Shown: positions 1 to 64,000 of the stretch, piece after piece
Layout of the letters: each line of letters starts with the position of its first letter
Numbering within the stretch: position 1 is the first letter of the stretch
IMG/VR virus record: IMGVR_UViG_3300042882_001508
From: a virus
DNA: 64,000 nt
Direction: 5' to 3' (one strand)
The notes under the pieces: model-generated
What the model saw: the letters and a program-made list of their open reading frames with translations, nothing else
What the model was told of the DNA's origin: nothing
Database searches by the model: none
Position numbers and translations under genes: made by a program

Positions 1-934
1 TCCTTGACTAACAATTTTTTTCTTATCCTTAATGTATTTCTTCAGTTTTTGAATCATCTCCTCCATCTTGTCAAGTCTTTTCTCTCCGTGAAAAATAAGT
101 AAATTCTCTTCATGTGAAGGTATTCTAATCCAATGACTAAGATGTTCTTCTGTACCTGTGAATTTGGAATTGCCATATATTTCATCAATTTCATCTGACC
201 CACCATTGACGTATACGTAAGGTAATCCATCAAGGAAATTATATTTCCAAAGTAATACATTTAAAATAGTTTCTTCATGGAATGGGGCATACCACTCAAA
301 GTTTTTCAAGACCTTCGGATGGTTACACATCCAATACCATTCATCCAAAAAGTCGATAGTTTTCTGTCCCGCGACAAAAATATTTGTTGTTCTGTACCTT
401 TGTCTAACATATTGGTTAATACCAAATAGTTCACAGGCGGGATGCTCTAACGTTGTACTTAAATCATCTCTACTATCAGCACCACCTCTAGTACCCACAA
501 AAAGATAATCGTAAACACCTTCAGTGGCGTAAGGATAAACTTTATCGGTATCGTACAAATCGAAAACTCTATCAATGTACGGTGTTACAATCACATCACT
601 ATCAATATAAGCTATGGTTTCCGAATAATTCAATAATGCGTGTCGAGTCACATTTGGTCTTTGTATCAAAAGTTTGAATATTCTCTCATTTGACCTATTG
701 ATATAAAAATTAGAATCTGAGTCATGATACATGTTCCCACCATCCTCACCTAAATCACAATCCCATTTTATAGTTATAACGTTTTCGAAATCTAACTTCA
801 AATCACAGTTTAAAAAATAAACTATAACGGGTAAATCACTAAATTCACGAATTGATTTTACACAAGTTTTAACGATATCAAAATAGTTTTCATTTGCATA
901 AAGAACGAATGATTTTTCGAATTTAACTTTCATA
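1..934 (-). CDS. Glycosyltransferase, probably GT-A fold with a DxD motif. It runs off the left edge of the window and has no stop inside it
   Basis: Hand translation of the minus strand from the ATG at 934..932 stays open to position 1. It begins MKVKFEKSFVLYANENYFDIVKTCVKS...IAYIDSDVIV... and contains a DSD (DxD) motif typical of nucleotide-sugar transferases. It is not in the ORF track because it has no stop in the window. Confidence 0.45.
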
Positions 935-936
935 AT

Positions 937-1554
937 TTAGTAACTTTTTTTTACTGACCAAGTTCCAAACCATTCATTTGTCAACGTTAATTCATATCCA
1001 TAATCTTCACAAAACTCATCAACTGCAGGATTTACACCAAAAACACCGTGATAAAAATTTCCATTCCAAATATGTTTGTCTTTTTTATTTGGTAAATAAT
1101 TTGGGTCATTGTACCAATCTAAATCAATATAATCGTGACCAAGGATATACCCACCAATTTTCACTTTTGGAAACCATAATTTGATGTCCTGAACAACATA
1201 ATCGTAAGCGTGATTTGCATCGATATATACAAAATCTAAAGAATGGTCGTTGAATATTTTTGCGGAAATTTCAGATGAGGCCCTAATCATTACGGCTCTG
1301 TCTTCATATCCCTCAATGTTTTTCATCGCCTCCTCGTAAACATTTTCACTTTGAAGTAGATGATTACTTGAATCTATATACCCATCTTTTAGTCCTCTCC
1401 AAACATCTACCATGTAGAGTGTACCATTCCAATTTTGAATTATTTGTTTGGAGAAAGAACCCTTGAAGGTTCCAACTTCAACACCAACCCCGTTCGGAAA
1501 CTGAGAACATATTTTTGACATCAATTCTACTCTGTTCAATCCATTTTTTTTCAT
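937..1554 (-). CDS. Class I SAM-dependent methyltransferase, Methyltransf_24/TylF-FkbM-like sugar O-methyltransferase type
   Basis: Has a motif-I-like VEVGTFKGSFS, then DFVYIDANH and GGYILGHDY. This spacing is typical of glycan or antibiotic O-methyltransferases. Confidence 0.5.
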   Translation of the reverse strand: MKKNGLNRVELMSKICSQFPNGVGVEVGTFKGSFSKQIIQNWNGTLYMVDVWRGLKDGYIDSSNHLLQSENVYEEAMKNIEGYEDRAVMIRASSEISAKIFNDHSLDFVYIDANHAYDYVVQDIKLWFPKVKIGGYILGHDYIDLDWYNDPNYLPNKKDKHIWNGNFYHGVFGVNPAVDEFCEDYGYELTLTNEWFGTWSVKKSY

Positions 1555-1561
1555 ATGAAAA

Positions 1562-2506
1562 TTATATTTTTACTATTTCAATTATTTTTTTAAAAACTTG
1601 ATTTACGTTAGGATGACAAAGAAATTCTTTTTTATTTTCTAAGCATCCAACCAAAGAAGGTATGCCTTTAATTGTATTCCAATATTTTACACCATATTTC
1701 ATATCAGATGCACAGGCTAGTTCACATTCACCTGAAATATAATGGTATTTGTAATTTTGTGTACCTTTTCTATAAGGGGCTCTCAGTTTGTAATTAACAG
1801 AACTACCAAGTTGAAAAATATTTGCATCGGTGGTTCCTGCCAAATGTAACATACCCGAATCCATAGTAACCACCCCTAATGATTTTTGCATCAACCACCA
1901 TGTTTGAGAAATATCCGCCTTGTTCAATAAATTTAAACCTAGATTTATTGGAAAATCAAATACAGGTTTTTGGACGTTGGAATTTCCAATCTCACTTGAG
2001 TTTTTACCAACAGACACGACTGAAATTCCAACATCATTGAGGAGAGAGGTTAATAAAACCCACTTATCATATGACCAAGTTCTTGAAGCCCAAGTCTGTA
2101 CGGGATGAATTATTATAAAATCTTTTGGTAAATTTTCAATTTCTATAAATTTGTCAGGAATAAATTCCATCTCCATCTCGTTTGGTAAAAGCTGAAACCC
2201 TAAGCCAGCGGCATGAAATTGTCTTATATCGAATTGATTATGACGTAAAGAAATTCCAAATTTGTTTTCTACATTTGGTAAAAAACTATTTAGCATTTCA
2301 TATCTATCCTCAAGTACCTCTCTGTTACTATTTTGGGTTGACCACAACTCACTAACAAAAGTATTGTTTTTGAAAATAATGGGATGGTGTGTAAGGACTG
2401 CAATCTTTTTACCATATGAGTAGTATAGTTTTTTTAATGTAGGGGTTGCACATATTGTGTCTCCCAATCCTCTTGACTCAGTTAAATCCAAACAGACTTC
2501 ACTCAT
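1562..2506 (-). CDS. GT9-like glycosyltransferase (heptosyltransferase family)
   Basis: N-terminal GLGDTICATPTLKKL resembles the GT9 family signature (LGD..xxTP). The protein is 314 aa, a typical GT9 size. Confidence 0.4.
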   Translation of the reverse strand: MSEVCLDLTESRGLGDTICATPTLKKLYYSYGKKIAVLTHHPIIFKNNTFVSELWSTQNSNREVLEDRYEMLNSFLPNVENKFGISLRHNQFDIRQFHAAGLGFQLLPNEMEMEFIPDKFIEIENLPKDFIIIHPVQTWASRTWSYDKWVLLTSLLNDVGISVVSVGKNSSEIGNSNVQKPVFDFPINLGLNLLNKADISQTWWLMQKSLGVVTMDSGMLHLAGTTDANIFQLGSSVNYKLRAPYRKGTQNYKYHYISGECELACASDMKYGVKYWNTIKGIPSLVGCLENKKEFLCHPNVNQVFKKIIEIVKI

Positions 2507-2568
2507 ATGAGAAAATTTAAATTTTTAATCCTGATTTACAAAAATAAAATTTAATTTAGTTTTTTCAT

Positions 2569-3495
2569 ATGGAAAGCCTAGCCAATGTGACCTCACTTTT
2601 CAAGTTTGATATTGTGGGTGATAAATATAAAATAACTTATCTCGGAAAGCCACCGATATATATAAATTTTTCGGTGAAACTGAAAGGTCTCAGTGTCCCT
2701 GTACAAACAATTAGGCACGAATATCAAACAAAAGGGGAATGGTTTATACCAAGTATTGATTATACGGGTTGTGCTATTTTGGAGGTAAGAAACTATGAAA
2801 CTAAGCAATACCTGTTCGATAAAGTTATAAACCCTGTGGTTAGTAAAAAAAGAAAAGAACAAAATATTATTTGTATTGGACTTAATAAGACAGGCACTAG
2901 TTCTTTCTCTGAATCCCTTCAAAAATTAGGATTTAGACTATCACCGGAAGGACTTAATTTTATGACTTGCGTTCAAGATGTACTTTTTGATGATTTAAAT
3001 TCTACATTTTCAATCTTGGAAAACGAGAGATATAATCTCTATGAAGACATGCCATATTCATTTCCATTACTTTACGAAAAAATTTACGAAAGAAGGCCTG
3101 AAGATGTTTTTGTTCTCACAGTAAGAAATGATGTCGAAACATGGATAAAATCTGTGATTAATTTTTATCCCTTACTCCAAAATAAAACAGAAAAAGAATG
3201 GGAAGACAAATCTTATATGAGATATGTGTGGAGTAATGAAAAAGACGATATTTTACTCAATAATCAATTTCCTTTATTAGATGCTTGGGGAATAAAAGAT
3301 ACCACAAATTTGGAGTCAAAACTTAGGGAAATTTATAATACTCATAATCAAAGTGCCATAGAATTTTTTTCACGGAAAAAATCAAATTTCATTGTAATCG
3401 ATGTGTCAAAAAAGAACGAACTTAAAAGATTGTCTAATTGGTTGGGAATTGAAACAAATCAAAATGATTTTGATTGGGTAAACAAAAACAGTTAA
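2569..3495 (+). CDS. Sulfotransferase-domain protein; the ~95 aa N-terminal domain is unknown
   Basis: IICIGLNKTGTSSFSE matches the sulfotransferase 5'-phosphosulfate-binding loop (xKTGTT). FVLTVRNDVETWIKS resembles the 3'-phosphate-binding RxxxxxxxS motif. The C-terminus has the L..WLGIE pattern typical of the family. Confidence 0.45.
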   Translation: MESLANVTSLFKFDIVGDKYKITYLGKPPIYINFSVKLKGLSVPVQTIRHEYQTKGEWFIPSIDYTGCAILEVRNYETKQYLFDKVINPVVSKKRKEQNIICIGLNKTGTSSFSESLQKLGFRLSPEGLNFMTCVQDVLFDDLNSTFSILENERYNLYEDMPYSFPLLYEKIYERRPEDVFVLTVRNDVETWIKSVINFYPLLQNKTEKEWEDKSYMRYVWSNEKDDILLNNQFPLLDAWGIKDTTNLESKLREIYNTHNQSAIEFFSRKKSNFIVIDVSKKNELKRLSNWLGIETNQNDFDWVNKNS

Positions 3496-3781
3496 TTCTT
3501 GGAAATTTTCTTTTTTTCTTTTCCATTATAAAGTCTAAGAAGCTTCAAGGAATCTTTATAATGCTTTTCCAACCTATCCAATTCTTCGATAGGAGTGTTT
3601 GTTTCACAAGCCGAATTATATTGTTCTTCAGCTTCTTGTATTATCTTCTTTATTGTTTTGAGAAGTTTCATATCCTATAAATATTGTCAATTCCTTCCTT
3701 TATTTAACAAGTTAAGAAATTATATTTTGAAGTGTATAAAAACATCGGAACGGGTTATTTATAAGGTAAGAGTAATTTTAA

Positions 3782-6700
3782 ATGGCAGGTTATTATAATT
3801 TTTCAGGAACAAGTTGTACCGATGGACTAGACTATGAATTGTGGACCTTTTATCCACCAGGAGTAACAATTAGTATAGGTTCTGTTTTAAGCGGGGTTAC
3901 GACTTTGGATTATTATACAGTAATTTCTACACCTGTAATTACTCTATCACAACCAGGTTTTGAAGTAGATGGAAACGTAGATTATGGAAGTTGTCCAGCA
4001 ACTCCTACACCTACCGAAACACCCACAAATACTCCAACTCCGAGCGTAACCGAAAGTGAAACTCCAACTCAAACACCTACTCAAACTCCAACTCCCACAA
4101 CATATTGTCTTTGTAATTATTTCGACATGACTATAAGTCAAGCCGATTTGGATGCTGCCATTGGTAACATCACTTTCTTGAATAACACGGTTTATGTTCA
4201 ATATCTTGATTGTTATGGAAATTTTCAAATAACAACATACTCATCTGCAGGTAGTTTCCCAAATACTTTCTGTGCAAGATATGTTCAAGCAACATATTAT
4301 TATGTGAGTGATACACCTGTTGTAGCTGGTACTTCATTCCCTACTGACACATTTAATGATTGTTGTCCGACACCAACACCAACTGAAACATCTACTCAGA
4401 CCCCTACTGAAACACCATCCAATACTCCCACAGAAACCCCAACTCAGACACCTTCACAAACAACTAGCCAAACTCCAACTCAGACTGAAACGGCAACTCA
4501 AACTCCAACTGAGACGCCCACTCAAACCGCAACGCCATCTGCAACAGAAACGCCAACCCAAACTCCAACGGAAACTCCTACACAAACAGAGACAGCAACA
4601 CAAACTCCGACGGAAACTCCTACACAAACAGAAACACCTACACAAACCCCGACACCTGATAGTTCACCAACTCCAACACAAACTGAAACTCCGACAGAGA
4701 CTCCTACTGAAACCCCAACTCAGACTGCAAGTGAAACACCTACTGAAACTCCAACGCAAACCGAGACGCCTACACAAACTCCAACGCCTAATAGTACCCT
4801 AACACCTACTGCCACGGAGACTCCTACAGAAACTCCAACAGCGACCGAAACTCCAACGCAGACACCAAGTGATACGCCAACTCAAACTCCCACTGAAACA
4901 CCAACAGAAACTCCTACACAAACAGCTTCAGAAACTCCTACACAAACAGCCTCAGAAACTCCTACACAAACAGCTTCAGAAACTCCTACACAAACAGCTT
5001 CAGAAACTCCAACTGAGACGCCGACTCAAACTGCTACACCATCTACAACTCCAACGTTTGGGTTAACACCTACCTCAACAGAGACACAAACCCCTACTCA
5101 AACAGAGACCCCAACTCAGACCCCATCAAACACTTCTACTGAAACGCCAACACAAACAGAAACCCCAACAGAGACACCTACTGAAACTCCAACTCAAACT
5201 GCGAGTGAAACACCAACTGAGACCCCAACTCAAACAGAAACGGCCACACAAACTCCGACACCTGATAGTACCCAAACACCGACTGCGACGGAGACTCCTA
5301 CAGAAACTCCAACGGCGACCGAAACTCCTACACAAACCTCAACTCCAACACAAACACCTGGATTGACACCTACACAAACTACAACTCCAACTTTAACACC
5401 TGAGTTAGTCATTCAATTTGAGGAATGTGATTCAAACTTTGTATTTCGTTTTGCAGGTAGTCCGATGGCTTATCTCCCCGTTGATTCGGTTTATTTGATT
5501 GAGGGTAGTTTGGATTTTTCGGGCTGTGCTACGGTTGTGGCATATACTTCAGAAGGTCCACTTTATAATTCTGCTGGAGTTACATTTACTGAAATTGATT
5601 ACTGTGGTAATACGACTTACTGTCCAAGAACTGATAGAAAGGCTGCACAACTTGCAAGATGTAGGGATGGTCTGTTGAGTTATTTCATGGTGGATGTAGA
5701 CACTGCATTCCAATATGGTGTTTATTTCTATCAAGGAGATTGTTGGAAATTTGTAAGATTTGATGGACCTGGTGGTCCATACCTTGGTTCACCAAGTTAT
5801 TTCAGCTGCGAAGATACTGTATGTATACCAACACCAACACCAACTGTAACGCCAAGAGAAACACCAACACAAACTCCAACACCATCCCCAACTCCAACTG
5901 CTTGTCCTTATTCAACTTTTTGTTTTAGAACAACTCAACCTGACCTTGAGGACTTCAGTGGAAATTATACTGAGTATGGCTACGTATATAATGATGAACT
6001 AACTTATTCAGGAGATGGAATTAACATTGGAGTAATTTATTATTTCACATCTTCAACTGAGAGTTATTGGTGTTTAAGCACTTCTTTGGGTGGTTCATGT
6101 GTACTTAGAGGTTCATCACCTTGTAATTCGAACTGTCCTGACATCAGTGGAAACTTCTTCACTTCAGGTGTTTGTCCTACACCTACACCTTCACCATCTG
6201 CCTGCACAATTGACTTTGTTGCATATTTTGATTGTGATTGGGAACCTGTCCCGACGCCGACCTTGACTGTCACAGATGTTGATTTTGATGTAACAAGCAT
6301 TGGACTAACTCCAACACCAACCTCTACAAATCCATGTTTAGGTAAGGCTGTGGAATTCCAATTATATGAGTCTACACCTACACCAACACCATCAAACACC
6401 GCAACACCAACTAGCTCAAGAGTTTATGAACCAGTTGGAGGTAAAGTGTCGTTCGAAATCTTTGATTCACCAATCTCTTGTCCTGAAGTGGCTATTCTCA
6501 AAGAATGCACTCAAGGAACAGATTTCTACTTCTGCGCACAAAATCAATTGGTATTCAACGGTCTTGTTGTGGAACCTGGTACAATAATGAATGCAATTAT
6601 CAACGGACAGTATGTTTGCGTTGAATATATTGGTAATCGTTCTAACACTTCATCAAATTCTGTAATCACCTCTATTATCAACCTTTATTCAGATTGTCAG

Positions 6701-7657
6701 AGCTGTGTTGTTTTTCCAACACCAACAGTTACTCTCACTCCTACTCAAACTCAAACGCCATCTAATACTGCAACACCAACTCAAACCGCGACAGTAACAC
6801 CAACTACTACAACAACAAGAACACCAGATTTGACCCCTGACCCAACAACATCAATAACACCGACAAATACGGCTTCAAACACTCCTACACCGTCTTATAC
6901 TCAAACACCAACCCCAACCAATTTGCAAAAGTATTATGTGTTTACCCTCTGTCCTAATCAAGAAAGTACAATAAGATTTAATAGATTGTTCCAAACTTCA
7001 CCACTCACGGTTCCAATCCTTCCAACCAAAGTATTCACCGATGACAATGGTTTGTGCTGGACATATGAAGGATTCACAACAGCAATTGTTCCAAATCCAA
7101 ATTATGTTGACTTGATTTGGCAAGACAATTATTTCGGTACCGCGGGAGAATTGCAATCGGATACTTGTGACGAGTGCCTCACAACATCTACAAAAATAAA
7201 TCTTCAACTTCAAGTTTTCCCAAGCTTTGAGGGATATATCCCAAGTGGGGCAACAACAACATTTGATAGTCCAAACTTTGGCGTCTCTTTCTATGATGGA
7301 ATTGACCCGAATAATGGAACATTATTTTATCCACCATCTGATGTGTTGAACGACGGTGTAATTGTATTTAATTTGATTACCTTAATTGGTTCAGACCCTT
7401 ATTCAATTTCTAAGTTAGCGGTGGGAGTAATTCACGGAAGATTTTTCTCAAAGGCAAATGTTATTGTTAAAGCATATATTAATGGAGTTTTAGCAAGCCA
7501 AGTAACACAACTTATTGAAGGAAATAGTGAAAACTTCGGAATTCAAATTGGAGGTTTGTTTGAAGAAATAAACTGTGTATCGAACCCGTGTTTGAGAGAA
7601 TTAAATAGAGGAGACATATTACTTATAACAGTAGAACAAAATTCAGAAATAGGATAA
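3782..7657 (+). CDS. Giant Thr/Pro-repeat protein (1291 aa) with several Cys-bounded modules. Putative virion fibre or adhesin
   Basis: Long [11 protein letters not shown] linker blocks alternate with ~90 aa Cys-containing modules (CLCNYF...DCCPTP; ...CIPTPTPT). A ~400 aa non-repetitive C-terminal region follows. Confidence 0.7.
4922..5012 (+). repeat. Tandem 24 nt coding repeat (about 4 copies) encoding (TQTASETP)n
   Basis: acagcttcagaaactcctacacaa repeated four times with one or two substitutions. Confidence 0.8.
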
Positions 7658-7873
7658 ATGGCACTTACAATAACCATATCATCAATAACTGGCACGTCAC
7701 CTTACAATGTATATCTCTGTGAGGGAGATGGAACTGGATGTTTTTATATAAATCAGATTTCATCCACACCCTACACATTTGACATACCAGCACCCTATGA
7801 TACATCAACATCATATATGGTAAAAATAGTAGATGCTGTAGGTTGTATTATAACTTCCACTCAATCATTATGA
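7658..7873 (+). CDS. Small protein (71 aa) homologous to the N-terminal module of the next gene
   Basis: ITISSITGTSPYNVYLCEGDGTGCFYINQISSTPYTFDIPAPYD aligns with VTITSVTANTPVNIYYCDSLSASCVFVSSVATFPFVFDVPAPYD of the downstream protein. Its start codon abuts the upstream stop (TAAATG). Confidence 0.5.
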   Translation: MALTITISSITGTSPYNVYLCEGDGTGCFYINQISSTPYTFDIPAPYDTSTSYMVKIVDAVGCIITSTQSL

Positions 7874-9423
7874 GCCAACAAGTAACCATAACATCAGTAA
7901 CCGCAAACACACCAGTGAACATCTATTATTGTGATTCACTCAGTGCTTCCTGTGTTTTTGTTTCTAGTGTGGCTACATTCCCATTTGTATTTGACGTGCC
8001 AGCACCATACGACGAACAAAATTTTGTAATAAAAATTGAAGATACCTCAGGATTTGAAGATTATAAAACAATCGACATCACTCCTACCTCCACAAGTCAA
8101 CCCACCACAACTCCAACTAATACTCCGAGCCAAACTCCTACTCAGACACCAACGAATACACCCTCAAATACTACAACACCATCTCAAACGGGGACACCAA
8201 CTCAAACACCTTCTACATCAATTGAGGTATATCCCCCAATTCAACCGAGTCCAAATGTTGTTCAACACCCTGTAGGACAGAGTGTTGTTTGTGAAGCGGC
8301 AAATGCGTGTGATGATACCTTGACAACTAGAGTTCTATACAATTATGAAGCAGATGCTTCGGTGCAACCTGTGATAGGTATTACAATTTATTCTGCTTAT
8401 TTCAGTTCAGCTTTATACGACCCTTATAATGGCAACAACGAGTGGATTTTGATGAGTTGGATTAATGGAACCTATGCCGTACAGATTACACCACAGGGAA
8501 CAATCAAAAGTTTTGTTCTTTGTCAAGAAAATCCAACTCCTTCACCAACAAAAACGCCAACTACTACACCCACTAATACACCAACTCAAACTCAAACTCA
8601 GACACAAACACCAACGCAAACAGCAACACCTTCAACAACAGCAACGATAGGTCTAACCCCAACATCAACTGAAACACCAAGTCAAACCCCAACCCAAACT
8701 CCATCTACAACAACAACACTAACTGCAACACCAACCCAAACACCATCTCAAACTCAAACGCAAACCCAAACTCCATCTACAACAACAACACTAACTGCAA
8801 CACCAACCCAAACACCATCTCAAACTCAAACGCAAACCCAAACTCCTTCTAATACAGAAACACCGACACAAACTCCAACACCTTCAACTACTCCAATTTG
8901 TTGTAATTGCTTTGCATTGACAAACGAAGGAGACCCAACCAATACAAATACTACAAATTATACAGATTGTGATGGTAATCCACAATCTATTATAAATAAA
9001 ATACAATTTGCAACTGCAACTTACTTCTGTGCAGTTCCAGGGTCAATTACAACATCTGGAGGTTTGACCGTGCTCCAAGTTCCTGATGACCTACTCACTT
9101 GTGGTGGTTCTTGTCAACCATGTCCAACTCCTACACAAACCCCATCACAAACGGAAACACAAACCCAAACACCAACACCTTCACCAACACCAAATACTGG
9201 TTGTTATTCTTTAACAAATGAAGGAGACCCCACAGAAACCAATCTGACCACTTACACAGATTGTGATGGAAATCCACAATCAATTGTAAATAAAGCGTTC
9301 GAGTCAGGAGCAACTTACTTCTGTGCTCTTCCTGGTACAATCACATTTTCATCAGGTTTGACAGTAATAATGGTTGATGATAATTTAGGAACATGTGGAT
9401 ATAGTTGTGGAGGTTGTACATAA
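7870..9423 (+). CDS. Thr/Pro-repeat Cys-module protein. Putative fibre component
   Basis: Start revised to MSQQVTITS, an ATGA overlap with the upstream stop. It has TP/TQ linker blocks and two tandem ~80 aa Cys modules (CCNCFALTNEGDPT...CQPCPTP; GCYSLTNEGDPT...CGGCT). Confidence 0.7.
   Translation: MSQQVTITSVTANTPVNIYYCDSLSASCVFVSSVATFPFVFDVPAPYDEQNFVIKIEDTSGFEDYKTIDITPTSTSQPTTTPTNTPSQTPTQTPTNTPSNTTTPSQTGTPTQTPSTSIEVYPPIQPSPNVVQHPVGQSVVCEAANACDDTLTTRVLYNYEADASVQPVIGITIYSAYFSSALYDPYNGNNEWILMSWINGTYAVQITPQGTIKSFVLCQENPTPSPTKTPTTTPTNTPTQTQTQTQTPTQTATPSTTATIGLTPTSTETPSQTPTQTPSTTTTLTATPTQTPSQTQTQTQTPSTTTTLTATPTQTPSQTQTQTQTPSNTETPTQTPTPSTTPICCNCFALTNEGDPTNTNTTNYTDCDGNPQSIINKIQFATATYFCAVPGSITTSGGLTVLQVPDDLLTCGGSCQPCPTPTQTPSQTETQTQTPTPSPTPNTGCYSLTNEGDPTETNLTTYTDCDGNPQSIVNKAFESGATYFCALPGTITFSSGLTVIMVDDNLGTCGYSCGGCT
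8701..8844 (+). repeat. Tandem 72 nt coding repeat (2 copies) encoding [24 protein letters not shown]
   Basis: Two near-identical 72 nt units read directly from the sequence. Confidence 0.8.
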
Positions 9424-9455
9424 AAATCTGAAAAATATACTTATAGAATATATAA

Positions 9456-11654
9456 ATGTCTTGTAATTGTTACCATATCGAAATCCCACAATCCGTACAA
9501 ACCAACGGTGTTAATGAAATATATCTTTGGCAAAAACTTTGTAACTTATACTATATTGCTGGAGTTTGGAACGGCTCTCTTTTGACTTATATGGATGGAA
9601 CTACCGCGGTTTATGACCTGTGTTTGGACAACGAATATGGTATTGAATTTAGTTATGGGTTTAGTGGACCCAAATTCACAACATCTGAGGTTCCTGAAAT
9701 TACAGTAAATATTTTGGGTACTTGTACGGTAATTGGAGATTGTTATACACCACCAACACCCACTCAAACACAAACCCAAACTCAAACGCCATCGCCGACT
9801 CTTACATTAACAGCATCTCCAACCCAAACACCAAGCCAAACTCAGACACCATCACAAACCGGCACACCACCACCAACACCTACTCAAACACAAACCCAAA
9901 CTCAAACACCTTCACCCACAAAAGTTGTCTGTGGCATAGGAGTAACATCTCAAAGTTTTTATTATTATGATTGTTGTGGAAATCTGATATCATCTACTGG
10001 TGCAGGTCAAGAAGTGTCTTTTGATTACACTAAACCTTACCAAGGAGTTACAAAATTGAACCTCTCTACTTCCTCAGTTTGTCCAACTCCAACGCAGACT
10101 CAGACACCGAGCCAAACTCCAAGTCAAACCCAAACTCCAACACAAACACCATCTCAAACTCAAACGCAAACCCAAACGCCAACATCCACCCCTGTACCTA
10201 CGTGTTCTGCTCAACCAAATTTAGCCAACGAGTGTGAAGTTTTCACTCTATTCGATATGGGAGTTCAATGTAACTTGATTAAAGAGCCAACTGTCGGAAG
10301 ATTTGATGGTATATTATCAGTTAATGTGACAGGTGGAACAGCACCTTATACTTTCTATTGGAATACTGGTGAAAGGACTCAAACCATTTCTAACATACCT
10401 TATGGAAGGTACACAGTTCTTGTTGTGGATTATTATGGAGATTATTCCGCCACAACTGCGTGTAATATATTGGCTCCAACACCAACAGCTACTACCACAC
10501 CAACAATCACACCCACACCGTCAACAACACCACCTAACGCTCCACCGTTGTGTTTAAGATTTGTTTCACCTCCGAGTTTTGGAGGGTCTGGTGGCTCTGC
10601 TATGTATAAGGAATTACCTCTGACTTTCGTGACCTCTGGAAACCAAAACGGGAAACCAACGTGGTATAATTATTCAAAAAATCTTTCGATTATTTGGAAT
10701 GACTCAGTAACTCCTAACAGATGGGATATAACAAATTGGCCTTACGGAGGAACACCTATTTCAACAAACCAAGGAACAATACCAGATACAGGATGGCAGT
10801 TCTTGGGTACACCGGGTGTTTATTCCCAAATTGTTTCATCAAGGGGTCAATGTCCTTCGGTTTCTCCATTAGTTTTTGAATATCAAATAACACCAGCTTC
10901 TTGTCCAGGAGTTTGTAACGGAAGTTTGGTGGTTGTGCCAGGAGGAGGAATGACACCATTCAGCTACTCGGTTGATGGCGTTAATTTCCAAAGTTCAAAT
11001 ATTTTCAACAACTTGTGTCCTTCTACTTTCGGTCTTACAATAAAAGATGCTGTAAATCAAACTTATAGTCAATCCATAACAATTGGTTCAGGAACAGCAA
11101 CTACTTTGCAATTGAAACCTGAAATCATTACAAGTAATGGACCTGTCGCAAGTGGACCAAGTGTACAGACAGTAACATGGAAAATAACTTCTAATCCACC
11201 AATACCTGCTGGTGTTTCTTTAACAGGTCAAATCTTGTTCGAAATTTCACAAACAGAACAAGGTCCGACTAGCAGTTCAGGTCCAGCGACAACTTATTTA
11301 ATCAATGCATCTAACGTTGCAATTCAAAATAATTCTACATTAACTTTGTTGACATCTCCTATCATAACTCAAAGTGTCCCGAGTACTTGTAATTCAGCTC
11401 TTGTTTCAGCTTCGAATGAAAATTACTCACAATCAACTCTTGTTACTTTAGGAAATGGATTTATTTTGACAGGTACAACTGTTTCATCATTGAATATTAC
11501 GGGTGGAATTACTCAATTTAACTGTTCAACTACAGCTAAACAAACAATTTCGTTGACCCTTTCAAATTTCAAAGTTTTAGGAAATCCGTGTTACACGGTA
11601 CAAACACAGAATTTGGTATTGGTCAATAATCATACTTACACAATTTCGAGTTAG
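9456..11654 (+). CDS. Thr/Pro-linker protein carrying SprB-type repeats. Putative adhesin-like fibre or receptor-binding protein
   Basis: Two segments fit the SprB repeat pattern of Flavobacterium gliding adhesins: GRFDGILSVNVTGGTAPYTFYWNTGERTQTISNIPYGRYTVLVVDYYGDY and CNGSLVVVPGGGMTPFSYSVDGVNFQSSNIFNNLCPSTFGLTIKDAVNQ. TP/TQ linkers and an N-terminal Cys module (SCNCYHI...GDCYTPPTP) are also present. Confidence 0.7.
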   Translation: MSCNCYHIEIPQSVQTNGVNEIYLWQKLCNLYYIAGVWNGSLLTYMDGTTAVYDLCLDNEYGIEFSYGFSGPKFTTSEVPEITVNILGTCTVIGDCYTPPTPTQTQTQTQTPSPTLTLTASPTQTPSQTQTPSQTGTPPPTPTQTQTQTQTPSPTKVVCGIGVTSQSFYYYDCCGNLISSTGAGQEVSFDYTKPYQGVTKLNLSTSSVCPTPTQTQTPSQTPSQTQTPTQTPSQTQTQTQTPTSTPVPTCSAQPNLANECEVFTLFDMGVQCNLIKEPTVGRFDGILSVNVTGGTAPYTFYWNTGERTQTISNIPYGRYTVLVVDYYGDYSATTACNILAPTPTATTTPTITPTPSTTPPNAPPLCLRFVSPPSFGGSGGSAMYKELPLTFVTSGNQNGKPTWYNYSKNLSIIWNDSVTPNRWDITNWPYGGTPISTNQGTIPDTGWQFLGTPGVYSQIVSSRGQCPSVSPLVFEYQITPASCPGVCNGSLVVVPGGGMTPFSYSVDGVNFQSSNIFNNLCPSTFGLTIKDAVNQTYSQSITIGSGTATTLQLKPEIITSNGPVASGPSVQTVTWKITSNPPIPAGVSLTGQILFEISQTEQGPTSSSGPATTYLINASNVAIQNNSTLTLLTSPIITQSVPSTCNSALVSASNENYSQSTLVTLGNGFILTGTTVSSLNITGGITQFNCSTTAKQTISLTLSNFKVLGNPCYTVQTQNLVLVNNHTYTISS

Positions 11655-11692
11655 ACTATAAAATGAAATCTAAAAAACTATATTTATAAGGG

Positions 11693-13942
11693 ATGGGTTA
11701 CGTAATTAAAAATACATCTGGTTTAATTAACACAAGATTGACTGACGTTGGAAGAAGACAAATCTCCCAAGGAAGTTTCAATATTTCTTATTTTCAAATT
11801 GGAGATAGTGAAGTTTGTTACACCGCAGCTACGAATTACAATCAGGTTAACAACAACATCTTAATGCCTTCTTTTGATGCTCAAAATAACACAGGTTATC
11901 CAGAAGCAAACAAAGAGAATATCAAATACCCATATTATGTTTCAGGTGGACAGGGTGGTACATTTGGAATACCATTCATGGCTAGTGATTACCAATTGGT
12001 TTACAACAGTGCCGGTTTAAAAGGATTTTTCAACACGGGCTCAACCACACCTTGGGTTGCTCAGATAAGTACAGCTTACACAATAACCTCCAATTATGTT
12101 GTAGATATGTCTACATGTTCAGGTCAGACTTCAATTTCAATTGAACTTGACCCTACTATTTGTGCGACCACAACAGGAACACCTTCAATAGGTGATTTTA
12201 TAACAATTTTCTTTGACGGAGTGGGTAGTTGTCAAGATGTTAACAATGTGCCAATATTGACTTACAAGATTATCAATTTATCACCGTCAGTTGGAACTAC
12301 AAGTCAGAGCCCTTGGGTTGTTACATTAGATAGAGAGGTCCCTAATTATACTGCACTTACATCAGGAAGTTATGCGAGAACACTAATTTACCCTTCGGGT
12401 ATGACTGTTCTTTATGATTTTATTACACCAGCACCTTATTGGCAAACTGATACCTTGAATTTTGAATCTCCGTGTGATGTGACTAATAGAGAAAATACTT
12501 TGATTTGGAATATGAATATTCCTTGGTCAGAGAGTCCAGCGGGAGTGTTTTCAAACACGGTACAGGGGTATCAATATTACGATTCAATTTCTTATTTAGG
12601 TTCAAAAGAATATTTGGGATATTCAACACAATCAGGTCAAACATTTGAAATTTCCACCACAAGAGCAAACGAACTAACTGACACATATTATTATAATTCC
12701 TATGGTGAAGAGGTTAAAGTATACCCAAATCAACAGAAAGCCATTGCAATAATCCATTACACAAATCAAGATATTGATTTTGTCTATGGTGAAAAGTTTG
12801 CTACAGTTCCTTTTGACCCACAAAACCCAACAGACGATACAGGACTTGCTCGTCATTTCAAACTTTATATTCCAACATTGATGTGGCATAAATCGACAGG
12901 AGCTACAATCGGTCAGACTTTCATGATTGACCCACCGAATTATGATTTGTGTAAACCACATTATATGAAGTCTACCAAAAACCTGAGAATGAATGAACCA
13001 GGTATGAGGTATTTCCAACTTTGGGATTTAAATCCAGATGCTAATAATAATTTGAACAGGGTAGGTAAAGTTTTCCCTGACCAACAAATTATTGTAATCG
13101 ATGATGAAGAGATTGTTGCTGCGTTATCTAACAAGTCTAATAGAAATTGGACCCTTACAGCCCCAAAAGTAAGTGCAGTTGTTCCAAATGTTTGTAGTAC
13201 AAATAATAATCTTCCTTTGTTTACACAGGCCTCAGATACAATTTGGCTGTCATATAGATTAGACTCAAATTCAAGTGGTTTTACAAATTCATTACATTGT
13301 AACTACTACTCCAAGGTAAATGCGCCAAGTAACACTACGGCAACAAATTGTTATAATTTGGCTGTTCAATTTGGAAACGAATTTCCCTATTTGAACTCAA
13401 ATTGGAGTTCTACTAACGTCACAGGTTTTAGTGCAAACTCAATCAAATTATTGGTTCAGAAAGTAAGTGGAGATACAAAACCTTCACAAACTGAATGGAG
13501 AGAAATCGACGTTACTTCAGATATTTCAAGTACGTTGTTGAACGGATACTTAACCGTAAGTGGAATAACAGGAAACACTTTCCAAATAGACGGTACAACT
13601 TTTGACAATGCGGCTCCTAACACCTACAACCTTTCCAATTATATCGATATTCCCTTACTTGGTGCAACAGGACCAACTTTAAACTTTGGTGGTGAGTATT
13701 ATTTTTACGGGAGTTTGGAAACTGATATTGCGGCAACTATCTACGAAATGAAATATCTTGTGAATTTGGGTAGAAACCAATTTACAAATACTTCGAACCC
13801 TACATGGATGTCAGGGACAACATCTTATGTCACCGAAATTGGTCTTTACGATTCAAATTATAATCTTATAGTTATATCTAAACTACAATCTCCTGAGAAA
13901 AGACAAGGTGTTCAGCAGTATGTAGTTAAATTAGATTTCTAA
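11693..13942 (+). CDS. Large virion-associated protein (749 aa), function unknown. Possibly fibre or baseplate associated
   Basis: A long ORF with uniform codon usage that follows the fibre-like genes. No motif was recognised. Confidence 0.5.
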   Translation: MGYVIKNTSGLINTRLTDVGRRQISQGSFNISYFQIGDSEVCYTAATNYNQVNNNILMPSFDAQNNTGYPEANKENIKYPYYVSGGQGGTFGIPFMASDYQLVYNSAGLKGFFNTGSTTPWVAQISTAYTITSNYVVDMSTCSGQTSISIELDPTICATTTGTPSIGDFITIFFDGVGSCQDVNNVPILTYKIINLSPSVGTTSQSPWVVTLDREVPNYTALTSGSYARTLIYPSGMTVLYDFITPAPYWQTDTLNFESPCDVTNRENTLIWNMNIPWSESPAGVFSNTVQGYQYYDSISYLGSKEYLGYSTQSGQTFEISTTRANELTDTYYYNSYGEEVKVYPNQQKAIAIIHYTNQDIDFVYGEKFATVPFDPQNPTDDTGLARHFKLYIPTLMWHKSTGATIGQTFMIDPPNYDLCKPHYMKSTKNLRMNEPGMRYFQLWDLNPDANNNLNRVGKVFPDQQIIVIDDEEIVAALSNKSNRNWTLTAPKVSAVVPNVCSTNNNLPLFTQASDTIWLSYRLDSNSSGFTNSLHCNYYSKVNAPSNTTATNCYNLAVQFGNEFPYLNSNWSSTNVTGFSANSIKLLVQKVSGDTKPSQTEWREIDVTSDISSTLLNGYLTVSGITGNTFQIDGTTFDNAAPNTYNLSNYIDIPLLGATGPTLNFGGEYYFYGSLETDIAATIYEMKYLVNLGRNQFTNTSNPTWMSGTTSYVTEIGLYDSNYNLIVISKLQSPEKRQGVQQYVVKLDF

Positions 13943-13944
13943 TT

Positions 13945-14547
13945 ATGGGACGTAAACAAATCAAAGAGGATTCACCGAAGGTCCTCGGTCTAGATATTTC
14001 CACAAAAACAATCGGATGGGCACTTTTCGATATCGGGACAAAAAATTTATTGGAACTCACCCATGTTTCTCCAAGACCGAAAGATGTTGAAAATAAAATT
14101 GAGGAATTAATTCTCAAAGCAATTATTTTTAGAAACAAGTTGGAACAATACGTTGGACTTGGAATACAAAAGGTTGTAATCGAAGAACCGTTACTTAACT
14201 CAAATAACATTTGGACCGTAAGCACACTTATGAGATATAATACTCTGATTTGCAAAGAAGTGTATGATGTTTTGGGTATAGTTCCTGAATTTATTTCAAC
14301 TTATAACTCAAGAAAATTTGCATTCCCGCACTTGGTTCAAAAAAATGAAAAAGGAAAGTTTGTATTATTTGGCGGTTTTTCAAAAGACATAGACAAAAAA
14401 GTTGTAATTTGGGAACTTGTTGCAAAAAGGGAACCACAAATAACTTGGCAATACACCAAAAATAATACCCTGAAAAAAGAAAATTACGACCAAACAGATG
14501 CCTATTGTGCAGTCTTAGGATACATGAAATCACAAGACCTTTGGTAA
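13945..14547 (+). CDS. RuvC-like Holliday-junction resolvase
   Basis: N-terminal VLGLDISTKTIGWALFD resembles the RuvC/A22 GxDxGxxxxGxA motif. C-terminal DQTDAYCAVLGY resembles the RuvC terminal acidic motif. Confidence 0.55.
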   Translation: MGRKQIKEDSPKVLGLDISTKTIGWALFDIGTKNLLELTHVSPRPKDVENKIEELILKAIIFRNKLEQYVGLGIQKVVIEEPLLNSNNIWTVSTLMRYNTLICKEVYDVLGIVPEFISTYNSRKFAFPHLVQKNEKGKFVLFGGFSKDIDKKVVIWELVAKREPQITWQYTKNNTLKKENYDQTDAYCAVLGYMKSQDLW

Positions 14548-14554
14548 AATTTTT

Positions 14555-14585
14555 TTTGTGAATTACAAAACATATCTTATCTTTG
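14555..14585 (+). promoter_or_regulatory. Bacteroidetes sigma-A-type promoter (-33 TTTG, 19 nt spacer, -7 TATCTTTG)
   Basis: TTTG at 14555..14558, a 19 nt spacer, TATCTTTG at 14578..14585. The ATG at 14590 implies a near-leaderless transcript. Confidence 0.5.
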
Positions 14586-14589
14586 TAAT

Positions 14590-14979
14590 ATGTTAAGATG
14601 TGAAAAATCAAACGAAACTCAATTTCTCAAGTCAAAAATTCTGAAGTTTTCTCAAGAATTGAAAATCAAGGAACAAAACATTGAAGGAAAAATTTTTATT
14701 GAAAACCTCAGATTTTACAAGACCTCTTTTTCTTACAACTCAAAATTTCCTTACACTTTAGAGGTAGACGTTTCTTTCCAAGGAAAAATCAGAGCAAGAG
14801 GAACTTCAAAAGGTTTGGAGTGGTTTTCTTCCAAAATTTTAACCCAAAATGGATTTTCTAAAATCAAAATCAATAGATTTATAAGAAAATCTATTGTAGA
14901 CAAAATACAAAACCGCCTATCATATTTTGGTTTAGGATTGAATGGTTACTATGAAATAAAAAGAATAAATTGGAAATAA
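14590..14979 (+). CDS. Hypothetical protein
   Basis: This ORF sits 4 nt downstream of a perfect Bacteroidetes -7 box, so it would be near-leaderless. Confidence 0.45.
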   Translation: MLRCEKSNETQFLKSKILKFSQELKIKEQNIEGKIFIENLRFYKTSFSYNSKFPYTLEVDVSFQGKIRARGTSKGLEWFSSKILTQNGFSKIKINRFIRKSIVDKIQNRLSYFGLGLNGYYEIKRINWK

Positions 14980-14980
14980 T

Positions 14981-15166
14981 ATGGAAATTTTGAAACTTGT
15001 TGGAATTGTTTGGCTATGTTTACTATTCTTGACCTGTTTAGGAATGGTCGTTGGTGTAATAATTGAGAGAAAGGTCGATGAGTCCCACCCAATAAAAAAA
15101 TGGTGGAGGAAACATATTTTGGCTCCTGACCCTGACGATAATAATTGGAAAAACTTTGCGGGTTAA
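14981..15166 (+). CDS. Small membrane protein
   Basis: A hydrophobic N-terminal helix (VGIVWLCLLFLTCLGMVVGVII). Confidence 0.3.
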   Translation: MEILKLVGIVWLCLLFLTCLGMVVGVIIERKVDESHPIKKWWRKHILAPDPDDNNWKNFAG

Positions 15167-16080
15167 TGCAAGACGAAGTAGAAGTACTTATTGAACTTTT
15201 GAGTGATGTTTTAGGAGACCCCAAAAATCACTATGAATCGAAAGCACAAATCTCATTCGATTGTCCTGTCTGTGCGGCAGAAAAAGGATTGGAAAACGGT
15301 GATGGTAAAGGGAACTTCGAAGTCAATTATTCAAGGCACGTTTACAAGTGTTGGGCTTGTGGAGATACATTAGGAACACACGGACCACTAGGTAAATTGT
15401 TTGACAAGTGGGGAACCAAGAAACAGAAAAAACTTTACGATTTAGTTAAACCCGAAGAACTCAAAATCGAAGACAAAAAGAAAGTTTATCTAAGACTTCC
15501 CGAAGGTTACACCCAATTCAAAGATTCAAATTCAAGATTTATTCCTCACAGAGAGGCTCACAGTTATTTAAAGGACAGAGGAATTACCGATGAGATGATT
15601 GAGAAATATAAAATTGGATATACTGTCAAAGGGGATTTTGCATACAGAGTTATTGTTCCTTCCTATAACTCCCAAGGTAATTTGAATTATTTTGTTGCGA
15701 GGGCTTGGGTTCCCAAAAAAATGAAATACAAAAACCCAACCGCTCAAAAAGACGAGATTATTTTCAATGAAGGTTTAATTGATTGGAGTAAAGATATCTT
15801 TCTTTGTGAAGGTGTCTTTGATAGTTTTTTCTTAGACAATCCTTTGGTCATGCTCGGTAAGAAGTTATCAAAACTAGCATTTACTACAATTTACGAGAAG
15901 GCTCAGGGAAATATAATTGTCTGCACGGATGGGGATGCTTGGGAAGATGGTTTGAAGATTTATCACGAACTGAACGGTGGAAGGCTCTATAACAAAATTA
16001 AAATTGTTAAATTGCCAAAAGATAAGGATATTTGTGACTTGAAAGGAAACATTTCCGAATTTTATCACGAAATAAAATAA
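15166..16080 (+). CDS. DNA primase with a Cys4 zinc ribbon and a Toprim domain
   Basis: CPVC...CWAC zinc ribbon; RGITDEMIEKYKIGY resembles the DnaG/T7 primase motif; Toprim-like IFLCEGVFD and IVCTDGDAWEDG. Start revised to the TAATG overlap at 15166. Confidence 0.6.
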   Translation: MQDEVEVLIELLSDVLGDPKNHYESKAQISFDCPVCAAEKGLENGDGKGNFEVNYSRHVYKCWACGDTLGTHGPLGKLFDKWGTKKQKKLYDLVKPEELKIEDKKKVYLRLPEGYTQFKDSNSRFIPHREAHSYLKDRGITDEMIEKYKIGYTVKGDFAYRVIVPSYNSQGNLNYFVARAWVPKKMKYKNPTAQKDEIIFNEGLIDWSKDIFLCEGVFDSFFLDNPLVMLGKKLSKLAFTTIYEKAQGNIIVCTDGDAWEDGLKIYHELNGGRLYNKIKIVKLPKDKDICDLKGNISEFYHEIK

Positions 16081-16083
16081 TAC

Positions 16084-16926
16084 ATGGACTTAAAACTTGT
16101 TGCTTCTGAGATTAGAGAATTAATCAAAAAACGTCAAGACGAATTAGGATTAGTTTTCGAAGAGGAAAAACACATCTATACTATGAATGGTCGTAGGGAC
16201 TATCCATCAGTTTCCAAAGTTTTGAAAAAATTCTATAAGGCATTTCCCACTGAAGAAGCCGCTTATAACAAAGCAGGTGGTGACCCTGAAAGACAAAAAC
16301 AATTGATGGAAGAATGGGCGGCTGCGGGTAGTTATTCAACTAACCTTGGAAGTAGAGTTCACTTTGTTTTAGAAGATGAGGTTGTCAAAAAAAATGGTTC
16401 CTACAAAGATTTAAGAAAACCAATTTTTGATTGTGACTTAACCCAATTAATGACAAGCGATAAAATGATTGTTGCCGGTAAAAGATATTTGGAGTTACTT
16501 GAGCAGAGAAAGGTTGTTTTATTAGATACTGAAATGGTTTTAGGTGACCCTGACCTTGGATATACAGGTCAACCCGATAAGGTATGGTTGACGATGAATA
16601 AGGCGGGAACTGAATTCGGGTTTTTAATTACTGATTGGAAAACAAACAAACCCAAAAACTTCCAAGAGACCTCTTATACTGAAAGAATGTATAAACCTTT
16701 TGATAGTTTACCGAACACAGCTTTAGGACACTATTACGTCCAATTACCTCTATATGGTAAACTATTGGTAAAGATGCTTCAAGGTACAAAGTATGAGAAT
16801 TTAAAACTCTATGGATGTATTATTGCACATTTGAGAGAAGATACACAGTTCGAAGAATTCAGAGTTCCAAAAAATGTTATTGATACTGTAATGAATATGG
16901 ACGTAAGTAAGTACATTAAGAAGTAA
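16084..16926 (+). CDS. PD-(D/E)xK-type nuclease-like protein, lambda-exonuclease/YqaJ-like
   Basis: GQPDKVWL ... FLITDWKTNK gives the PD ... DxK pattern at appropriate spacing. Confidence 0.35.
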   Translation: MDLKLVASEIRELIKKRQDELGLVFEEEKHIYTMNGRRDYPSVSKVLKKFYKAFPTEEAAYNKAGGDPERQKQLMEEWAAAGSYSTNLGSRVHFVLEDEVVKKNGSYKDLRKPIFDCDLTQLMTSDKMIVAGKRYLELLEQRKVVLLDTEMVLGDPDLGYTGQPDKVWLTMNKAGTEFGFLITDWKTNKPKNFQETSYTERMYKPFDSLPNTALGHYYVQLPLYGKLLVKMLQGTKYENLKLYGCIIAHLREDTQFEEFRVPKNVIDTVMNMDVSKYIKK

Positions 16927-16976
16927 CTCAGTTGAATTTGGTGTAAATTTTTACTATATTTAAACAAACTATTTTT

Positions 16977-17219
16977 ATGGACCAACAAGACTTATTGGCA
17001 CCAAGGATTAACATCCGAGAGTGTCCCACAATTAAATGTGAGAAATGCGGAAGTGTATATTTCAAAGAAGCCCTTTACCTCAAATGGGTTTCAAAACTTC
17101 AAGGAGCGTCTCATGACCAGCCAGTTCCCTTTCCCGTTTATATGTGTATTGAGTGTAATCATGTAAACAAAGGGTTCAACCCATTAGAAGAAGAAAAAAT
17201 TGTAGAAAGTGATAAATAA
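16977..17219 (+). CDS. Small zinc-ribbon protein
   Basis: CPTIKCEKCGS ... CIECNH supplies four Cys ligands. Confidence 0.4.
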   Translation: MDQQDLLAPRINIRECPTIKCEKCGSVYFKEALYLKWVSKLQGASHDQPVPFPVYMCIECNHVNKGFNPLEEEKIVESDK

Positions 17220-17988
17220 ATTAGTCCACTTTTCTGACTTACATATAAGGCTCTTCAAGGACCATGATTTGTATAAAAAAGTCCTCGAACAGGCACTACA
17301 TGAGTGGAAGTCTATCAAACCAGATAGGATTGTCTTCACAGGTGATTTGGTTCATTCGAAAAATCAAATGACACCTGAACTCATTGAGTTTGTTGCATGG
17401 ATTTTGACCGAGTGTTCCAAAATAACAAAAACGATAGTTATCATAGGAAACCACGATTTTTTGGAAAATAACACATCGAGGTTGGATGCTTTAACACCAA
17501 TTATAGAATCCCTAAAAAATGAAAATATAGTTTACTACAAAGAAAGAGGTGTATATGAAGATGACAACATCAACTGGTGTGTTTTTTCCTTGATGGACCA
17601 TAATGTTCCCCCACAAATTATTAAGTCTGATAAGTTAAACATAGGTCTTTTTCATGGACCAGTACAAGGACTTTATACAGATATCGGATACAAATTTGAA
17701 GAAGGATTTGATGTTAATAAATTCAAGGGGTGCGATTTAGTCCTGTGTGGTGATATTCACAAAAGACAAATTTTTGATATACCTAGTGGTAAGAAGGCTT
17801 ATATGGTCGGTTCTACTATTCAACAGAATTTTGGTGAGACCGTTAGAAAACACGGATATGGAGTTTATCAGATTGATAAGGACCAATATGACTTTGTAGA
17901 TTTACCAAACCCCAAACCATTCCTTTCATTTTATATAAACTCAATAGATTGTCTTGTTGAAGGAACTGAAAAGTTAATCAACTTCTAA
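17209..17988 (+). CDS. SbcD/Mre11-like metallophosphoesterase nuclease
   Basis: Calcineurin-like motifs in order: FSDLH, FTGDLVH, IIGNHD, GDIH. Confidence 0.65.
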   Translation: MINKLVHFSDLHIRLFKDHDLYKKVLEQALHEWKSIKPDRIVFTGDLVHSKNQMTPELIEFVAWILTECSKITKTIVIIGNHDFLENNTSRLDALTPIIESLKNENIVYYKERGVYEDDNINWCVFSLMDHNVPPQIIKSDKLNIGLFHGPVQGLYTDIGYKFEEGFDVNKFKGCDLVLCGDIHKRQIFDIPSGKKAYMVGSTIQQNFGETVRKHGYGVYQIDKDQYDFVDLPNPKPFLSFYINSIDCLVEGTEKLINF

Positions 17989-17989
17989 A

Positions 17990-18805
17990 ATGGAAGTAAA
18001 ACTCAAACTTACGACTGAAGAACACAAGGATTTAGTTGCATATTGTAATCTAAATGACCTTCTTATAAGTTCAGTTGTCAAGGATTCCTTTACAACTGGA
18101 TTTAACATAGAAAGGTATGGTCTTTTGAATGCTAGTCCTCAAGTCAAAGAGAAGATTGTTGAGAAGGAAGTGGTGAAATATGTCGAGGTACCGAAAATAG
18201 AGGAAAGAGAGATTGTAAAAATCGAGTATGTTGAGGTTGAAAAACCTGTAGAAGTTGTTAAGGAAGTCTCAGTCGAAAAAGTTGTAGAGGTGATAAAAGA
18301 GGTTCCCGTAGACAGAGTGGTAGAGAAAGTTGTAGAAATCATAAAAGAAGTACCCGTTGAAAAAGTTGTGGTTCAAGAGGTTGTGAAAGAAGTACCGGTT
18401 GAAAAAGTTGTAGAAAAAATAGTTAAAGTTTCCGATGACACACAAATTAACGAGTTGTTATCAAAAATACAACAGCTTGAAAACCAACCTCCGAAGGTGG
18501 TGGAGGTTATTAAAGAAATACCCGTGGAGAAAGTTGTGGTACACGAAAAAAGGGTGGAAGTACCAGTTGAAAAAATCGTCGAAGTCGTAAAAGAAGTGAT
18601 TGTTGAAAAGGAGACTGTGGGTGTAGACAAAAATAAATTCGATGCACTTCAACAAACGGTTATGAAACTCAGACAGGAAACTTTGGAGAAAGACCGTCTG
18701 ATTAAAGAATATCAAAAAACAATTGAAGATATTCAAAAGTTTCAAGATAACAAACAAGCCGCCTTTATGAAAGGTTCCAATTTGGATGATAAACTTTATA
18801 AATAA
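17990..18805 (+). CDS. Repeat protein with about ten VEKVVEVIKEVPV-type units
   Basis: EVVKEVSVEKVVEVIKEVPVDRVVEKVVEIIKEVPVEKVV... continues for about 150 aa, then a coiled-coil C-terminus. Confidence 0.5.
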   Translation: MEVKLKLTTEEHKDLVAYCNLNDLLISSVVKDSFTTGFNIERYGLLNASPQVKEKIVEKEVVKYVEVPKIEEREIVKIEYVEVEKPVEVVKEVSVEKVVEVIKEVPVDRVVEKVVEIIKEVPVEKVVVQEVVKEVPVEKVVEKIVKVSDDTQINELLSKIQQLENQPPKVVEVIKEIPVEKVVVHEKRVEVPVEKIVEVVKEVIVEKETVGVDKNKFDALQQTVMKLRQETLEKDRLIKEYQKTIEDIQKFQDNKQAAFMKGSNLDDKLYK

Positions 18806-18810
18806 AACAA

Positions 18811-19158
18811 ATGACACAATTATTTTTATGGATGGTAATGGCTTATGGATTGAGCAACATCCTCGTTTACGGAAGTATTTTTAACAGACCAAGAACTTAC
18901 ATCTTTAATGAAGCCGAACACGGCAAAGGTCTATTTAATGGATTATACGTATTTTTAGCGGACATGCTAAAATGTATGATGTGCACACCAACTTGGGTTG
19001 GATTTTTCTTCGGAATTTTCTTATATTCTCCTACGAGTGAGATTCTTTTGGTTACACCTTGGGTTTCTTGGTTTTTCGACGGAATGCTTGCTTCAGGCTC
19101 AACATGGGCAATAAACTCAATTATAGAATGGTTTGAAACAAACAGACCAAAAAATTAA
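18811..19158 (+). CDS. Membrane protein
   Basis: Two to three predicted transmembrane helices. Confidence 0.4.
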   Translation: MTQLFLWMVMAYGLSNILVYGSIFNRPRTYIFNEAEHGKGLFNGLYVFLADMLKCMMCTPTWVGFFFGIFLYSPTSEILLVTPWVSWFFDGMLASGSTWAINSIIEWFETNRPKN

Positions 19159-19163
19159 AAATT

Positions 19164-19364
19164 ATGATAGTAGACGCAGAATTCAAATTGACCATTAAAA
19201 TTAATGATATGGTCGTATCAAACAACATTTCAGGTTTTGAACTCAAAAGCAAAATCATGGAAGAAGGCGAAAAGAGGGTAAGACTTCTCTGTTCAGGTTT
19301 CCTTCAGGACCCTCAAGGGAAAGTAATCCATAAAGACGTGACTTATGTAATTAAAGAAGATTAA
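19164..19364 (+). CDS. Hypothetical protein
   Basis: ORF tightly packed between neighbouring genes. Confidence 0.3.
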   Translation: MIVDAEFKLTIKINDMVVSNNISGFELKSKIMEEGEKRVRLLCSGFLQDPQGKVIHKDVTYVIKED

Positions 19365-19365
19365 A

Positions 19366-19566
19366 ATGCCACAAAGTAAAAAAAGAGGTGGTGCCAAGGC
19401 CCACAGAAAAAAAGTCAGTTCAAGAAACGAGACTATCAAAAAACAACAAGGTGCAATCCAAAAATTGTTTGAAGAATCTATTAAACTACAAGTAGAGGAG
19501 TTAAAGAAAAAAAATGCAGAATCCTCAGGAAATACGGTCTCAGACGAAGGAGTGGAATCTGTTTAA
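19366..19566 (+). CDS. Small basic protein
   Basis: Lys/Arg-rich N-terminus (MPQSKKRGGAKAHRKKVSSR). Confidence 0.3.
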   Translation: MPQSKKRGGAKAHRKKVSSRNETIKKQQGAIQKLFEESIKLQVEELKKKNAESSGNTVSDEGVESV

Positions 19567-19594
19567 TCCGAAACCAGAATATAATTATAAAAAG

Positions 19595-21925
19595 ATGGCT
19601 ACAAAGCTGGACATTTCTCAATTAGAAAATCCCAATATTCAAGTCATTTGGGAGGATACTGCGGAGAACTTTACACAAGAAAGAATCAAGTCAGTCAAAC
19701 AATACTTCTACAAAAAGTATGGTTCAACTAATGTAAACGTTATCACCAAGGTTAAAGTAACTGACGATTCACAGCAAACCATCGACGTGTCCATTAACCT
19801 TATGGACAAGAACTATCTTAGAGAACTTATTAAAAATCTATTGGAGTCCAAATCACTTGAGAAATATTACGAACAAGTGATGAATATAGATTTAGCAGTG
19901 GAGAACAAAATGACTGCTGAAGAAATTGAAGTATCACCATTCAAAAGGTGGTATATTAAAAAGATAGAGTTCAGTAACTTTTTATCTTATGGTGAAAATC
20001 AAATTTTGGACTTCGAAAAGTGTAATGGAATTTCTGTAGTTGAATCAGACCCACCAAACTTCGGAGGAAAAACAGTTCTAACGGTAGACCTTCTACTATT
20101 TTTATTTTTTAATACCACAACTAAAACTCAAAAAGCTGAGGAAATATTCAACAGATTTACGGACAAAAATAAGGTATCAGTCAGGGGAGAAATTCAAATT
20201 GATGGTGAGGAATATATAATTGCTCGTCAGATAGAAAGGAAGAAAGCGAAGTCTGGTGAATGGAATGTCAAAACAGAGTTAGATTTCTTCAAAAAACTTC
20301 CAAACGGAGAATTACAAAATTTCACAGGAGAACAAAGAAGAGAAACTGAGAACTTCATCAAAAACTCAATTGGAACAATGGATGACTTTTTGATGACTAT
20401 CTTAACAACGGCATCCAATCTTGAAGACTTACTCGAAGCTAAACCAACAGCAAGAGGACAAGTTTTATCAAGATTTTTGGGTTTGGAATTTTTGAGAAAG
20501 AAAGAAGAGTCTGCAAAAGAAATCTATTCTGATTTTTCAAAATCCATGATGTCCAATGTCTATAATACGGAAACCCTCAAACAAAACAACGAAGAACATA
20601 GTTCGGAGATTGAAACTCTAAACACTCAAATAGAATCAGCTCAAAAAAATATAGTTGACGTTGACAATAGATTGCAGAAAGGACAGGAATATAAAGAAAA
20701 CCTTCTCAAATCCAAGTTCAGTGATTTGGACCAAGAACTTGTCATTTTAAATCCAGCAAAACTCCAAGATGATATTCATTCTTTGGAAACTCAACAAAAT
20801 CAAACACAAAAAAGTATTGATGAGATTGAAATCGTTGAACCAAAAGAGTTTTATCATGAAGACAAACATGATGAGATTAAAGAGGAAATGAAGAGAGTAA
20901 ACGGTGAATTAGTTCTTGCTCAGAATAAGGTTGAAGAGATTGAACAACTTGTTAAAAAGTTTGGGGACGGCATTCAATGTGAACACTGCGGTATCAAACT
21001 TATGGAAGCTGCGCTAACCAAGAAGAAGATTGATGAGTTGGGTGATTGGGAAAAGAAAGTTGATAGTTTATCAAAAAAATGGAAGACCCTCGACTCCAAA
21101 GAAAAATCTTACACAAAAATTAAAAAAGATTTTGATGAGTATGAAAGAAAAAAATTGATTAGAGAAAAGTATGAAATCTCTTTGGAATCAATTAAGTTGA
21201 AGCTGGAGCAACAAAAATCAAAATTAAAAAAATACGAAGAGGTTCAGGATAAAATAAAGAAGAACAAAGAAATTGAGGCTCAATTAGTCAAAGCTAATCT
21301 TCGAATTGATGAATTAATAATTGAGAAGAGAGATTATGAAAGGGTCCAAACCTCAAACCAAACTCAAATAAAAAATTTACAAAGTCGGATTGAAAACAAT
21401 AACGACATCATTTTGAAAATCGCTGAAGAGTTTGAAAAAGAAAAAATATTCAAAATCTACCTCGATGTGTTTGGGAAGAACGGAATATCCAAAATCATCA
21501 TGAAAACAATGATGCCAATCATCAATCAAGAACTTCAGTTTCTATTGATGGATTCTTGTTACTTCAATTTGGAAATCAGAATTAATGATAAAAATGAAGT
21601 TGAATTCATTATGATTGACAATTCAACAGGGGTTGAAAAACTAATGACAAGTGGGAGTGGTTACGAAAAAACAATTGCCGCGCTGGCTCTTAGAGCTGTG
21701 TTGACAAAGGTATGTTCTTTACCGAAACCAAATATTATAGCGTTCGATGAGGTTTTCGGAAAAATATCAAATGACAACTTAGATTTGGTTGGTGAGTTTT
21801 TCACCAAATTGAAAAACTATTTCGAGAAAATTTTTGTAATTACACACAACCCAATGGTTAACAATTGGGCAAACAATATCATTAGGATTACAAAAGTTGA
21901 CAATATTTCAAAAGTTTCACAATAA
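19595..21925 (+). CDS. SbcC/Rad50-like SMC ATPase
   Basis: N-terminal P-loop (PNFGGKTVL); long central coiled coil containing a CxxC hook-like CEHCG; C-terminal signature SGSGYEK and Walker B IIAFDEVFG. Start revised to MATKL at 19595. Confidence 0.6.
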   Translation: MATKLDISQLENPNIQVIWEDTAENFTQERIKSVKQYFYKKYGSTNVNVITKVKVTDDSQQTIDVSINLMDKNYLRELIKNLLESKSLEKYYEQVMNIDLAVENKMTAEEIEVSPFKRWYIKKIEFSNFLSYGENQILDFEKCNGISVVESDPPNFGGKTVLTVDLLLFLFFNTTTKTQKAEEIFNRFTDKNKVSVRGEIQIDGEEYIIARQIERKKAKSGEWNVKTELDFFKKLPNGELQNFTGEQRRETENFIKNSIGTMDDFLMTILTTASNLEDLLEAKPTARGQVLSRFLGLEFLRKKEESAKEIYSDFSKSMMSNVYNTETLKQNNEEHSSEIETLNTQIESAQKNIVDVDNRLQKGQEYKENLLKSKFSDLDQELVILNPAKLQDDIHSLETQQNQTQKSIDEIEIVEPKEFYHEDKHDEIKEEMKRVNGELVLAQNKVEEIEQLVKKFGDGIQCEHCGIKLMEAALTKKKIDELGDWEKKVDSLSKKWKTLDSKEKSYTKIKKDFDEYERKKLIREKYEISLESIKLKLEQQKSKLKKYEEVQDKIKKNKEIEAQLVKANLRIDELIIEKRDYERVQTSNQTQIKNLQSRIENNNDIILKIAEEFEKEKIFKIYLDVFGKNGISKIIMKTMMPIINQELQFLLMDSCYFNLEIRINDKNEVEFIMIDNSTGVEKLMTSGSGYEKTIAALALRAVLTKVCSLPKPNIIAFDEVFGKISNDNLDLVGEFFTKLKNYFEKIFVITHNPMVNNWANNIIRITKVDNISKVSQ

Positions 21926-21961
21926 TTAATTTTTTCAATTTAATTACCCTACATTTGCATC

Positions 21962-22453
21962 ATGCAAATCTTTTTACCATATCCCAACTTCAGACAATCT
22001 CTGAAAGTGCTGGACAATAAGAGATTAGGAAAACAAAGGGTAGAAACCTATCAAATAATCTCTGCTATAACACGTAGGCCCAAATTGGACGGAACCCCCT
22101 ATAAAGGTTGGTTAAATCATCCTTGTACTGTAATGTGGAAAGACTATGTGCCTGCGCTCAAACTTTATTTGAAAATTTCAATAACGGAGTGGGTTGAAAG
22201 AGGTTTCAAAAACACAATGTTTGTTGAGGACTTGTCAGAAAAAGATATCATAATTCCACATTTCATTGGAAATGAAAAATTTCATTCGTCACATAGAGCA
22301 AATTTATTGAAAAAAGACCCTGAGTTTTACTCCAAATATGGTTGGACAGAAAATCCTTCAGACCCCTATGTTTGGATGGATGCTGAAGGAAAATGGTACG
22401 AACAACACTCAGGAAAAAATGGGAGAAAATATTATGAAGAAACTTACGTATAA
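21962..22453 (+). CDS. Possible pyrimidine-dimer DNA glycosylase (T4 DenV-like)
   Basis: N-terminal MQIFLPYPNFRQSLKVLDNKRLGKQRVE resembles the endoV-family N-terminus (M.RI.L.P..L.D.HL..E.RE). Weak call. Confidence 0.3.
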   Translation: MQIFLPYPNFRQSLKVLDNKRLGKQRVETYQIISAITRRPKLDGTPYKGWLNHPCTVMWKDYVPALKLYLKISITEWVERGFKNTMFVEDLSEKDIIIPHFIGNEKFHSSHRANLLKKDPEFYSKYGWTENPSDPYVWMDAEGKWYEQHSGKNGRKYYEETYV

Positions 22454-22964
22454 GAGAAAAGGAATTGTCCATCAACCTATTAAACATTGGAAAATGAACG
22501 ATGGGACAATAATTGCAATGTACCAAGGAGAAAGAGGGGTTAACCCAGATTTGGATTTCGTGGTAAAGTATCTTGCACCGAACAAACGATTGAGAGCTAT
22601 CTCACACACCCATTGGATTGTTGATTTACTCGTAAAATCATTTTCCAACAATATAAATGTAGAAGGGTTTGTGAATGATTGGTTGAAGCTTTACGATTCA
22701 ATAGAACCTTTCAAATCCGTCGAAGAGAGAAACAATTACCAACTTTTATACACAGAACAATTTTCTGAAAGTTATGATATTGCTCTCAATCACTATGGCA
22801 CATATAAAGTTGATTTTCTTTCCACAATAATAGAGCTCTTTACAAAATGTGAAAAACAAACTCCCAATGCTTTCATGTTCAAAGGTCTTTTACTTCTTAT
22901 GAAAGATTTTTGTGAGGGAAAGAAAGATTTCTATCAAATTATTTCTCATTCAAAAAGAGTTTAA
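22434..22964 (+). CDS. Hypothetical protein
   Basis: Start revised to MKKLTYK at 22434, a 20 nt overlap with the upstream gene. Confidence 0.4.
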   Translation: MKKLTYKRKGIVHQPIKHWKMNDGTIIAMYQGERGVNPDLDFVVKYLAPNKRLRAISHTHWIVDLLVKSFSNNINVEGFVNDWLKLYDSIEPFKSVEERNNYQLLYTEQFSESYDIALNHYGTYKVDFLSTIIELFTKCEKQTPNAFMFKGLLLLMKDFCEGKKDFYQIISHSKRV

Positions 22965-22986
22965 CCTATATTTGTAAAAATTAATT

Positions 22987-23499
22987 ATGAAAAAATATTT
23001 TTTGATTTTGTTTGGAGATTTTGAGTCTGAGGATATATGTAAGAAAGCGGCTTTAGCTTTAACCCCTCTTGTTGACTCCTCACATTTAAAATTCAATCAC
23101 ACCAAAGGGGCAATTGTGTTCCACTTTGCTACCGAAGTGTGTCAAGAAGAGATGTATGATTATATTATGGTAAGTCTTTTTGACATGGTTTCATCTTTTG
23201 TTCTCGCAGAAAATACTGACAAAGTGTCATTATATTTACCAAAAAAAGTAAGAGAACACTTGTTAGATTTAGACAACGACAGTGATGATGTTGAAATGAA
23301 GATTAATATTAATCAAACCCGTACCTTTGACGAGTTGGAGAAGGACGATGAGTTTGTGGCACTTCTTTTGGATGAAGTAAAAAAACAAATTAAAACTCCT
23401 ACCTTAGACCAACTTTTAGATAAGGTATTAGAAAAAGGAGTTGAATCTTTGACCCCATATGAAAAAGACACATTAGATTCTTACTCAAAGAACAAGTAA
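22987..23499 (+). CDS. Hypothetical acidic protein
   Basis: ORF with an acidic C-terminal half. Confidence 0.4.
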   Translation: MKKYFLILFGDFESEDICKKAALALTPLVDSSHLKFNHTKGAIVFHFATEVCQEEMYDYIMVSLFDMVSSFVLAENTDKVSLYLPKKVREHLLDLDNDSDDVEMKININQTRTFDELEKDDEFVALLLDEVKKQIKTPTLDQLLDKVLEKGVESLTPYEKDTLDSYSKNK

Positions 23500-23524
23500 A
23501 TATATAAATCCGTAAACCCACTTT

Positions 23525-24322
23525 ATGAAAGAAAAATCAGTAATCCCTATCAATCAAGAAGAAATTTCGAGTTACCTCAAAGACATTCGTAAAATTACTG
23601 TCATGACTCCTGAGAGAGAAAGAGAATTGGCAGAGAAAATGCTCAATCCCAATACATCTAATAAGGAAAAAGATGAAATTAAGAAAGAACTATTGGAAGG
23701 AAATCTCCGATTTGTAATTACTGTTTCTAAACAGTATCAAAATCAAGGATTAGATTTCCCTGACTTGGTTGCAGAAGGCAATTACGGATTAATGAAGGCA
23801 ATCGAAAATTTCGATTGGTCAAAAAAACTAAGATTTATTTCATACGCCGTTTGGTGGGTACGTCAGTCCATTCTTCAATCATTGAACGAGAACGCTAGAA
23901 CCATACGTCTTCCTGTAAACGTTGTACAAGAACTCCAAAAAGCAAAAAAAGAATTAGACAATGCTGGAGTTGAACTCCCTGATAAGTTTGTAAATCTTCC
24001 CTATACAGTAGATTTGGATAGTCCTCTCAACGAGGATGGTGACACACTTATGGATGTTTTGATAAACCCAAATGCAGATGCTGCTGATACTTGTGAATCA
24101 ACCGAGCAAACTCTTAAAGATAAATTGTTGTCTATGTTAGATGTCTTGGACGAACGAGAGAGGGTGATTATTGAGGATTATTTCGGTCTCACAGGTAACA
24201 CTAGAACCCTTGAAGATATTGGTAATGATTTTGATTTAACTAAGGAGAGGGTCCGACAAATTAAGGAGAAAGCCCTTCGAAAACTCCGAAATGAAACAGG
24301 AATTCTATTTGACTTCCTATAA
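23525..24322 (+). CDS. Sigma-70 family RNA polymerase sigma factor, Bacteroidetes sigma-A-like
   Basis: Region 2 RFVITVSKQYQNQGLDFPDLVAEGNYGLMKAIENFD and FISYAVWWVRQSI are close to Bacteroidetes RpoD. Region 4 helix-turn-helix is TLEDIGNDFDLTKERVRQIKEKALRKLR. A hairpin terminator follows the gene. Confidence 0.8.
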   Translation: MKEKSVIPINQEEISSYLKDIRKITVMTPERERELAEKMLNPNTSNKEKDEIKKELLEGNLRFVITVSKQYQNQGLDFPDLVAEGNYGLMKAIENFDWSKKLRFISYAVWWVRQSILQSLNENARTIRLPVNVVQELQKAKKELDNAGVELPDKFVNLPYTVDLDSPLNEDGDTLMDVLINPNADAADTCESTEQTLKDKLLSMLDVLDERERVIIEDYFGLTGNTRTLEDIGNDFDLTKERVRQIKEKALRKLRNETGILFDFL

Positions 24323-24330
24323 ATTGGATA

Positions 24331-24361
24331 AAAGGTGTATTTATATGATACACCTTTTATA
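24331..24361 (+). terminator. Intrinsic terminator after the sigma-factor gene
   Basis: aaaggtgtat / ttatatg / atacaccttt forms a 10 bp stem followed by ttat att. Confidence 0.55.
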
Positions 24362-24390
24362 TTTAAAGGATGTATTAAAATTATAATATT

Positions 24391-24675
24391 ATGAAAAAAT
24401 TTATCGAAACAAATTTTACCGTAATTGTACTTGTCATTGCCCTTCTCAGTTTCTTCAAAGGTTGTGGAGATTCTAGAGAGATTACAAAAATCAAAAAAGA
24501 AATTCAATCAATCAAAGATTCAACGTACACCAAACGTGAATTGAGTATTGAACTCAAAATTTCTGGATTGGAGGCTGAAAAAAGAATGATTCAGGCTACC
24601 GACAGAAAACTTTTGGATGTTAGAAGACAGACTGAAATTGAAGAAGAGATAAAAAAATTAAACAGTCTTAAATAA
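24391..24675 (+). CDS. Small membrane protein with a coiled-coil tail (holin or lysis-regulator candidate)
   Basis: N-terminal transmembrane helix FTVIVLVIALLSFF, followed by a charged coiled coil. Confidence 0.35.
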   Translation: MKKFIETNFTVIVLVIALLSFFKGCGDSREITKIKKEIQSIKDSTYTKRELSIELKISGLEAEKRMIQATDRKLLDVRRQTEIEEEIKKLNSLK

Positions 24676-25355
24676 TGAATTGGTTTCAGAAAAACTTCAA
24701 AACCCTTATATATTTTGCATTTTTGGTGCCAATTATAACGGTTGCGATAGTTTCTATTTCACACGTAACAAAATGGTACGGAATATCAAATCCATTTAGT
24801 TGGGCAATCTATCTATCTGTAGGTATAGAAATTGCTGCACTTTCTGCTCTTGCTGCGATTGCTGCACAGATGGGTAAGAAAGTTTATTTTCCTTTTATAA
24901 TTGTAACTCTTATACAGTTTATCGGTAACATATTTTTTGCTTACCAATACATTGACATCAATAGTCAGTCTTTTAAAGATTGGGTTGATATGGTTGACCC
25001 GATAGTAAGTTTTATGGGAGTTGAGTCAGGAGATTTTGTAGGTCACAAAAGATTTTTGGCATTATTTGCTGGTGGGATGCTTCCTATAATTTCCCTTTCA
25101 TTCTTGCACATGTTAGTTAAATTTGAAGAAGAGGGAAAAAAAGATAAAACCCTTGAGATTAATATTGAGGAACTAAGTAGAAAAGCAGGGAAAATGGAAG
25201 CTGAGATTGAAGAGGAAAGATATGTTCCATCAGAAGAAGACTTACAAAAACTAAACGAAGAACTTAATAAAATTCAACAGTTTCAAGAAATCGAACCTGA
25301 GGAAATTAGAAATAAAAGAAGATTGAGTTATTTAAAAAGGGATGCTCAAACTTGA
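24675..25355 (+). CDS. Multi-pass membrane protein (holin candidate)
   Basis: At least four hydrophobic helices and a charged C-terminal coiled coil. Confidence 0.4.
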   Translation: MNWFQKNFKTLIYFAFLVPIITVAIVSISHVTKWYGISNPFSWAIYLSVGIEIAALSALAAIAAQMGKKVYFPFIIVTLIQFIGNIFFAYQYIDINSQSFKDWVDMVDPIVSFMGVESGDFVGHKRFLALFAGGMLPIISLSFLHMLVKFEEEGKKDKTLEINIEELSRKAGKMEAEIEEERYVPSEEDLQKLNEELNKIQQFQEIEPEEIRNKRRLSYLKRDAQT

Positions 25356-25959
25356 GAAATACGGAAATTTTAAGTCTTTAGGCAAACACAAAGATAAGAC
25401 ACAAATAATTCTTTGTCATACATCAAGGGAGGTGGGGGATTATCTCACCTCCCTTAAATTTAGATACAATGGTAGGTATGATAAGATACCCAATTTTGTG
25501 CTCACAAACAAAGGGGAAATAATACAACTTTTGGACGTCCATGGATATTCTAATTACATCGGGGACGATGTAATGAACAAGAAATCTGTGACCGTAGTTT
25601 TGGAGAATTTAGGTTGGTTGGAGAAGAAACCCCTTACCGACTATTATATTAACTGGAATGCGAGTATTTATAAGGGTAAGGTTTTCGAGAAAAAGTGGAG
25701 AGATTATTTTTTTTGGGAACCATATAGGGAAGAACAAATTTTGAGTTTAGGTCAACTTTGTTCGGACTTATGTGAGGACCTACGAATACCTAAAACTTGT
25801 GTCGGACACAATACGAGAGTTGAGGGAATGACAAAGTTTGAAGGTATATGTTCAAGAAGTAATTACGACACAAGGTTTACAGACTTAAGTCCCTCATTTG
25901 ATTTCGAAACTTTAATTAAAAAAATTGAAAATGAACAATATACACAACGAGAGATATGA
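25342..25959 (+). CDS. Putative N-acetylmuramoyl-L-alanine amidase (Amidase_2/PGRP-like endolysin)
   Basis: IILCHTS ... VGHNTRVEG ... EGICSRS resembles the T7-lysozyme-type arrangement IFVHCSAT...HHEVAPKACP. It sits among membrane-protein genes. Confidence 0.4.
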   Translation: MLKLEKYGNFKSLGKHKDKTQIILCHTSREVGDYLTSLKFRYNGRYDKIPNFVLTNKGEIIQLLDVHGYSNYIGDDVMNKKSVTVVLENLGWLEKKPLTDYYINWNASIYKGKVFEKKWRDYFFWEPYREEQILSLGQLCSDLCEDLRIPKTCVGHNTRVEGMTKFEGICSRSNYDTRFTDLSPSFDFETLIKKIENEQYTQREI

Positions 25960-26503
25960 TGAAATCAAATCATTATTGAAAAAGTCGAGAATGATTTTTG
26001 AACAAACTGATTTGAATGGTCAAACTGACACTCAAATTGATGTTGCAAAAGACATCGAAACTAAAATAACTCAGGATGATGAGGAATTCAAAGATGAGGA
26101 AAAAACACCTGAGGACAAAGTTCAGAAATATAGAGTTTCTGGAGGTATTTTAGCTTTACACGGAAAGTACAAAACTGATTTGGATATTACTTCTGATGAC
26201 AAGATTGCCTTTCAACAAACAATGGATGAGTTCATTGATGAAGTTTCAGATTTAGTAGATTTCAACACTTTAGATGTATACCCTAACAATGTACAATGGT
26301 CAGGTAAATTAATTGATGAGAATATAGATTTTATTTTCTCAATAGGTGAGGATAGTGGAATTTATGTTCAAGGTAATATGATTAAAGTCGACGAAGATTT
26401 TATTGATACACTTAATAAACTTCAATCCTTCTTTGAAAAATTCAAATCCAAGTGGGCAAAAATTTTGGCTGGAAGGAAAAAAACCAGAGAACAAAATGTC
26501 TAA
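25925..26503 (+). CDS. Hypothetical acidic protein
   Basis: ORF with an Asp/Glu-rich composition. Confidence 0.4.
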   Translation: MKMNNIHNERYDEIKSLLKKSRMIFEQTDLNGQTDTQIDVAKDIETKITQDDEEFKDEEKTPEDKVQKYRVSGGILALHGKYKTDLDITSDDKIAFQQTMDEFIDEVSDLVDFNTLDVYPNNVQWSGKLIDENIDFIFSIGEDSGIYVQGNMIKVDEDFIDTLNKLQSFFEKFKSKWAKILAGRKKTREQNV

Positions 26504-26858
26504 AATTTTAAATTTTCTTAATTCAAACTACAAATTAATCCTCCAAGTTTCTTTTGGGATATTTGTATTATACTATTTAATATTCTTTTTGACACCGAAT
26601 GTTAGAATGTCTGCGAGTCAAAAACAACAACTCGACTCTTTGAATGTTGTGATAAATAAATTACACGAGGACAATTTGAAATTGGAGGGTAAAATCTCAG
26701 AGTTCAATGAGGAAATCAAGGAAGTTGATAACCATATTGGAAAAATAAAAGGTCAAAAAACCATAGTAAAAGAAATTTACCATGAAAAGATTAATAGCGT
26801 TGACAAGCTTACTGTTCGTGAGCTTGACAGTTTTTTCACAGACAGATACAACAAGTAA
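26496..26858 (+). CDS. N-terminal transmembrane plus coiled-coil protein (i-spanin-like topology)
   Basis: Start revised to MSKILNF at 26496. Transmembrane helix VSFGIFVLYYLIFFL, then a coiled coil. Confidence 0.35.
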   Translation: MSKILNFLNSNYKLILQVSFGIFVLYYLIFFLTPNVRMSASQKQQLDSLNVVINKLHEDNLKLEGKISEFNEEIKEVDNHIGKIKGQKTIVKEIYHEKINSVDKLTVRELDSFFTDRYNK

Positions 26859-27192
26859 TGTAAAATGTTTCCCAATTCCAGTTGTGAAACAAATTATGAA
26901 AGATGTTCTCAGTGGAGACTCCGCAAAAGCACAATTGAAACTAGCCGAGGAACAACTCATCCAAACTGAAAAGAAAGTTGTTTTGAAAGATAGCATCATT
27001 AATACTCTTAGATTGAAAGAGGAGAATTATAATACAATCATAGGCGCTGAAAGACAAAAGTTTGACATAATGGAAAAATACTCCAAGAAATTGGAATTCG
27101 ACTTGAAGAAAGAGAGAGTAAAAAATAAATTTAAATCAATTTTGGGAACCGGTGTAATCGCAGTGCTAGGTTTCTTTTTAATAACTAAGTAA
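26782..27192 (+). CDS. Secreted/membrane protein encoded in an alternate frame overlapping the previous gene (o-spanin-like arrangement)
   Basis: Signal-peptide-like MKRLIALTSLLFVSLTVFSQ, a coiled coil and a C-terminal transmembrane helix. A 77 nt out-of-frame overlap with the upstream gene recalls embedded spanin genes. It has no lipobox Cys. Confidence 0.3.
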   Translation: MKRLIALTSLLFVSLTVFSQTDTTSNVKCFPIPVVKQIMKDVLSGDSAKAQLKLAEEQLIQTEKKVVLKDSIINTLRLKEENYNTIIGAERQKFDIMEKYSKKLEFDLKKERVKNKFKSILGTGVIAVLGFFLITK

Positions 27193-27437
27193 TGGCACTC
27201 ACAAATTCAGAAATCAAAGAGATTGAAAGATTAATCCGTAAAGAGATAAGAGACTTTATGGAAACGTCTACAATCAAACAGTACGAAGATAAAATTTTGG
27301 ACAAAGTTCAAAAAGAAATCAAAAGGGGGAAGCTTGAAGGTGAGATTAAAGAAATTACTATAAAAATGTTCAGAGAATTTTATCAATTCATGTGGCAGAA
27401 CAGAAGTTATTGGGAACCAAGATTAAAAAATGCTTGA
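27192..27437 (+). CDS. Hypothetical protein
   Basis: ORF with tight coupling to its neighbours. Confidence 0.35.
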   Translation: MALTNSEIKEIERLIRKEIRDFMETSTIKQYEDKILDKVQKEIKRGKLEGEIKEITIKMFREFYQFMWQNRSYWEPRLKNA

Positions 27438-28572
27438 TATGAAAAGTAGTAGGAATGAATTTACAAATGCATTGAAATCCAATTTTTCCGCAGCGATGGG
27501 AGGGGCACAAACCCAAACTTTAATGCAAGACCTCAACAAGTTTTCAAAAGAAATGAAAGAAGATTTGGAAGGTGGAAAATCGGACAAAAAAACTCTTTTG
27601 GACCTTGCAATCAAACATGCAATGAAAGACAAAGTTTTGACCACTGGTCATAAAATAAATTCAATACTTGGAATTTTGAAATCTGAATTAAAAAAGGGTT
27701 TAGAAGTAGAAAAGGAACATACTGACAATGAGGAAACCGCTCGAGAAATTGCTATGGACCATTTGGCTGAAGACCCTCACTATTACACAAAGCTCAAAAA
27801 AATGGAAAACAATGAACAGATTATAAGAAAATCCGTTAAGAAAGGAATTGCGGACAAATTAATAGGAACAAATAAAATGGAAAAACCAATCGGTAAACTT
27901 TATTCTATAGGTAAATCTGAGACCAAAGAAAATGTTGGAAACTCAGCTAAAAGAGAATTTGCAAAAGATTTACAAATGGATAAAGATTATTTGGAATTTA
28001 AAAAGAACGCAAAAAAAAAGGAGGGGTATAAAGAATTCAATTATGGTGTTCCGAATGTAACGGTAGACGACCCATACATAAAGAAAACTAAATACAGTAG
28101 ACCCGGGAAGGAAGAAGCCACAGAAGCAACAAGTTCTGGTTCGAGTGGAGCTTATTCGGCACCTTTATTTGGTGGAGATAATGAATTTATTAAAAAAAGT
28201 GATAAAGAAACTCCGAAACTTGAAGAGGGTATCGCCGTTGGTGCTATGGGGTTAGACAAAGTTGAAGCGACTGAGGCAACAAGTTCGAGTTCAGTAGGTG
28301 GATATTCTACACCAGCAATGTGGGCAAAATCTACGAAGAAAAAGGACTGGGGACCTTCAAGAAAGACTCAGTATAAAGGAGGACAGTTTGTTCAAGTAAA
28401 GAAAAAATGTACCAAGTTTCCTTATTGCAATCAGGGAGACATCAACGCACTCAAACTTTCCAAAAACGAATCAGTTCAAAAAGCAATTAAAGAAGTTTCT
28501 AAAAAACATAATATTAGTGAAGACGTAATCAAAACAATTTTAGAGTATGAATATTCTAAAATTAAACCATAA
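27430..28572 (+). CDS. Lys/Glu-rich protein (scaffold or internal virion protein candidate)
   Basis: Highly charged low-complexity sequence. It contains the duplicated motif EATEATSSGSSGAYSAP / EATEATSSSSVGGYSTP. Confidence 0.45.
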   Translation: MLDMKSSRNEFTNALKSNFSAAMGGAQTQTLMQDLNKFSKEMKEDLEGGKSDKKTLLDLAIKHAMKDKVLTTGHKINSILGILKSELKKGLEVEKEHTDNEETAREIAMDHLAEDPHYYTKLKKMENNEQIIRKSVKKGIADKLIGTNKMEKPIGKLYSIGKSETKENVGNSAKREFAKDLQMDKDYLEFKKNAKKKEGYKEFNYGVPNVTVDDPYIKKTKYSRPGKEEATEATSSGSSGAYSAPLFGGDNEFIKKSDKETPKLEEGIAVGAMGLDKVEATEATSSSSVGGYSTPAMWAKSTKKKDWGPSRKTQYKGGQFVQVKKKCTKFPYCNQGDINALKLSKNESVQKAIKEVSKKHNISEDVIKTILEYEYSKIKP

Positions 28573-28599
28573 AACTAGATATTTATAAAGAAAAATAGA

Positions 28600-30093
28600 A
28601 TGGAAAATTTCGAAAAAAATTTAGACAATATGATTTCGAAGATACTCAAAGAGGAAATCGAAACAAAAAGTAAAACTATATTGGAAAGACTCGAAGAGGG
28701 TGGTGAGTGGACTGAGATTGAAGTTGATGAAGCACTTCATGGTGGTCAAAAAAAATTAGACAAAAACAAAAACGGTAAAATTGATGCCGAGGATTTCAAA
28801 CTTTTGAGAAAAAAGAAATCTCATAAAAAAGAGATGGACGAATTTTTCTTCGAAGACGAAGCTATAGAAGATGCTGAAGAAGCTTCGCAACAAGAACCAA
28901 CTTATGTTGGTAAAGGTTTGGAGGAAGCTGAAACTGAAGAAGGAAATGCATTTACAGGTGCTTTAGCCGATGCTAAGAAAGAAGGAAAAAAAACATTCAA
29001 AGTTGGAGAAAAAACCTTTGACGTTAAAGAAGAAAGACATGATTTTGACGGAAGAAAAAGTGAAGTTATCGGGGTATATTCGAACATCGACAAACAAAGA
29101 AAAGAAATGGGTGAAAAGTGGGAAGGTGATGTTGAAGTAAAACAAACAGGTGAATATTCTGGCATGTCAATTGAGGAATTGAATGCGGCAATAAAAAAAT
29201 TGAAAACTAAAAACGACAAAGCTAAAGATGCGGGTAAAAAAGTCCCTCATGCGGACAGAACCAAAATGAGTCAACTTTATTTTGCTAAAAGAGCAAAACA
29301 AGGATGGAAAGGTAAAGGTAAAGCTGCGGTTAAGGAAAGTTTACAATTAAGTGAGGAAGAACTTATTGACTTGATTGAGACTATTGTTATGGAACAGAAA
29401 GTAAAAGACATTGCAGAAAAAAATAATATTACCAATAAAAAAGCTGAAGGTTTGAAAAAAACAGAGAAAGTTTTGAAAGCCGATAAGAAAGAAAATGATG
29501 ATTATGCTAAAGAGGTAGTAAAGAAAATGAAAGAGTATGTAAAAGCTGGTTCTGTCGGTGAATATAACGAATCTCCTGAGAGTTTTCCTCAAAGTAATTA
29601 CACTATGGGTAAAATGAAAGAGAAAACTATGAAGTATCATCCATCTCAAGCGGTGGACGAGTATATAGAGGCTTTTGCTTTCCCTGGTATGACAAATTTG
29701 GTTTATGATGAAATTAAACCTGATGAGAAAAAAATTGAAAAACATTTGAAGGGCGACAGTACTACAGGAAATGCTGTTAAAGATAAAGACGGAAAAGCTT
29801 TAGGTAATGTTGTTCCTAGTGAAGTCGGAGAAAGATTCATGAAGAATTTCGAGGATAACTTATATGGTGCAGAACAAATGAATGTTTCTTATAAAAGACA
29901 ACCACAACCAGTTGATGTTGGTGGAACAGATAAAATGGATGGTTCTTTGAAGAGTATAAGAAAAGGTTCTACCAAGAAGGCTGAAAAAATCATGAACCAA
30001 CTTGAGTCTTCTGAAGATAGAAAAGATGAAATTATAAAAGAAGAGATGAATAAGATGATGAATCTCATTACTTACAACAAAAAGACGCAGTAA
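28600..30093 (+). CDS. Lys/Glu-rich protein
   Basis: 497 aa with a strongly charged composition. A strong hairpin plus T-run terminator follows it. Confidence 0.45.
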   Translation: MENFEKNLDNMISKILKEEIETKSKTILERLEEGGEWTEIEVDEALHGGQKKLDKNKNGKIDAEDFKLLRKKKSHKKEMDEFFFEDEAIEDAEEASQQEPTYVGKGLEEAETEEGNAFTGALADAKKEGKKTFKVGEKTFDVKEERHDFDGRKSEVIGVYSNIDKQRKEMGEKWEGDVEVKQTGEYSGMSIEELNAAIKKLKTKNDKAKDAGKKVPHADRTKMSQLYFAKRAKQGWKGKGKAAVKESLQLSEEELIDLIETIVMEQKVKDIAEKNNITNKKAEGLKKTEKVLKADKKENDDYAKEVVKKMKEYVKAGSVGEYNESPESFPQSNYTMGKMKEKTMKYHPSQAVDEYIEAFAFPGMTNLVYDEIKPDEKKIEKHLKGDSTTGNAVKDKDGKALGNVVPSEVGERFMKNFEDNLYGAEQMNVSYKRQPQPVDVGGTDKMDGSLKSIRKGSTKKAEKIMNQLESSEDRKDEIIKEEMNKMMNLITYNKKTQ

Positions 30094-30122
30094 AAATTCA
30101 CAAATAGTGTTAAATTATTATA

Positions 30123-30157
30123 TTCTCCATAGATGAACTCTATGGAGAATTTTTTTA
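30123..30157 (+). terminator. Intrinsic terminator: 10 bp perfect stem, 7 nt loop, T7 run
   Basis: ttctccatag / atgaact / ctatggagaa followed by ttttttt. The loop contains the ATG of the next annotated ORF. Confidence 0.55.
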
Positions 30158-30600
30158 ATTGGGTTTCCAAACCTGTTCCAAAGGAAGAGGTTATTGTTTG
30201 GTTCAACATTAATAATATTAATTATGAAAAAGTTGAACTTTATGGTGATTTTTTTAAGTCCTTGAATATGAAAGTCACCGACACATTTTTCGAGGAAGAC
30301 CATCATGAAACAAAAATAAATCTATCAGAACAAAATAAAAAGGAACATTTTGAGTGGTGTTGGATAAAAACAATCGAAGACTTCTCTAAAGAAAATATTT
30401 TATTCAACACTGTTGGGGAACATAAAAATTATTTTGAAAAATTTTTTTTCGATACATTTTATAATCAGAATCAAAAGAATATAAAAGAAGCAATCCCAAG
30501 TTTTTTAGAAGAAGTTTTCAATTTGGATAAACCCTGTAGCAAATCTGATTTGGAGATTATTACCGAAATTTATAAATTAATGGAAAAAAATATAAAGTGA
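30133..30600 (+). CDS. Hypothetical protein
   Basis: The annotated ATG lies inside the loop of the upstream terminator hairpin. Confidence 0.35.
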   Translation: MNSMENFFNWVSKPVPKEEVIVWFNINNINYEKVELYGDFFKSLNMKVTDTFFEEDHHETKINLSEQNKKEHFEWCWIKTIEDFSKENILFNTVGEHKNYFEKFFFDTFYNQNQKNIKEAIPSFLEEVFNLDKPCSKSDLEIITEIYKLMEKNIK

Positions 30601-30679
30601 AAAAAAACCCTCTTTATATTGACAATATTCAGGAATTTTTTACTTTTACCCTCAAATAAACTACACAATTTTTTTAAAA

Positions 30680-30862
30680 ATGGAAACATTAGAGAAAATC
30701 AAAGAATTGACTGAACTCCTCTCTGTAGATGCAACAAAATTCTACAAAGGAAATAAAAGTGCTGGTACAAGAGCAAGAAAGTCTGCTCAAGAACTCAAAG
30801 CATTACTTCAGAAATTCAGAGCAGAAATTTTGGAACACAAAAAAACTGAACCTAATGCATAA
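30680..30862 (+). CDS. Histone H1/Hc1-like small DNA-binding protein of the Bacteroidetes type
   Basis: FYKGNKSAGTRARKSAQELKALLQKFRAEI matches the ~60 aa Bacteroidetes histone-H1-like family pattern (KF..KGNK.AGTRARKA.QE.K.L.QE.R). Confidence 0.5.
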   Translation: METLEKIKELTELLSVDATKFYKGNKSAGTRARKSAQELKALLQKFRAEILEHKKTEPNA

Positions 30863-31039
30863 TATAGAATCTGTATATTTTTTTATATTCATATTCTCAA
30901 TATTAGTATTATCAAATTTCTTAAGCAAATTTTTAAGAGCCCTGTTACTCCCAAATCCAAAACCATTTGTATTGAGTGACAGGGAGCTTATAATTTTATC
31001 TTGTTCAATTAGTTACTTTATCACATATTTAAATTTCAA

Positions 31040-31471
31040 ATGAACTTTTATCAAAATATTACACCTTTCATAGATTATCTTTTTTCAATAAGAAAATTGA
31101 AAGATTATATCAGTATCGACCTTTTGATACCAAACAAATGGTCAATTCCTAAAAGTCTTTCAGATTCTTCTGAAATAGTTCCGTTCAATTCTGAAACACC
31201 TGAGACAAAAGGAATATCTTTCGTTTGTTTATCTGAAGAAGCAAATCTAAATACCACTATTTCTAAGATAATAAAATTGATAACCCTTAATAAAGAAAAA
31301 GAATTGAAAGAACTTTTATTTAAGGAAACAATTGATACTCTTAAGAAAACATTTGAAAAAAATGACCTTGAAACCCTAAAGAGACTTTATTTCGATTTTG
31401 AAACTGACATAGAAAATTTAGATGAAAATGGAGACGACGCCTCAGAACCAACGACTCTTGAATTGGCTTGA
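31040..31471 (+). CDS. Hypothetical protein
   Basis: ORF. Confidence 0.35.
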   Translation: MNFYQNITPFIDYLFSIRKLKDYISIDLLIPNKWSIPKSLSDSSEIVPFNSETPETKGISFVCLSEEANLNTTISKIIKLITLNKEKELKELLFKETIDTLKKTFEKNDLETLKRLYFDFETDIENLDENGDDASEPTTLELA

Positions 31472-31585
31472 CAAAGAAAAAAAGAAAGACACCTTCAATG
31501 TTGAAGTCGAGAAAAAGAAGTTCATTGAGCAAATTAAAAAATTCAAAAAAGAGGACTTAATTAAAGTCCCCAAAAAACCTTCAAT

Positions 31586-31837
31586 ATGGCAGAGAATAAA
31601 AATAATGATTTGGGGACATTAGAAAAACTAGCACTTATTGCTGAGTCTGTTCAAACTTTATTCAGAGGAAAAGGAACAATAATTTTCGAGTTGGAAAAAG
31701 ATGAGTATGTTCCTGTGATATCACACTTTAGAGAAATAGACAGACACCACAAACAATTTTCAATAGAAATTTCTGGAACGGAATTTCATTTTGTTTTAGA
31801 TGAAAAAAACGAACCTAAAACTACCGAGGGTGAGTAG
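31586..31837 (+). CDS. Hypothetical protein
   Basis: ORF. Confidence 0.35.
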   Translation: MAENKNNDLGTLEKLALIAESVQTLFRGKGTIIFELEKDEYVPVISHFREIDRHHKQFSIEISGTEFHFVLDEKNEPKTTEGE

Positions 31838-32459
31838 TCGACTTACGGTAAAGAACTTTCTTATCAAATCCCTTTTCTGATAGTAAATTCAACAAATATT
31901 TTTTTTGAGCAGTTGAATTGTCTTTTACAACCAAACAATCCTTTTTGTTATTTTTTTGGAAGTGAATAGTGAGACAGTCCAAAAATCTATGGACTTCGCT
32001 CTCGTTTTTCAAACTGAAAAGTTTACTGTCATCATCATTTTGTACAACAACTTTATTATTCAAAGACGAAATCATTTTGAGTCCTGAACCTCTTAAATTT
32101 TTCTGAATGAATTCTTGAGTGGTTATTTTTTTGTTTTGACCAATGTCGAAAATTTTTTCTTCTTTTCTATATAAAGAAATTTCTGAAATGGTTTTTCCCG
32201 AGTTTTCTAATTTAACCTTTTTACTTCTACCCATTTCATCCGTTAAATAAACAGGAATAAGTTTACTATGGGAGTTCTCAACAATTGCAATCTCATATTT
32301 GCAACTTTTACCATTTTCTATAATAACTTCGAATATAACATCATTGGTTTCTTTTAGAACACTATCATAAAAGTTCTTTGCATTTTTAAAAGTAACAAAT
32401 TCCTTTAGAATTTTTTTTGATGTTTTATCCTTGAATAAGACTACGGAATAATTTACCAT
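31821..32459 (-). CDS. Hypothetical protein on the minus strand, divergent from DnaJ
   Basis: 212 aa minus-strand ORF. Its ATG lies 1 nt from the DnaJ ATG. Confidence 0.45.
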   Translation of the reverse strand: MVNYSVVLFKDKTSKKILKEFVTFKNAKNFYDSVLKETNDVIFEVIIENGKSCKYEIAIVENSHSKLIPVYLTDEMGRSKKVKLENSGKTISEISLYRKEEKIFDIGQNKKITTQEFIQKNLRGSGLKMISSLNNKVVVQNDDDSKLFSLKNESEVHRFLDCLTIHFQKNNKKDCLVVKDNSTAQKKYLLNLLSEKGFDKKVLYRKSTTHPR

Positions 32460-32460
32460 A

Positions 32461-33378
32461 ATGAAAGATTACTATAAAATATTAGAAGTTGAAGAGAATG
32501 CGACTGATGACGAAATCAAAAAAAGTTTTAGAAATCTGTCCAAAAGATATCATCCCGATTTAAATCCCGAAGGGGCTGAAAAATTTAAAGAAATTAATGA
32601 GGCTTATGAGGTTCTTGGGGACCAACAAAAAAGGTCAAACTACAACAACCAAAAAAACAATCCCTATGGTGGTACACCTTTCGAAGCAATTTTTTCTCAA
32701 ATGTTTGGAAACAGAGGTCCCAACCAACCAAGAAGAAAGCAAGCACCCGATAAGATTGTAAAAGTCAGTGTTTCACCAATTGAGTCATATCGAGGCTCTC
32801 AAAAAAATATAATGTATTTCAGAGACACTCATTGTGCTACTTGTAACGGTACAGGGGGTGACCAAAGAATTTGTAATACTTGTGAGGGAAGTGGTTTTAT
32901 AATAAAAACTTTTGGAACAGGTTTTATGGTTCAACAAATAAGAACCGCATGTCCTTCTTGTCAGGGAAAGGGATATAATTTAATTTCAAGGTGTTATGAC
33001 TGTCAAGGAAGAGGAACAAAATCATCCAAAAATGAAATTTCAATAAATCTACCTGTTGGGGTTGATAATGGTCAGTTTGTTAAAATTCCTAACGTGGGAG
33101 ATTTCAAAAGTGGAGACTATGGAGATTTGATTTTACAAATTGAACTTGAACCAAAAGATGGTTTCGAAAAGATTAATAGTGATTTGGTTTACACTTTATA
33201 TTTGGATTTGAATGGGATAAATTCCGACAAATATAAAATCCCTCATCCCGACGGGGAACTTCAAATTCCGGCACCCAAATCCTTTGATACCTCCAAACCA
33301 CTCAGACTGAGAGGTAAGGGATATAGTGGAGGGGATATGTATGTTAAATTACAAGTAAAGTTTGAAAGAACTAATTAA
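32461..33378 (+). CDS. dnaJ: DnaJ-like co-chaperone with a J domain and a CxxCxGxG zinc-finger domain
   Basis: J domain DYYKILEVEENATDDEIKKSFRNLSKRYHPDLN carries the HPD motif. Four CxxCxGxG repeats follow (CATCNGTGG, CNTCEGSGF, CPSCQGKGY, CYDCQGRGT). Confidence 0.75.
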   Translation: MKDYYKILEVEENATDDEIKKSFRNLSKRYHPDLNPEGAEKFKEINEAYEVLGDQQKRSNYNNQKNNPYGGTPFEAIFSQMFGNRGPNQPRRKQAPDKIVKVSVSPIESYRGSQKNIMYFRDTHCATCNGTGGDQRICNTCEGSGFIIKTFGTGFMVQQIRTACPSCQGKGYNLISRCYDCQGRGTKSSKNEISINLPVGVDNGQFVKIPNVGDFKSGDYGDLILQIELEPKDGFEKINSDLVYTLYLDLNGINSDKYKIPHPDGELQIPAPKSFDTSKPLRLRGKGYSGGDMYVKLQVKFERTN

Positions 33379-33467
33379 AAAAATCTATCAAAAGTTTTAC
33401 AATATAGTATATTCCGAAAACAGAGAGGGAAAATAAAAGCATTCCTGAAAATAAAATTCTGTTTTTA

Positions 33468-33704
33468 ATGGTCGACATTTTTAATTTCTTACAACTATTG
33501 CATCCTTTTTTTTCCATGATATTTATAAATATGATTTCTGAACAATTAATAAGAAGAGTAATTCATCAATTCGTGGAAGAAAAGGAAAAAAAATTTAAGA
33601 AACCAAGAAAGTATAGTAAATCCTATTGTAAATCCACAGCATGTTCTGAAATGGGTTTTACACAAAAAGCTTCTTGTAGACCCTACAAAAATTGTTACAA
33701 ATAG
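33468..33704 (+). CDS. Small basic Cys-containing protein
   Basis: ORF with a KKFKKPRKYSKSYCKSTAC segment. Confidence 0.3.
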   Translation: MVDIFNFLQLLHPFFSMIFINMISEQLIRRVIHQFVEEKEKKFKKPRKYSKSYCKSTACSEMGFTQKASCRPYKNCYK

Positions 33705-33741
33705 ATTTGCTTTTTGAGTTTTTTTGTGTTATATTTTATTC

Positions 33742-34581
33742 ATGTTAAGTTATATTGGTGGTAAATCCAAAATAGGTAAGTGGATTGTACCTTATTATCT
33801 TGAAGACATGGAAACATATGTCGAAACATTTGGAGGTATGTTTTGGTGTTACTTCAACATGGACCTATCAAAATTCGAAAATCTAAAAAGAGTTGTTTAC
33901 AATGATTTCAACCCTTTGAATTACAATTTATTTAGATGTGTTCAAAACCCTTCTAAATTACAAAGACACTTAGATAATATACCTGTGCAAGAATTCGGTG
34001 TTTCACCTACCGACCAAATTTATAAGATTAGATTTCAGGAGTTTCAAACAGAACTATTTTCGTCTGGTCTCACGATAAATTATCCTGATTATACGATTGC
34101 TGCAAAGTATGTTTATGTTGTGACACAAGTCTTCAGTGGTAGTAAACCTGAAAGTTCAAGTTTTATTGATTTGAAGGGGAAATACCGTTCTAAATATTTG
34201 GCTTTCAGAGACAAACTTTCCAATCCAAAATGGGTTGACCATTTCAGTAAAATTACTCACGTTGAAAATCTTGATTTCCAGCAGGTAATTGAAAAATACG
34301 ACTCCCCTTCAACTTACATTTATTTAGACCCTCCCTATTGGAAAACCGAAAATTATTATTCTAATCACGATTTCGATAGAAATGACCATGAAAGACTCGC
34401 TCAAAATTTGAGGTGTATACAAGGAAAATTTTCTCTATCATATTATGATTTCCCTTTATTACACGACTGGTTTCCTGAAGATAGATTTAGATGGGAAAAA
34501 AAACAATTTGCAAAAGCGGCTTCGGCAAAAAAAGGTGTAAAACAAAATTTAGGGGAAGAGCTTTTGATATTAAATTATTAG
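33742..34581 (+). CDS. Dam-family (D12 class) N6-adenine DNA methyltransferase
   Basis: N-terminal SYIGGKSK (Dam Y.GGK motif) and the catalytic DPPYW. Start revised to MLSYIGGK. Confidence 0.6.
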   Translation: MLSYIGGKSKIGKWIVPYYLEDMETYVETFGGMFWCYFNMDLSKFENLKRVVYNDFNPLNYNLFRCVQNPSKLQRHLDNIPVQEFGVSPTDQIYKIRFQEFQTELFSSGLTINYPDYTIAAKYVYVVTQVFSGSKPESSSFIDLKGKYRSKYLAFRDKLSNPKWVDHFSKITHVENLDFQQVIEKYDSPSTYIYLDPPYWKTENYYSNHDFDRNDHERLAQNLRCIQGKFSLSYYDFPLLHDWFPEDRFRWEKKQFAKAASAKKGVKQNLGEELLILNY

Positions 34582-34615
34582 TTATTTTTGTTGTTCCATT
34601 ATATTTATTATTAAA

Positions 34616-35947
34616 TTGTTTTCAATGAAATTCACATCGTTGTTGAAAAAACTTATTGTTGAGGCATCCGCTTATGAAATAAAGCTGGCCCAAAACACAA
34701 AATCTGGTCCTGCGAAAGATGGTAAAAAGAAAAAACCAAAGATGAGTAAAGAGGTTTTTGACCTCCTTGTTCAAGCTGACCCAACAACTCGTCTTAACGA
34801 TGTTGATTTACAAACAAAGGATGAAAAAGAACTTGGTAAAGTAAAAGCGGGTAAATATGTAGATTGGATTATTCAATCTTATTTGAAAGTTCCAACAGAG
34901 GTACAACCCGACCATCCCAATTATGAGAAAGAGTTGAAAGTAATGAGAGAAAGGTTTTTGGAAGACCTTTATAAGGTTACTGATGACTTGAAGAAATTTG
35001 ATAGATTTAAAGGAAGATTACCATTAGAACAAAGACAAATACAAAAACTTACTCCTGAACAATTATATCATGCGGTCAAGGATTTTGACCTTACAATGGT
35101 CACAACATCTAAAGCAGAAAGAAAATCTGCACCTGTTCATCCTGGTGGTAAACTTATCTTTGATTCTCCTAACTTACGAGTAATCGAGATAACAGACAAA
35201 GGACCCACGGGTAAGGAAGCGGCTTGTTTTTATGGTGGAAACAATAAGGAAACTAGATGGTGTACATCTGCACCTGGTTTGAGCCACTTTGATTACTATA
35301 TTGGTAAGGGGCCTTTATACGTTATATTCGACCCTAGTGACCCTAATGTGGCACCAACCACAGGGTTACCTGTTGAGAGATATCAGCTTAACTTTGAGAC
35401 TGATTCTTACATGGACAGACATGACTCAAGAATAGATATTATTGAGAAACTCAACGGACCTTGGAAAGAATTGAAACCATTATTCAAATCTAAGTTTGCG
35501 AAAGGACTTACTGAAGCTGGTGGAACAACACTCAGAATTAATGGATTTAGCAGTGGTAACGTTGGAAAATTTGTTGCCCTTTATGGTCTTGAAGAACTTA
35601 TCAATTCACAACCTGATACTTTAGAGGAGTTACAAATCAGAAATAACGAAAAAAATGGAATGACAATTGAAATTCCAAGTTCAATTAAAAGGTTTAAAAA
35701 TCTTCAATTGATTTTATTTGATAATTGTGTTGAAACTATACCTGACGCCATTTGTGAATTGGATAATTTAAATTTCCTTTCATTGATGAACAACCCTAAA
35801 TTGAAAACAGTTCCTGAGTGTATTGCGGATATGCCGAATTTGATGTTCCTTAATACAAAAGGGAGTGAAAACCTTGTAGTTCCTGAAAAAATTAGGGACA
35901 GGGCTAAATCAAAATTGGGTAATTACATGTATGATTTTCAACCTTAA
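34616..35947 (+). CDS. Protein with a WCTS-motif domain and C-terminal leucine-rich repeats
   Basis: The C-terminus has LRR units (IPSSIKRFKNLQLILFDNCVETIPDAICELDNLNFLSLMNNPKLKTVPECIADMPNLMFL). The central domain (ACFYGGNNKETRWCTSAPGLSHFDYYIGKGPLYVIFD) is shared with the protein at 50242..51984. Confidence 0.45.
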   Translation: MFSMKFTSLLKKLIVEASAYEIKLAQNTKSGPAKDGKKKKPKMSKEVFDLLVQADPTTRLNDVDLQTKDEKELGKVKAGKYVDWIIQSYLKVPTEVQPDHPNYEKELKVMRERFLEDLYKVTDDLKKFDRFKGRLPLEQRQIQKLTPEQLYHAVKDFDLTMVTTSKAERKSAPVHPGGKLIFDSPNLRVIEITDKGPTGKEAACFYGGNNKETRWCTSAPGLSHFDYYIGKGPLYVIFDPSDPNVAPTTGLPVERYQLNFETDSYMDRHDSRIDIIEKLNGPWKELKPLFKSKFAKGLTEAGGTTLRINGFSSGNVGKFVALYGLEELINSQPDTLEELQIRNNEKNGMTIEIPSSIKRFKNLQLILFDNCVETIPDAICELDNLNFLSLMNNPKLKTVPECIADMPNLMFLNTKGSENLVVPEKIRDRAKSKLGNYMYDFQP

Positions 35948-35957
35948 AATTTAATTT

Positions 35958-36239
35958 ATGAATGTTGATTTAGAAATTTATATCAACAATCTCACAAAAT
36001 TTTTTAAGAAAAACCCTAAGGAGTTAATGTCTTTGGTTCCCAAAGAAAAAGAAAAAGAATTATTAAGTCGTATTAGACAACGTGCCGCTCGAAATATCGA
36101 AGAGGGCCTCAATCTTGTTTTAACACAAAAACAAATAATAGAAATTTGTGTTGATATAAATCAAGATAGGCCTAAAGAACTTGATATTGAATCCAAAATT
36201 TTTCAAAACACACCTTTTGGTACTATCTGTTTGAATTGA
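35958..36239 (+). CDS. Hypothetical protein
   Basis: ORF. Confidence 0.3.
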   Translation: MNVDLEIYINNLTKFFKKNPKELMSLVPKEKEKELLSRIRQRAARNIEEGLNLVLTQKQIIEICVDINQDRPKELDIESKIFQNTPFGTICLN

Positions 36240-36272
36240 GGTTATTTTTCATTTTTTTCTTATATTTGTGGT

Positions 36273-37898
36273 ATGAAAGAGACTATTCTTAAAAAAGAAG
36301 TCAAAGTTTATCGTACAGAAAAAATGTTTGACAAAACTGAACTTAATTCAGGGATGAGTGGCAATTCATTTTCAAAAAAACACCCTTATTTTCAGATTGA
36401 AACTATTTTTACAGACGAACAGAGCTTTGTCGAAAATTTCGCCAATTCATTGTGTAATGTATTTTTAGATTACCGAATGGTCGTGATAGAAAAGGATGCA
36501 GATAAAATTTCAATTAAACTTTTCCAAGGTTACAAAGCAAGAAGGGCGGGGGTTGTTTGGTTCAAAAAATCAAAAAATTGTGATTTTATATCTGTTAATT
36601 TGAAAACAGGAAATGTCTACAATGGGTGCATTCAAAATTATCACTTGAAAAAAAAGGTGATTAAAAAAATAAGTTGTAATACTTTTATAAGTCAAGTCGT
36701 AGAAAATTTCCAAATAAAATTGAAAAATTCTTTAACTCCGAACCCAGATTTTTATTTACAACCTTTGGAAGATTTCATCAATTTAATTGATGTGAGAAAT
36801 GATTTTAAGTTATCTCTCGGTCAAAGATTACTCAAATTTCATTTGGATAAAAAAGGTGTAAAGTACCCGAATAATTTTTATTTATTCAACGAGTATACTT
36901 TTGGTAAGGAATACAGAAAAATTCTTAAAAAGAATGACAATAAATTAATAGATTCTGTTATGGAATTATTGAAAATAAAGGGAAATAAATTAAAAAAAAC
37001 TTTACATCAAACAACACAAAAAATTAATCTCAACAATTACTTGACCGTAAAATCTTTGTTTGGAGAGGATTGGTTGAACCAAGATGAAAATATAATATAT
37101 CTACTAATCAATTCACAGAACAGTATAATGTCTGCGGATTTGTATAATACATATTTTTATTTGAATGCTACCAAAAAAGAAAAAAGAAACGCATTCGACC
37201 TATTAAAAGATTCTTTGATAAATTTTTCAACTGATGTATATTCACTTTCCGACCACTTCAGATTTTGGGTTGAGCTGAAAAGATACGGTGATACAGAGAT
37301 AGTTTGGAAGTCCGATGGAAAAAATGAAAAATTCTTCAGGGAAGAACACTTAGATTGGGCTGACAAATTGGAACACTACAAAAGAGGACACTACGAGAGG
37401 ATTTATCCCGATATATTCAATGAAACTATTAAGACCATTGAATATGAAGGTGTAAAATATTTTCCTGTAGTTCTAATGAATTCAACGGATTATAATAATG
37501 AAAGTGCGATGCAATCGAATTGTGTAAAGGGGTACATAGGTAGATGTTCTTCCTTGATAATCTCTCTCAGGAAAGGAAATGAAGATTCAGAGGACAGACT
37601 GACAGTCGAATATTCTGTAAGTAAATTACCCGATGTAAAATGGGTTGTTATAAAAAGAATTCAAACTCGTGCTAGATATAATTCCGAACCATCTTCGGAA
37701 TGGAACCAACCCTTACATTCTTTGGATTGTATGATGAATGAGATTGCACTTAGTCCAAAATTTGAACCTCACAAATTGATAAAGATTTGCTCAAACGGTG
37801 TTCAAATGGAATCAGATTCTCATTTTGACGAAAAAGGTTATTTAAAATGGTCTTATACTCCTATTGACCAATACGGATTTGACCCTTATTTTATCTGA
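36273..37898 (+). CDS. Hypothetical large protein (541 aa)
   Basis: Long ORF. No motif was recognised. Confidence 0.45.
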   Translation: MKETILKKEVKVYRTEKMFDKTELNSGMSGNSFSKKHPYFQIETIFTDEQSFVENFANSLCNVFLDYRMVVIEKDADKISIKLFQGYKARRAGVVWFKKSKNCDFISVNLKTGNVYNGCIQNYHLKKKVIKKISCNTFISQVVENFQIKLKNSLTPNPDFYLQPLEDFINLIDVRNDFKLSLGQRLLKFHLDKKGVKYPNNFYLFNEYTFGKEYRKILKKNDNKLIDSVMELLKIKGNKLKKTLHQTTQKINLNNYLTVKSLFGEDWLNQDENIIYLLINSQNSIMSADLYNTYFYLNATKKEKRNAFDLLKDSLINFSTDVYSLSDHFRFWVELKRYGDTEIVWKSDGKNEKFFREEHLDWADKLEHYKRGHYERIYPDIFNETIKTIEYEGVKYFPVVLMNSTDYNNESAMQSNCVKGYIGRCSSLIISLRKGNEDSEDRLTVEYSVSKLPDVKWVVIKRIQTRARYNSEPSSEWNQPLHSLDCMMNEIALSPKFEPHKLIKICSNGVQMESDSHFDEKGYLKWSYTPIDQYGFDPYFI

Positions 37899-38234
37899 GT
37901 GAAAAAACCTGAATTCATACAAAAAATCGAAGGTGAAAGAAAAACTTTTTCATCGTATGTTCTAAAAGATATGAAAATAACTTTTCCTAAGAACTTACAA
38001 GAAAAAAAATATTTTCCTGTCTATTCTGAAAGGATACATGAACAAGACGGTAAAACAGTACTTTTACGTTATATACTCAAATCTGCTCAGGGATTTTATC
38101 TATGTTTTGATAAATCCGTAGAAAACAATTCATATCAAATTACTATTTATTTTGAGGAGTCACAGGACACGGAATTACAATTTTTCATTAAAAATTTTCT
38201 TAAAACATTTAAAAATGATACAACTGACAACTGA
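37899..38234 (+). CDS. Hypothetical protein
   Basis: ORF. Confidence 0.35.
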   Translation: MKKPEFIQKIEGERKTFSSYVLKDMKITFPKNLQEKKYFPVYSERIHEQDGKTVLLRYILKSAQGFYLCFDKSVENNSYQITIYFEESQDTELQFFIKNFLKTFKNDTTDN

Positions 38235-38538
38235 AGAACTAAAACAAAAAATTAACAATGGTGAAAACTTCGTCTTGGATTTATATGCAACATGGTGTGG
38301 TCCTTGCAAAGTGATGTTAAGAAACTTGGAACAAGTGAATGAATCCTTGATAAAAGAATCAACAAATCAACCAAAATATAAAATTTATAAGTACGATATC
38401 GACACTGACAAAGAGTTTGTCGTATCTGAACTTGGAATTAGAAGTGTCCCAACGATAAAAATCTTCAAGGAGGGAAAAGAAGTTTTTTCAAGACCTGGCG
38501 TAATGATGCCAACTGAACTACTCACTTTATTAAATTAA
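38215..38538 (+). CDS. trx: Thioredoxin
   Basis: WCGPC active site in a ~105 aa protein. Start revised to MIQLTTEEL at 38215. Confidence 0.75.
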   Translation: MIQLTTEELKQKINNGENFVLDLYATWCGPCKVMLRNLEQVNESLIKESTNQPKYKIYKYDIDTDKEFVVSELGIRSVPTIKIFKEGKEVFSRPGVMMPTELLTLLN

Positions 38539-38543
38539 TTTGT

Positions 38544-38828
38544 ATGAAAAAAGTTAATGTCATTGTCTATACCATGAAAGGGTGTCCTTTTTGTCAGGAC
38601 TTCAAAAAATTATTGGAAGATGAAAATATTGATTTCGTGGACAGGGACATTCACGAACACGAACAAGAATACGATACATACTCCAAAATTACTGGTAATG
38701 ATATGATTCCCGCACTTCTTATAATTGAAGGGGATGAGAAAAATCATAAGTCCTATCTTTACGCGCCAGAAAAAAACTATAATGAGTTGACCGAGGCTTT
38801 GGAATTAGTGAAAAAACACTTAGTTTAA
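38544..38828 (+). CDS. Glutaredoxin/NrdH-like redoxin
   Basis: CPFC active site near the N-terminus (YTMKGCPFCQDFKKLL), ~90 aa. This is the T4 NrdC-like class. Confidence 0.6.
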   Translation: MKKVNVIVYTMKGCPFCQDFKKLLEDENIDFVDRDIHEHEQEYDTYSKITGNDMIPALLIIEGDEKNHKSYLYAPEKNYNELTEALELVKKHLV

Positions 38829-39520
38829 AAAAGGATTAAATCTTTGTTAAGTTCTTTTACAAAATCAAATTCTTTTTCTTTGTCAATTATTGGTTCCCAC
38901 CAATCGGAGTTAATAATTTTTTTCTCGAAAATTCCATAGTTGAAAGTAAAACAATCCAATATTGAAGATTTCAGTTCTTCATTTGGTTCATCACAATTGT
39001 CCAAATACAACTTCAAATTTTCTTCATTATTTTTATAACTAATTTCAATTACTAATCTGTCCCAAGTATATTTCGATTGGAGATTATATGCAATGTGTTT
39101 TGCATAATAAAAAAGATTTTTTCCCATTTTGAATGAGTGACCAAACGGAAACTCCGATTTGAAGGTCAAAGATGTGTTTGGGATATTGCACTTGTTGGAT
39201 GACAAATCAATCGTATTGAAAAATTCGAAAGTCATTTTTTCTTTTGACTCCAATTCGGAGCCATACTCAATTAAATCAATTGTGTTTCCAATTTTAAATT
39301 TTTCGGAAACATTGGAAAACTTTTCATGAAATTCCTCTTTTATTTTGTTCAAATCCAAAACCTCCTTACTAGAAGTTTCACCTTTGACAACAAAAAAATT
39401 TTCACAATCTACCACTTCAATCACCGTTTCAGAAGTAATATTAATTTTGTTTAAAATAAATTCAGAGAATAAGTTTACCACAGATAATTTTATCTGTTGA
39501 TTCTGTCTTTCATTATTCAT
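38825..39520 (-). CDS. Hypothetical protein on the minus strand
   Basis: 231 aa ORF lying between plus-strand genes. Confidence 0.45.
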   Translation of the reverse strand: MNNERQNQQIKLSVVNLFSEFILNKINITSETVIEVVDCENFFVVKGETSSKEVLDLNKIKEEFHEKFSNVSEKFKIGNTIDLIEYGSELESKEKMTFEFFNTIDLSSNKCNIPNTSLTFKSEFPFGHSFKMGKNLFYYAKHIAYNLQSKYTWDRLVIEISYKNNEENLKLYLDNCDEPNEELKSSILDCFTFNYGIFEKKIINSDWWEPIIDKEKEFDFVKELNKDLILF

Positions 39521-39625
39521 TTAGTTATATTTATTAATTGAGATTTTTTATGTCTCGGAATTATATTCAAAAATAATGACAAGATAAATCTAATTTAAAA
39601 TATTTATTCAAGTATACACAAATAG

Positions 39626-42313
39626 ATGGGTGAAAACATTTTTATAAGACCGAGTAATAGTATTTCAAGAACAGTTGATAGAATCCCTTTTATTGATTTT
39701 ATTAACGAGGCTTCTGATGCACCACTTAGAATGAGGATTTATGACCAACTCCCAAATGGTGCTTTTAAACAAATTATCAATTTTTCCAGTAGTACAACTC
39801 CAAATGTACTGACCATAAACTCATCTGCCCAAAAATTAGAAATCTATTCCGTAAATGTTATAAATAACTTAACTATTGGTTCAACTCAAGTTATTAATGC
39901 AACAGCGGATTGGATAGGACCAACAACAGGAATAGTCGGTACACAAGGAGCAACGGGAAACAAAGGAGCTCAAGGTACTCAAGGAGCTCAAGGTAATACA
40001 GGTGCTCAAGGTTCAGTTGGTGCAAACGGCGCACAAGGTGGACAGGGAGCACAAGGTAGCATTGGACCACAAGGTTCACAAGGAACTCAAGGAGCTCAGG
40101 GTAATACTGGTGCTCAGGGCAACGTAGGACCTCAAGGAGCTCAAGGTACCAAAGGACCTTTCGGAGATACAGGTGCACAGGGAGCCGTTGGACCACAAGG
40201 TGCACAAGGACCAACTGGAGCTCAAGGAAATACAGGAGCTCAAGGACACACTGGAGCACAGGGTGCGGTTGGACCTGTTGGTGCACAAGGAAGTACTGGT
40301 GCTCAGGGAAATGTTGGTCCACAAGGTGCCACAGGTCCTACAGGAGCTCAAGGAAACACAGGTGCTCAAGGAAACACAGGAGCCCAGGGTGCCACGGGTC
40401 TTACAGGAGCTCAAGGAAACACAGGTGCTCAAGGAAACACAGGAGCCCAGGGTGCCACGGGTCCTACAGGAGCTCAAGGAAATACAGGTGCTCAAGGACT
40501 TACTGGAGCACAGGGAGCAACAGGTCCAACTGGTGCTCAAGGTCCAACCGGAGCTCAGGGTAATACTGGTGCACAAGGAGCCATAGGTACAACAGGACCA
40601 CAAGGGGATACAGGTGCACAAGGGGCCGTGGGTCCACAAGGAGCAACAGGAGATATCGGTGCGCAAGGAGCCACAGGAGCACAGGGTAATTTGGGACCAC
40701 AAGGGGCTCAGGGAATTCAAGGTACTCAGGGAAAAGTTGGTGCTCAAGGAGCGGTTGGACCACAAGGTGCAACAGGACCAACAGGACCACAAGGTGCACA
40801 AGGTGGAACCGGACATCCGGGTGCGCAAGGAGCCATAGGTCCAACAGGTCCACAAGGTGCGCAAGGAGGTACAGGACATCCTGGTGCTCAAGGTGCGTTG
40901 GGTCCAACAGGTCCACAAGGTGCACAAGGAGGGACAGGACATCCTGGTGCTCAAGGTGCTATCGGACCCGCCGGACCTACAGGATTTCAAGGAGCTACAG
41001 GACATCCTGGTGCTCAAGGTGCCACCGGACCAACAGGACCAACAGGTGCACAAGGTGCTACAGGACATCCGGGAGCTCAAGGTGCAAAAGGTTCTATTGG
41101 ACCACAGGGTGCTGGAGGTGCGACTGGAGCTCTTGGTCCAGCAGGTAACACAGGTCCAATTGGACCAACTGGTCCTCAAGGTGCAACTGGACCCATCGGG
41201 GCTACTGGTAACACAGGACCAGGGGGACCTACAGGACCTCAAGGTGCACCGGGAGCCACAGGAGCTGGTGGTAACACTGGTCCTCAAGGACCAACCGGTC
41301 CACAAGGAGCACCAGGTACCAAAGGTGCGAACGGAGCTACGGGTCCCCAAGGCCCTACAGGTCCACAAGGAGCTACAGGAGCAACGGGTGCTACTGGTGC
41401 AACTGGTCCTACTGGGCCAACTGGACCGACAGGACCGCAAGGTGCTCAAGGGGCAGCAGGAGCTAAAGGACCACAAGGTCCAACAGGAGCACAAGGTGCA
41501 ACTGGTACAGCCGGTCCCCTTGGACCACAGGGTGGACAAGGTGCACAAGGTCCTACAGGACCTCAGGGTCCTGCTGGCGGAACTGGACCTACTGGTCCTA
41601 CAGGTGCTCAAGGTGCTCAGGGAGCTACGGGTGTGACTGGTCCTACGGGACCAACAGGTCCAACAGGTGCAACGGGCTCTCAGGGAGCTCAAGGTGCAAC
41701 GGGACCTGGAAGTGTAACATGTTATTCAGCTTACATCATAGCAAGAGGTGGAAGAGGTGGTAGCTGTGCGAATGTTTGTTCTACAACTTTTACTGTAGGT
41801 CCAGTCTACACGCAAAACGCAATTTATACACCATCATCGAATAAATACTTTAGTAACACAAACTGTCAAAATTCTACTTGTGATTGGGGTGGCTTATACT
41901 CTCACGAAAATTTTAATTCTGATTGCTACACATTGAATGCGACCTGTGGTAATGGTACCTTCGATTCTGTTTGCGCCTATTCAGATGTCAATCTCAAACA
42001 AAGTATAGAGACTTTAGAAGGGGTCATGGAAAAAATCTTGGAAATAGAAACAGTTGAGTATGATTGGAATGAAAACATTGGTAAAGAAAAATATGACATA
42101 TTTGAAAAAAATAAAAAACTTCACCAAATAGGTCTAATTGCCCAAAACGTAAGGTTACATTTCCCACAGGTAGTGAAAATGGGCTCTGACGGATATTATT
42201 TTATTGATTATACAAAATTAAATGCTGTAATAGTAGAGGGAATTAAAGAACAACAATTATTTATAGAAGATATTGATAATAAACTTGAAGAATTAGAAAA
42301 AAGATTTAGCTGA
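39626..42313 (+). CDS. Collagen-like tail-fibre protein with a C-terminal peptidase-S74 intramolecular-chaperone domain
   Basis: About 590 residues of uninterrupted Gly-X-Y ([10 protein letters not shown]...). A Cys-rich ~90 aa domain comes next. From 41981 the protein reads [14 protein letters not shown]...IGLIAQNV...YTKL, the S74 autoproteolytic chaperone signature (S-D-x-x-L-K). Confidence 0.8.
40793..40985 (+). repeat. Tandem 63 nt coding repeat (about 3 copies) encoding [21 protein letters not shown]
   Basis: Three units with minor substitutions inside the first collagen-like gene. Confidence 0.7.
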
Positions 42314-44772
42314 TGCCGAATGAACTGAAGATATTTCCACAGGGTAATGCTTACGATAGTAGACCTTGGTTTTATTGGGATGATAATTCCAATCAGGTGG
42401 CGTTTTTTGTTACAGCTAGAACTTTAAATTTTTCAGCGGGAACATTTACTCAAGGTTTGATGATTGGTCCTCAAGGAGTAAGAACTTCAGGACTAACAAT
42501 TAATAACTCGGGTTTATATATTGGGGTAAATCAGATGATTAATGCATCGGGGGTATGGACGGGACCCACGGCAGGAATAGCTGGTGCTCAAGGAGCGCAA
42601 GGTGCAACAGGAGCAACAGGAAAACAAGGTGCACAAGGTACTCAAGGGGCAAACACAGGTGCTCAAGGTGCAACAGGGGCTCAAGGAGCAACAGGTGCCA
42701 AAGGAACAGCAAGCGCTGTTTCAGGACCGACAGGGGACACAGGTGCACAAGGTACACAGGGTTCCCAAGGAGCTCAGGGAGCAACTCAGGGTGCCCAAGG
42801 TGCTGTTGGATTTCAAGGTGCTCAAGGAGCTCAAGGAGACCAAGGTGCCACAGTCGGAGCTCAAGGCAAACAAGGGGCTCAAGGCGCTCAGGGTGCTCAG
42901 GGAGCCCAAGGAGCTAAACAAGGTTCTCAAGGTGCAACAGGAAATACAGGTGCTCAAGGTTCACAAGGGGCGCAAGGAGCAACCACAGGTGCCCAAGGTA
43001 ACACAGGGGCTCAGGGGGTTCAAGGTTCTCAAGGTGCACAAGGTGCGAACACGGGTGCACAAGGTAACACAGGTGCTCAAGGTGCTCAAGGCTCTCAGGG
43101 TGCACAAGGAGCAAACACAGGTGCTCAAGGAAATACAGGTGCTCAAGGTGCTCAAGGAAACATAGGTGCTCAAGGAAGTCCTATTGGTGCACAAGGAAAT
43201 ACAGGTGCACAAGGTAAGCAAGGTGCTCAAGGAGCTCAAGGCACACCGACAGGTGCACAAGGTGCAACAGGAAAGCAGGGTGCCCAAGGTTCACAAGGTG
43301 CTCAAAGTGGGGTTCAGGGTTTACAAGGTGCCCAAGGTGCTCAAGGAGCAGTCGGGAGTCAAGGTGCTCAAGGAGGAACTACAGGTGCACAAGGAGACCT
43401 TGGAGTTTTTGGTGCACAAGGTTCACAAGGTGCTCAAGGGGGAACAACGGGAGCGCAAGGTGCTACAGGACCTACAGGTGCTCAAGGTGCTCAAGGAACT
43501 CAGGGTGCGAACCAAGGTGCCCAAGGGGCTACAGGACCTACAGGTGCTCAAGGTGCTCAAGGAACTCAGGGTGCGAACCAAGGTGCTCAAGGGGCTACAG
43601 GACCGACAGGACCCACAGGAGCTCAAGGTTCTCAGGGTGCAAGCCAAGGTGCTCAAGGTGCCTTAGGTGCTCAGGGTAATCAGGGTGCTCAGGGTTCTCA
43701 AGGTGCAAACCAAGGTGCACAGGGGGCAACTGGTCCAACAGGACCAACGGGAGCACAAGGTTCTCAGGGTGCGAATACAGGAGCTCAAGGAGCTACAGGA
43801 CCAACAGGAGCTCAAGGAGCACAAGGTTCTCAGGGTGCAAGCCAAGGTGCACAGGGAGCAACGGGACCAACAGGTAACACGGGTGCACAAGGTGCTGGAC
43901 CTGGTCCGCAAGGTGCACAGGGAGCAACGGGACCAACAGGTAATACGGGTGCACAAGGTGCTGGACCTGGTCCGCAAGGTGCCCAAGGGGCAACGGGACC
44001 AACAGGTAACACGGGTGCACAAGGTGCTGGGCCTGGTCCGCAAGGTGCACAGGGAGCAACGGGACCAACAGGTAACACAGGAGCTCAAGGCGCGGGACCC
44101 GGTCCACAAGGCGCTCAAGGTGCTCCAGGTGGTACAGGACCACAAGGAGCTACTGGTGCTCAGGGTACTCAGGGGTCAGGACCTGGTCCTATAGGACCGC
44201 AAGGAGCACAAGGTGCTCAAGGTGCTGCAAGTGGAACTGCGGGTGCACCAGGACCAACAGGACCTACAGGTCAACCAGGACCGACAGGATTAGCGGGTTC
44301 TACAGGACCAACTGGTCCACAAGGACCTACGGGAGCTCAAGGGGCTCAAGGTGGTGGAGGTTCAACAGGTCCTACAGGTCCACAGGGACCAACAGGTGGT
44401 CAGGGAGCTCAAGGTGCTCAAGGTCCATCTTCTGATATCAGATTGAAGGATAATATTATTCCGTTAAGAGAACCTGAGAAAAAAATTAAAACAATTGAAA
44501 GTGTGTCATTTGAGTGGGATACAGAACACAGGAAAATCAAAGAACATCCCGCAATAGTTTTCAAAGAAGCTTTCACAGGTAATACCTTTGGTTTCATCGC
44601 TCAAGAAGTGGAAAAGATTATACCTGAGGTAGTAGATACCGATGACGAGGGTTATAAAAGTATGCATTACGGACCTCTTGTTAGTTTGGGACTTGCGAAT
44701 CTCAAAATAAATCAAAAACGTATAGACTCTATTTATGAGAGGATAAATAAGTTGACTGAAATAATGAAGTAA
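42313..44772 (+). CDS. Collagen-like tail-fibre protein with regularly interrupted Gly-X-Y and a C-terminal S74 chaperone domain
   Basis: The Gly repeats carry frequent single-residue insertions ([21 protein letters not shown]). The S74 domain starts at 44431 (SDIRLKDNI...GFIAQEV...HYGPL). Confidence 0.8.
43846..44109 (+). repeat. Tandem 66 nt coding repeat (4 copies) encoding [22 protein letters not shown]
   Basis: Four near-identical 66 nt units. 22 aa per unit shifts the Gly register by one per repeat. Confidence 0.8.
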
Positions 44773-44773
44773 G

Positions 44774-47272
44774 ATGGCATCACCAGGAACATGTAGAATA
44801 TATAAAGTGGTTGGTGGAACCGGTGGAGGTTCATGGAGTGGACAACTCTGTGCATCTGCTACCGCGGTGAGTAGTAATGTTAACCAAGGAGTAACTCTTT
44901 ATACCCCTTGTATTAAAATAAGCTCTACATCATTTACAAACGTGACGACTACCGCTGTCGATTGTGATGGTACAGGAACAGGTGAAAATATAATAGTGGT
45001 ACCATCTCTATCATTAATGCAACTTGTAAGTAGTGCTGATACTTTCGTGAATTGGGTTTTGGAAAGTGGAGTTCTTAAATTTATACCATACAATGCATCT
45101 GAAGGAACATCCAGTCTAAGTATCCATACAACTGGTAATGTTTTGAGGTCCGATTTTGGAGTTTTCTTGGATACATCATTGAGCAATAATGCTCTAAGCC
45201 CATTAATTAATTCTACAGGGTGGTTAGGAAACAAACTGGCTCAGGGTGCACAAGGTGCACAAGGGGCTCAAGGAGACCAAGGTGCTCAGGGAAATGTTGG
45301 AGGTCAAGGTGCACAGGGAGGCCAAGGTTCTCAAGGAGCTCAAGGTTCTCAAGGGGCGGTAGGTGCTCAAGGAGTACAAGGAGCACAGGGAGCACAAGGT
45401 GCGGTTGGTGGACAAGGTTCCCAAGGAGGGACAGGTGCACAAGGAGCTCAAGGTGTGCAGGGAATAACCGGTGTTCAAGGTGCACAGGGTGGACAAGGTG
45501 CGCAGGGAGTACAAGGTGCCCAAGGGGCTCAAGGTGATATTGGTCAACCTGGAAGTCAGGGAGCACAAGGAGCCCAAGGAGGACAAGGGGCCCAAGGAGG
45601 ACAAGGTTCTCAAGGTGGTCAAGGTGCTCAAGGTGGTCAAGGTTCACAGGGTCTTACAGGTGGTCAAGGTTCACAAGGTGGTCAAGGTTCACAAGGTGGA
45701 CAAGGTGCCCAAGGTTCCAAAGGTGGACAAGGTTCACAAGGTGGTCAGGGTTCACAAGGACCCGTAGGTGCTCAAGGTTCTCAAGGAGGACAAGGTGCTC
45801 AAGGAGGACAAGGTGCTCAAGGAGGACAAGGTGCTCAAGGGGTACAAGGAGCTCAGGGTTCTCAGGGAGGTCAAGGAGCACAAGGTGCCCAAGGTGGTCA
45901 AGGTGCTCAAGGTGGTCAAGGTGCTCAAGGGGCAAAAGGAGTACAAGGTTCTCAAGGTGCTCAGGGTTCTAAAGGTGGACAAGGTGCACAAGGTGGACAA
46001 GGAACACAGGGTGCTCAAGGTGGACAAGGTGCTCAAGGTGGACAAGGTGCTCAAGGGGGTCAAGGTGCTCAAGGTGCTCAAGGTACCCAAGGTCTAACGG
46101 GAGCACAGGGTCCAGCTGGTGGTCAAGGTGCTCAAGGTGCTCAAGGACCTCAAGGTTCAACAGGTGCACAAGGACCTACAGGAGGACAAGGTGCCCAAGG
46201 TGCTCAAGGACCTCAAGGTTCAACAGGTGCTCAAGGTCCCACAGGAGGACAAGGAGCTCAAGGTGCTAAAGGGCCTCTTGGACCTACAGGTGCCCAAGGA
46301 CCTGCTGGAGGTCAAGGAGCACAAGGTGCACAGGGTCCACAAGGCGGACAGGGTGCACAAGGACCAACGGGAGGACAAGGTGCCCAAGGATTAATAGGTG
46401 GGACGGGTGGTCAAGGTGCGCAAGGACCAGCTGGTGGACAAGGTGCTCAAGGGGCTCAGGGTCCACAAGGTGGACAAGGTTCACAAGGACCAGCTGGTGG
46501 ACAAGGTGCTCAAGGGGCTCAGGGTCCACAAGGTGGACAAGGTTCACAAGGACCAGCTGGTGGACAAGGTGCTCAAGGTGCGCAGGGTCCACAAGGTGGA
46601 CAAGGTTCACAAGGACCAGCTGGTGGACAAGGTGCTCAAGGGGCTCAAGGTGGTGGAGGAGGTACTGGTGGTCAAGGAGCACAAGGTGCTACAGGACCAG
46701 CCGGACCAACAGGTCTTACAGGTTTCCAAGGAGCTCAAGGGCCAGGGGGTGGTCAAGGAGCACAAGGCCCAACAGGAGCAACTGGTGCGCAAGGTGCCCA
46801 AGGTGCTAAAGGTCCAATTGGACCTACAGGTTCACCTGGGGGAACAGGAGCTCAAGGTGCACAAGGGCCAGTAGGACCTACAGGTCCCCAAGGTCCAGCA
46901 GGTGGAACGGGACCTCAAGGTGCTCAGGGTGCTCAGGGTGCTACAGGACCCTCGGACTATAGGGTAAAGAATAACATTCAGCGGATAGAGAATGTTTTAC
47001 CTAAAGTTTTGAAGTTGAGAGGTGTTTCTTTTGAATGGAAAAATGTTGATACCAAAACACATGGTCCTGTATCAAGTGACATCGGATTTATTGCCCAAGA
47101 AATTCAACAAATTTTCCCTGAACTTGTATTCAAAAAGAATCACAAGGACTCTCATTATATGGTGAAATACTCTGAAGTTATTGCTTTATGTTTGGAGGCA
47201 ATAAAAGAACAATCCCTATTGTTAGATGAAAAAGAGGAAAGACTTGAAAAACTTGAAATGAAAGTTAAGTAA
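44774..47272 (+). CDS. Collagen-like tail-fibre protein with a C-terminal S74 chaperone domain
   Basis: About 570 residues of uninterrupted Gly-X-Y that are GGQ/GAQ-rich. The S74 domain starts at 46952 (SDYRVKNNI...GFIAQEI). A bidirectional terminator follows the gene. Confidence 0.8.
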   Translation: MASPGTCRIYKVVGGTGGGSWSGQLCASATAVSSNVNQGVTLYTPCIKISSTSFTNVTTTAVDCDGTGTGENIIVVPSLSLMQLVSSADTFVNWVLESGVLKFIPYNASEGTSSLSIHTTGNVLRSDFGVFLDTSLSNNALSPLINSTGWLGNKLAQGAQGAQGAQGDQGAQGNVGGQGAQGGQGSQGAQGSQGAVGAQGVQGAQGAQGAVGGQGSQGGTGAQGAQGVQGITGVQGAQGGQGAQGVQGAQGAQGDIGQPGSQGAQGAQGGQGAQGGQGSQGGQGAQGGQGSQGLTGGQGSQGGQGSQGGQGAQGSKGGQGSQGGQGSQGPVGAQGSQGGQGAQGGQGAQGGQGAQGVQGAQGSQGGQGAQGAQGGQGAQGGQGAQGAKGVQGSQGAQGSKGGQGAQGGQGTQGAQGGQGAQGGQGAQGGQGAQGAQGTQGLTGAQGPAGGQGAQGAQGPQGSTGAQGPTGGQGAQGAQGPQGSTGAQGPTGGQGAQGAKGPLGPTGAQGPAGGQGAQGAQGPQGGQGAQGPTGGQGAQGLIGGTGGQGAQGPAGGQGAQGAQGPQGGQGSQGPAGGQGAQGAQGPQGGQGSQGPAGGQGAQGAQGPQGGQGSQGPAGGQGAQGAQGGGGGTGGQGAQGATGPAGPTGLTGFQGAQGPGGGQGAQGPTGATGAQGAQGAKGPIGPTGSPGGTGAQGAQGPVGPTGPQGPAGGTGPQGAQGAQGATGPSDYRVKNNIQRIENVLPKVLKLRGVSFEWKNVDTKTHGPVSSDIGFIAQEIQQIFPELVFKKNHKDSHYMVKYSEVIALCLEAIKEQSLLLDEKEERLEKLEMKVK
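46424..46650 (+). repeat. Tandem 63 nt coding repeat (about 3.5 copies) encoding [21 protein letters not shown]
   Basis: Near-identical units inside the third collagen-like gene. Confidence 0.75.
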
Positions 47273-47277
47273 AAAAA

Positions 47278-47305
47278 GAAAGGGGTTTTTTTAAACCCCT
47301 TTTAT
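47278..47305. terminator. Bidirectional intrinsic terminator between the convergent fibre gene and the minus-strand cassette
   Basis: aaaaaaag-aaaggggttt-tttt-aaacccctttt. The hairpin has an A-run on the 5' side and a T-run on the 3' side. Confidence 0.6.
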
Positions 47306-48145
47306 ATTAATCTTACTTTTTGTATCTTCAATTGATTTGTATAACATAGTCAAAAATCTCGGCCAAATTTTTGGGTTATGTTTCTTAATAAGTTCCACAT
47401 AGGTCAAATAATAAGGTTCATTACCCTCTCTCGCCGAAATAAAATCTGAAAGACCAGGATTTACAGTCGCAATGTCACTTAAAGACTTTGAAATTCTATT
47501 TTCCAATACCTCTTCATCATTAACTCTCCTTAAAATGTCCAAAGAAAGTTTGGAAAGTTTTTCGCCATTGGCAAAATAATTCAGAATGTTATCCAAGCTT
47601 TGGACCAAATACTTTTTATTTTCAGGATTTTTTAACATCAAGGTTCTTCTATCCATCTCAAGTTCCAAACCTTCCAAAAACTCATTTGAAATTGCTCTGA
47701 ATTCGATTGGATGACCCCAATACTTCTCATCACTTTTCTCGTCGTAAGTAAGACTGTATTTCGGGCTGAATTTTGTAGATTGACTAGGGTCCGTGGCGTG
47801 AAGCATTTCGTGGTAAATTGTAAGGTATAAGTTTCTTCTCGAAACATATTCTTTTGGTTGTAATTCCATTACAAAATCCATCGGGTCTCTCGACTCTTTT
47901 GGGTTGGTATCCATATAACCCAAATAAGGAAGTCTTGGGTTGATTATTACTTTCACATAACCATCAACACCGTCAGAAGTTTTAAATGGAAATCCGTCAA
48001 CAAGAGTTTTTCTTGTAAACTTTTTATCTCTCATACTCCACAATCTATCAGCTAAATCTTGAATGTAGAAATTTAGTTCAGGGTCCATTTTGAACCTTGA
48101 TGCTTCAGTTAGAATAGAAGTTAATATGTTTAATATTTTAGGCAT
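47291..48145 (-). CDS. HExxH-motif protein (putative metallopeptidase-like)
   Basis: LYLTIYHEMLHATD contains HEMLH. Confidence 0.45.
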   Translation of the reverse strand: MPKILNILTSILTEASRFKMDPELNFYIQDLADRLWSMRDKKFTRKTLVDGFPFKTSDGVDGYVKVIINPRLPYLGYMDTNPKESRDPMDFVMELQPKEYVSRRNLYLTIYHEMLHATDPSQSTKFSPKYSLTYDEKSDEKYWGHPIEFRAISNEFLEGLELEMDRRTLMLKNPENKKYLVQSLDNILNYFANGEKLSKLSLDILRRVNDEEVLENRISKSLSDIATVNPGLSDFISAREGNEPYYLTYVELIKKHNPKIWPRFLTMLYKSIEDTKSKINIKGV

Positions 48146-48911
48146 TTAAGTCAGTTCTCCAATCAATAGGTATGCTCTTTGTATACATTTTGGAGGCATA
48201 CTTCTGAAATGTGTCTTTAAATTTTATTACATATTTTTTTATTTCCTTTATACTCGTCAAAGGGGCTTCAATCCCTGTAGATAAATAGGCTTGAATCTCA
48301 TCATCTATCACGTTTGGTCCATAACCCATTTTGGCAATCTTGTTTCTCAAAGGCTCCTCAACAAAATCAGGAAGTTCATCTATATTCATAGTCTGTTCTG
48401 CTTTATATTGGGGGGATGAAAACCACAGACCGTGTGCGAGTTCGTGTTGAATTAAAGAAGCGTCCTCACCATTTTCTTGGTCAATTCCAATAAGATAAAA
48501 CTTATCTCCTCCAACCTTTGATTTGATTGTATCAACAATACTGAACATTATTAAGTCGTAAAAATTAATGTCAGGGATTAGAGCCATACACGATTCAATT
48601 GAATCACAAGGGATATTATATCCAGCCCAATCTTCATGATATGTTAAGATGTCATTCTTTGTTTTTCTTTTGTAATAATCTACAAACTCTGTCCACTTGA
48701 AACCTTTCCCTCTGAAAGTATCCGAGTCAGATTCATAAAACTCTTGATACCTCATAAACACTCTCCCTCTCAATTTATTGTCTTTAATAACAACGGCATA
48801 TATTCTCGGATAGACCTCAAATAATTTAATTTGAGATAGTAAGTTACCTATGTACTTCGGTGGGGTTTTGGAAGGGCTCCTCGATATTTCTTTCAAATAA
48901 TTTTTCATCAA
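48138..48911 (-). CDS. HExxH-motif protein (putative metallopeptidase-like)
   Basis: SLIQHELAHGLW contains HELAH. Confidence 0.45.
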   Translation of the reverse strand: MMKNYLKEISRSPSKTPPKYIGNLLSQIKLFEVYPRIYAVVIKDNKLRGRVFMRYQEFYESDSDTFRGKGFKWTEFVDYYKRKTKNDILTYHEDWAGYNIPCDSIESCMALIPDINFYDLIMFSIVDTIKSKVGGDKFYLIGIDQENGEDASLIQHELAHGLWFSSPQYKAEQTMNIDELPDFVEEPLRNKIAKMGYGPNVIDDEIQAYLSTGIEAPLTSIKEIKKYVIKFKDTFQKYASKMYTKSIPIDWRTDLNA

Positions 48912-49921
48912 ATATAATCTCTGAAATACAAATTTATGTTTTTATCAACCGTGGAATAATTTGGATAGTCAGGAATACTAACCGAGAGACAATCATGGTC
49001 TTCTCTGATTATGGTCAGTAAAGCTCCTTGATATTCCAAAGTACCTCGATAAAAACCTTTATTATTATATAAATATTCGTTCACAACCCCTTCTAAATCT
49101 CTTATCGGTAATTTGAATTTCTGAACCATCGTATTTTCTTTGAAAGGATGTGGTTTGGAAAACCATTCACCTTGTCCATCAAAATAATCATTCAACTCTG
49201 ACCAAATTTCATCGTAAATTGTAGTTTCATAAGCTGAATTGTAAGCATTTGAGTGTATACTATATAGCTCTGATTTCAGGTCAGATAGTTCATCATCCAA
49301 TAATGAATTCATAGATTCTTCATCGTCAATTATTCTTGATACAACTTCTGAATTAATTTCCCAATAATCATTATGACCTTGTTCTGTAGCAATTAGTTCC
49401 ATTTCTTCTGTTTCGGGGGAAAGTTGTTTATCCTTGAGATTTTCGATGATGTATTCTTTCAAACGTTCAATATTTTCTGAATTCAATTCCTCAATTACGT
49501 CTCTGTATAAATCGTCAGTTGTATCCCAATAACTGTCATACCAGTCTCCGTCGTCCGAGAGAATTTTTCTTATAGTATCTTGTGATACGTCATTTCTGTG
49601 ACCACCACAAAAAAGGTCCGCTAAATCTTCCCTATCACCAATCCAATAAGCTTTTCTCGTTTTTGGGTCAATTTCAACATCTCCCAAAAATCTTCCAACC
49701 CAAAAATAATATCTTGGTTTATCATTTTCGTATAACCACAAGAGATAATCGTTTTGCCAACCTTCAGAATCGTAACTTTCTATGTCTAATTTTGTGTAAA
49801 GACCTCTTGATTTGAGAACATCAAAAAAAGTTTCTAAATCTCCGAAATAAGATATAACATCATCTTGTTCCTTATTTAGGAAGTCATCAAGTATTCTGTT
49901 TAGATTATCATTTACACTCAT
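48908..49921 (-). CDS. Highly acidic hypothetical protein
   Basis: 337 aa, Asp/Glu-rich, no motif recognised. Confidence 0.45.
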   Translation of the reverse strand: MSVNDNLNRILDDFLNKEQDDVISYFGDLETFFDVLKSRGLYTKLDIESYDSEGWQNDYLLWLYENDKPRYYFWVGRFLGDVEIDPKTRKAYWIGDREDLADLFCGGHRNDVSQDTIRKILSDDGDWYDSYWDTTDDLYRDVIEELNSENIERLKEYIIENLKDKQLSPETEEMELIATEQGHNDYWEINSEVVSRIIDDEESMNSLLDDELSDLKSELYSIHSNAYNSAYETTIYDEIWSELNDYFDGQGEWFSKPHPFKENTMVQKFKLPIRDLEGVVNEYLYNNKGFYRGTLEYQGALLTIIREDHDCLSVSIPDYPNYSTVDKNINLYFRDYI

Positions 49922-49933
49922 ACATTATAAATA

Positions 49934-49960
49934 CAAAAAAAGGGACAAATTTTGTCCCTT
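49934..49960 (-). terminator. Hairpin plus T-run on the minus strand (terminator for the small minus-strand ORF)
   Basis: Near-palindromic gggacaaa-t-tttgtccc, preceded on the plus strand by aaaaaaa. Confidence 0.45.
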
Positions 49961-49985
49961 ATAATGATTAGAAGTTATATCTTTT

Positions 49986-50150
49986 TATTTGTTGGTCTTA
50001 TTCGCTTGGTAATACTTTTCAATTGTTTTTTTCACGGAGGCTTTTACGTTGTCCTGTTGAATTTTTTGTTGCTCTTGTATTTGTCTTTGTTGAGCCGCGG
50101 CCTCAGCTGCAGAAACAGGTTGTTGTTGACCTTTATTTTTACATCCACAT
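49986..50150 (-). CDS. Small Gln-rich protein (54 aa), not in the ORF track
   Basis: Hand translation gives MGCGCKNKGQQQPVSAAEAAAQQRQIQEQQKIQQDNVKASVKKTIEKYYQANKT. A hairpin plus T-run lies immediately downstream on the minus strand. Confidence 0.3.
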
Positions 50151-50166
50151 CCCATAAAAAATTATT

Positions 50167-50197
50167 TTTGTTGAGTTTATTTAGATAAATATATTTG
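50167..50197 (+). promoter_or_regulatory. Bacteroidetes sigma-A-type promoter (-33 TTTG, 19 nt spacer, -7 TATATTTG)
   Basis: TTTG at 50167..50170, a 19 nt spacer, TATATTTG at 50190..50197, upstream of the gene starting at 50242. Confidence 0.5.
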
Positions 50198-50241
50198 TAG
50201 GGGAAATATAATTTAGAAAAGATATTTATTAAATAAAAAAA

Positions 50242-51984
50242 GTGAAATTTTTTCAAATTTTAAAAGAATCGAGAGCTGATGAGTTTACCCTCAAATATGC
50301 AAACAAGTTTACCGGTGAACAACTTAGAAGAATGATTGATTTGATTAAGCCAAAATTTTTAGATTGGTCGGGTCGGGTCTTGGATGCAATCTCCTTTGAA
50401 AAACAAATTTTACAACTCAATGAATATTTAAATATTTTCGAAAACATTTCATCAAATTTACCTCAAACAGATATTAATCGTTATAAGTCATTGGATGAGT
50501 TAATCCAAGAGATTAAAAAGTATCAAGACAAGCCGAAAAGAAATTATACTCAAACGGAGGGTGGAAATTTAGTTTTTCAAGATGATAGATTTTATATTAT
50601 TAATCCACTTAATCATAAATCATCTTGTTATTATGGTGCTGGAACCAAATGGTGTACAAGTACAACTGACAGTGATGCAAATTTCAACAAATACAATAGT
50701 GATGGAAAACTTTTTTATTTTATTGATAAAAAGTTAAAAACAGATGACCCTTTCTATAAAGTTGCTCTCCTTTATAAATTTGATAAAGAGAAATCTTGGT
50801 GGGATGCCCAAGACAATTCTTTCTCTAAGGGATGGATACTTGGTTCCGAAGAACTTGATAAAATTATGGGACAAATCGAAGAATATCTCAGAAATCAATA
50901 CCCAGAACAAATTCAAAAGTTTGAGGATGAAAAAAGAAAAAAAGAAGAGAAGGAAAGACAGAGACGATTAGAAATCCAAAGAATTCAAAGACAAAGGTAC
51001 GAGGATGCTGAAGAAAGAAGAGCGGAGGGAGAATGGGATTTAGGACCCGATTGTCCTGAGGAAGGGTTGAAAGCTCATGCACTTCTCGATTGGTTGGTTG
51101 ATACAAGTGATATTGAAGTCTTAACCAACGCAGACAGAATTGAAATTCAGAGAATTAATGATGAAATTGAAAGGTTGAACACAGAATACGACACATCTGA
51201 TGAAGTAAGAACAGACCTTTTAGATACAATAAGTGATTTAGAAGATGAAAGAGATGAGTTAGTTTCAAAAATTGATGTTTATAATATTGTACCAACAGGA
51301 GAATACTACCAAATGACTGAATTCGAAGTTATAGAAAGTGCGGATTTGGAAGGAAGAAGATATGTTGTTGGAACTTTAGATGAAACAAGAGAGAGTGCTG
51401 AAGAAGCTTTGAGACAACAAATAGATGATATGGGTGTGGATGCATTCAATCATGGGTTTGCGAAAGGGCATTTGGATAAGGATAAAATTGAGGACACCGC
51501 TAGAGATTATTTTTATCAAGACATTTGGGATAATCCAGAAGCGTTCTTAGATGATTCACAAAGGGAATTATCTAACAAACAAGATGATAATATAAATTTA
51601 TTAGAAAGAAAAATAAAACAAGCTGAAGACTCAATTGAAAGTCTTGAAGAATTAGATGGTACTGAGGAAAAAATAGAGGAGTTACAAGATATGATTGTGG
51701 ATTGGGAGGAAGAAATTCAAGAAATAAAAGATGACCCTCAAGGAGATTTTCCAAGTGAACTAATAGATGAGAAAATAGATGAGATGGTGGAAGACGCGGT
51801 AAGTGACCCTGAATATTTTTTGAGTAACTATGGTTTAGATTGGGCGGATTTTATAGACGTTGAAGCGTTAATTGAGGAGGCGATTGATGTGGATGGTGAA
51901 GCTCACTTCATTAATTCTTATGACGGAAATTCTGATGAAGTTACAGTACAAGACCAAACCTTTGTGGTTATGAGAATTGATTAA
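50242..51984 (+). CDS. WCTS-motif domain protein with a long acidic coiled-coil C-terminus
   Basis: SSCYYGAGTKWCTSTTDSDANFNKYNSDGKLFYFID is homologous to the central domain of 34616..35947. An E/D-rich coiled coil follows. A perfect Bacteroidetes promoter lies upstream. Confidence 0.5.
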   Translation: MKFFQILKESRADEFTLKYANKFTGEQLRRMIDLIKPKFLDWSGRVLDAISFEKQILQLNEYLNIFENISSNLPQTDINRYKSLDELIQEIKKYQDKPKRNYTQTEGGNLVFQDDRFYIINPLNHKSSCYYGAGTKWCTSTTDSDANFNKYNSDGKLFYFIDKKLKTDDPFYKVALLYKFDKEKSWWDAQDNSFSKGWILGSEELDKIMGQIEEYLRNQYPEQIQKFEDEKRKKEEKERQRRLEIQRIQRQRYEDAEERRAEGEWDLGPDCPEEGLKAHALLDWLVDTSDIEVLTNADRIEIQRINDEIERLNTEYDTSDEVRTDLLDTISDLEDERDELVSKIDVYNIVPTGEYYQMTEFEVIESADLEGRRYVVGTLDETRESAEEALRQQIDDMGVDAFNHGFAKGHLDKDKIEDTARDYFYQDIWDNPEAFLDDSQRELSNKQDDNINLLERKIKQAEDSIESLEELDGTEEKIEELQDMIVDWEEEIQEIKDDPQGDFPSELIDEKIDEMVEDAVSDPEYFLSNYGLDWADFIDVEALIEEAIDVDGEAHFINSYDGNSDEVTVQDQTFVVMRID

Positions 51985-52012
51985 GAAAATTTTTTAATTA
52001 TTTTTCTCATAT

Positions 52013-52591
52013 ATGAATGGAAAAGAAAAGTTAGTTTTTGGTGACAATTATATTTTTTTACCTGAGTTAGATGGATATGTAATGCATGTTGCAGAAAAAA
52101 AATTAATGAGGGAGTTGGCACTTCTTGCAACAAGAAATGGAGGACATATACTCGAGATTGGTTTTGGGTTAAATATAACAGCCGACTTTGTGCAAGAAAA
52201 TCCCAACGTTCTTTCCCACACCATAATTGAAGTACATCCTGAGATTTATGAGAGAGCTGTGAAATGGGCTGAGAATAAAAAAAATGTTACTTTATTATTA
52301 GGAAGTTGGGAAGAGGTTATTCCCAAATTAGATAAAAAGTTTGACGGTGTTTTACATGATACACATGAGGACCCTAACATTCCATTTTTCCTTACCGATG
52401 TTAAAAAAAATTGTAATGAAAACTGCATCGTTGCATTTTTCGAATATCTAATAATAGATTATAGATTAGGTGAGGTTATCTATGAGTTCGAAAATGAAAG
52501 TATAAATAATTTACCTTATTCGCTTCCAAAAAAATATCCGTTGAAATATACAATTTTCCGAAATGGTGAGTTCAGTTCGGATAATTATTAA
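52013..52591 (+). CDS. GAMT/RMT2-family SAM-dependent methyltransferase (guanidino-group N-methyltransferase-like)
   Basis: MHVAEKKLM...GGHILEIGFGLNITA...LLGSWEEVIPKLDKKFDGVLHDTH aligns motif by motif with guanidinoacetate N-methyltransferase (YMHALA...GGRVLEVGFGMAIAA...[23 protein letters not shown]). Confidence 0.55.
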   Translation: MNGKEKLVFGDNYIFLPELDGYVMHVAEKKLMRELALLATRNGGHILEIGFGLNITADFVQENPNVLSHTIIEVHPEIYERAVKWAENKKNVTLLLGSWEEVIPKLDKKFDGVLHDTHEDPNIPFFLTDVKKNCNENCIVAFFEYLIIDYRLGEVIYEFENESINNLPYSLPKKYPLKYTIFRNGEFSSDNY

Positions 52592-52594
52592 AAA

Positions 52595-53374
52595 ATGCCA
52601 AGAAAAAAGAAAATATCATTTCAGTTGGACCCCGAGTGGATGTTAAAATCTCCCGTGGATTTTGAGTTTAACAAGTATACTCTTTTGGACTACATTCAAA
52701 AGTGTGAAAAAAGGTTTGAAAAACTTGAGATTTACCCTGATTTTGTTGAACTCTCTCTTCATTTAGCAAATCTACAATCACTTACGAAAGAGAAGACATT
52801 ACTTCTGACTGATAAAAAATTCAATTCTTGTGATGATGAGATTTTACTCAAAGAACTTTATCCAAAAAAACCGAGAGACCTTTCTAAAGAAGAGGAGGAA
52901 CAACTTGACAAAACAATAATGTATTCAGGAAACAAACTTTTTGATACTTTCAATATTGGAAAATCTATTTGGAATCTTGCGTTTGATAACATTTTTATCA
53001 ATTTGAAAAAAAATAGAGATAGTTTACATTTGGGTAAGGGGTTTTGTTACTTTGTTGAACAAGATACAAGGAAATTGTACATTTGGCAATATGAGATTAA
53101 GAGAGATAGGAAAAAAGGTGGTGACCACAAAACAAATCTTACACTCATATTCGAAAACAATTTGTCCGATAACTCAATAACAGAATTAATCACCAATTTT
53201 TCAACTTGGAAAAATGATGTAACAATTTATCCAATTTTTGAAATCAAATCCAAAATAGCCTTCCCGATGGAACAAACCTTCGTTCCGATGATGAAAAGAA
53301 AAATTTTGACTTTTATATTTCAAGTTGCCAATGCGGAACTTATGAAATCCTTTGATTCTTCTCCGAAAGTTTAA
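52595..53374 (+). CDS. Hypothetical protein
   Basis: ORF. Confidence 0.4.
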   Translation: MPRKKKISFQLDPEWMLKSPVDFEFNKYTLLDYIQKCEKRFEKLEIYPDFVELSLHLANLQSLTKEKTLLLTDKKFNSCDDEILLKELYPKKPRDLSKEEEEQLDKTIMYSGNKLFDTFNIGKSIWNLAFDNIFINLKKNRDSLHLGKGFCYFVEQDTRKLYIWQYEIKRDRKKGGDHKTNLTLIFENNLSDNSITELITNFSTWKNDVTIYPIFEIKSKIAFPMEQTFVPMMKRKILTFIFQVANAELMKSFDSSPKV

Positions 53375-53386
53375 TATATTTGTTTT

Positions 53387-53602
53387 ATGGGATTTAATAG
53401 AAGATATGTCGACAAAGACACTTCAATCCACGCTTTGAAAAATGGTGGACTGAAAAATTATTACGGAAAGTCCGACGCACTTATTTTCGAAGATGATATC
53501 AGTTCAAAAATTTACGAACTCTATAAATCTGGTCACAATTCCGAAGAAATTCTTATCATTATAAATCAAAACATGGAGGAAAAAACCAATGAAATCTATT
53601 AA
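53387..53602 (+). CDS. Hypothetical small protein
   Basis: ORF. Confidence 0.3.
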   Translation: MGFNRRYVDKDTSIHALKNGGLKNYYGKSDALIFEDDISSKIYELYKSGHNSEEILIIINQNMEEKTNEIY

Positions 53603-53846
53603 ATCAATCAAAGAAACAAAAGACGTAGCTCTCGGGACCATTAAGAGAGTTGATGACAAAACTGCAATTAATATGGTTGGAAATATGTGGGCTTACATAT
53701 CTAAAGCAGAATGGAAAGCGGCTACGAGAAAATCCAAACCAACCGAGGTAAAAGGAGAAGAAAATTCTCAACAACCTCAAGAACAAACTGACAAAAAACC
53801 TTATAAAAAGGGCCAAAAGTCCGACAAACATAAAAACAAACAATAA
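53589..53846 (+). CDS. Hypothetical small basic protein
   Basis: ORF with a Lys-rich C-terminus. Confidence 0.3.
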   Translation: MKSIKSIKETKDVALGTIKRVDDKTAINMVGNMWAYISKAEWKAATRKSKPTEVKGEENSQQPQEQTDKKPYKKGQKSDKHKNKQ

Positions 53847-54076
53847 TGGGAAACGTATCTGAACAGTTGATTAGAATGCTTCGTTGTGAAGCTTTTGCAC
53901 AAAGAGCCAAAGCTCTTCTTACATTTAAATTATTATCTGAGAATGCTGTAGGGATTGGAGACCACTCAACAGGTGATTTTTATAAAAACGCAGAAGAAGC
54001 ATTACAAATGCTCGTCGATGCTGATGATAAATTGGAGGCTTTGCAAAAATACTTTCCAAATGAAAAAGATAATTAA
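53846..54076 (+). CDS. Hypothetical small protein
   Basis: ORF. Confidence 0.3.
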   Translation: MGNVSEQLIRMLRCEAFAQRAKALLTFKLLSENAVGIGDHSTGDFYKNAEEALQMLVDADDKLEALQKYFPNEKDN

Positions 54077-54180
54077 GAAATTGGAGTGGATATTCGATTA
54101 TTATTTCGTTTGGATGTTATATAACGGAAATAAAACACACAAGTACATAGAGTACATGGAGAAAAAGTGGGGAAATAAAA

Positions 54181-54411
54181 ATGATTGACAATACAGAATG
54201 GGTCAATGGACCCTCTCACTACGGAGGAAAAGAAAACCCATACGAAGTAATTAAAGTTTGTGAAGCTTGGGAGCTCGATAAAGACGCTTATTTATTCAAC
54301 GTGGTCAAATATGTTGCTCGAGCAGGAAAGAAAGACGTCTCTAAAGAAATTGAAGACCTTAAGAAAGCGGCTTTTTATTTAGATAGAAAAATTAAAAATT
54401 TAGAAAAATGA
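54181..54411 (+). CDS. DUF3310-like phage protein
   Basis: SHYGGKENPYEVIKVCEAW...FNVVKYVARAGKK...DLKKAAFYL fits the DUF3310 pattern (HYGG...IE...F..GNAIKY..RAG.K..EDL.KA..Y) that is often found beside phage nucleotide kinases. Confidence 0.45.
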   Translation: MIDNTEWVNGPSHYGGKENPYEVIKVCEAWELDKDAYLFNVVKYVARAGKKDVSKEIEDLKKAAFYLDRKIKNLEK

Positions 54412-54860
54412 TTATTTGGTTAACAGGTCAACCCGGTGCGGGTAAAACAACAATTTGTAAAAAAATTTTACTTAGAGACGCTAGTATTTTCCACATCGAT
54501 GGAGATGACCTCAGAGATTTATTTGAGAACAAAGACTACTCCGAACAAGGTAGAAGAAAAAACATTGAGTTAGCCCAACAAATTGCTCAGTATCTCACTA
54601 ACAAGGGTGAAGATGTATTAGTATCTTTGGTTTCCCCCTACAAAGACCAAAGAAATAAATTCAAAGAAAAGATGGGGGATAAATTGGTAGAGGTTTATGT
54701 TCATACTTCTGAAAAAAGAGGGAGAGAAGATTTCTTCGTAAAAGAATATGGACAACCCACCGAAAATTACCTTGACATTGATACAACAAATGAAAGTGTT
54801 GAGGAGTCAGCTCAAAAAGTATTAGAATATGCGAAGAATAAACCAAACACAACCAAATAA
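54408..54860 (+). CDS. P-loop kinase, adenylyl-sulfate (APS) kinase-like
   Basis: Walker A GQPGAGKTT, then IDGDDLR and SLVSPYKDQR...LVEVYV. These line up with APS kinase LDGDNVR / FISPYRADR / FIEVFV. Confidence 0.5.
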   Translation: MIIWLTGQPGAGKTTICKKILLRDASIFHIDGDDLRDLFENKDYSEQGRRKNIELAQQIAQYLTNKGEDVLVSLVSPYKDQRNKFKEKMGDKLVEVYVHTSEKRGREDFFVKEYGQPTENYLDIDTTNESVEESAQKVLEYAKNKPNTTK

Positions 54861-54896
54861 AAATGTTCTTTTTGGTTAATCCTCATATTTATTAAT

Positions 54897-55439
54897 ATGA
54901 AAGCAATTGATTTAAAAGGACAAAAATTTGGTAAACTGTTGGTTAAAGAGTTTGCGGGACATAAAAACAACTTAAGACAATGGTTATGTGTCTGTGAGTG
55001 TGGAAATGAAAAAATTGTTAGAGGGGGACATTTAACTAAAGGGTTTACAAAAACCTGCGGTTGTGAAGCTCACCCAACACAATTTAACCATAAATCTTGG
55101 AAAGGTTATGGAGAGATTCCCTTAGATTTTTTTACTACCATTAAGAAAAACGCAGAACGTAGAAACATTGAATTTTATATTACAATTGAATATCTTTGGG
55201 AAATCTTCGTAAAACAAAATAAAAAATGTGCATTATCTGGTAGAGACTTAAAATTTGGGAGAATTGTAAAAGATAGAAAGGGTAAAAATGTTTCTGTTGA
55301 TAGAATTGATTCTTCTAAAGGTTATGTAAACGGAAATATCCAATGGATAGATAAACAAATAAACATTATGAAGAATAATTTGGATGAAAATGAATTCTTA
55401 CAGCTTTGTAATGATATTGTAAACTATAAAAAAATATGA
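54897..55439 (+). CDS. HNH-family (homing) endonuclease-like protein
   Basis: N-terminal Cys cluster CVCECGNE...CGC. The C-terminus (SGRDLKFGR...VSVDRIDSSKGYVNGNIQWIDKQINIMKNN) matches the HNH_3-type pattern. Confidence 0.5.
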   Translation: MKAIDLKGQKFGKLLVKEFAGHKNNLRQWLCVCECGNEKIVRGGHLTKGFTKTCGCEAHPTQFNHKSWKGYGEIPLDFFTTIKKNAERRNIEFYITIEYLWEIFVKQNKKCALSGRDLKFGRIVKDRKGKNVSVDRIDSSKGYVNGNIQWIDKQINIMKNNLDENEFLQLCNDIVNYKKI

Positions 55440-55837
55440 AAAAAATTCACGTTGAGGGAGACCCAAAATTAAAAAACACAGGAGGAAAACAGTATTCAAT
55501 GGTAGTCGGACGATTTCAACCTTTTCACGATGGACACAAATGGTTGGTTAATCAATGTTTAGAGGATGGTAAAAATGTTCTGATTTGTATTAGAGACATC
55601 CAACCAGATGAAAAAAATCCATTTTCACCTGAAGACGTTCAAAGAAATATCATGAACGAACTTTGGAAACTTATAGGAGAAGAAAAAGTTAAGGTCATGA
55701 TTATACCCGATATTGAGTCAGTGAATTTCGGAAGAGGTGTTGGATATGATATCATTGAGCATGTACCACCTCAAGAAGTTCATGATATTTCTGCAACAAA
55801 AATCCGTGAACAAATGAGACAGGAGGGAAAGTTATGA
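55436..55837 (+). CDS. Nicotinamide/nicotinate mononucleotide adenylyltransferase-like nucleotidyltransferase (archaeal NadM type)
   Basis: The HxGH motif GRFQPFHDGH is identical in form to the archaeal/NadM NMNAT GRFQPFHxGH. The ~130 aa size suits a minimal NMNAT. Confidence 0.5.
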   Translation: MKKIHVEGDPKLKNTGGKQYSMVVGRFQPFHDGHKWLVNQCLEDGKNVLICIRDIQPDEKNPFSPEDVQRNIMNELWKLIGEEKVKVMIIPDIESVNFGRGVGYDIIEHVPPQEVHDISATKIREQMRQEGKL

Positions 55838-56067
55838 TAGATGTCAAAGTTAGATGGAATACACAATGTAAAGACGGTCACAACTTTTGGAGAATTCTAA
55901 TTGATAGTGAAGAGAGAATTTGTTCTAATATAATTTTTGAAGTTCCCGTTCATACGACCCGAGACATTGTTTGGGATTCTTTAAGGAATATGGAAGTCGA
56001 AAAACACCATGTTAGTTGTCAGGCCAATGATGTTATTTGGAAAGGGGATGTTGTGATTGTAAAATAG
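55834..56067 (+). CDS. Hypothetical small protein
   Basis: ORF. Confidence 0.3.
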   Translation: MIDVKVRWNTQCKDGHNFWRILIDSEERICSNIIFEVPVHTTRDIVWDSLRNMEVEKHHVSCQANDVIWKGDVVIVK

Positions 56068-56134
56068 AAAATATTTTCAATTTACTGGACTTAGTGGAAA
56101 AAAATCATTAAAATTGAATTATTAAACTGTTATA

Positions 56135-56998
56135 ATGGAAAATTTTTTAGGTAATATAATAAATGGTGACTGTATAGTAGAGATGGCTAAAATGCCTGAA
56201 AACTCAATCGATTTAATTGTCACTTCCCCACCATACGGAGTCGGGATTGAATATGACTCATTCGATGATGATATGAACATAGAAGACTACAAAGAGTTTT
56301 CGAAGAAATGGCTCACTGAGGCTTATAGACTTCTGAAGGCGGATGGTAGAATTGCTCTCAATGTTCCTTATGAAATCAACCGACAGGATAAAGGAGGAAG
56401 AGTTTTTATTGCCTCTGAACTTTGGCAGATTATGCAAAGAATTGGTTACAAATTTTATGGTATTGTGGATTTGGATGAAGATTCTCCACACAGAAGTAAG
56501 ACCACGGCTTGGGGTTCATGGATGTCTCCTTCTGCACCTTACATCTACAATCCGAAAGAGTGTGTTATCTTGGCTTACAAATCTAAACATATTAAGATTG
56601 TTAAAGGTGAACCCGAGTGGGTTGGCGTGATTGATGAGATTGAACAAGAGGATGGAACAAAAAAGAAAAAAACTCTTTATACTGAAGAACAGAAGAAAGA
56701 ATTTATGGATTTGGTTTATGGACAGTGGACGTATTTTGCAGACACAAAACAAATGACCAAAGCAACCTTTTCTTTGGATATCCCAATGAAAGCTATGAAG
56801 ATACTCACATATAAAAATGACGTCGTCTTGGACCCTTTCTGTGGGTCTGGTACAACTCCAGTTGCTGCAGTGATATCAGGAAGAAATTGGGTGGGTATTG
56901 AACTCAGTCCGAACTATTGTGAAATAGCCCGTCAAAGAGTTAAACAATTCGTGGATAAAAAGAAACAAACTAAATTAGATTTCGAAGAAGGGGTTTAA
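56135..56998 (+). CDS. DNA methyltransferase, beta class N6-adenine/N4-cytosine (N6_N4_Mtase family)
   Basis: The catalytic IVTSPPY precedes the AdoMet motif DPFCGSGTT, which is the beta-class order. A terminator follows the gene. Confidence 0.75.
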   Translation: MENFLGNIINGDCIVEMAKMPENSIDLIVTSPPYGVGIEYDSFDDDMNIEDYKEFSKKWLTEAYRLLKADGRIALNVPYEINRQDKGGRVFIASELWQIMQRIGYKFYGIVDLDEDSPHRSKTTAWGSWMSPSAPYIYNPKECVILAYKSKHIKIVKGEPEWVGVIDEIEQEDGTKKKKTLYTEEQKKEFMDLVYGQWTYFADTKQMTKATFSLDIPMKAMKILTYKNDVVLDPFCGSGTTPVAAVISGRNWVGIELSPNYCEIARQRVKQFVDKKKQTKLDFEEGV

Positions 56999-57015
56999 AA
57001 ACCCCTTTTTTTATT
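56987..57015 (+). terminator. Intrinsic terminator after the DNA methyltransferase gene
   Basis: aaggggttt-aa-aaacccctt followed by tttttttatttttt. Confidence 0.6.
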
Positions 57016-57043
57016 TTTTGGATATTTATAGGAAATTATTCCT

Positions 57044-57415
57044 ATGAAAGAAGAACTCATAAAAAAACTCGTTCAAATTCAACTTCAATTTAAATTTTTA
57101 CATTGGCAAACTTTTGGAGATGCTAAACATAGACTTTATGGAGAAATCTATGATAAGTTGGGAGACTTTATTGATGAGTTCACTGAAACAATGATGGGAA
57201 AATACGGAAGACCAGAGTTTGACTCTGAATTTGGAATTATGTTTCAAGATATTTCGGCATTGAGTATGCAGAATTTTATAGATGGAATTACTGAATTTTT
57301 TGTTGGGATGTCAGACCAACTCGACTCAAGATATGATACAGACTTACTCAACATTAGAGATGAGATGTTGGGTCTCATAAATAAATCTAAGTACTTATTA
57401 ACACTCAAATACTAA
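57044..57415 (+). CDS. Hypothetical protein
   Basis: ORF. Confidence 0.35.
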   Translation: MKEELIKKLVQIQLQFKFLHWQTFGDAKHRLYGEIYDKLGDFIDEFTETMMGKYGRPEFDSEFGIMFQDISALSMQNFIDGITEFFVGMSDQLDSRYDTDLLNIRDEMLGLINKSKYLLTLKY

Positions 57416-57711
57416 TGGCACAGAAAATTGTAAGACTAAGCGAAGGTGACTTAATTAATCTTGTAAAAAGGGTTATCACCGAACAAAAAAAATTCGAACT
57501 ATTCATGAATCCTGGTCAAACAGCTGAAGCAGAATTGATTGGAGACATATTGACTATTTTTTCTCAGATGGGGAAAGACCAAATCTTTAAAGTAAAAACA
57601 TCTTTACCGAAAGGAAAATTTATGTTTGAATATTCGAAAGATGGAAAATATTACGGATACGATAAGAGAGGAAAAAAACATGAAATCCTTTTGATAGAAA
57701 AAAGAAAATGA
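57415..57711 (+). CDS. Hypothetical protein
   Basis: ORF. Confidence 0.35.
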   Translation: MAQKIVRLSEGDLINLVKRVITEQKKFELFMNPGQTAEAELIGDILTIFSQMGKDQIFKVKTSLPKGKFMFEYSKDGKYYGYDKRGKKHEILLIEKRK

Positions 57712-59132
57712 AAAAACTATTAAAAGAGTCTGGTTTAAGAGATATTTCGGCTTTGAGGAAAAGATACCCTAAAGCCGAAATTTATTTTCACCTTGACCTT
57801 GATGGTGTGACCACCGCAATTGCAATGAAAAAATACCTTGAGGACAATGGAATCAAGGTGGTTGGAGCACACACCATTCAATATGGGGACAAAGAATTTG
57901 CTGTTAAAAAGTTGGATGCTGAAGGTGATACAATGCCGGTACTTGTAGATTTCGCTCATGGTAAACCCATGTTCGTTATTCATACTGACCACCACGACAG
58001 ACAGGTAGGAGCTGAACCCGAGGCCTCTAAATCATTCAGACAAGCCCGTTCCAACGTAGAGACAATATCTCAAATAGTTTCTCCTAAAGAAATATTTCCA
58101 ACCGCAGATATCCTCCTAATAAGCACCGTTGACTCGGCTAACTTTTTGAAACATGAAATTACACCCGAGGACGTTGTGAATTATATTTTCAGATTGGATA
58201 AAGATAAGACCCTTCAGAAAAATAAAATGTTACTTGGGTTGGTTATCAACAAACTGATTTTAGCTTTCAAAAACCGAAAAGGTTTTATGGAGAGTTTGGT
58301 TATGGATTCAGAACCTTCCCTTATGTCCATTTTCAATAACATTAAGAAATGGATGAAAATGACAAGTGCTGAGGACTTTGCTACCCTTCAACAAAGGTCC
58401 GATGATTACTTGGAACAAATGAAAAAATATCCGAAGGTAAGAGTTGAAGACGGAATAATTTTTCAATACGGTGCAGGAAATATGAAGTCTGGTTCATATG
58501 ATAGATACACTCCTTTTAGAGTGAATCCAAATGCAGACTTTCTTATTCTAATGTGGCCGATGGGACTTTTACAAGTCTCTTGTAACCCTTTTAAAAAAGA
58601 CAGAAAGTTGAAAGGAGTTAATTTGGGAGAGATGGCTCAGGACGTTCTTAAACCTTTTGAAAGCCAACTCAAATCAAGAACAATCCCTCTTTCGACAATC
58701 AAATGGTTGAGTGAAATAAGTACAAAACCCGGTGATGTTGGATTTACATTCAAAGATTTCAATGCCCTTTTCGGTGGTAAAATTGCTTTCATTGATGGAG
58801 GTAACGAAATTTTAGATAGAATCAAACCGATGATGGACAAACCTTTTTCCGAACTCAAGGAAGAAGAAAAACAACTTTTGGATAAAATTGGAATTAACAT
58901 GTGGGATTTTATTCAATCAAATTCAGGGGGACACAAATGTATTACGAATATTTCAGGTCTAAATTTTCTTGGAAGAAAGACAAGACCATCAGAGGACCCA
59001 TACAGATATGACCCAGATAAGCCAGATGTTCCATATATCAAATTCATGAGACAACTTGGAACAAAATTTTTCAATATATTGAAAGATAAAATTCAAGAGG
59101 AACAACAAAAAGAAAAAGAAGTATCGAATTAA
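57708..59132 (+). CDS. DHH-DHHA1 family phosphoesterase (NrnA/RecJ-core-like)
   Basis: DHH motifs YFHLDLDGVTTA (DxD) and VIHTDHHD (DHH). The C-terminus has the DHHA1 motif SNSGGHK (GGGH-like). Confidence 0.55.
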   Translation: MKKLLKESGLRDISALRKRYPKAEIYFHLDLDGVTTAIAMKKYLEDNGIKVVGAHTIQYGDKEFAVKKLDAEGDTMPVLVDFAHGKPMFVIHTDHHDRQVGAEPEASKSFRQARSNVETISQIVSPKEIFPTADILLISTVDSANFLKHEITPEDVVNYIFRLDKDKTLQKNKMLLGLVINKLILAFKNRKGFMESLVMDSEPSLMSIFNNIKKWMKMTSAEDFATLQQRSDDYLEQMKKYPKVRVEDGIIFQYGAGNMKSGSYDRYTPFRVNPNADFLILMWPMGLLQVSCNPFKKDRKLKGVNLGEMAQDVLKPFESQLKSRTIPLSTIKWLSEISTKPGDVGFTFKDFNALFGGKIAFIDGGNEILDRIKPMMDKPFSELKEEEKQLLDKIGINMWDFIQSNSGGHKCITNISGLNFLGRKTRPSEDPYRYDPDKPDVPYIKFMRQLGTKFFNILKDKIQEEQQKEKEVSN

Positions 59133-59500
59133 AAATGATACTCAACCCAATCTCCGGGTTCTATTCCAACAGTTTCACAATAACCACCGGGTAACTCCAA
59201 AACAATATTTCCATTTCCACAATATGTTGGACATGGTGCTTCATCGCAAGGGGGACAATCGGAGTGAATATTAACAATTACATTATTTTTTATTATGATG
59301 ATGTCCAAGGGTATAATACAATTTTTCATCCAAAAACATTGTTTGTTACCACCCATCAAAAATAATAGGGCTTCGAAGTCTTTGTTGAAAGTTTTACCCA
59401 TCATCCCAATTGCTTGAGATTTTTTATCAGTTAAAACTTTTGTTTTGAAAATATTTTTGTTAATTTTGACAAACACAATAATAAATACAAATGGAATCAA
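59129..59500 (-). CDS. Hypothetical Cys-rich protein on the minus strand
   Basis: Minus-strand ORF containing HSDCPPCDEAPCPTYCGNG. Confidence 0.35.
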   Translation of the reverse strand: MIPFVFIIVFVKINKNIFKTKVLTDKKSQAIGMMGKTFNKDFEALLFLMGGNKQCFWMKNCIIPLDIIIIKNNVIVNIHSDCPPCDEAPCPTYCGNGNIVLELPGGYCETVGIEPGDWVEYHF

Positions 59501-59910
59501 AAAGGTACGCTGGCGTTTTAGTTAAATGTGGAGACGAAGTTCTCCTCTGCAAAAGAAATAATTTGGGTTCTTTTCCAGGTATGTGGTCAATACCAGGAGG
59601 AAAAATGGAAGAAGGAGAAAACTCTCAAGATAGTGCAAAGCGAGAGTTTGTAGAAGAAACTGCCGTGGACATTTCAGATAGAAACATAAAGTTCATCGGA
59701 CTTCTCCCAAGACACACAAGAGACGGAAAAAAAGTAAAAGGGATGATGTATGTTTACCAACTTGACACTGACCAACCAATTGAACCTGATTTTGCGGCTG
59801 CAAAGGACGGTGAAGAACACACCGAATGGAAATATTTCAAATTAGATGAAATTGATTTCAGACAGTGTGGCGAATTCATGTATAAACTTATTGAAATCGT
59901 ATTACAATGA
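59491..59910 (+). CDS. Nudix hydrolase
   Basis: Nudix box GGKMEEGENSQDSAKREFVEETAV (Gx5Ex7REUxEExGU). Confidence 0.7.
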   Translation: MESKRYAGVLVKCGDEVLLCKRNNLGSFPGMWSIPGGKMEEGENSQDSAKREFVEETAVDISDRNIKFIGLLPRHTRDGKKVKGMMYVYQLDTDQPIEPDFAAAKDGEEHTEWKYFKLDEIDFRQCGEFMYKLIEIVLQ

Positions 59911-60144
59911 AACTTTTATTGATATCCTTAACAATTATAATTGTCATTGGAGTTTTCGGTTGGTTCAAAATAAATCAACAAATCAAAAAAAATATTGATA
60001 GGTTAGGATGATTTTCCGAAACTTGGAGATATTTATATGTTCTTATCCGAAAGGATGAACATCCCCAACACGAGAACTGAAGAAACTGAGAAGTTTCGAT
60101 AAAATCGGTCCTCACGAGATGAATGAAGCAGTAATCTCGAAAAA

Positions 60145-60198
60145 AAGTCCCACAAAATTTGGAAGTATAATTTTCTCACCTTATTTTTGTGGGACTTT
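60145..60198. other. Long hairpin (12-13 bp stem, ~26 nt loop) at the start of the ORF-free region
   Basis: agtcccacaaaa ... ttttgtgggact are perfect inverted repeats. Confidence 0.5.
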
Positions 60199-60199
60199 A

Positions 60200-61370
60200 T
60201 TATCAAAGTAGTTCTTTAACATACTTCTACTCAAGGTTCAACCAGAGCATGACTTGGATGGTGACACGGGGACTTGGGTAGTTTTATAATACGGCGGGCG
60301 GAGGGCAAGGTGTCCTGTTGGTCTCATAAGCCAATTTAGCTCAGTTCGATTCTGAGGCGTCGCAACAAAAAAAGTTTTATAAAAATTTGACGAATTGAAA
60401 AGTTCTTCTTAATTTTGTAAGACAATTGAGGGAAAGGGGTTGTAAAGTTCCTTACCGAAGTCGGGGGTTGTAAAAATTTCCACTCTCCTTCAATACTTGA
60501 TAGTTCTTTGTTTTAAGATATTGGCCGCCTATGGTCATTAAATAAACTACGAAAGTAGTATAAAGTGGGACACCAGGTTTTAGTGTTCTGCGGTATCAAA
60601 GGGGTACTCGAGTAGGCAATCAGGATATGTTCTGACCTTTAGTACTGAGGGTAACACTGTAGGGAAAGTGGTTGGAATACGGGGCGATACGGGTCGTCTC
60701 GTTGAGGTCGGAAGACTAATAAGAATAATCTGAGGAATCTATGTGAGAAATTATGGCTTCCACCATAGTCATCACGTAATTCAATATGAAAGTTGACTTA
60801 AAACCGAAAGGTAAGTTGATGTACAGGTGGTGCTGTTATTAACCTTGAAACGTCTCTACCAAGAGCGTATCACTGAAGTTGACTTGAAGTATGGAGGTCG
60901 GGAGACTTCAGAGAGTAGTTTAGTATCGTGTCGTTCAAAAGGCGACACGGCTGGTGACAGACCGCTACTTTCCACATCCGTAAACCAACCCTTAATTGTT
61001 AATTCTGGTTTAACAACTTATAATTAAAATCAAGGAAAAGTGTCTGTCAGTCGTTGGAAACAGGTGACTACTTAGTCTTGAGATGTTCATGACCGCGTTG
61101 GGTCCCAAGCCCTTCACGATTTTCACGAAAGTTCTCTATTCCCGCAAGGAAGAATTGGGGTGGCAACCTCGAAGAGTGATGAGTAAGGAGAGAGTATTCA
61201 ACGATTTAAGGATTGGTTAATCTAATTGACCGTCACTGAGAGTTACTGTTCAAAAGACAGTGGAAACGGAGGGAATAAATAATCCTTCTAAAGATTCTCA
61301 ACAAAGCTTGTATTCTCAGAGTTTTTTGCCAAACCCTGACCGTTTCTACGGTTGGGGTTTTTTGTTTTCT
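60200..61370. ncRNA. Candidate large structured non-coding RNA or RNA-element cluster. Strand and class undetermined
   Basis: A ~1.4 kb stretch (59911..61394) has no credible ORF. It is visibly G+C- and purine-richer than flanking genes. A hand count of a few 60 nt lines gives mid-40s %GC versus roughly one third nearby. It contains a T-arm-like hairpin (ctcag-ttcgatt-ctgag at 60339..60355) and a hairpin plus T-run near 61346..61368. Confidence 0.3.
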
Positions 61371-61394
61371 GAAGTATTTATAAGAAAAAATACG

Positions 61395-62444
61395 ATGTAC
61401 ATAAAAAAACTTTCGCCTCAGGAGGCTTTGGAAACAATCAAATTGAGAATGAATTATGATTCATCAAAAACTTTGAACGAAAATAAGTTGATAGTCCTCG
61501 AACAAAAAGCCAATCTCACAACAAACCAACAAGCAGCATTAACTCAAGGTTTTGGTCCTGTGACAGCCAAAGCAGCTGACGATTTAGCTAAACAGGGAAA
61601 GTTGAAAACAAACACATTAAAATCTGTTTTTGGGGGCACTCAAACTCCTACCTCCGCGGTTGATACAAGTACCGCTAACAAACAAACCTCTGACACAGGA
61701 GTTGGAAAAGCTATACAACAAGGTGTTCAAGCGGCAAACCTCAAAATAGATGTATCTTGTATTGGATTCAACGGTGAAGAATATAAAGAAATCACAACAG
61801 CTTTAGTAAGCTCTGACGGCATTGGAAAACCGGTTCACGTTTGGAGATTTTGGCCTGACGGAAAAGCAATATATGTCGAAAGTGGGGATAAGTATAAGTA
61901 TACATACAAATGTAGTAAAACTAAACCTGGTGTTGTTGAAATAACAGATGTTGATTCTTCAGAAGTGGATGAATACAAATTATTTGATAAGAAAAATTCA
62001 CAAACAGTTGCCCCTAAAAAAGCTGTTCCAATTCCATCAGAATTGAAAGACATCGAGGGTGTAAAAAAATTCCAAGATTGGTTAGATAAAAACCATGAGG
62101 GTTGGCATGACAAATACAAAGTTTTGAATAGTAGTGTTCCTAAAGGTTATGGTAAATTTGGTCCGAGAACCAATAAATGGTGGAAACTTGAGGGTCCTGA
62201 ATTTATAGGTTCAGTTAAACCAACGACACAAGCTCCTGATACCACTAAGGCACAAACACAGACCTCCCCAAAAATTGATACAACACCACCAAAAGCTGAA
62301 ATACCTAAACCCGTAAAAGGCTTTCAAAAATTTGCTCAAACTCAATTCGGTGCAAATGGACCTCAAACCACTGCTCAATCGGCAACTGGTGGACCTGCTA
62401 CCCAAGAAACAAAAAGAGTTGCAAATCAAGATACTGAATTCTAA
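61395..62444 (+). CDS. Hypothetical protein. Start revised downstream of the track ORF start
   Basis: The track ORF begins at 61260, but a hairpin plus T-run (ccgtttctacgg-ttggggttttttg) lies inside its first 45 codons. The in-frame MYIKKLSPQ at 61395 follows that element. Confidence 0.4.
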   Translation: MYIKKLSPQEALETIKLRMNYDSSKTLNENKLIVLEQKANLTTNQQAALTQGFGPVTAKAADDLAKQGKLKTNTLKSVFGGTQTPTSAVDTSTANKQTSDTGVGKAIQQGVQAANLKIDVSCIGFNGEEYKEITTALVSSDGIGKPVHVWRFWPDGKAIYVESGDKYKYTYKCSKTKPGVVEITDVDSSEVDEYKLFDKKNSQTVAPKKAVPIPSELKDIEGVKKFQDWLDKNHEGWHDKYKVLNSSVPKGYGKFGPRTNKWWKLEGPEFIGSVKPTTQAPDTTKAQTQTSPKIDTTPPKAEIPKPVKGFQKFAQTQFGANGPQTTAQSATGGPATQETKRVANQDTEF

Positions 62445-62473
62445 ATTATTGATAGTCAATTTCTAATAATAAT

Positions 62474-62504
62474 TTTGTAGTCTCACAAAATTAACCTATC
62501 TTTG
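62474..62504 (+). promoter_or_regulatory. Bacteroidetes sigma-A-type promoter (-33 TTTG, 19 nt spacer, -7 TATCTTTG)
   Basis: TTTG at 62474..62477, a 19 nt spacer, TATCTTTG at 62497..62504, upstream of the ATG at 62524. Confidence 0.5.
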
Positions 62505-62523
62505 TGTTTCAAAAACACGGGAT

Positions 62524-63066
62524 ATGTTTGATAAACTTATTGACGTAATAGTAACTTTCATTAATGACATTCTACCTTGGAAAATCGTTGACCAGTGGGA
62601 ACAAGGAGTTCATCTTAGAACTGGAAAGTTTCTTAGAGTAGTTATTCCCGGTTTGAATTGGAAAATTCCCTTTTTCGACCAAATTTTAACTACACCTGTC
62701 ATTACTCAGACAGTAAACCTAAAACCTCAAACTGTAACATCTTTGGACGAGAGAAGTGTCGTTCTCTCAAGCATTGTTCGTTATCACATCGATGACGTTG
62801 AAAAATTTTTGTTGGGTGTAATGCACGCAAACGATGTTCTAATCGATACAACACAGGGAATTATCAGAGACGTAGTAGAGAGCTCAAACTGGAGCGACCT
62901 CTACGAACTTGGTAACACTGTTACACCTGCTGTTAATAATGAAGTGGAGAAGTGGGGTATTGTGGTGGAACAAATAAGTTTTCCTGACTTAGGGGAAATT
63001 GTGACTTATAGGATTATGGGAGACTCCTATAAAAATCCATCGGGAATTTTGCCATTAGTAGAGTAA
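62524..63066 (+). CDS. Hypothetical protein
   Basis: ORF preceded by a perfect TTTG-N19-TATCTTTG promoter. Confidence 0.45.
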   Translation: MFDKLIDVIVTFINDILPWKIVDQWEQGVHLRTGKFLRVVIPGLNWKIPFFDQILTTPVITQTVNLKPQTVTSLDERSVVLSSIVRYHIDDVEKFLLGVMHANDVLIDTTQGIIRDVVESSNWSDLYELGNTVTPAVNNEVEKWGIVVEQISFPDLGEIVTYRIMGDSYKNPSGILPLVE

Positions 63067-63082
63067 TCTGTATATTTGAACC

Positions 63083-63343
63083 ATGAACCAAACAATAAAA
63101 ATACAACACAAGACACTTGGTGTAATCACAGAAGAAACTTTTGTTGACCCAATTCAGTTTAAAATTTTCTTACAAACTGTACATGGATGTCTTACGTCAT
63201 CAAGTGATTTGGATTTTTTCAACGGTACAACCTTTCTCTTACACATTCCATATGAAGTATTGAAAGAAAGTGTTGTTACTACAAAGTTCGCACCTCAAAC
63301 ACTAACTGAAAAATTCATCACTAAATCTTTAATTGAATCATGA
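63083..63343 (+). CDS. Hypothetical protein
   Basis: ORF. Confidence 0.4.
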   Translation: MNQTIKIQHKTLGVITEETFVDPIQFKIFLQTVHGCLTSSSDLDFFNGTTFLLHIPYEVLKESVVTTKFAPQTLTEKFITKSLIES

Positions 63344-63633
63344 TTACAATAGAAAATATCAAGGATTGGTCCCGACCTCACAGCCGCTCTACAGAAGGCA
63401 GAAGAACAGTTATCGGGAATGATTTATTTGATTTCTCAATAGTTGGAGGTGCTAGCGGGCTTTATGGTGATTTCGAAAAAGACTTCGAGGTTGCCGTAAT
63501 CAATCGTAAAACCAAAGAGTTTATGACAAACTTCTTTTTTTCTGTGTCCGATGACGTAATTCCTTACATGGAAGGTCATGAGCTTGTAAAATCATTAAAT
63601 GAAATTCTCGGAGAAAATTTCCAAGTTAGATAA
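63340..63633 (+). CDS. Hypothetical protein
   Basis: ORF followed by a bidirectional terminator. Confidence 0.4.
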   Translation: MITIENIKDWSRPHSRSTEGRRTVIGNDLFDFSIVGGASGLYGDFEKDFEVAVINRKTKEFMTNFFFSVSDDVIPYMEGHELVKSLNEILGENFQVR

Positions 63634-63665
63634 ACTTGGTGGTGGAGGCGTAAACCAACGCCCTA

Positions 63666-63688
63666 AAGGGACTTCGGTCCCTTTTTTT
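63666..63688. terminator. Bidirectional intrinsic terminator with a UUCG-type tetraloop
   Basis: agggac-ttcg-gtccct followed by ttttttt. It lies between convergent genes. Confidence 0.6.
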
Positions 63689-63962
63689 ATTCCCACCAAA
63701 TATAAAAACCACAATTATCGTAAACGTAACTACCAGCCTTATCTTTTATACCGTCAATCAATTCGTCCAAATCCCCCCATTCTCCTATACCGACATCATC
63801 AATTATCTCTTGAATTGTTGCATAATACTGAACACCATCCTCGCTTACTGTTAATATTTTTGAATCACCCCATCTACCCTCTGAAATTATACCATTTTCA
63901 CTTTCGTTTTCATCATAGTATTTTGGGTTTATATGGATATTACAAAATTCACCCAAACTCAA
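63687..63962 (-). CDS. Hypothetical acidic protein on the minus strand
   Basis: Minus-strand ORF convergent with the upstream genes and sharing their terminator. Confidence 0.4.
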   Translation of the reverse strand: MSLGEFCNIHINPKYYDENESENGIISEGRWGDSKILTVSEDGVQYYATIQEIIDDVGIGEWGDLDELIDGIKDKAGSYVYDNCGFYIWWE

Positions 63963-64000
63963 ATCAACATTTATACCGTCTTTTCCTGATATCTTTTCAA

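Follow-up and report, generated by a model that had tools for sequence, protein, structure and literature searches.

Glycan gene clusters are familiar from giant viruses such as Mimivirus and the Megavirinae, and the chlorovirus PBCV-1 encodes a multidomain glycosyltransferase (GT)-GT-methyltransferase, A064R. In Bacillus, the exosporium protein BclA forms collagen-like filaments whose GxT triplets carry O-linked methylated sugars. Among phages, virion glycosylation has been described for the mycobacteriophages Che8, Corndog and Myrna (Freeman et al., 2023, cited in PMC12619734), and phage GTs are also known to glycosylate DNA (bioRxiv 10.1101/2023.12.21.572611; discussed in PMC12619734 for moraphages, which are freshwater jumbo phages of Bacteroidota with genomes of 200–307 kb). 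Members of family GT60 make GlcNAc-alpha-O-Thr on the mucins of T. cruzi (PMC9472816; PMC3769586).

We analysed a 64,000-nt stretch of DNA (the window; IMG/VR record IMGVR_UViG_3300042882_001508) from an uncultured freshwater jumbo phage. Positions 1–3495 encode four glycan-type enzymes, and three proteins with Thr/Pro (TP) linkers, of 1291, 517 and 732 aa, come next. A preliminary description of this DNA had reported a glycan-modification cluster beside giant mucin-like genes, and that observation is largely real. The Bacteroidota host that it named is plausible: indirect clues, namely SprB repeats, a fragment of a relative in a Ferruginibacter MAG, and T9SS-tailed proteins encoded by phages with a homologue of the sulfotransferase, indicate that the host is probably a member of this phylum.

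The leftmost ORF (1–933, minus strand) has no Pfam match at E ≤ 0.1, Glyco_transf_8 (PF01501) included; of the 216 homologues found for it, only P0001 has a precomputed PF01501 match. Its AF2 model (pLDDT 92) has a GT-A Rossmann-like fold, with top Foldseek matches in the PDB to GT6 GTA/GTB, glycogenin (GT8), UGGT (GT24) and LgtC (E 5e-7 to 1e-5, TM 0.4–0.48), and the DxD motif, D111/D113 (DSD in IDSDV), is invariant across 40 homologues. Judged by this model, the ORF is a retaining GT-A-fold glycosyltransferase domain, GT8/GT6-like. The earlier reading of it as a GT gene holds for the domain, but the ORF covers just the N-terminal domain: the gene continues past the left end of the window and encodes a polyprotein of 1570 aa. 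On the same strand lie a TylF/CmcI-like, SAM-dependent methyltransferase of the Methyltransf_24 family (937–1554; PF13578, 6.2e-17, 62.8 bits against a gathering cut-off of 26.3) and a stand-alone GT9-family glycosyltransferase of the heptosyltransferase type and GT-B fold (1562–2506; Glyco_transf_9, PF01075, 7.3e-10, 39 bits against 22). The former is probably a glycan O-methyltransferase; its sole PDB relative is weak (6g7d, ‘methyltransferase domain protein’), and in locus L012 its homologue forms a fusion with GT34. A sequence search for a solved relative of the GT9 protein found none, and relatives with 64–67% identity occupy the same position by the TP block.

The fourth enzyme (2569–3495, plus strand) is a predicted PAPS-dependent sulfotransferase. 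It matches Sulfotransfer_4 (PF17784; 7.6e-15, 55.8 bits against a cut-off of 22.8) over profile positions 2–212 of 215, has an extra N-terminal domain of ~95 aa, and contains a PAPS-loop-like motif, NKTGTSS (within GLNKTGTSS), read by eye. Its 48 homologues are metagenomic without exception. The gene was not found in 90 related loci, where unrelated Sulfotransfer_1/3 genes fill the slot; homologues also occur in other large phages, in surroundings without TP-linker proteins and once beside T9SS-exported phage proteins. Since the sulfotransferase runs in the same direction as the TP genes, the layout is three minus-strand genes and one plus-strand gene, rather than the four minus-strand enzyme genes first described. 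The enzyme families guessed at that stage were essentially right, with three of the four ORFs scoring above Pfam gathering thresholds and the first, which lacks a Pfam match, identified through Foldseek. The enzymes and TP proteins all lack TM segments and signal peptides, and hydrophobic segments of KD19 > 1.7 are absent from every cassette protein.

The sulfotransferase stop (3495) and the start of the 1291-aa gene (3782) are 286 nt apart, in agreement with the 290 nt reported, and a conserved 59-aa minus-strand ORF (3492–3671), previously overlooked, marks the boundary between cassette and TP block. TP1291 (3782–7657, plus strand) is a modular protein with 38 Cys, a conserved core (residues ~550–975) and a variable C-terminal domain (1084–1291). 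It is followed on the same strand by s71 (7658–7873), a single-domain protein of 71 aa without TP runs, and by TP517 (7870–9423), which was listed as TP526, of 526 aa, from a TTG start and has its true ATG at 7870. TP517 ends in two Cys-rich repeat domains, and s71 is paralogous to its N-terminus (blastp, 35% identity, E 4e-17). TP732 (9456–11654, plus strand) carries two SprB repeats (Pfam SprB, 2.4e-8) and, at its C-terminus, several Ig-like beta-sandwich domains in a row. Two further TP-rich proteins had been placed after the first within positions 1–9423; TP517 is one, whereas the other ORF there is s71 and the third TP-rich protein lies beyond that range. The TP runs themselves are real, making up 48%, 42% and 21% of the 1291-, 526- and 732-aa ORFs. 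They were sought in all 66 window ORFs and are present in none besides these three, and TRF detects DNA repeats beneath them. By composition and TRF, the three proteins thus have the long Pro/Thr/Ser-rich tandem repeats of mucin-like proteins. TP/PT linkers can also act unmodified as extended spacers, which counts against their glycosylation.

TP732, with 342 homologues, is the best conserved of the three, and its linker positions and flanking Cys are conserved in an alignment of 42 homologues. The AF2 model (pLDDT 89) is all-beta with tandem Ig-like domains. Its Foldseek matches are generic (integrin legs, GhpA, lambda gpJ, and phage SprB-repeat, tail and Hoc-like proteins), a PHROG match to ‘virion structural protein’ is weak (4e-5), and GenBank phages gave no match. 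With a conserved part that models as tandem Ig-like/SprB domains and has such generic adhesin, Hoc-like and tail matches, the name ‘fibre’ used in the preliminary description is unproven.

In aquatic phages, hypervariable islands often carry glycan genes, so that proximity by itself says little in favour of a link. The comparison with relatives covered 80 IMG/VR loci from jumbo phages as large as 321 kb, which share the conserved block TP1291-s71-TP526-TP732-p749, with s71 kept in 75. The 59-aa ORF, called as a gene in L091–L094, was found by tblastn in 42 related loci (44–92% identity), at the boundary position every time, and fixes the cassette insertion point. Glycan enzymes lie directly beyond it in 17 of 18 assessable architectures by our own count. 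Homologues of glycan enzymes were found 4–10 kb upstream of p749 in 47/80 loci and in the 12 kb downstream in only 3 (one cluster), a contrast that is biased because the glycan labels were derived from upstream ORFs. By Pfam, the 107 non-redundant upstream ORFs include sugar enzymes of many unrelated families; slot families in the relatives are GT9, GT2, GT34, GT29, GT-D, GT60 (polypeptide O-GlcNAc transferase), FkbM, DegT, hexapeptide acetyltransferases and unrelated sulfotransferases. Cassettes are unlike even where the flanking p749 shows 90–93% identity between phages. A cassette is visible in 21 of 27 linker-rich loci and in 1 of 5 others (Fisher p = 0.024, with lineages that are not independent). 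That the relatives keep a fixed spot and swap the enzymes suggests that these phages add sugars to surface proteins of their own. The synteny check proposed in the preliminary description came out positive, and with a stronger result, in that the position of the cassette by the TP block is kept although the enzyme families differ.

In distant relatives, a gene of PF11397, which we take to be CAZy family GT60, lies 18–57 nt upstream of a TP1291-core homologue on the same strand. The window's own phage lacks a GT60 gene, and its GT-A or GT9 enzyme is a candidate for the initiating transferase.

The remainder of the cassette is present in JGI metagenome contigs of the same phage, in which the first ORF is the 1570-aa polyprotein and an FkbM methyltransferase comes next (full-length polyprotein gene at L091:10622–15334). 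The polyprotein consists of five GT domains: GT-A, GT25, a second GT-A copy, GT4, and a weaker, GT9-like domain at the C-terminus (21.7 bits). Together with the sulfotransferase, GT9, Methyltransf_24 and FkbM, this gives a complete cassette of six GT domains, two methyltransferases and one sulfotransferase. The TP block is its right flank, and its left flank, outside the window, is a 1519-aa (GTS/GTT)n collagen-like protein whose number of repeats differs among samples. The cassette and flank ORFs examined belong to soluble GT or methyltransferase Pfam families or to none, and include no priming transferase, flippase, polymerase or ABC exporter.

We give a probability of about one half to the reading that the phage encodes its own O-glycosylation system, which acts in the cytoplasm on the TP linkers and on the neighbouring collagen-like protein. 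The window region would then be the right-hand part of a glycan-decoration cassette, whose soluble enzymes may work in the cytoplasm of the infected cell with host nucleotide sugars, SAM and PAPS. Short methylated, sulfated O-linked glycans would be built directly on Thr of the TP linkers in the three adjacent modular proteins, and the (GTS)n protein on the other side of the cassette is probably also an acceptor. We infer that the glycosylated proteins are carried out of the cell on the virion surface, where they would be exposed as adhesins, decoration proteins or fibres, and that the fixed hotspot, with its rapid, O-antigen-locus-like exchange between close relatives, could produce a variable ‘glyco-serotype’ of the virion surface.

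The preliminary description had left two readings open. Decoration of the phage's own proteins is favoured by the predicted GT60-type gene beside the TP1291-core homologue and by the lack of any membrane or lipid-carrier component. Its counterpart, in which the enzymes alter the host LPS core, O-antigen or capsule during infection (blocking superinfection, or keeping progeny from re-adsorbing to debris) and the TP proteins are unrelated, is weakened, and we regard it as unlikely. The classic enzymes of LPS and polysaccharide synthesis include GT9, GT25 and GT4, all present here, and GT2 and HtrL_YibB, which occur in relatives; they speak for host remodelling and against the own-protein reading, as do the sulfotransferase homologues away from TP proteins. 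Genes that tailor nucleotide sugars are also found in relatives (DegT, acetyltransferase, PfkB and, from reading by eye, an oxidoreductase in a neighbouring ORF). However, the cassette and flank ORFs examined show neither the membrane-embedded Gtr-type transferases or flippases nor the Wzx/Wzy dependence of seroconversion modules, and the cassette keeps its position by the TP block despite very different enzyme sets. Seroconversion modules are also a poorer match for the giant fused multi-GT proteins than the enzymes with which giant viruses glycosylate their virions, and GT60 members are, to our knowledge, known only as polypeptide Thr/Hyp GlcNAc transferases.

Two observations on the neighbourhood also sit against the own-protein reading. 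The genes directly downstream of the block are for replication/recombination (primase, SbcCD), with no recognised structural module, and p749, the most conserved neighbour, gave no recognisable fold or family in searches that included Pfam and PHROG.

Alternatively, the slot past the 59-aa ORF may simply tolerate insertions, so that mobile glycan genes gather there with another target or a niche-specific benefit. Cassette content is indeed patchy and turns over quickly, six assessable linker-rich loci have no known glycan enzyme, and in some relatives adhesin-like genes (LamG, collagen, SprB) stand upstream of the block in place of enzymes. We nevertheless find a plasticity hotspot with no functional link doubtful: the slot holds almost only glycan enzymes and no mixture of accessory genes, and the GT60 gene lies close to the TP gene and shares its strand. 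The slot has repeatedly received sulfotransferases and methyltransferases that are not homologous to one another, and this recurrence suggests that a single type of function is selected for. Finally, glycosylation of modified bases in the phage DNA as a defence against restriction is highly improbable: although phage GTs that do this exist, replication genes lie near the cassette and the methyltransferase matches a PHROG labelled ‘DNA methyltransferase’, the window ORFs scanned (from a roughly 300-kb genome) include no base-hydroxymethylating or TET-like enzyme but do encode DNA methylases of the ordinary Dam and N6/N4 types, one relative has the Methyltransf_24 homologue joined to GT34, and we know of no DNA-glycosylation system that features sulfotransferases, FkbM O-methyltransferases or five-domain GT polyproteins.

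If phage-encoded glycosylation of the TP proteins is correct, this locus would represent a further form of virus-encoded virion glycosylation. With giant viruses it shares multidomain GT/methyltransferase polyproteins, clade-specific, swappable glycan clusters, virus-made amino-sugar pathways (DegT and acetyltransferase in some of the phage relatives), and fibrous surface proteins that are decorated, putatively so here, with collagen-like proteins nearby. Giant viruses differ in having eukaryotic hosts and glycans that have been characterised biochemically, whereas here a tailed phage has sulfotransferases and putative TP-linker and (GTS)n acceptors. As in BclA, a collagen-like (G-T-S/G-T-T)n protein of variable repeat number adjoins GT and methyltransferase genes, but it is phage-encoded, lies outside the window and is a putative acceptor. 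The T. cruzi mucins are likewise Thr-rich, Pro-containing repeat acceptors, and PF11397-type enzymes are found upstream of TP proteins in the relatives (PMC3769586; PMC9472816); the reaction takes place in the Golgi there and putatively in the cytoplasm here, in a phage without a GT60 gene of its own. The likeness to moraphages is one of shared traits only: freshwater origin, related contigs of up to 321 kb, a predicted Bacteroidota host and a DnaJ homologue (window 32461–33378). Several GT orthogroups belong to the moraphage core genome, and TP-rich proteins, sulfotransferases and a cassette hotspot are not mentioned for them (PMC12619734). Mycobacteriophages, as cited there, come close in having soluble phage GTs, sometimes with methyltransferases, that are thought to O-glycosylate their own structural proteins in the cytoplasm, and soluble phage GTs are present here too. 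Their acceptors are short C-terminal tails of capsid and tail-tube subunits, with glycosylation shown by mass spectrometry; in this phage the putative acceptors, long mucin-like TP linkers, belong to separate modular proteins, and they are paired with a much larger enzyme set in a different host phylum.

The enzyme genes at the left end of the window lie on both strands. Three minus-strand ORFs, namely ORF A (933 to 1, at least 311 aa and running off the left end), a methyltransferase ORF (937–1554, 205 aa) and a GT9 ORF (1562–2506, 314 aa), are separated by a 62-nt divergent spacer from a plus-strand sulfotransferase ORF (2569–3495, 308 aa). Three of the four exceeded curated Pfam cut-offs (Methyltransf_24, 6e-17; Glyco_transf_9, 7e-10; Sulfotransfer_4, 8e-15). 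ORF A had no match in Pfam, PHROG or PDB sequence searches, and PDB sequence and profile searches were uninformative for it, for the GT9 and sulfotransferase ORFs, and for p749 and p200, the 749-aa and 200-aa proteins encoded farther downstream. An AF2 model of ORF A, built on 40 of its 216 metagenomic homologues, was confident (pLDDT 92) and resembled retaining GT-A enzymes (blood-group GTA/GTB, glycogenin, the UGGT catalytic domain and LgtC), and D111 and D113 were invariant among the homologues aligned. Because of these structural matches and the invariance of the two aspartates, we consider the call of a DxD glycosyltransferase in the preliminary description correct; its list of enzymes essentially stood, while the sulfotransferase, which it had placed on the minus strand, had to be moved to the other. 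No signal peptide or hydrophobic segment was found in any enzyme of this cassette or in the adjoining Thr/Pro-linker (TP) proteins, and a scan for sigma-70 promoters and terminators gave counts no better than in shuffled sequence.

An exact-pattern search of IMG/VR for the window returned no match, and the left flank was obtained from contigs encoding the exact methyltransferase protein, which occurs on contigs of many JGI freshwater metagenomes; lakes in which the phage is abundant include those of JGI samples 3300042471, 3300034096, 3300037508 and 3300046009. On the 74-kb contig behind L091, a locus of the same phage that extends leftward past the window start, ORF A forms the N-terminal domain of a 1570-aa protein, in which this GT-A domain is followed by a GT25 domain (2e-6), a second ORF-A-type GT-A copy read from the translation, a GT4/Glycos_transf_1 domain (1.5e-13) and a C-terminal GT9-like domain (1.4e-4, just below the cut-off). 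After the gene for this polyprotein comes an FkbM methyltransferase gene, convergent with a minus-strand gene just left of the window start (L091:16036–20595) for a 1519-aa collagen-like protein, in which G-T-S or G-T-T triplets account for about 1185 residues. Extending the window into L091 thus gives a full cassette of six GT domains, two methyltransferases and one sulfotransferase, with long Thr-rich repeat proteins on both flanks. A 1208-aa 'PV-rich' gene called in L091 proved to be an antisense frame of the (GTS)n collagen-like gene; the length of this antisense ORF varies by sample (1208, 1001 and 929 aa), and the repeat number of the collagen-like gene is therefore polymorphic. GSS/GTS collagen-like genes flank the cassette in L001–L009 and L063/L064 too.

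On the other side of the cassette, the plus strand encodes TP1291 (3782–7657, 1291 aa), the 71-aa ORF s71 (7658–7873), TP517 (7870–9423, 517 aa counted from ATG; the 526-aa length from a TTG start was an artefact of the ORF lister) and TP732 (9456–11654, 732 aa), followed by p749 (11693–13942, 749 aa) and p200 (13945–14547, 200 aa). Linker segments, defined as at least 50% Thr plus Pro in 12-residue windows, make up 48% of TP1291, 42% of TP517 and 21% of TP732, with underlying DNA repeats detected by TRF; among the 66 window ORFs, TP runs are confined to these three. Small Cys-rich globular modules stand between the linkers, and by eye each linker (window 3782–11654) has a Cys within a few residues of both ends, as in CPTPTP...TPxC. 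The linkers and flanking residues C82 and C112 are conserved in a 42-sequence alignment of the TP732 family, the Cys pair around one linker being invariant in the 42 homologues. This bracketing suggests disulfide-stapled modules that would be fit for an oxidising, extracellular life. TP732 also contains two SprB repeats (Pfam), and its conserved C-terminal 478 aa were modelled as a string of beta-sandwich domains (AF2, pLDDT 89) with low-TM Foldseek matches to integrin legs, the Aureispira grappling-hook protein, the lambda gpJ fibre, and phage 'SprB repeat', tail and Hoc-like proteins. The model fits a surface-exposed, adhesin-like, beads-on-a-string protein and is not proof of a fibre. A small domain of the type ITGxxPYxVYxCD forms both free-standing mini-proteins and the TP517 N-terminus (window 7658–7873 and 7870–8100), to which s71 is 35% identical; many ORFs of about 95 aa with such a domain are found in L066, L081 and L076.

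Neither megablast of positions 1–12000 nor tblastn of p749, the TP1291 C-terminus, ORF A and the TP732 C-terminus found a match in GenBank/INPHARED phages. There is no cultured relative to supply annotation or proteomics. In IMG/VR, p749 has 405 relatives on contigs of up to 321 kb, with 47–67% identity among the matches listed, and we retrieved 80 related loci for comparison. The gene order TP1291-core, s71, N-terminal part of TP517 (TP526), TP732, p749, p200, primase is widely kept among them; the conserved segments are TP1291 residues ~550–975, the N-terminal modules of TP517 and TP732 residues 250–730, and the C-terminal domain of TP1291 is variable. p749 matches nothing significantly in Pfam, PHROG or PDB sequences, profile searches included, and appears to belong to the core genes of the clade. 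We rejected p749 and p200 as tail sheath and tube: the N-terminus of p200 (KILGLDVSTKTIGWALFDI in relatives) is RuvC-like by eye, the protein itself matching nothing in Pfam or the PDB, and a primase and SbcCD lie downstream.

The cassette occupies a fixed place relative to this block. Searches by tblastn with 26 labelled enzymes gave matches 4–10 kb upstream of p749 in 47 of the 80 loci and, in the 12 kb downstream of it, in three loci only (one cluster), a contrast that is biased because the labels were drawn from the upstream set. A helical, charged 59-aa ORF (3492–3671, minus strand) overlaps the sulfotransferase stop by 4 nt and takes up most of the 286-nt gap ahead of the TP1291 gene. 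Its identity across 42 related loci is 44–92%. It is often better conserved than the genes beside it and in every case separates the variable cassette from the first TP gene. With this ORF as anchor, glycan enzymes were found directly beyond it in 17 of 18 assessable architectures. When linkers and cassettes were compared over 47 clusters at 95% p749 identity, a cassette was present in 21 of the 27 linker-rich loci with readable upstream sequence versus 1 of 5 without linker-rich proteins (p = 0.024, the lineages being non-independent). Cassettes differ between phages whose p749 proteins are 90–93% identical.

The cassette enzymes themselves are not kept across the 80 loci: the Sulfotransfer_4 gene is absent from all of them, a few have Methyltransf_24, some have ORF A homologues, and GT9 homologues occur in about 13 distinct contigs. 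When the 6 kb upstream of the TP block were scanned with Pfam, the 107 non-redundant ORFs there yielded many unrelated sugar enzymes (FkbM, DegT aminotransferases, hexapeptide acetyltransferases, Sulfotransfer_1/3, PfkB, GT-D-like, GT2, GT29, GT34, HtrL, DUF6625 and PF11397), together with SprB, LamG and collagen proteins. Giant fused enzymes of 1036–1914 aa in L003, L010 and L063 combine FkbM, ORF-A-type GT-A, GT4 and GT9, one of them adding a pyruvyl transferase; in L050, DegT and a hexapeptide acetyltransferase stand on either side of an ORF read by eye as an oxidoreductase; and non-homologous sulfotransferases occupy the same slot in L031 and L061. Seven distant relatives (L066, L067, L068, L077, L079, L084 and L086) encode a PF11397 protein of ~400 aa (up to 4.5e-73), a family that we take to be CAZy GT60, and in L066, L067 and L079 its gene precedes the TP1291-core homologue, on the same strand, by 18–57 nt. 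In L066 the GT60 gene spans 4571–5770 and is next to the gene for a 534-aa TP protein. Characterised GT60 members add GlcNAc to Thr of T. cruzi mucins (PMC9472816, PMC3769586).

Elsewhere, the window encodes SbcC/SbcD-like proteins, a primase, one tRNA-Met, a full-length DnaJ homologue (32461–33378), two DNA methylases (Dam-type (D12), 33724–34581; N6/N4, 56135–56998) and three consecutive plus-strand collagen-like tail-fibre genes (39626–47272; GAQ/GPT triplets, Peptidase_S74 chaperone end) with a G+C content of 46–55% versus about 33% for the remaining window. Three minus-strand ORFs that follow these genes (47291–49921) were considered as further glycan enzymes and set aside for want of a Pfam match. 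A Bacteroidota host, with Chitinophagaceae or Flavobacteriales as candidate groups, is plausible on indirect evidence: the SprB repeats, a fragment of a relative in a Ferruginibacter MAG, and T9SS-tailed proteins in phages that share the sulfotransferase family. The latter proteins (L096/L097, 5501–7561 and 11385–13277), on a large-phage contig with a 45%-identical sulfotransferase, carry signal peptides and T9SS C-terminal domains (CHU_C, Por_Secre_tail, Cohesin) and would be phage proteins that are apparently exported to the surface of a Bacteroidota host. Moraphages, recently named freshwater jumbo phages of 200–307 kb with predicted Bacteroidota hosts, have DnaJ homologues and several core GT orthogroups, and this phage may belong to their lineage or to a related one; the locus is not described in that paper (PMC12619734).

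The best-supported reading is that the system carries out phage-encoded, cytoplasmic protein O-glycosylation, for which we infer the acceptor, the chemistry and the location in the virion. The acceptors would be the TP linkers adjoining the cassette and probably the (GTS)n protein too, methylation and sulfation would provide terminal decorations, and the swapping of cassettes would diversify the product. In its full form, to which we assign a probability of roughly 0.35, the reading covers a widespread clade of jumbo phages that infect freshwater Bacteroidota. The surface proteins of their virions, namely the Thr-Pro linker proteins with their bracketing Cys residues and the collagen-like (GTS)n fibres, would be coated with phage-made methylated, sulfated mucin-type O-glycans. 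The enzymes would come from a serotype-like cassette that is exchanged at a fixed hotspot, even where the phages are nearly identical. The original observation, a glycan-enzyme cluster directly upstream of mucin-like fibre genes, is partly confirmed, and its interpretation is partly supported.

Remodelling of host glycans by the cassette enzymes still stands as an alternative, consistent with the LPS-type families in the cassette and with sulfotransferase homologues in unrelated contexts, but it is weakened by the fixed position of the cassette, by the presence of GT60 in relatives and by the absence of membrane and export components. A general tie between the sulfotransferase family and TP-linker proteins was rejected, three divergent homologues lying in other large-phage contexts without such proteins. 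A plasticity hotspot functionally unconnected to the TP genes likewise stays in contention as an account of the slot. Glycosylation of DNA by the transferases is unlikely: the window ORFs scanned included no partner enzyme for base modification, and the window encodes DNA methylases of the ordinary kind.

If protein O-glycosylation is the correct reading, abundant uncultured freshwater jumbo phages would bear a rapidly diversifying glycan coat that could influence how the phages recognise hosts, adhere to particles or mucus, withstand proteases and grazers, and behave as colloids. Their cassettes would be a natural source of protein O-glycosyltransferases, glycan O-methyltransferases and sulfotransferases that are soluble, work in the cytoplasm and each have a defined peptide acceptor, and the products would include the first phage sulfoglycoproteins. 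To our knowledge, mycobacteriophages are the tailed phages in which virion glycosylation has been demonstrated to date, and there it protects the particles from antibodies. Provided that the proposed acceptor is right, the locus would represent a new form of virus-encoded virion glycosylation, comparable, in a tailed phage, to the glycosylation of giant-virus fibrils and to the O-antigen loci of bacteria.

Follow-up and report, generated by a model that had tools for sequence, protein, structure and literature searches.

A putative two-gene PAPS synthase, a sulfotransferase and a possible PAP phosphatase in a freshwater jumbo phage

Can a phage activate sulfate and transfer it to a glycan with genes of its own? 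The question is raised by the record IMGVR_UViG_3300042882_001508, of which a stretch of 64,000 nucleotides was analysed (hereafter the window). The window belongs to the genome of a jumbo phage from fresh water, about 0.3 Mb in size and probably with a host among the Bacteroidota. The initial annotation noted genes for a sulfotransferase, a kinase resembling APS kinase and a DHH/DHHA1 phosphoesterase, and all three are indeed present (Table 1). It missed a key fourth gene, encoding a small nucleotidyltransferase (NT). The sulfation genes of the window lie in two unlinked places, with the sulfotransferase and the kinase 52 kb apart.

Table 1. Features of the window that bear on the proposed sulfation pathway.
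Feature	Position	Strand	Basis and remarks
Methyltransf_24 methyltransferase	937..1554	-	Pfam PF13578, 62.8 bits; same glycan island as the GT9-like gene
GT9-like glycosyltransferase	1562..2506	-	Pfam Glyco_transf_9, 39 bits; glycan island, next to the sulfotransferase gene and divergent from it
PAPS-type sulfotransferase	2569..3495	+	N-terminal beta-sandwich (about aa 10-90), then Sulfotransfer_4-like catalytic domain (aa 100-307)
1291-aa Thr/Pro-rich protein, TPTETPTQ repeat	3782..7657	+	ORF and repeats read from the sequence; directly downstream of the sulfotransferase
Short-lid APS-kinase-family kinase	54408..54860	+	Pfam APS_kinase, PDB matches, motifs; proposed APS-to-PAPS step
Endonuclease-like mobile ORF	54897..55439	+	Inserted; splits the kinase-NT pair; not part of the pathway
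NT, 133-aa NMNAT-derived nucleotidyltransferase	55436..55837	+	Conserved partner of APS kinase; candidate sulfate adenylyltransferase
Terminator-like hairpin	56984..57011	+	12-bp stem followed by a T-run; consensus scan only
DHH/DHHA1 phosphoesterase, possible PAP (pAp) phosphatase	57708..59132	+	Fold, DHH motifs; least certain part
NUDIX hydrolase	59491..59910	+	Pfam NUDIX, 69 bits; conserved companion of the DHH gene

Profile matches and a predicted structure identify the first of these enzymes as a PAPS-type sulfotransferase, encoded in a variable island of glycan and surface-protein genes. Its catalytic domain matches Pfam PF17784 at 55.8 bits (cut-off 22.8), and the same domain is present in all 48 relatives. 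In an alignment of 36 sequences, reaching down to 21% identity, no variation is seen at G104, N106, K107, G109 and T110 of the 5'-PSB loop or at R186, and S195 of the 3'-PB site is nearly invariant (at least 90%); D160 (invariant) and H259 (nearly invariant) are candidates for the catalytic base. Sulfotransferases are described as having conserved Gly and Lys residues in the PSB loop and a conserved Ser in the 3'-phosphate-binding element (PMC11625862). The family profile recovers solved sulfotransferases from the PDB at an E-value of 5.5e-9, and the PDB matches of the AF2 model (pLDDT 93.7) found by Foldseek at E <= 0.001 are sulfotransferases in 16 cases out of 16, among them Schistosoma SULT-OR, Cpz8 with PAP bound and SgdX2 (TMt 0.74); the PAPS-binding sulfotransferase fold expected for this protein is borne out by both approaches.

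The long Thr/Pro-rich protein encoded next to it, which has no Pfam match, can be put forward speculatively as a carrier of the sulfated glycan. Sulfotransferase homologues elsewhere likewise adjoin large proteins, of the CHU_C, Cohesin or Por_Secre_tail kind. A PDB sequence search with the ORF at the left edge of the window gave no match.

The kinase, whose family JGI labels 'adenylylsulfate kinase', matches Pfam APS_kinase (PF01583) at 70.4 bits against a cut-off of 21.1, over residues 2-103 only, and its best PDB matches are all APS kinases. It stays below the cut-off of all PRK subfamily models, and no AAA_28 match is found in it at E <= 0.1. When phage kinases and fusions are aligned with Salmonella CysC, 2yvu and 8a8h, the P-loop residues G7, G10, G12, K13 and T15 are invariant, together with D31, D33, R36, R49, P77 and R82. 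From the P. chrysogenum and human structures we take the P-loop, the DGDxxR motif, the second Arg and the (I/V)SP motif to bind Mg-ATP and the phosphosulfate of APS. The canonical mobile lid of about 30 residues (RDxKGLYKKAR...FTGI) takes part in substrate binding. Judged from alignments, the lid of the window kinase has 12 residues (EKRGREDFFVKE), whereas Salmonella CysC and the canonical phage enzyme of LR756500 have 30 each. The region corresponds to residues 128-157 of 8a8h, described as substrate-binding (PMC10322725). Two features set the protein apart from canonical CysC, namely a lid shorter by 18 residues and a score of 74.6 bits with the NCBIfam apsK equivalog TIGR00455, below the cut-off of 138.7. 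The earlier description as APS-kinase-like holds in so far as the protein clusters with CysC-type enzymes and not with dNMP or NMN kinases.

Kinase and NT form an evolutionarily locked pair. In phages, the NT follows the kinase in 80 of 80 loci, its start overlapping the kinase stop in 67, and the two are fused in phages Salvo (gp32) and DLP_6; another natural fusion is KKR60884.1 from Nomurabacteria. An APS kinase likewise adjoins the NT in 76 of 80 cellular loci, where NT homologues (45-51% identical) are found beside canonical CysC, sulfotransferases and CysQ; sulfotransferases are the commonest flanking genes of the cellular pair, and fusions of the NT to canonical, full-lid APS kinases occur in both orders. 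Because NTs are adjacent or fused to APS kinases across bacteria, archaea and phages, the pair probably makes PAPS by a route that has not been described. The connection that the initial annotation drew between its three genes therefore gains a firmer tie to sulfate, through the NT partner of APS kinases and the sulfotransferase-rich neighbourhoods, but the three genes are not inherited together as a unit.

On this basis, the following pathway can be proposed. The NT would adenylylate sulfate (ATP + sulfate -> APS + PPi), and the kinase would convert APS to PAPS by phosphorylating its 3'-OH. By using up APS, the kinase would draw the unfavourable NT reaction forward, and this would account for the close coupling of the two proteins and for their fusions. 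The sulfotransferase would then pass the sulfate of PAPS to a glycan or glycoprotein acceptor, possibly the neighbouring Thr/Pro-rich protein, fibre proteins or the host envelope, and release PAP, which the DHH/DHHA1 phosphoesterase may hydrolyse to AMP, the least certain step. We judge the chances of this pathway as a whole to be marginally better than even. A wider proposal is offered more tentatively, as falling somewhat short of an even chance: the NT of the window and its hundreds of relatives (110-135 aa, NMNAT-derived) would constitute a third, unrecognised class of sulfate adenylyltransferase and, with an adjacent or fused APS kinase, a minimal PAPS synthase of bacteria (including CPR), archaea and phages, which here would feed a phage sulfotransferase acting on a virion or host surface glycan, with the DHH protein clearing PAP.

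For the DHH protein, the best structural match of the model is the PAP phosphatase MtPAPP of Methanothermococcus thermolithotrophicus (PDB 8a8k), at 11% identity; MtPAPP has 317 aa, whereas the phage protein has 474, with helical insertions. H28, D30, D32, D81, D94, H95, H96 and D142 are invariant in 35 homologues, as is S406-G407-G408-H409 of the DHHA1 GGGH motif, and the DHH motif residues correspond to the MtPAPP ligands His6, Asp8, Asp10, Asp57, His76, His77 and Asp127. The N-terminal domain is the weak part of the AF2 model, and the nucleotide-site residues of MtPAPP could not be aligned; by sequence, the family profile matched no solved DHH protein in the PDB. Within this lineage, the gene lies 3 kb from the kinase-NT pair in all 40 loci, and one protein, P0438, is an NT-DHH fusion. 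No kinase was found within 12 kb of the homologues in LR745206 and LR756502, and the cellular NT-kinase loci use CysQ-type phosphatases, this DHH protein occurring in none of them. The protein may thus be a PAP phosphatase, as first suggested: the fold appears to be the right one, and the indications of the role are three, namely the rank of the fold match, the synteny within the lineage and the single fusion protein.

We would give an even chance to a different role, compatible with the pathway proposed above, in which the DHH/DHHA1 protein either recycles nucleotides as a RecJ/NrnA-like exonuclease or cleaves (cyclic) dinucleotides as a phosphodiesterase that works with the NUDIX hydrolase. 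The NUDIX gene is syntenic with the DHH gene in the lineage, and the huge phage LR745206 has one too, 1.4 kb downstream of its DHH homologue; the closest solved relatives of the window's NUDIX protein are MutT/MTH1/NudI-type enzymes, and it may be unrelated to sulfation. The terminator-like hairpin parts the block of kinase, NT and methyltransferase genes from the DHH block.

The genes of the pathway differ in how widely they are distributed. Kinase, NT and DHH protein are encoded by core genes, with thousands of relatives, but the sulfotransferase gene is accessory and rare, with 48 relatives. Going by its invariant motif, it is missing from relatives of 317-321 kb, such as IMGVR_UViG_3300031951_000003; a scan of IMG/VR with the single sequence gave no match and one with the family profile gave 6 loci only, around which 10 kb of flank were seen, as compared with the 52 kb between sulfotransferase and kinase in the window. 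At the P0140 locus, no kinase or DHH gene was found within 10 kb; P0140 and P0171 each have a longest contig of 31,709 bp, which hinted at a shared contig, but this could not be confirmed, the places retrieved for P0171 being on other contigs. Given the contrast between a core kinase-NT pair and an accessory sulfotransferase, PAPS made by the phage probably also feeds other sinks besides the phage sulfotransferase, for example host assimilation or host sulfotransferases.

The same distribution favours an explanation in which the pair makes PAPS, or the kinase uses host APS, as an auxiliary module that boosts assimilatory sulfate reduction or sulfation in the host; the presence of the sulfotransferase would then be a coincidence, and the DHH protein would be a nuclease or nanoRNase with no part in the module. 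The genes beside the CysC-NT pair of marine Bacteroidota are those of the methionine cycle and not sulfotransferases, and in distant huge phages the DHH gene is linked to NUDIX, not to the kinase. Moreover, the COBRA study reports genes annotated as APS kinase in large freshwater phage genomes, as here, and reads this phage cysC, enriched in large genomes and highly transcribed, as part of assimilatory sulfate reduction; an adjacent NT, a shortened lid or a phage sulfotransferase is not mentioned there (PMC10914622). We nevertheless regard this explanation as unlikely. A PAPS-dependent sulfotransferase encoded by the phage needs PAPS, of which the phage's own PAPS module is the obvious source, sulfotransferases are the dominant neighbours of the pair across cellular loci, and no PAPS reductase was found among the ORFs of the window.

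A further alternative arises from the ancestry of the NT. Searched against the PDB, its family profile retrieves the archaeal and NadM-type NMNATs as closest solved relatives (MJ0541 at 2e-13, NadM at 4e-13), with which it shares the motifs GRFQPFHxGH, NPF and ISxTxIR; R26, H31, G33 and H34 are invariant in the family, with conservation of at least 90% at N61, P62, S119, T121 and R124. The homology is confined to profile positions 3-75, and the middle segment of the NMNATs (residues 77-108 of MJ0541, 32 residues), which we take to carry the residues that contact nicotinamide, is reduced to 7 residues. NCBIfam NMNAT models score 31-35 bits on the NT against cut-offs of 127-418. Sat/MET3 enzymes are marked by the motifs QxRN, HxxH, VGRDHAG (the GRD loop) and PFR (PMC6607087, PMC3779200). 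The NT has only HxxH of these (H31-D-G-H34) and no ATP sulfurylase among its PDB matches at E < 10, so it is not a member of the classical ATP sulfurylase family (PF01747). Its invariant GR[GD]VGY was considered as a GRD loop and rejected, as the profile alignment places it at 'RGYEV' of the NMNATs and no sulfurylase is matched. It is from genomic context that we infer the NT to be a candidate for work like that of an ATP sulfurylase.

Such an NT could, with its kinase, act on a substrate other than sulfate, either in a NAD+ salvage of the NadR type or in a CoA-like route of adenylylation followed by 3'-phosphorylation, the sulfotransferase then drawing on host PAPS. The vicinity of a NUDIX gene recalls NadM-type enzymes, the short lid could fit a larger acceptor, and the rebuilding of NAD+ by a phage is established for NARP3 of phage Bas30, a NadR-like NMNAT plus ribosylnicotinamide kinase accompanied by the transporter PnuC (PMC13464706), which likewise couples a P-loop kinase to an adenylyltransferase of NMNAT fold. 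However, the kinase here belongs to the APS-kinase family and not to RNK/AAA_28, the same NT is paired with and fused to canonical full-lid APS kinases, the NMNAT middle segment is missing, the NUDIX protein resembles MutT/MTH1 and not ADP-ribose pyrophosphatase, cellular contexts are related to sulfur (sulfotransferases, CysQ) and not to NAD, and the scan of window ORFs revealed no PnuC, NAMPT or PRPP synthetase. Salvage of NAD was downgraded after the NT-seeded genome scan because APS kinases, canonical CysC included, are the universal neighbour of the NT and sulfotransferases its commonest flank, and we consider any non-sulfate substrate improbable.

Fusions of ATP sulfurylase to APS kinase are familiar as bifunctional PAPS synthases: PAPSS1/2 of metazoans, the Sat-CysC of Aquifex and fungi, and CysNC. 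As in these, adenylyltransferase and APS-kinase domain here lie side by side, are coupled in translation or form a single protein, in either order and in contexts of sulfation or sulfur metabolism. The NT differs from their sulfurylases in being a small NMNAT-derived domain (HxGH and ISxTxIR) with no detectable similarity to Sat or CysD, the phage kinase has 12 lid residues instead of 30, and the PAPS activity of the pair is putative. Sulfate activation is textbook knowledge, and to our knowledge two types of ATP sulfurylase have been recognised, Sat and CysDN. A literature search, incomplete in coverage, found neither an NMNAT-like sulfurylase nor a fusion of APS kinase to a cytidylyltransferase, and a prior description is possible. 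If the NT is a third, miniature type, the annotation of sulfur pathways would change, since such proteins would be hidden under the name 'cytidyltransferase-like protein', or as the half that lacks annotation in proteins named only 'adenylyl-sulfate kinase'; reduced genomes, such as those of CPR and DPANN, and viromes in which 'cysC' is counted as an AMG would be affected most.

Sulfation by a phage, presented in the initial annotation as new biology, would be only partly so, given the phage cysC discussed above and clusters of SAT/APS kinase and sulfotransferase in giant viruses. Moumouvirus australiensis encodes the SAT/APS kinase Ma457 and the sulfotransferase Ma461, Cotonvirus is similar, and Tupanvirus has the SAT/APS kinase alone; the sulfation function is predicted, not validated (PMC10117803). 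Like the phage, these viruses combine sulfate activation with a sulfotransferase set among glycosylation genes, there for surface fibrils, and, as in the phage lineage, sulfate activation is retained in some relatives that lack the sulfotransferase. The giant-virus enzyme is, however, a classical bifunctional SAT/APS kinase (624-655 aa) adjoining the sulfotransferase, whereas the phage has a non-classical pair of genes at a distance. If our reading is correct, jumbo phages that are abundant in fresh water supply themselves with PAPS, and some of them use it to sulfate glycans, as so far predicted only for giant viruses, with a bearing on adsorption, adherence to mucus or matrix, and superinfection exclusion.

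The ORF that separates kinase and NT in the window is absent from 80 of 80 related loci. A PDB sequence search with it gave no match; it shares 45% identity (3e-50) with the N-terminal domain of P0380, a protein in which this domain is joined to an NT, and it has nucleotide similarity to genes of crAss-like phages annotated 'endonuclease'.

The kinase is accompanied by a 133-aa nucleotidyltransferase (NT; motifs GRFQPFHDGH and ISATKIR), which lies 3' of it in all 80 related phage loci, the NT start overlapping the kinase stop by 4–59 nt in 67 of these. One PHROG covers both proteins, the kinase matching one half and the NT the other, and a single gene encodes them in the Xylella phages Salvo, Sano and Bacata, in phages of Xanthomonas and Stenotrophomonas and in Clavibacter phage 33. 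Functional coupling of kinase and NT is almost certain. In the window, a 180-aa ORF that none of the 80 relatives has comes between the two. A domain homologous to this ORF (45% identity, P0380) is joined in frame to the NT in other sequences (proteins P0360, P0380 and P0419); the ORF is a mobile, endonuclease-like element inserted at the kinase/NT junction. A different insertion of ~755 nt occupies the same junction in locus L046 and seven other phage loci; the junction looks like a recurrent target of a homing element.

Features of the window discussed in the text
Coordinates	Strand	Feature
1–936	-	311-aa ORF with IDSDVIV (DxD-like) motif
2569–3495	+	Sulfotransferase
3782–7657	+	1291-aa Thr/Pro-repeat protein
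21962–22453		denV-like pyrimidine-dimer glycosylase
23525–24322		Sigma-70-family factor
38152–38538		Thioredoxin
39626–47272	+	Three successive genes (819–895 aa), collagen triple-helix repeats and C-terminal Peptidase_S74 (endosialidase chaperone) domain
54181–54411	+	DUF3310 protein
54408–54860	+	APS-kinase-like kinase
54897–55439	+	180-aa ORF
55436–55837		NT
57044–57415	+	DUF5856 protein
57708–59132	+	DHH/DHHA1 phosphoesterase
57708–59910		DHH gene with downstream NUDIX gene
59129–59500	-	DUF192 protein
60261–60290		Best promoter-like match of the region (11/12 positions)
60290–60366	+	tRNA-Met (CAT)
62524–63066		Band_7/SPFH protein

By sequence, the NT derives from archaeal/NadM NMNAT (profile E 2e-13), of which it retains the ATP-binding half only, with seven residues in place of 32 in MJ0541 (residues 77–108). 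At least 90% of family members keep R53 and R100, and the MJ0541 NMNAT has a Gly at the position of R53. Public databases name the NT a "cytidyltransferase-like protein" and its fusions only "adenylyl-sulfate kinase", and our literature search found no published description of it.

We scanned 185,579 species genomes with the NT motifs alone as query, and the best 80 loci span Bacteroidota, Marinimicrobia, Acidobacteriota, Omnitrophota, Planctomycetota, Alphaproteobacteria, CPR, DPANN and methanogen-related archaea. An APS-kinase gene directly adjoins the NT in 76 of the 80 (56 upstream, 20 downstream). Where the partner ORF could be classified (59 loci), 24 kinases have a full canonical lid and 35 a short one of 7–12 residues; among the full-lid partners is CysC that matches the Salmonella enzyme at E ~1e-65. 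Kinase and NT are also found fused in one ORF, with the kinase first in 22 cases and the NT first in 10. Eight of these fusions contain a full-lid kinase, as do proteins of 328 aa from Nomurabacteria and 292 aa from Omnitrophota. When 1.84 billion representative proteins were searched independently, 472 NT relatives came up at E <= 1e-10; 35 of the best 150 are of fusion length, 30 of them with an APS-kinase domain. Sulfotransfer_3 is the commonest Pfam family beside the cellular loci (9 of 145 nearest and 6 of 137 second-nearest flanking genes), and Sulfotransfer_1, arylsulfotransferase, sugar-nucleotide enzymes and 2OG oxygenases are present there too. No recurrent ATP-sulfurylase, CysD/PAPS_reduct or CysN families were found among these flanking genes. 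In Bradyrhizobium, for instance, a TPR-Sulfotransfer_3 protein is encoded after a fused kinase-NT; in Flavobacteriales, CysC-NT lies close to a CysQ-type phosphatase; and in marine Bacteroidota, CysC-NT adjoins genes for SAM synthetase or homocysteine methyltransferase.

Since adjacency and independent fusions tie the NT firmly to APS kinases, in sulfotransferase-rich neighbourhoods without a classical sulfurylase, this genomic context suggests that, most simply, it supplies APS. Sulfate adenylylation is thermodynamically unfavourable, and coupling to the kinase would pull it forward. On balance, the kinase-NT pair probably makes PAPS, sharing its logic with classical bifunctional PAPS synthases but using a different adenylyltransferase. 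A potentially important new element is the NT itself, a candidate for a third sulfate adenylyltransferase class. Our first reading of the pair, NadR-like NAD+ salvage (NARP3, PMC13464706), was overturned by the genome scan. Membership of the classical ATP sulfurylase family, defined by the motifs QxRN, HxxH, VGRDHAG and PFR (PMC6607087, PMC3779200), is rejected, as sequence and profile comparison detected no similarity of the NT to these enzymes.

The kinase scores 70.4 bits against Pfam APS-kinase, and genuine APS kinases or APS-kinase domains account for the top 19, and 21 in total, of its 25 matches to PDB sequences at E <= 0.01, with ~35–40% identity to solved APS kinases over aa 2–100. 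Invariant positions that it shares with Salmonella CysC and two archaeal APS kinases are the P-loop, D31, D33, R36, R49, P77 and R82. However, it fails the TIGR00455 cut-off (74.6 versus 138.7 bits), and its lid comprises 12 residues (EKRGREDFFVKE) rather than the canonical 30 with the signature KGLYKKAR...FTGI; the lid region of the Methanothermococcus thermolithotrophicus APS kinase (residues 125–152) has been described as substrate-binding (PMC10322725). The kinase motifs quoted in the initial annotation are found in the sequence, and the kinase belongs to the APS-kinase family without being a canonical CysC. As an internal control, the 462-kb huge phage LR756500 (LR756500.1; L096, region 10014–12498) carries a canonical full-lid APS kinase, and neither an NT nor a DHH gene lies within 12 kb of it; ~1 kb 5', two ORFs off, an ORF of 318 aa combines a P-loop with a HAD-like DxDGT motif. 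The DUF3310 gene that overlaps the window kinase start by 4 nt is present in 80 of 80 loci.

The sulfotransferase call of the initial annotation is borne out, and we regard it as very probably correct. Sulfotransfer_4 scores 55.8 bits (cut-off 22.8). Across 36 aligned relatives, with identities as low as 21%, the 5'-phosphosulfate loop (G104, N106, K107, G109, T110) and the 3'-phosphate element (R186, S195), PAPS-binding features as defined in PMC11625862, are invariant or nearly so. The family profile matches solved PAPS-dependent sulfotransferases at E 5.5e-9. The AlphaFold model (pLDDT 93.7) has an N-terminal beta-sandwich followed by a sulfotransferase-matching domain, and all 16 significant Foldseek PDB matches are sulfotransferases, Cpz8 (solved with PAP) among them.

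The gene is located within a glycan island. On its 5' side, a GT9-like transferase, a Methyltransf_24 protein and the left-edge 311-aa ORF lie on the opposite strand; the last had no match in a PDB sequence search and, from its DxD-like motif, may be a GT-A glycosyltransferase completing the island. Directly 3' is the 1291-aa protein, mostly TPTETPTQ-type repeats with Cys-containing modules and without a Pfam match, which is mucin-like in sequence and adjoins the sulfotransferase and glycosyltransferase genes; further large proteins are encoded beyond it. In related contigs, sulfotransferase homologues occur among GT2 and UDP-galactopyranose mutase genes and adjoin CHU_C, Cohesin or Por_Secre_tail proteins. 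The family is rare, with 48 clusters in 5.8 billion proteins and six IMG/VR loci, three of these in giant-virus MAGs, and no homologues were found in GenBank phages.

The three genes that the initial annotation had linked are present exactly at the positions it gave, all on the + strand. They are not an evolutionary unit: the kinase and DHH protein have thousands of relatives each (more than 120 at >= 70% identity), the sulfotransferase only 48. None of seven kinase-bearing IMG/VR contigs (100–321 kb) is among those with GLNKTGT[ST], the motif that is invariant in the sulfotransferase. PAPS made by such phages must therefore in most cases be consumed elsewhere. It could go into assimilation by the host, which the COBRA paper assumes for phage cysC (PMC10914622), or to sulfotransferases of the host or of other phage families. 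In the window phage, the encoded PAPS-dependent sulfotransferase is an obvious consumer.

Evidence on the DHH protein as pAp phosphatase is divided. All 40 loci of the window's lineage have the gene ~3 kb 3' of the kinase-NT pair, and in P0438 (432 aa; L181, 4051–5349) an NT is fused to a DHH/DHHA1 domain, which can be aligned to the window protein across motifs I–II (E 0.002). The P0438 contig is phage-like (ThyX, NUMOD3 and SNase genes) and has no APS-kinase-like gene in its 10.8 kb. Against a pathway link, no kinase lies within 12 kb of the DHH homologues in the huge phages LR745206 and LR756502, the phosphatases at cellular NT-kinase loci are of the CysQ type, and a terminator-like hairpin separates the kinase-NT and DHH gene blocks. 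PAP phosphatase activity is plausible, but somewhat less likely than not. In LR745206.1 (635 kb; L097), the DHH homologue (11971–13962; 44% identity; 663 aa versus 474 aa in the window, ~190 residues longer) has a NUDIX gene just downstream (15367–15846), as does the window's lineage, which suggests a functional pair independent of the kinase. The small DUF5856, DUF192 and DUF3310 genes are conserved with the module.

Overall, the initial observation is confirmed and its interpretation as a PAPS cycle partly supported. The kinase-NT pair would synthesise PAPS in the phage and feed the sulfotransferase, with the DHH protein possibly clearing PAP; this is the best explanation, at roughly even confidence. 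Virus-encoded sulfate activation and transfer is already known as a kind, of which the window is a variant: SAT/APS-kinase and sulfotransferase glycosylation clusters have been predicted in giant viruses, Tupanviruses keeping the activation gene only (PMC10117803). Phage cysC AMGs reported from freshwater viromes are a precedent for the kinase, and MtPAPP, a DHH-family PAP phosphatase of M. thermolithotrophicus, for the DHH protein.

Oxygenases of the 2OG-Fe(II) and Asp/Asn-hydroxylase types recur beside cellular NT-APS-kinase pairs (L101–L180; four first and five second neighbours), and oxygenases also lie near the kinase-NT fusion in Salvo (L081, gp24, annotated "cysteine dioxygenase") and DLP_6 (L082, AAY80_224); the observation also covers L099 10150–10680. 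This recurrence may reflect a hydroxylation-then-sulfation link. In L114 (6548–8907) and comparable loci of Flavobacteriales, CysC-NT is immediately followed by genes for a DeoC/LacD-type aldolase and for an aldehyde dehydrogenase, found at three loci each in the neighbour scans, an arrangement reminiscent of sulfo-sugar or sulfonate metabolism.

The window (GC ~33%) also encodes a primase, an SbcC-like protein and a SprB-repeat protein. Homologous IMG/VR contigs reach 317–321 kb, database searches found no close cultured relative, and the closest cellular homologues of the kinase-NT pair are from Crocinitomicaceae and Flavobacteriales. The window is a piece of an abundant, uncultured, freshwater-type jumbo phage, the host of which is probably a member of the Bacteroidota. 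The collagen-repeat/Peptidase_S74 proteins are probably tail fibres, and GC rises locally to ~0.5 across their genes because of Gly-X-Y codons. The lone tRNA-Met gene lies inside ~1.3 kb without ORFs, with the promoter-like match directly 5' of it.

Follow-up and report, generated by a model that had tools for sequence, protein, structure and literature searches.

What role do SprB-type repeats, otherwise known from surface proteins of Bacteroidota, play in a phage? A sequence-only reading of the 64-kb stretch of viral DNA analysed here (the window; IMG/VR record IMGVR_UViG_3300042882_001508) had placed two such repeats at positions 10200-11050, within a fibre-like phage protein, and had proposed that they were acquired from the host and interact with, or mimic, its gliding machinery. 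From the domain identity, architecture and conservation of this protein, its phage context, the distribution of its cellular relatives and its lack of a type IX secretion system (T9SS) signal, we infer its virion location, binding function and host: with a probability of roughly 0.6, it is a virion-surface fibre or whisker bearing generic Ig-like adhesion modules, encoded by an uncultured Bacteroidota phage with a large genome, probably of ~300 kb.

Two SprB-type repeats in a modular protein

The repeats lie in an open reading frame of 732 amino acids (9456..11654, plus strand, as are all features below). The whole protein matched the Pfam SprB family (PF13573) over two stretches with E=2.4e-8 and 33.9 bits, above the gathering cut-off of 28 bits, and SprB was its sole Pfam family at E<=1. 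Scanned alone, the first repeat domain (aa 257-340, 10224..10475) scored 33.5 bits (E=3.2e-8; SprB stretch aa 281-305, nt 10296-10370), and the second (aa 470-548, 10863..11099) scored 24.1 bits (E=2.7e-5; SprB stretch aa 477-509, nt 10884-10982), which is significant yet under the cut-off. Neither repeat matched any Ig, PKD or Big family in these separate scans, even at E<=10. The identification of the two segments as SprB-type repeats is thereby confirmed, and no better alignment to generic Ig or PKD domains emerged. The domain of repeat 2 runs about 50 nt past the end of the interval originally proposed. The motif also needs a small correction, its core having one more residue than was written: here it is GG-x-x-P-[YF]-x-[YF]-x-[WV], with the repeats reading GGTAPYTFYW and GGMTPFSYSV. 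In a six-frame scan of the window, the core as first written matched repeat 2 only, and the accompanying G-x-Y-x-V-x-V-x-D matched repeat 1 only.

The two repeats share 20% identity, and a recent internal duplication was rejected because they are less alike mutually than each is to cellular repeats. No prior discussion of the SprB repeat in phages, or of PF13573, was found in the literature searched, and a phmmer search with a cellular tandem segment returned no solved structure of a cellular SprB repeat.

The AF2 model of the protein (mean pLDDT 80; structured domains mostly >90, linkers <50) resolves six confident small all-beta domains, strung together by three disordered linkers rich in Thr, Pro and Gln. 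The N-terminal beta domain (aa 1-97, 9456..9746) is variable or replaced among homologues, with a mean pairwise identity of 31%; it belongs to no Pfam family, and its profile had no match in the scanned genome-contig loci. It is followed by a small Cys-containing beta domain (aa 156-209, 9921..10082; pLDDT >90; mean identity 54%) with the motif Y-x-DC-C-GN and no significant match in the Pfam scan. SprB domain 1 has six predicted strands, with pLDDT 90-93 over aa 271-340, and is separated from SprB domain 2 by a linker and an unrelated 107-aa domain. This Trp-rich middle beta domain (aa 363-469, 10542..10862; mean identity 44%) is phage-specific, having no Pfam family and profile matches confined to phage-type homologues. 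Beyond SprB domain 2 (mean identity 47%), a variable C-terminal beta-sandwich region (aa 549-732, 11100..11651; mean identity 33-35%) completes the protein, with block-mean pLDDT mostly >90.

A large phage family with conserved repeats and fixed synteny

More than 760 homologues (metagenomic proteins or protein clusters) of the same architecture make up the family of this protein, and relatives were found on at least 365 IMG/VR viral contigs of up to 321 kb, the longest being 296-321 kb, among them IMGVR_UViG_3300032050_000001. Both repeats are kept in 50 of the 50 aligned homologues. Conservation is highest in the centre of the protein: mean identity reaches 64% in SprB domain 1, compared to 44-54% in the other internal domains and 31-35% in the termini, the N-terminus often being replaced and some homologues carrying extra C-terminal domains, seen as extensions in the alignment.

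This pattern bears on the idea that the SprB-type domains are inert spacers or stabilisers, rigid beads determining how long and how stiff the fibre is, with receptor binding left to a variable terminal domain. In phage fibres and cellular adhesins alike, Ig-like domains frequently act as spacers, and the variable ends with their occasional extra C-terminal domains would suit such an arrangement. So would the Foldseek matches of the whole model to the PDB, which are generic strings of Ig-like domains (integrin legs, Aureispira GhpA and lambda gpJ) at very low TM-scores, the latter because the model is a set of beads on a string. However, SprB domain 1 is better conserved than any other domain here, which one would not expect of a pure spacer, and spacing is already supplied by the long Thr/Pro linkers. 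We therefore regard a spacer role as possible but rather doubtful.

Searches of GenBank phages (50,697 records) at the DNA and protein levels with the 732-aa protein and its 749-aa neighbour gave no match, which indicates that the lineage has no deposited relative detectable among those records. A cellular tandem SprB query against the same phages recovered only two uncultured huge phages (LR756502 and LR745206). The top structural matches by Foldseek were A0A6J5LDA4 (677 aa; E=2.6e-20), A0A6J5LD72 and A0A6J5MUM3, all recorded in UniProt/BFVD as 'SprB repeat [uncultured Caudovirales phage]', and a 679-aa protein of Polaribacter phage P12002S (A0A0F7ILJ5); other viral matches included tail proteins. 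The Caudovirales entries and A0A0F7ILJ5 probably belong to, or are related to, this phage family. The names of the Caudovirales entries already cite the SprB repeat, as record names only, and no experimental or published analysis of these or the Polaribacter entry was found in the literature searched.

Two genes upstream, encoding 1291 aa and 526 aa (3782..9423), form a cluster with the SprB-repeat gene, and a 321-kb IMG/VR genome has the same gene order. Their products also combine Thr/Pro linkers with small domains of the DCxGN type; a motif scan found four occurrences of Y-x-DC-C-GN across the three consecutive genes, and the Cys-containing domain type is common to all three proteins. PHROG 15511, a family of unknown function, was matched in this upstream pair. 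Adjacent GT9, methyltransferase and sulfotransferase genes are candidates for modifying the Thr-rich linkers. Downstream lies the conserved 749-aa neighbour (11693..13942), to which the SprB-repeat gene was linked in 83 of the 84 loci. Its structural matches include phage tail and baseplate proteins, which suggests a probable tail or baseplate component. A sequence-profile search of the PDB gave it only a non-significant tail-tube match (E=0.52), and 43 members of its family had no match in PHROGs. The predicted build of beta domains on long Thr/Pro linkers, next to a probable tail or baseplate protein, agrees with the fibre-like character originally ascribed to the 732-aa protein.

Phage genome and host

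The window encodes RuvC, a DnaG-type primase, an exonuclease, SbcCD, an amidase, collagen/Peptidase_S74 fibres, a sigma-70 factor and DnaJ, and the genome is that of a phage, as had been supposed. The collagen repeats, RuvC and the lack of matches in phage databases had brought a eukaryotic giant virus into consideration, but the sigma-70 factor, DnaG-type primase, SbcCD, Peptidase_S74 fibres, amidase and phage relatives in IMG/VR led to its rejection.

Three signals point to a Bacteroidota host. Shine-Dalgarno-like motifs precede only 3 of the 42 genes, against a background of 14.6%; a TAnnTTTG promoter motif is 5.4-fold enriched upstream of genes (p=7e-7); and the best match of the primase is to a Flavobacterium phage. 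The host is thus probably a member of Bacteroidota. The genome also resembles the 'moraphages', freshwater jumbo phages with predicted Bacteroidota hosts and genomes of up to 307 kb that carry genes for DnaJ, a sigma factor, a primase and an exonuclease subunit (PMC12619734). The likeness is one of features rather than of marker-gene phylogeny: aquatic origin, DnaJ, sigma-70, primase, SbcCD and relatives of 296-321 kb. SprB repeats and collagen-like fibres, in contrast, are not mentioned in the moraphage paper (PMC12619734).

Comparison with cellular SprB proteins

Only the two SprB domains of the phage protein have cellular relatives; the other four domains had no cellular counterpart in the loci scanned. 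Profiles of both repeats matched 101-102 open reading frames in 80 genome loci, with a period of about 80 aa, and the loci belonged to Bacteroidota in 78 of the 80 cases, which makes an ultimate exchange with that phylum plausible. Repeat type, motif and period are those of Bacteroidota SprB-repeat proteins such as SprB of F. johnsoniae. The arrangement differs: cellular proteins, as measured from open reading frames intact within the fetched loci, carry 10-48 tandem repeats in 2000-4000 aa, whereas the phage protein holds two isolated, divergent repeats in 732 aa. A T9SS C-terminal domain of type A or B was also recognised in each of the three cellular comparators examined for it (two scores exceeded the curated cut-off and one fell just short), whereas an NCBIfam scan for TIGR04131 (type B) and TIGR04183 (type A) found neither in the phage protein. 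It therefore lacks two hallmarks of a SprB-like T9SS adhesin, namely a sorting domain and a large size with many tandem repeats.

Identity between the phage repeats and any cellular repeat found was at most 45% (up to 45% and 43% for the two repeats). Because the repeats are fixed in the family, show 20% mutual identity and no more than 45% identity to cellular repeats, and include in repeat 1 the most conserved domain of the protein, any transfer is, to judge from these comparisons, ancient and not recent. The proposed acquisition from a host is plausible in the sense of an ultimate exchange with Bacteroidota, but a recent capture is not supported, given the identity figures and the fixation of the repeats in more than 760 homologues.

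These comparisons also bear on the proposal that the repeats came from a gliding host and let the phage engage or mimic its gliding apparatus. Homotypic binding to SprB-like filaments, for instance, might carry the virion along a surface track to its receptor, or the repeats might act as a SprB decoy. Some phages are resisted by Flavobacterium mutants in sprB and in gliding or T9SS genes, and nearly all cellular proteins with related repeats are T9SS surface proteins of Bacteroidota, to which the host probably belongs. The strong conservation of repeat 1 would be expected if it met a conserved partner, and phage defence by reversible mutation of gliding genes is the subject of a report on F. 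psychrophilum (PMC9804748). Yet the missing type A or B C-terminal domain and the two isolated repeats, set against 10-48 in tandem, argue against this proposal, as does an identity of at most 45% to cellular repeats and 20% between the two, fixed across a very large phage family, which is not that of a recent host copy. In work by Kulkarni et al. (2019), secretion and propulsion of SprB reportedly depended on its C-terminal region. Nor are SprB repeats confined to SprB, since many other surface proteins of Bacteroidota contain them, and phages whose enterobacterial hosts do not glide display this Ig-like subtype too. Nothing ties the repeats to the gliding motor of the host, and their link to gliding motility is speculation; we consider a role in engaging or mimicking gliding very unlikely. 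We know of no homotypic binding of SprB repeats, and it is a long shot that this jumbo-phage lineage uses its SprB-type domains for homotypic binding to host SprB-repeat filaments, whether gliding adhesins or other T9SS giants. If it did, the virion would be captured and perhaps carried along a moving surface track to an entry site, and the receptor strategy would be domain self-recognition between phage and host proteins.

Kinship with Ig-like domains of other phages

A profile of the phage repeats, searched against the PDB, matched the neck-whisker protein gp24 of Shigella phage Sf11 (9occ_A; E=1.2e-6) and the Ig-like domain of the T5 decoration protein pb10 (5lxk_A / 8zvi_a; E about 2.6e-4). 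Both are known structures: pb10 with its Ig-like domain (PDB 5lxk, 8zvi; PMC5292684) and gp24 as a putative neck whisker (PDB 9occ; PMC12724387). Their Ig-like domains share with the window repeats a beta-sandwich of ~80 aa and the signature GGxxPYxYxW...GxYxVxVxD. In Pfam, T5 pb10 matched SprB with 27.2 bits, Ig_2 with 28.8 and Ig_3 with 27.4, as well as I-set and PKD, whereas the window repeats matched SprB only. Taken together, these profile matches show the SprB repeat to be one flavour of the Ig-like domains commonly displayed by tailed phages, and since the hosts of T5 and Sf11 do not glide, a specificity of the motif to gliding bacteria is not supported.

T4 Hoc is a further phage virion accessory protein with Ig-like domains (PMC10385173). 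Like pb10, the Sf11 whisker and Hoc, the window protein would be a surface-exposed, non-essential-looking appendage with a presumed role in weak adhesion. Unlike them, it combines its two Ig-like domains with long Thr/Pro linkers and with four beta domains that are unrelated and specific to phages, and it has no recognised capsid- or neck-binding domain by which to place it in the virion, where we presume it to be.

A probable virion-surface fibre

No capsid, portal or sheath gene was found in the 64-kb window, which places the cluster outside the classical structural module, and the SprB gene cluster adjoins replication and recombination genes. This location counts against a fibre, and it favours a protein that is not part of the virion but is released at lysis or acts in or on the infected cell, for instance in superinfection exclusion or surface modification. 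However, the N-terminus, MSCNCYHIEIPQSVQ, has by eye neither a basic n-region nor a hydrophobic h-region, so no signal peptide is evident, and with no T9SS signal in the NCBIfam scan either, the protein would have no route to the surface before lysis. Its all-beta, linker-rich modular build and its fold matches to tail, decoration and whisker proteins also suit a virion appendage better, as does the linkage to the tail/baseplate-like neighbour. A non-virion role is therefore unlikely.

The absence of a T9SS C-terminal domain and of an evident signal peptide suggests instead that the protein is made in the cytoplasm, like virion proteins. The fixed synteny with the 749-aa neighbour counts for a virion fibre, as do the size of the family, the conservation gradient, the Foldseek matches to strings of Ig-like domains and the match of PHROG 26672, annotated 'virion structural protein', to aa 498-547 (E=4.2e-5), a match that covers repeat 2 only. 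Three further points weigh against this reading. Fibres usually combine a conserved N-terminal anchor with a variable tip, whereas here both ends vary and the centre is conserved; cytoplasmic conditions would reduce the numerous conserved Cys residues; and, to our knowledge, no ligand has been described for any SprB repeat.

If the protein is indeed a virion-surface fibre, its two SprB domains would be single, ancient, fixed modules that most likely contact glycans or proteins of the host envelope or bound to particles, weakly and reversibly. Such contacts could hold the virion near the cell surface and raise adsorption, by analogy with what has been proposed for T4 Hoc, T5 pb10 and neck whiskers. 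Another possibility is that domain 1, which is conserved best, docks the fibre onto a conserved partner.

By itself, the finding of SprB repeats reveals no new mechanism. It does define an uncharacterised family of appendage proteins, large in both protein clusters (more than 760) and viral contigs (at least 365), that belongs to abundant aquatic jumbo phages. For adsorption studies in this phage lineage, which has no cultured member, the protein is a concrete candidate. The SprB repeat also serves as a host-phylum marker, in agreement with the independent genome signals of absent Shine-Dalgarno sites and TAnnTTTG promoters.

SprB-type domains in a conserved multidomain phage protein

The region 10200-11050, which the sequence-only reading had flagged as SprB-type adhesin repeats, lies entirely within a single ORF (9456-11654, + strand, 732 aa). 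The whole protein matched the Pfam SprB repeat family over two stretches (PF13573, E = 2.4e-8; score 33.9 bits, gathering cut-off 28 bits) and no second family at E ≤ 1, which confirms both segments and their naming. Scanned one by one against Pfam at E ≤ 10, the first domain alone (SprB1) scored 33.5 bits (E = 3.2e-8) and the second (SprB2) 24.1 bits (E = 2.7e-5) on the SprB profile; neither repeat matched any Ig, PKD or Big family, the generic domains to which they might have aligned better, and the remaining four domains gave nothing significant. The family alignment and structure model place the full domains at aa 257-340 (nt 10224-10475, +) and aa 470-548 (nt 10863-11099, +), so the region had been recognized correctly except that SprB2 extends slightly beyond it, and the motif originally written was one residue short (corrected form GGxxP[YF]x[YF]x[WV]). 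In a six-frame translation of the whole window, matches to both scanned motifs were confined to this gene.

An AlphaFold2 model built on a 50-sequence alignment (mean pLDDT 80) predicted six confident all-beta domains (aa 1-97, 156-209, 266-340, 363-470, 473-545, and 549-732), spaced by three Thr/Pro/Gln-rich linkers of 22-58 residues, each with pLDDT below 50. More than 760 proteins in a 5.8-billion-protein collection matched the SprB-repeat protein, many of them full-length at 36-62% identity, and relatives occur on at least 365 IMG/VR viral contigs, with lengths up to 296-321 kb. Domain order is constant across the family alignment and conservation is strongly uneven, mean pairwise identity falling from 64% for SprB1 through 54% for the small Cys domain, 47% for SprB2, 44% for the middle domain, and 33-35% for the C-terminal region to 31% for the N-terminal domain.

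Relationship to cellular SprB repeats and phage Ig-like domains

We scanned 185,579 species genomes, finding 374 relatives among 600 pattern matches examined and keeping 80, of which 78 belong to Bacteroidota (including Roseivirga, Lishizhenia, Crocinitomicaceae, Chitinophaga, Saprospiraceae, and Tenacibaculum). The SprB1 and SprB2 profiles matched all 80 loci; the N-terminal, Cys, middle, and C-terminal domain profiles matched a single one, CAZWRD010000167.1, which encodes a full-length phage-type homologue (747 aa), all other kept loci matching the repeat region only. This 6-kb contig comes from a MAG named 'uncultured Bacteroides sp.'; it is probably of phage origin, binned together with Bacteroidota sequence, and gives no more than a weak hint of the host. 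The cellular proteins that were intact within the fetched loci span 2000-4000 aa with 10-48 tandem repeats of ~80 aa each, and a T9SS type A or B C-terminal domain (CTD) was present in all three tested.

Mean identity among phages is 65% for repeat 1 and 47% for repeat 2; it is 20% between repeat 1 and repeat 2 and 28-29% between either phage repeat and cellular repeats, while the window repeats reach 45% (repeat 1) and 43% (repeat 2) with the best true cellular repeat. Judged from these comparisons, the phage repeats are homologous to Bacteroidota SprB repeats and are old, fixed modules, each specialised. The 20% identity between the two excludes a recent internal duplication. Of the earlier proposal that the repeats were acquired from the host, exchange with Bacteroidota at some time, in either direction, remains plausible, but recent capture is rejected, the repeats being at most 45% identical to cellular ones.

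Searching all PDB sequences with the phage-repeat profile recovered gp24, a putative neck-whisker protein from Shigella siphophage Sf11 (9occ, E = 1.2e-6; PMC12724387), and the T5 decoration protein pb10, both as its Ig-like C-terminal domain (5lxk, E = 2.6e-4) and at full length (8zvi). In the reverse direction, the pb10 domain scored 27.2 bits on Pfam SprB (Ig_2, 28.8; Ig_3, 27.4) and the Sf11 domain 21.9 bits. These reciprocal matches indicate, at the level of sequence profiles, that the SprB repeat is one branch of the Ig-like domains common on phage virions, including those of phages with non-gliding hosts. The earlier suggestion that the phage interacts with or mimics the gliding machinery is therefore very improbable: the phage protein, in which no T9SS CTD was found, has just two, mutually divergent repeats, belongs to an old family, and shares its domain subtype with coliphage and Shigella-phage appendages.

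Among viral models, the top Foldseek match was A0A6J5LDA4, 'SprB repeat [uncultured Caudovirales phage]' (E = 2.6e-20), followed by a Polaribacter phage protein and several tail proteins. As that record name shows, automatic naming had already flagged SprB repeats in uncultured phages; our literature search found no paper discussing them. A tandem SprB query of 50,697 GenBank phage records returned only two matches, both uncultured huge phages. One of the two, a 642-kb phage (LR756502.1, 510796-523947), encodes 13 tandem SprB-type repeats in an ORF of 1675 aa or more, and so comes much nearer to the cellular architecture than the two-repeat phage family does.

Genomic context and proposed role

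Three + strand genes in a row are built alike (3782-7657, 7843-9423, and 9456-11654), the SprB-repeat gene coming last; they share Thr/Pro linkers and a small beta domain that contains Cys and bears the motif Y-x-DC-x-GN (four copies, at 4202, 8959, 9253, and 9963, +). This domain has no Pfam family, occurred among the genome loci scanned only in the phage-type homologue, and could represent a phage appendage module not described before. Directly downstream, a 749-aa gene (11693-13942) is far better conserved, with more than 3137 homologues at 66-99% identity (616 clusters at 50%), and in 83 of 84 viral loci it is found no more than 10 kb from the SprB-repeat gene; the gene order is shared by freshwater contigs and a 321-kb IMG/VR genome. 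Immediately upstream of the Thr/Pro-rich proteins are Methyltransf_24 methyltransferase, GT9 glycosyltransferase, and Sulfotransfer_4 sulfotransferase genes (937-3495, both strands), and a 321-kb relative has a GT-like gene in the equivalent position; with such genes the phage might modify the Thr-rich linkers of its own proteins, in effect glycosylating the virion.

We favor, with a probability of roughly 60%, a virion fibre or whisker that uses its SprB-type Ig-like domains as modules for weak, reversible adhesion to the host envelope or to particle-bound polymers. Alternatively, the highly conserved SprB1 could contact a conserved partner. The variable termini would carry lineage-specific functions. 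That the domains are inert spacers seems unlikely. Because the window contains no capsid, portal, or sheath gene and the cluster adjoins replication genes, we can only infer that the protein is part of the virion, though a non-virion role appears improbable. The reading should be scaled down to Bacteroidota-flavour Ig-like domains on an appendage protein, so far uncharacterised, from an abundant lineage of jumbo phages. The finding is useful chiefly as an entry point to adsorption and host range in this uncultured phage group.

Host signals and gene content of the window

Bacteroidota characteristically lack Shine-Dalgarno use and carry a TAnnTTTG (-7) promoter motif. Shine-Dalgarno motifs are all but missing here: GGAG, GAGG, or AGGA occurred at -20 to -4 in only 3 of 42 ATG-start genes, versus 14.6% of random windows. 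Sense-strand TAnnTTTG was enriched 5.4-fold within the 60 nt preceding genes (14 hits, binomial p = 7e-7; 4 hits in the antisense control). The motif commonly lies just 12-30 nt before start codons (e.g. 14578, 21950, 22967, 36261, and 62497), implying very short leaders. The primase best matches a Flavobacterium phage (31% identity). The window resembles the moraphages, freshwater jumbo phages predicted to infect Bacteroidota, in its habitat, in how large the genomes of its relatives are, and in its genes for DnaJ, a sigma factor, primase, and exonuclease (PMC12619734).

The window is phage DNA, encoding a RuvC-like resolvase, DnaG-type primase, exonuclease, SbcC/SbcD, and an Amidase_2 lysin, together with a sigma-70 factor (regions 1.2, 2, and 4; 23525-24322), full-length DnaJ (32461-33378), thioredoxin (38152-38538), an SPFH/Band 7 protein (62524-63066), and a single tRNA-Met (60290-60366). 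Taken together, the last five make up a set similar to the one described in moraphages (PMC12619734). Two adjoining Lys/Glu-rich proteins of 380 and 497 aa (27430-30093, +) matched no PHROG family. A second fibre cluster, separate from the SprB-repeat cluster, comprises three consecutive genes (39626-47272, +; 895, 819, and 832 aa) consisting almost wholly of collagen Gly-X-Y repeats, with Peptidase_S74 intramolecular-chaperone ends confirmed by Pfam in the first two and similar, by eye from the translation, in the third. GC content is ~50% in these genes versus ~33% elsewhere in the window, a difference presumably due to their Gly/Ala/Pro/Gln codons.
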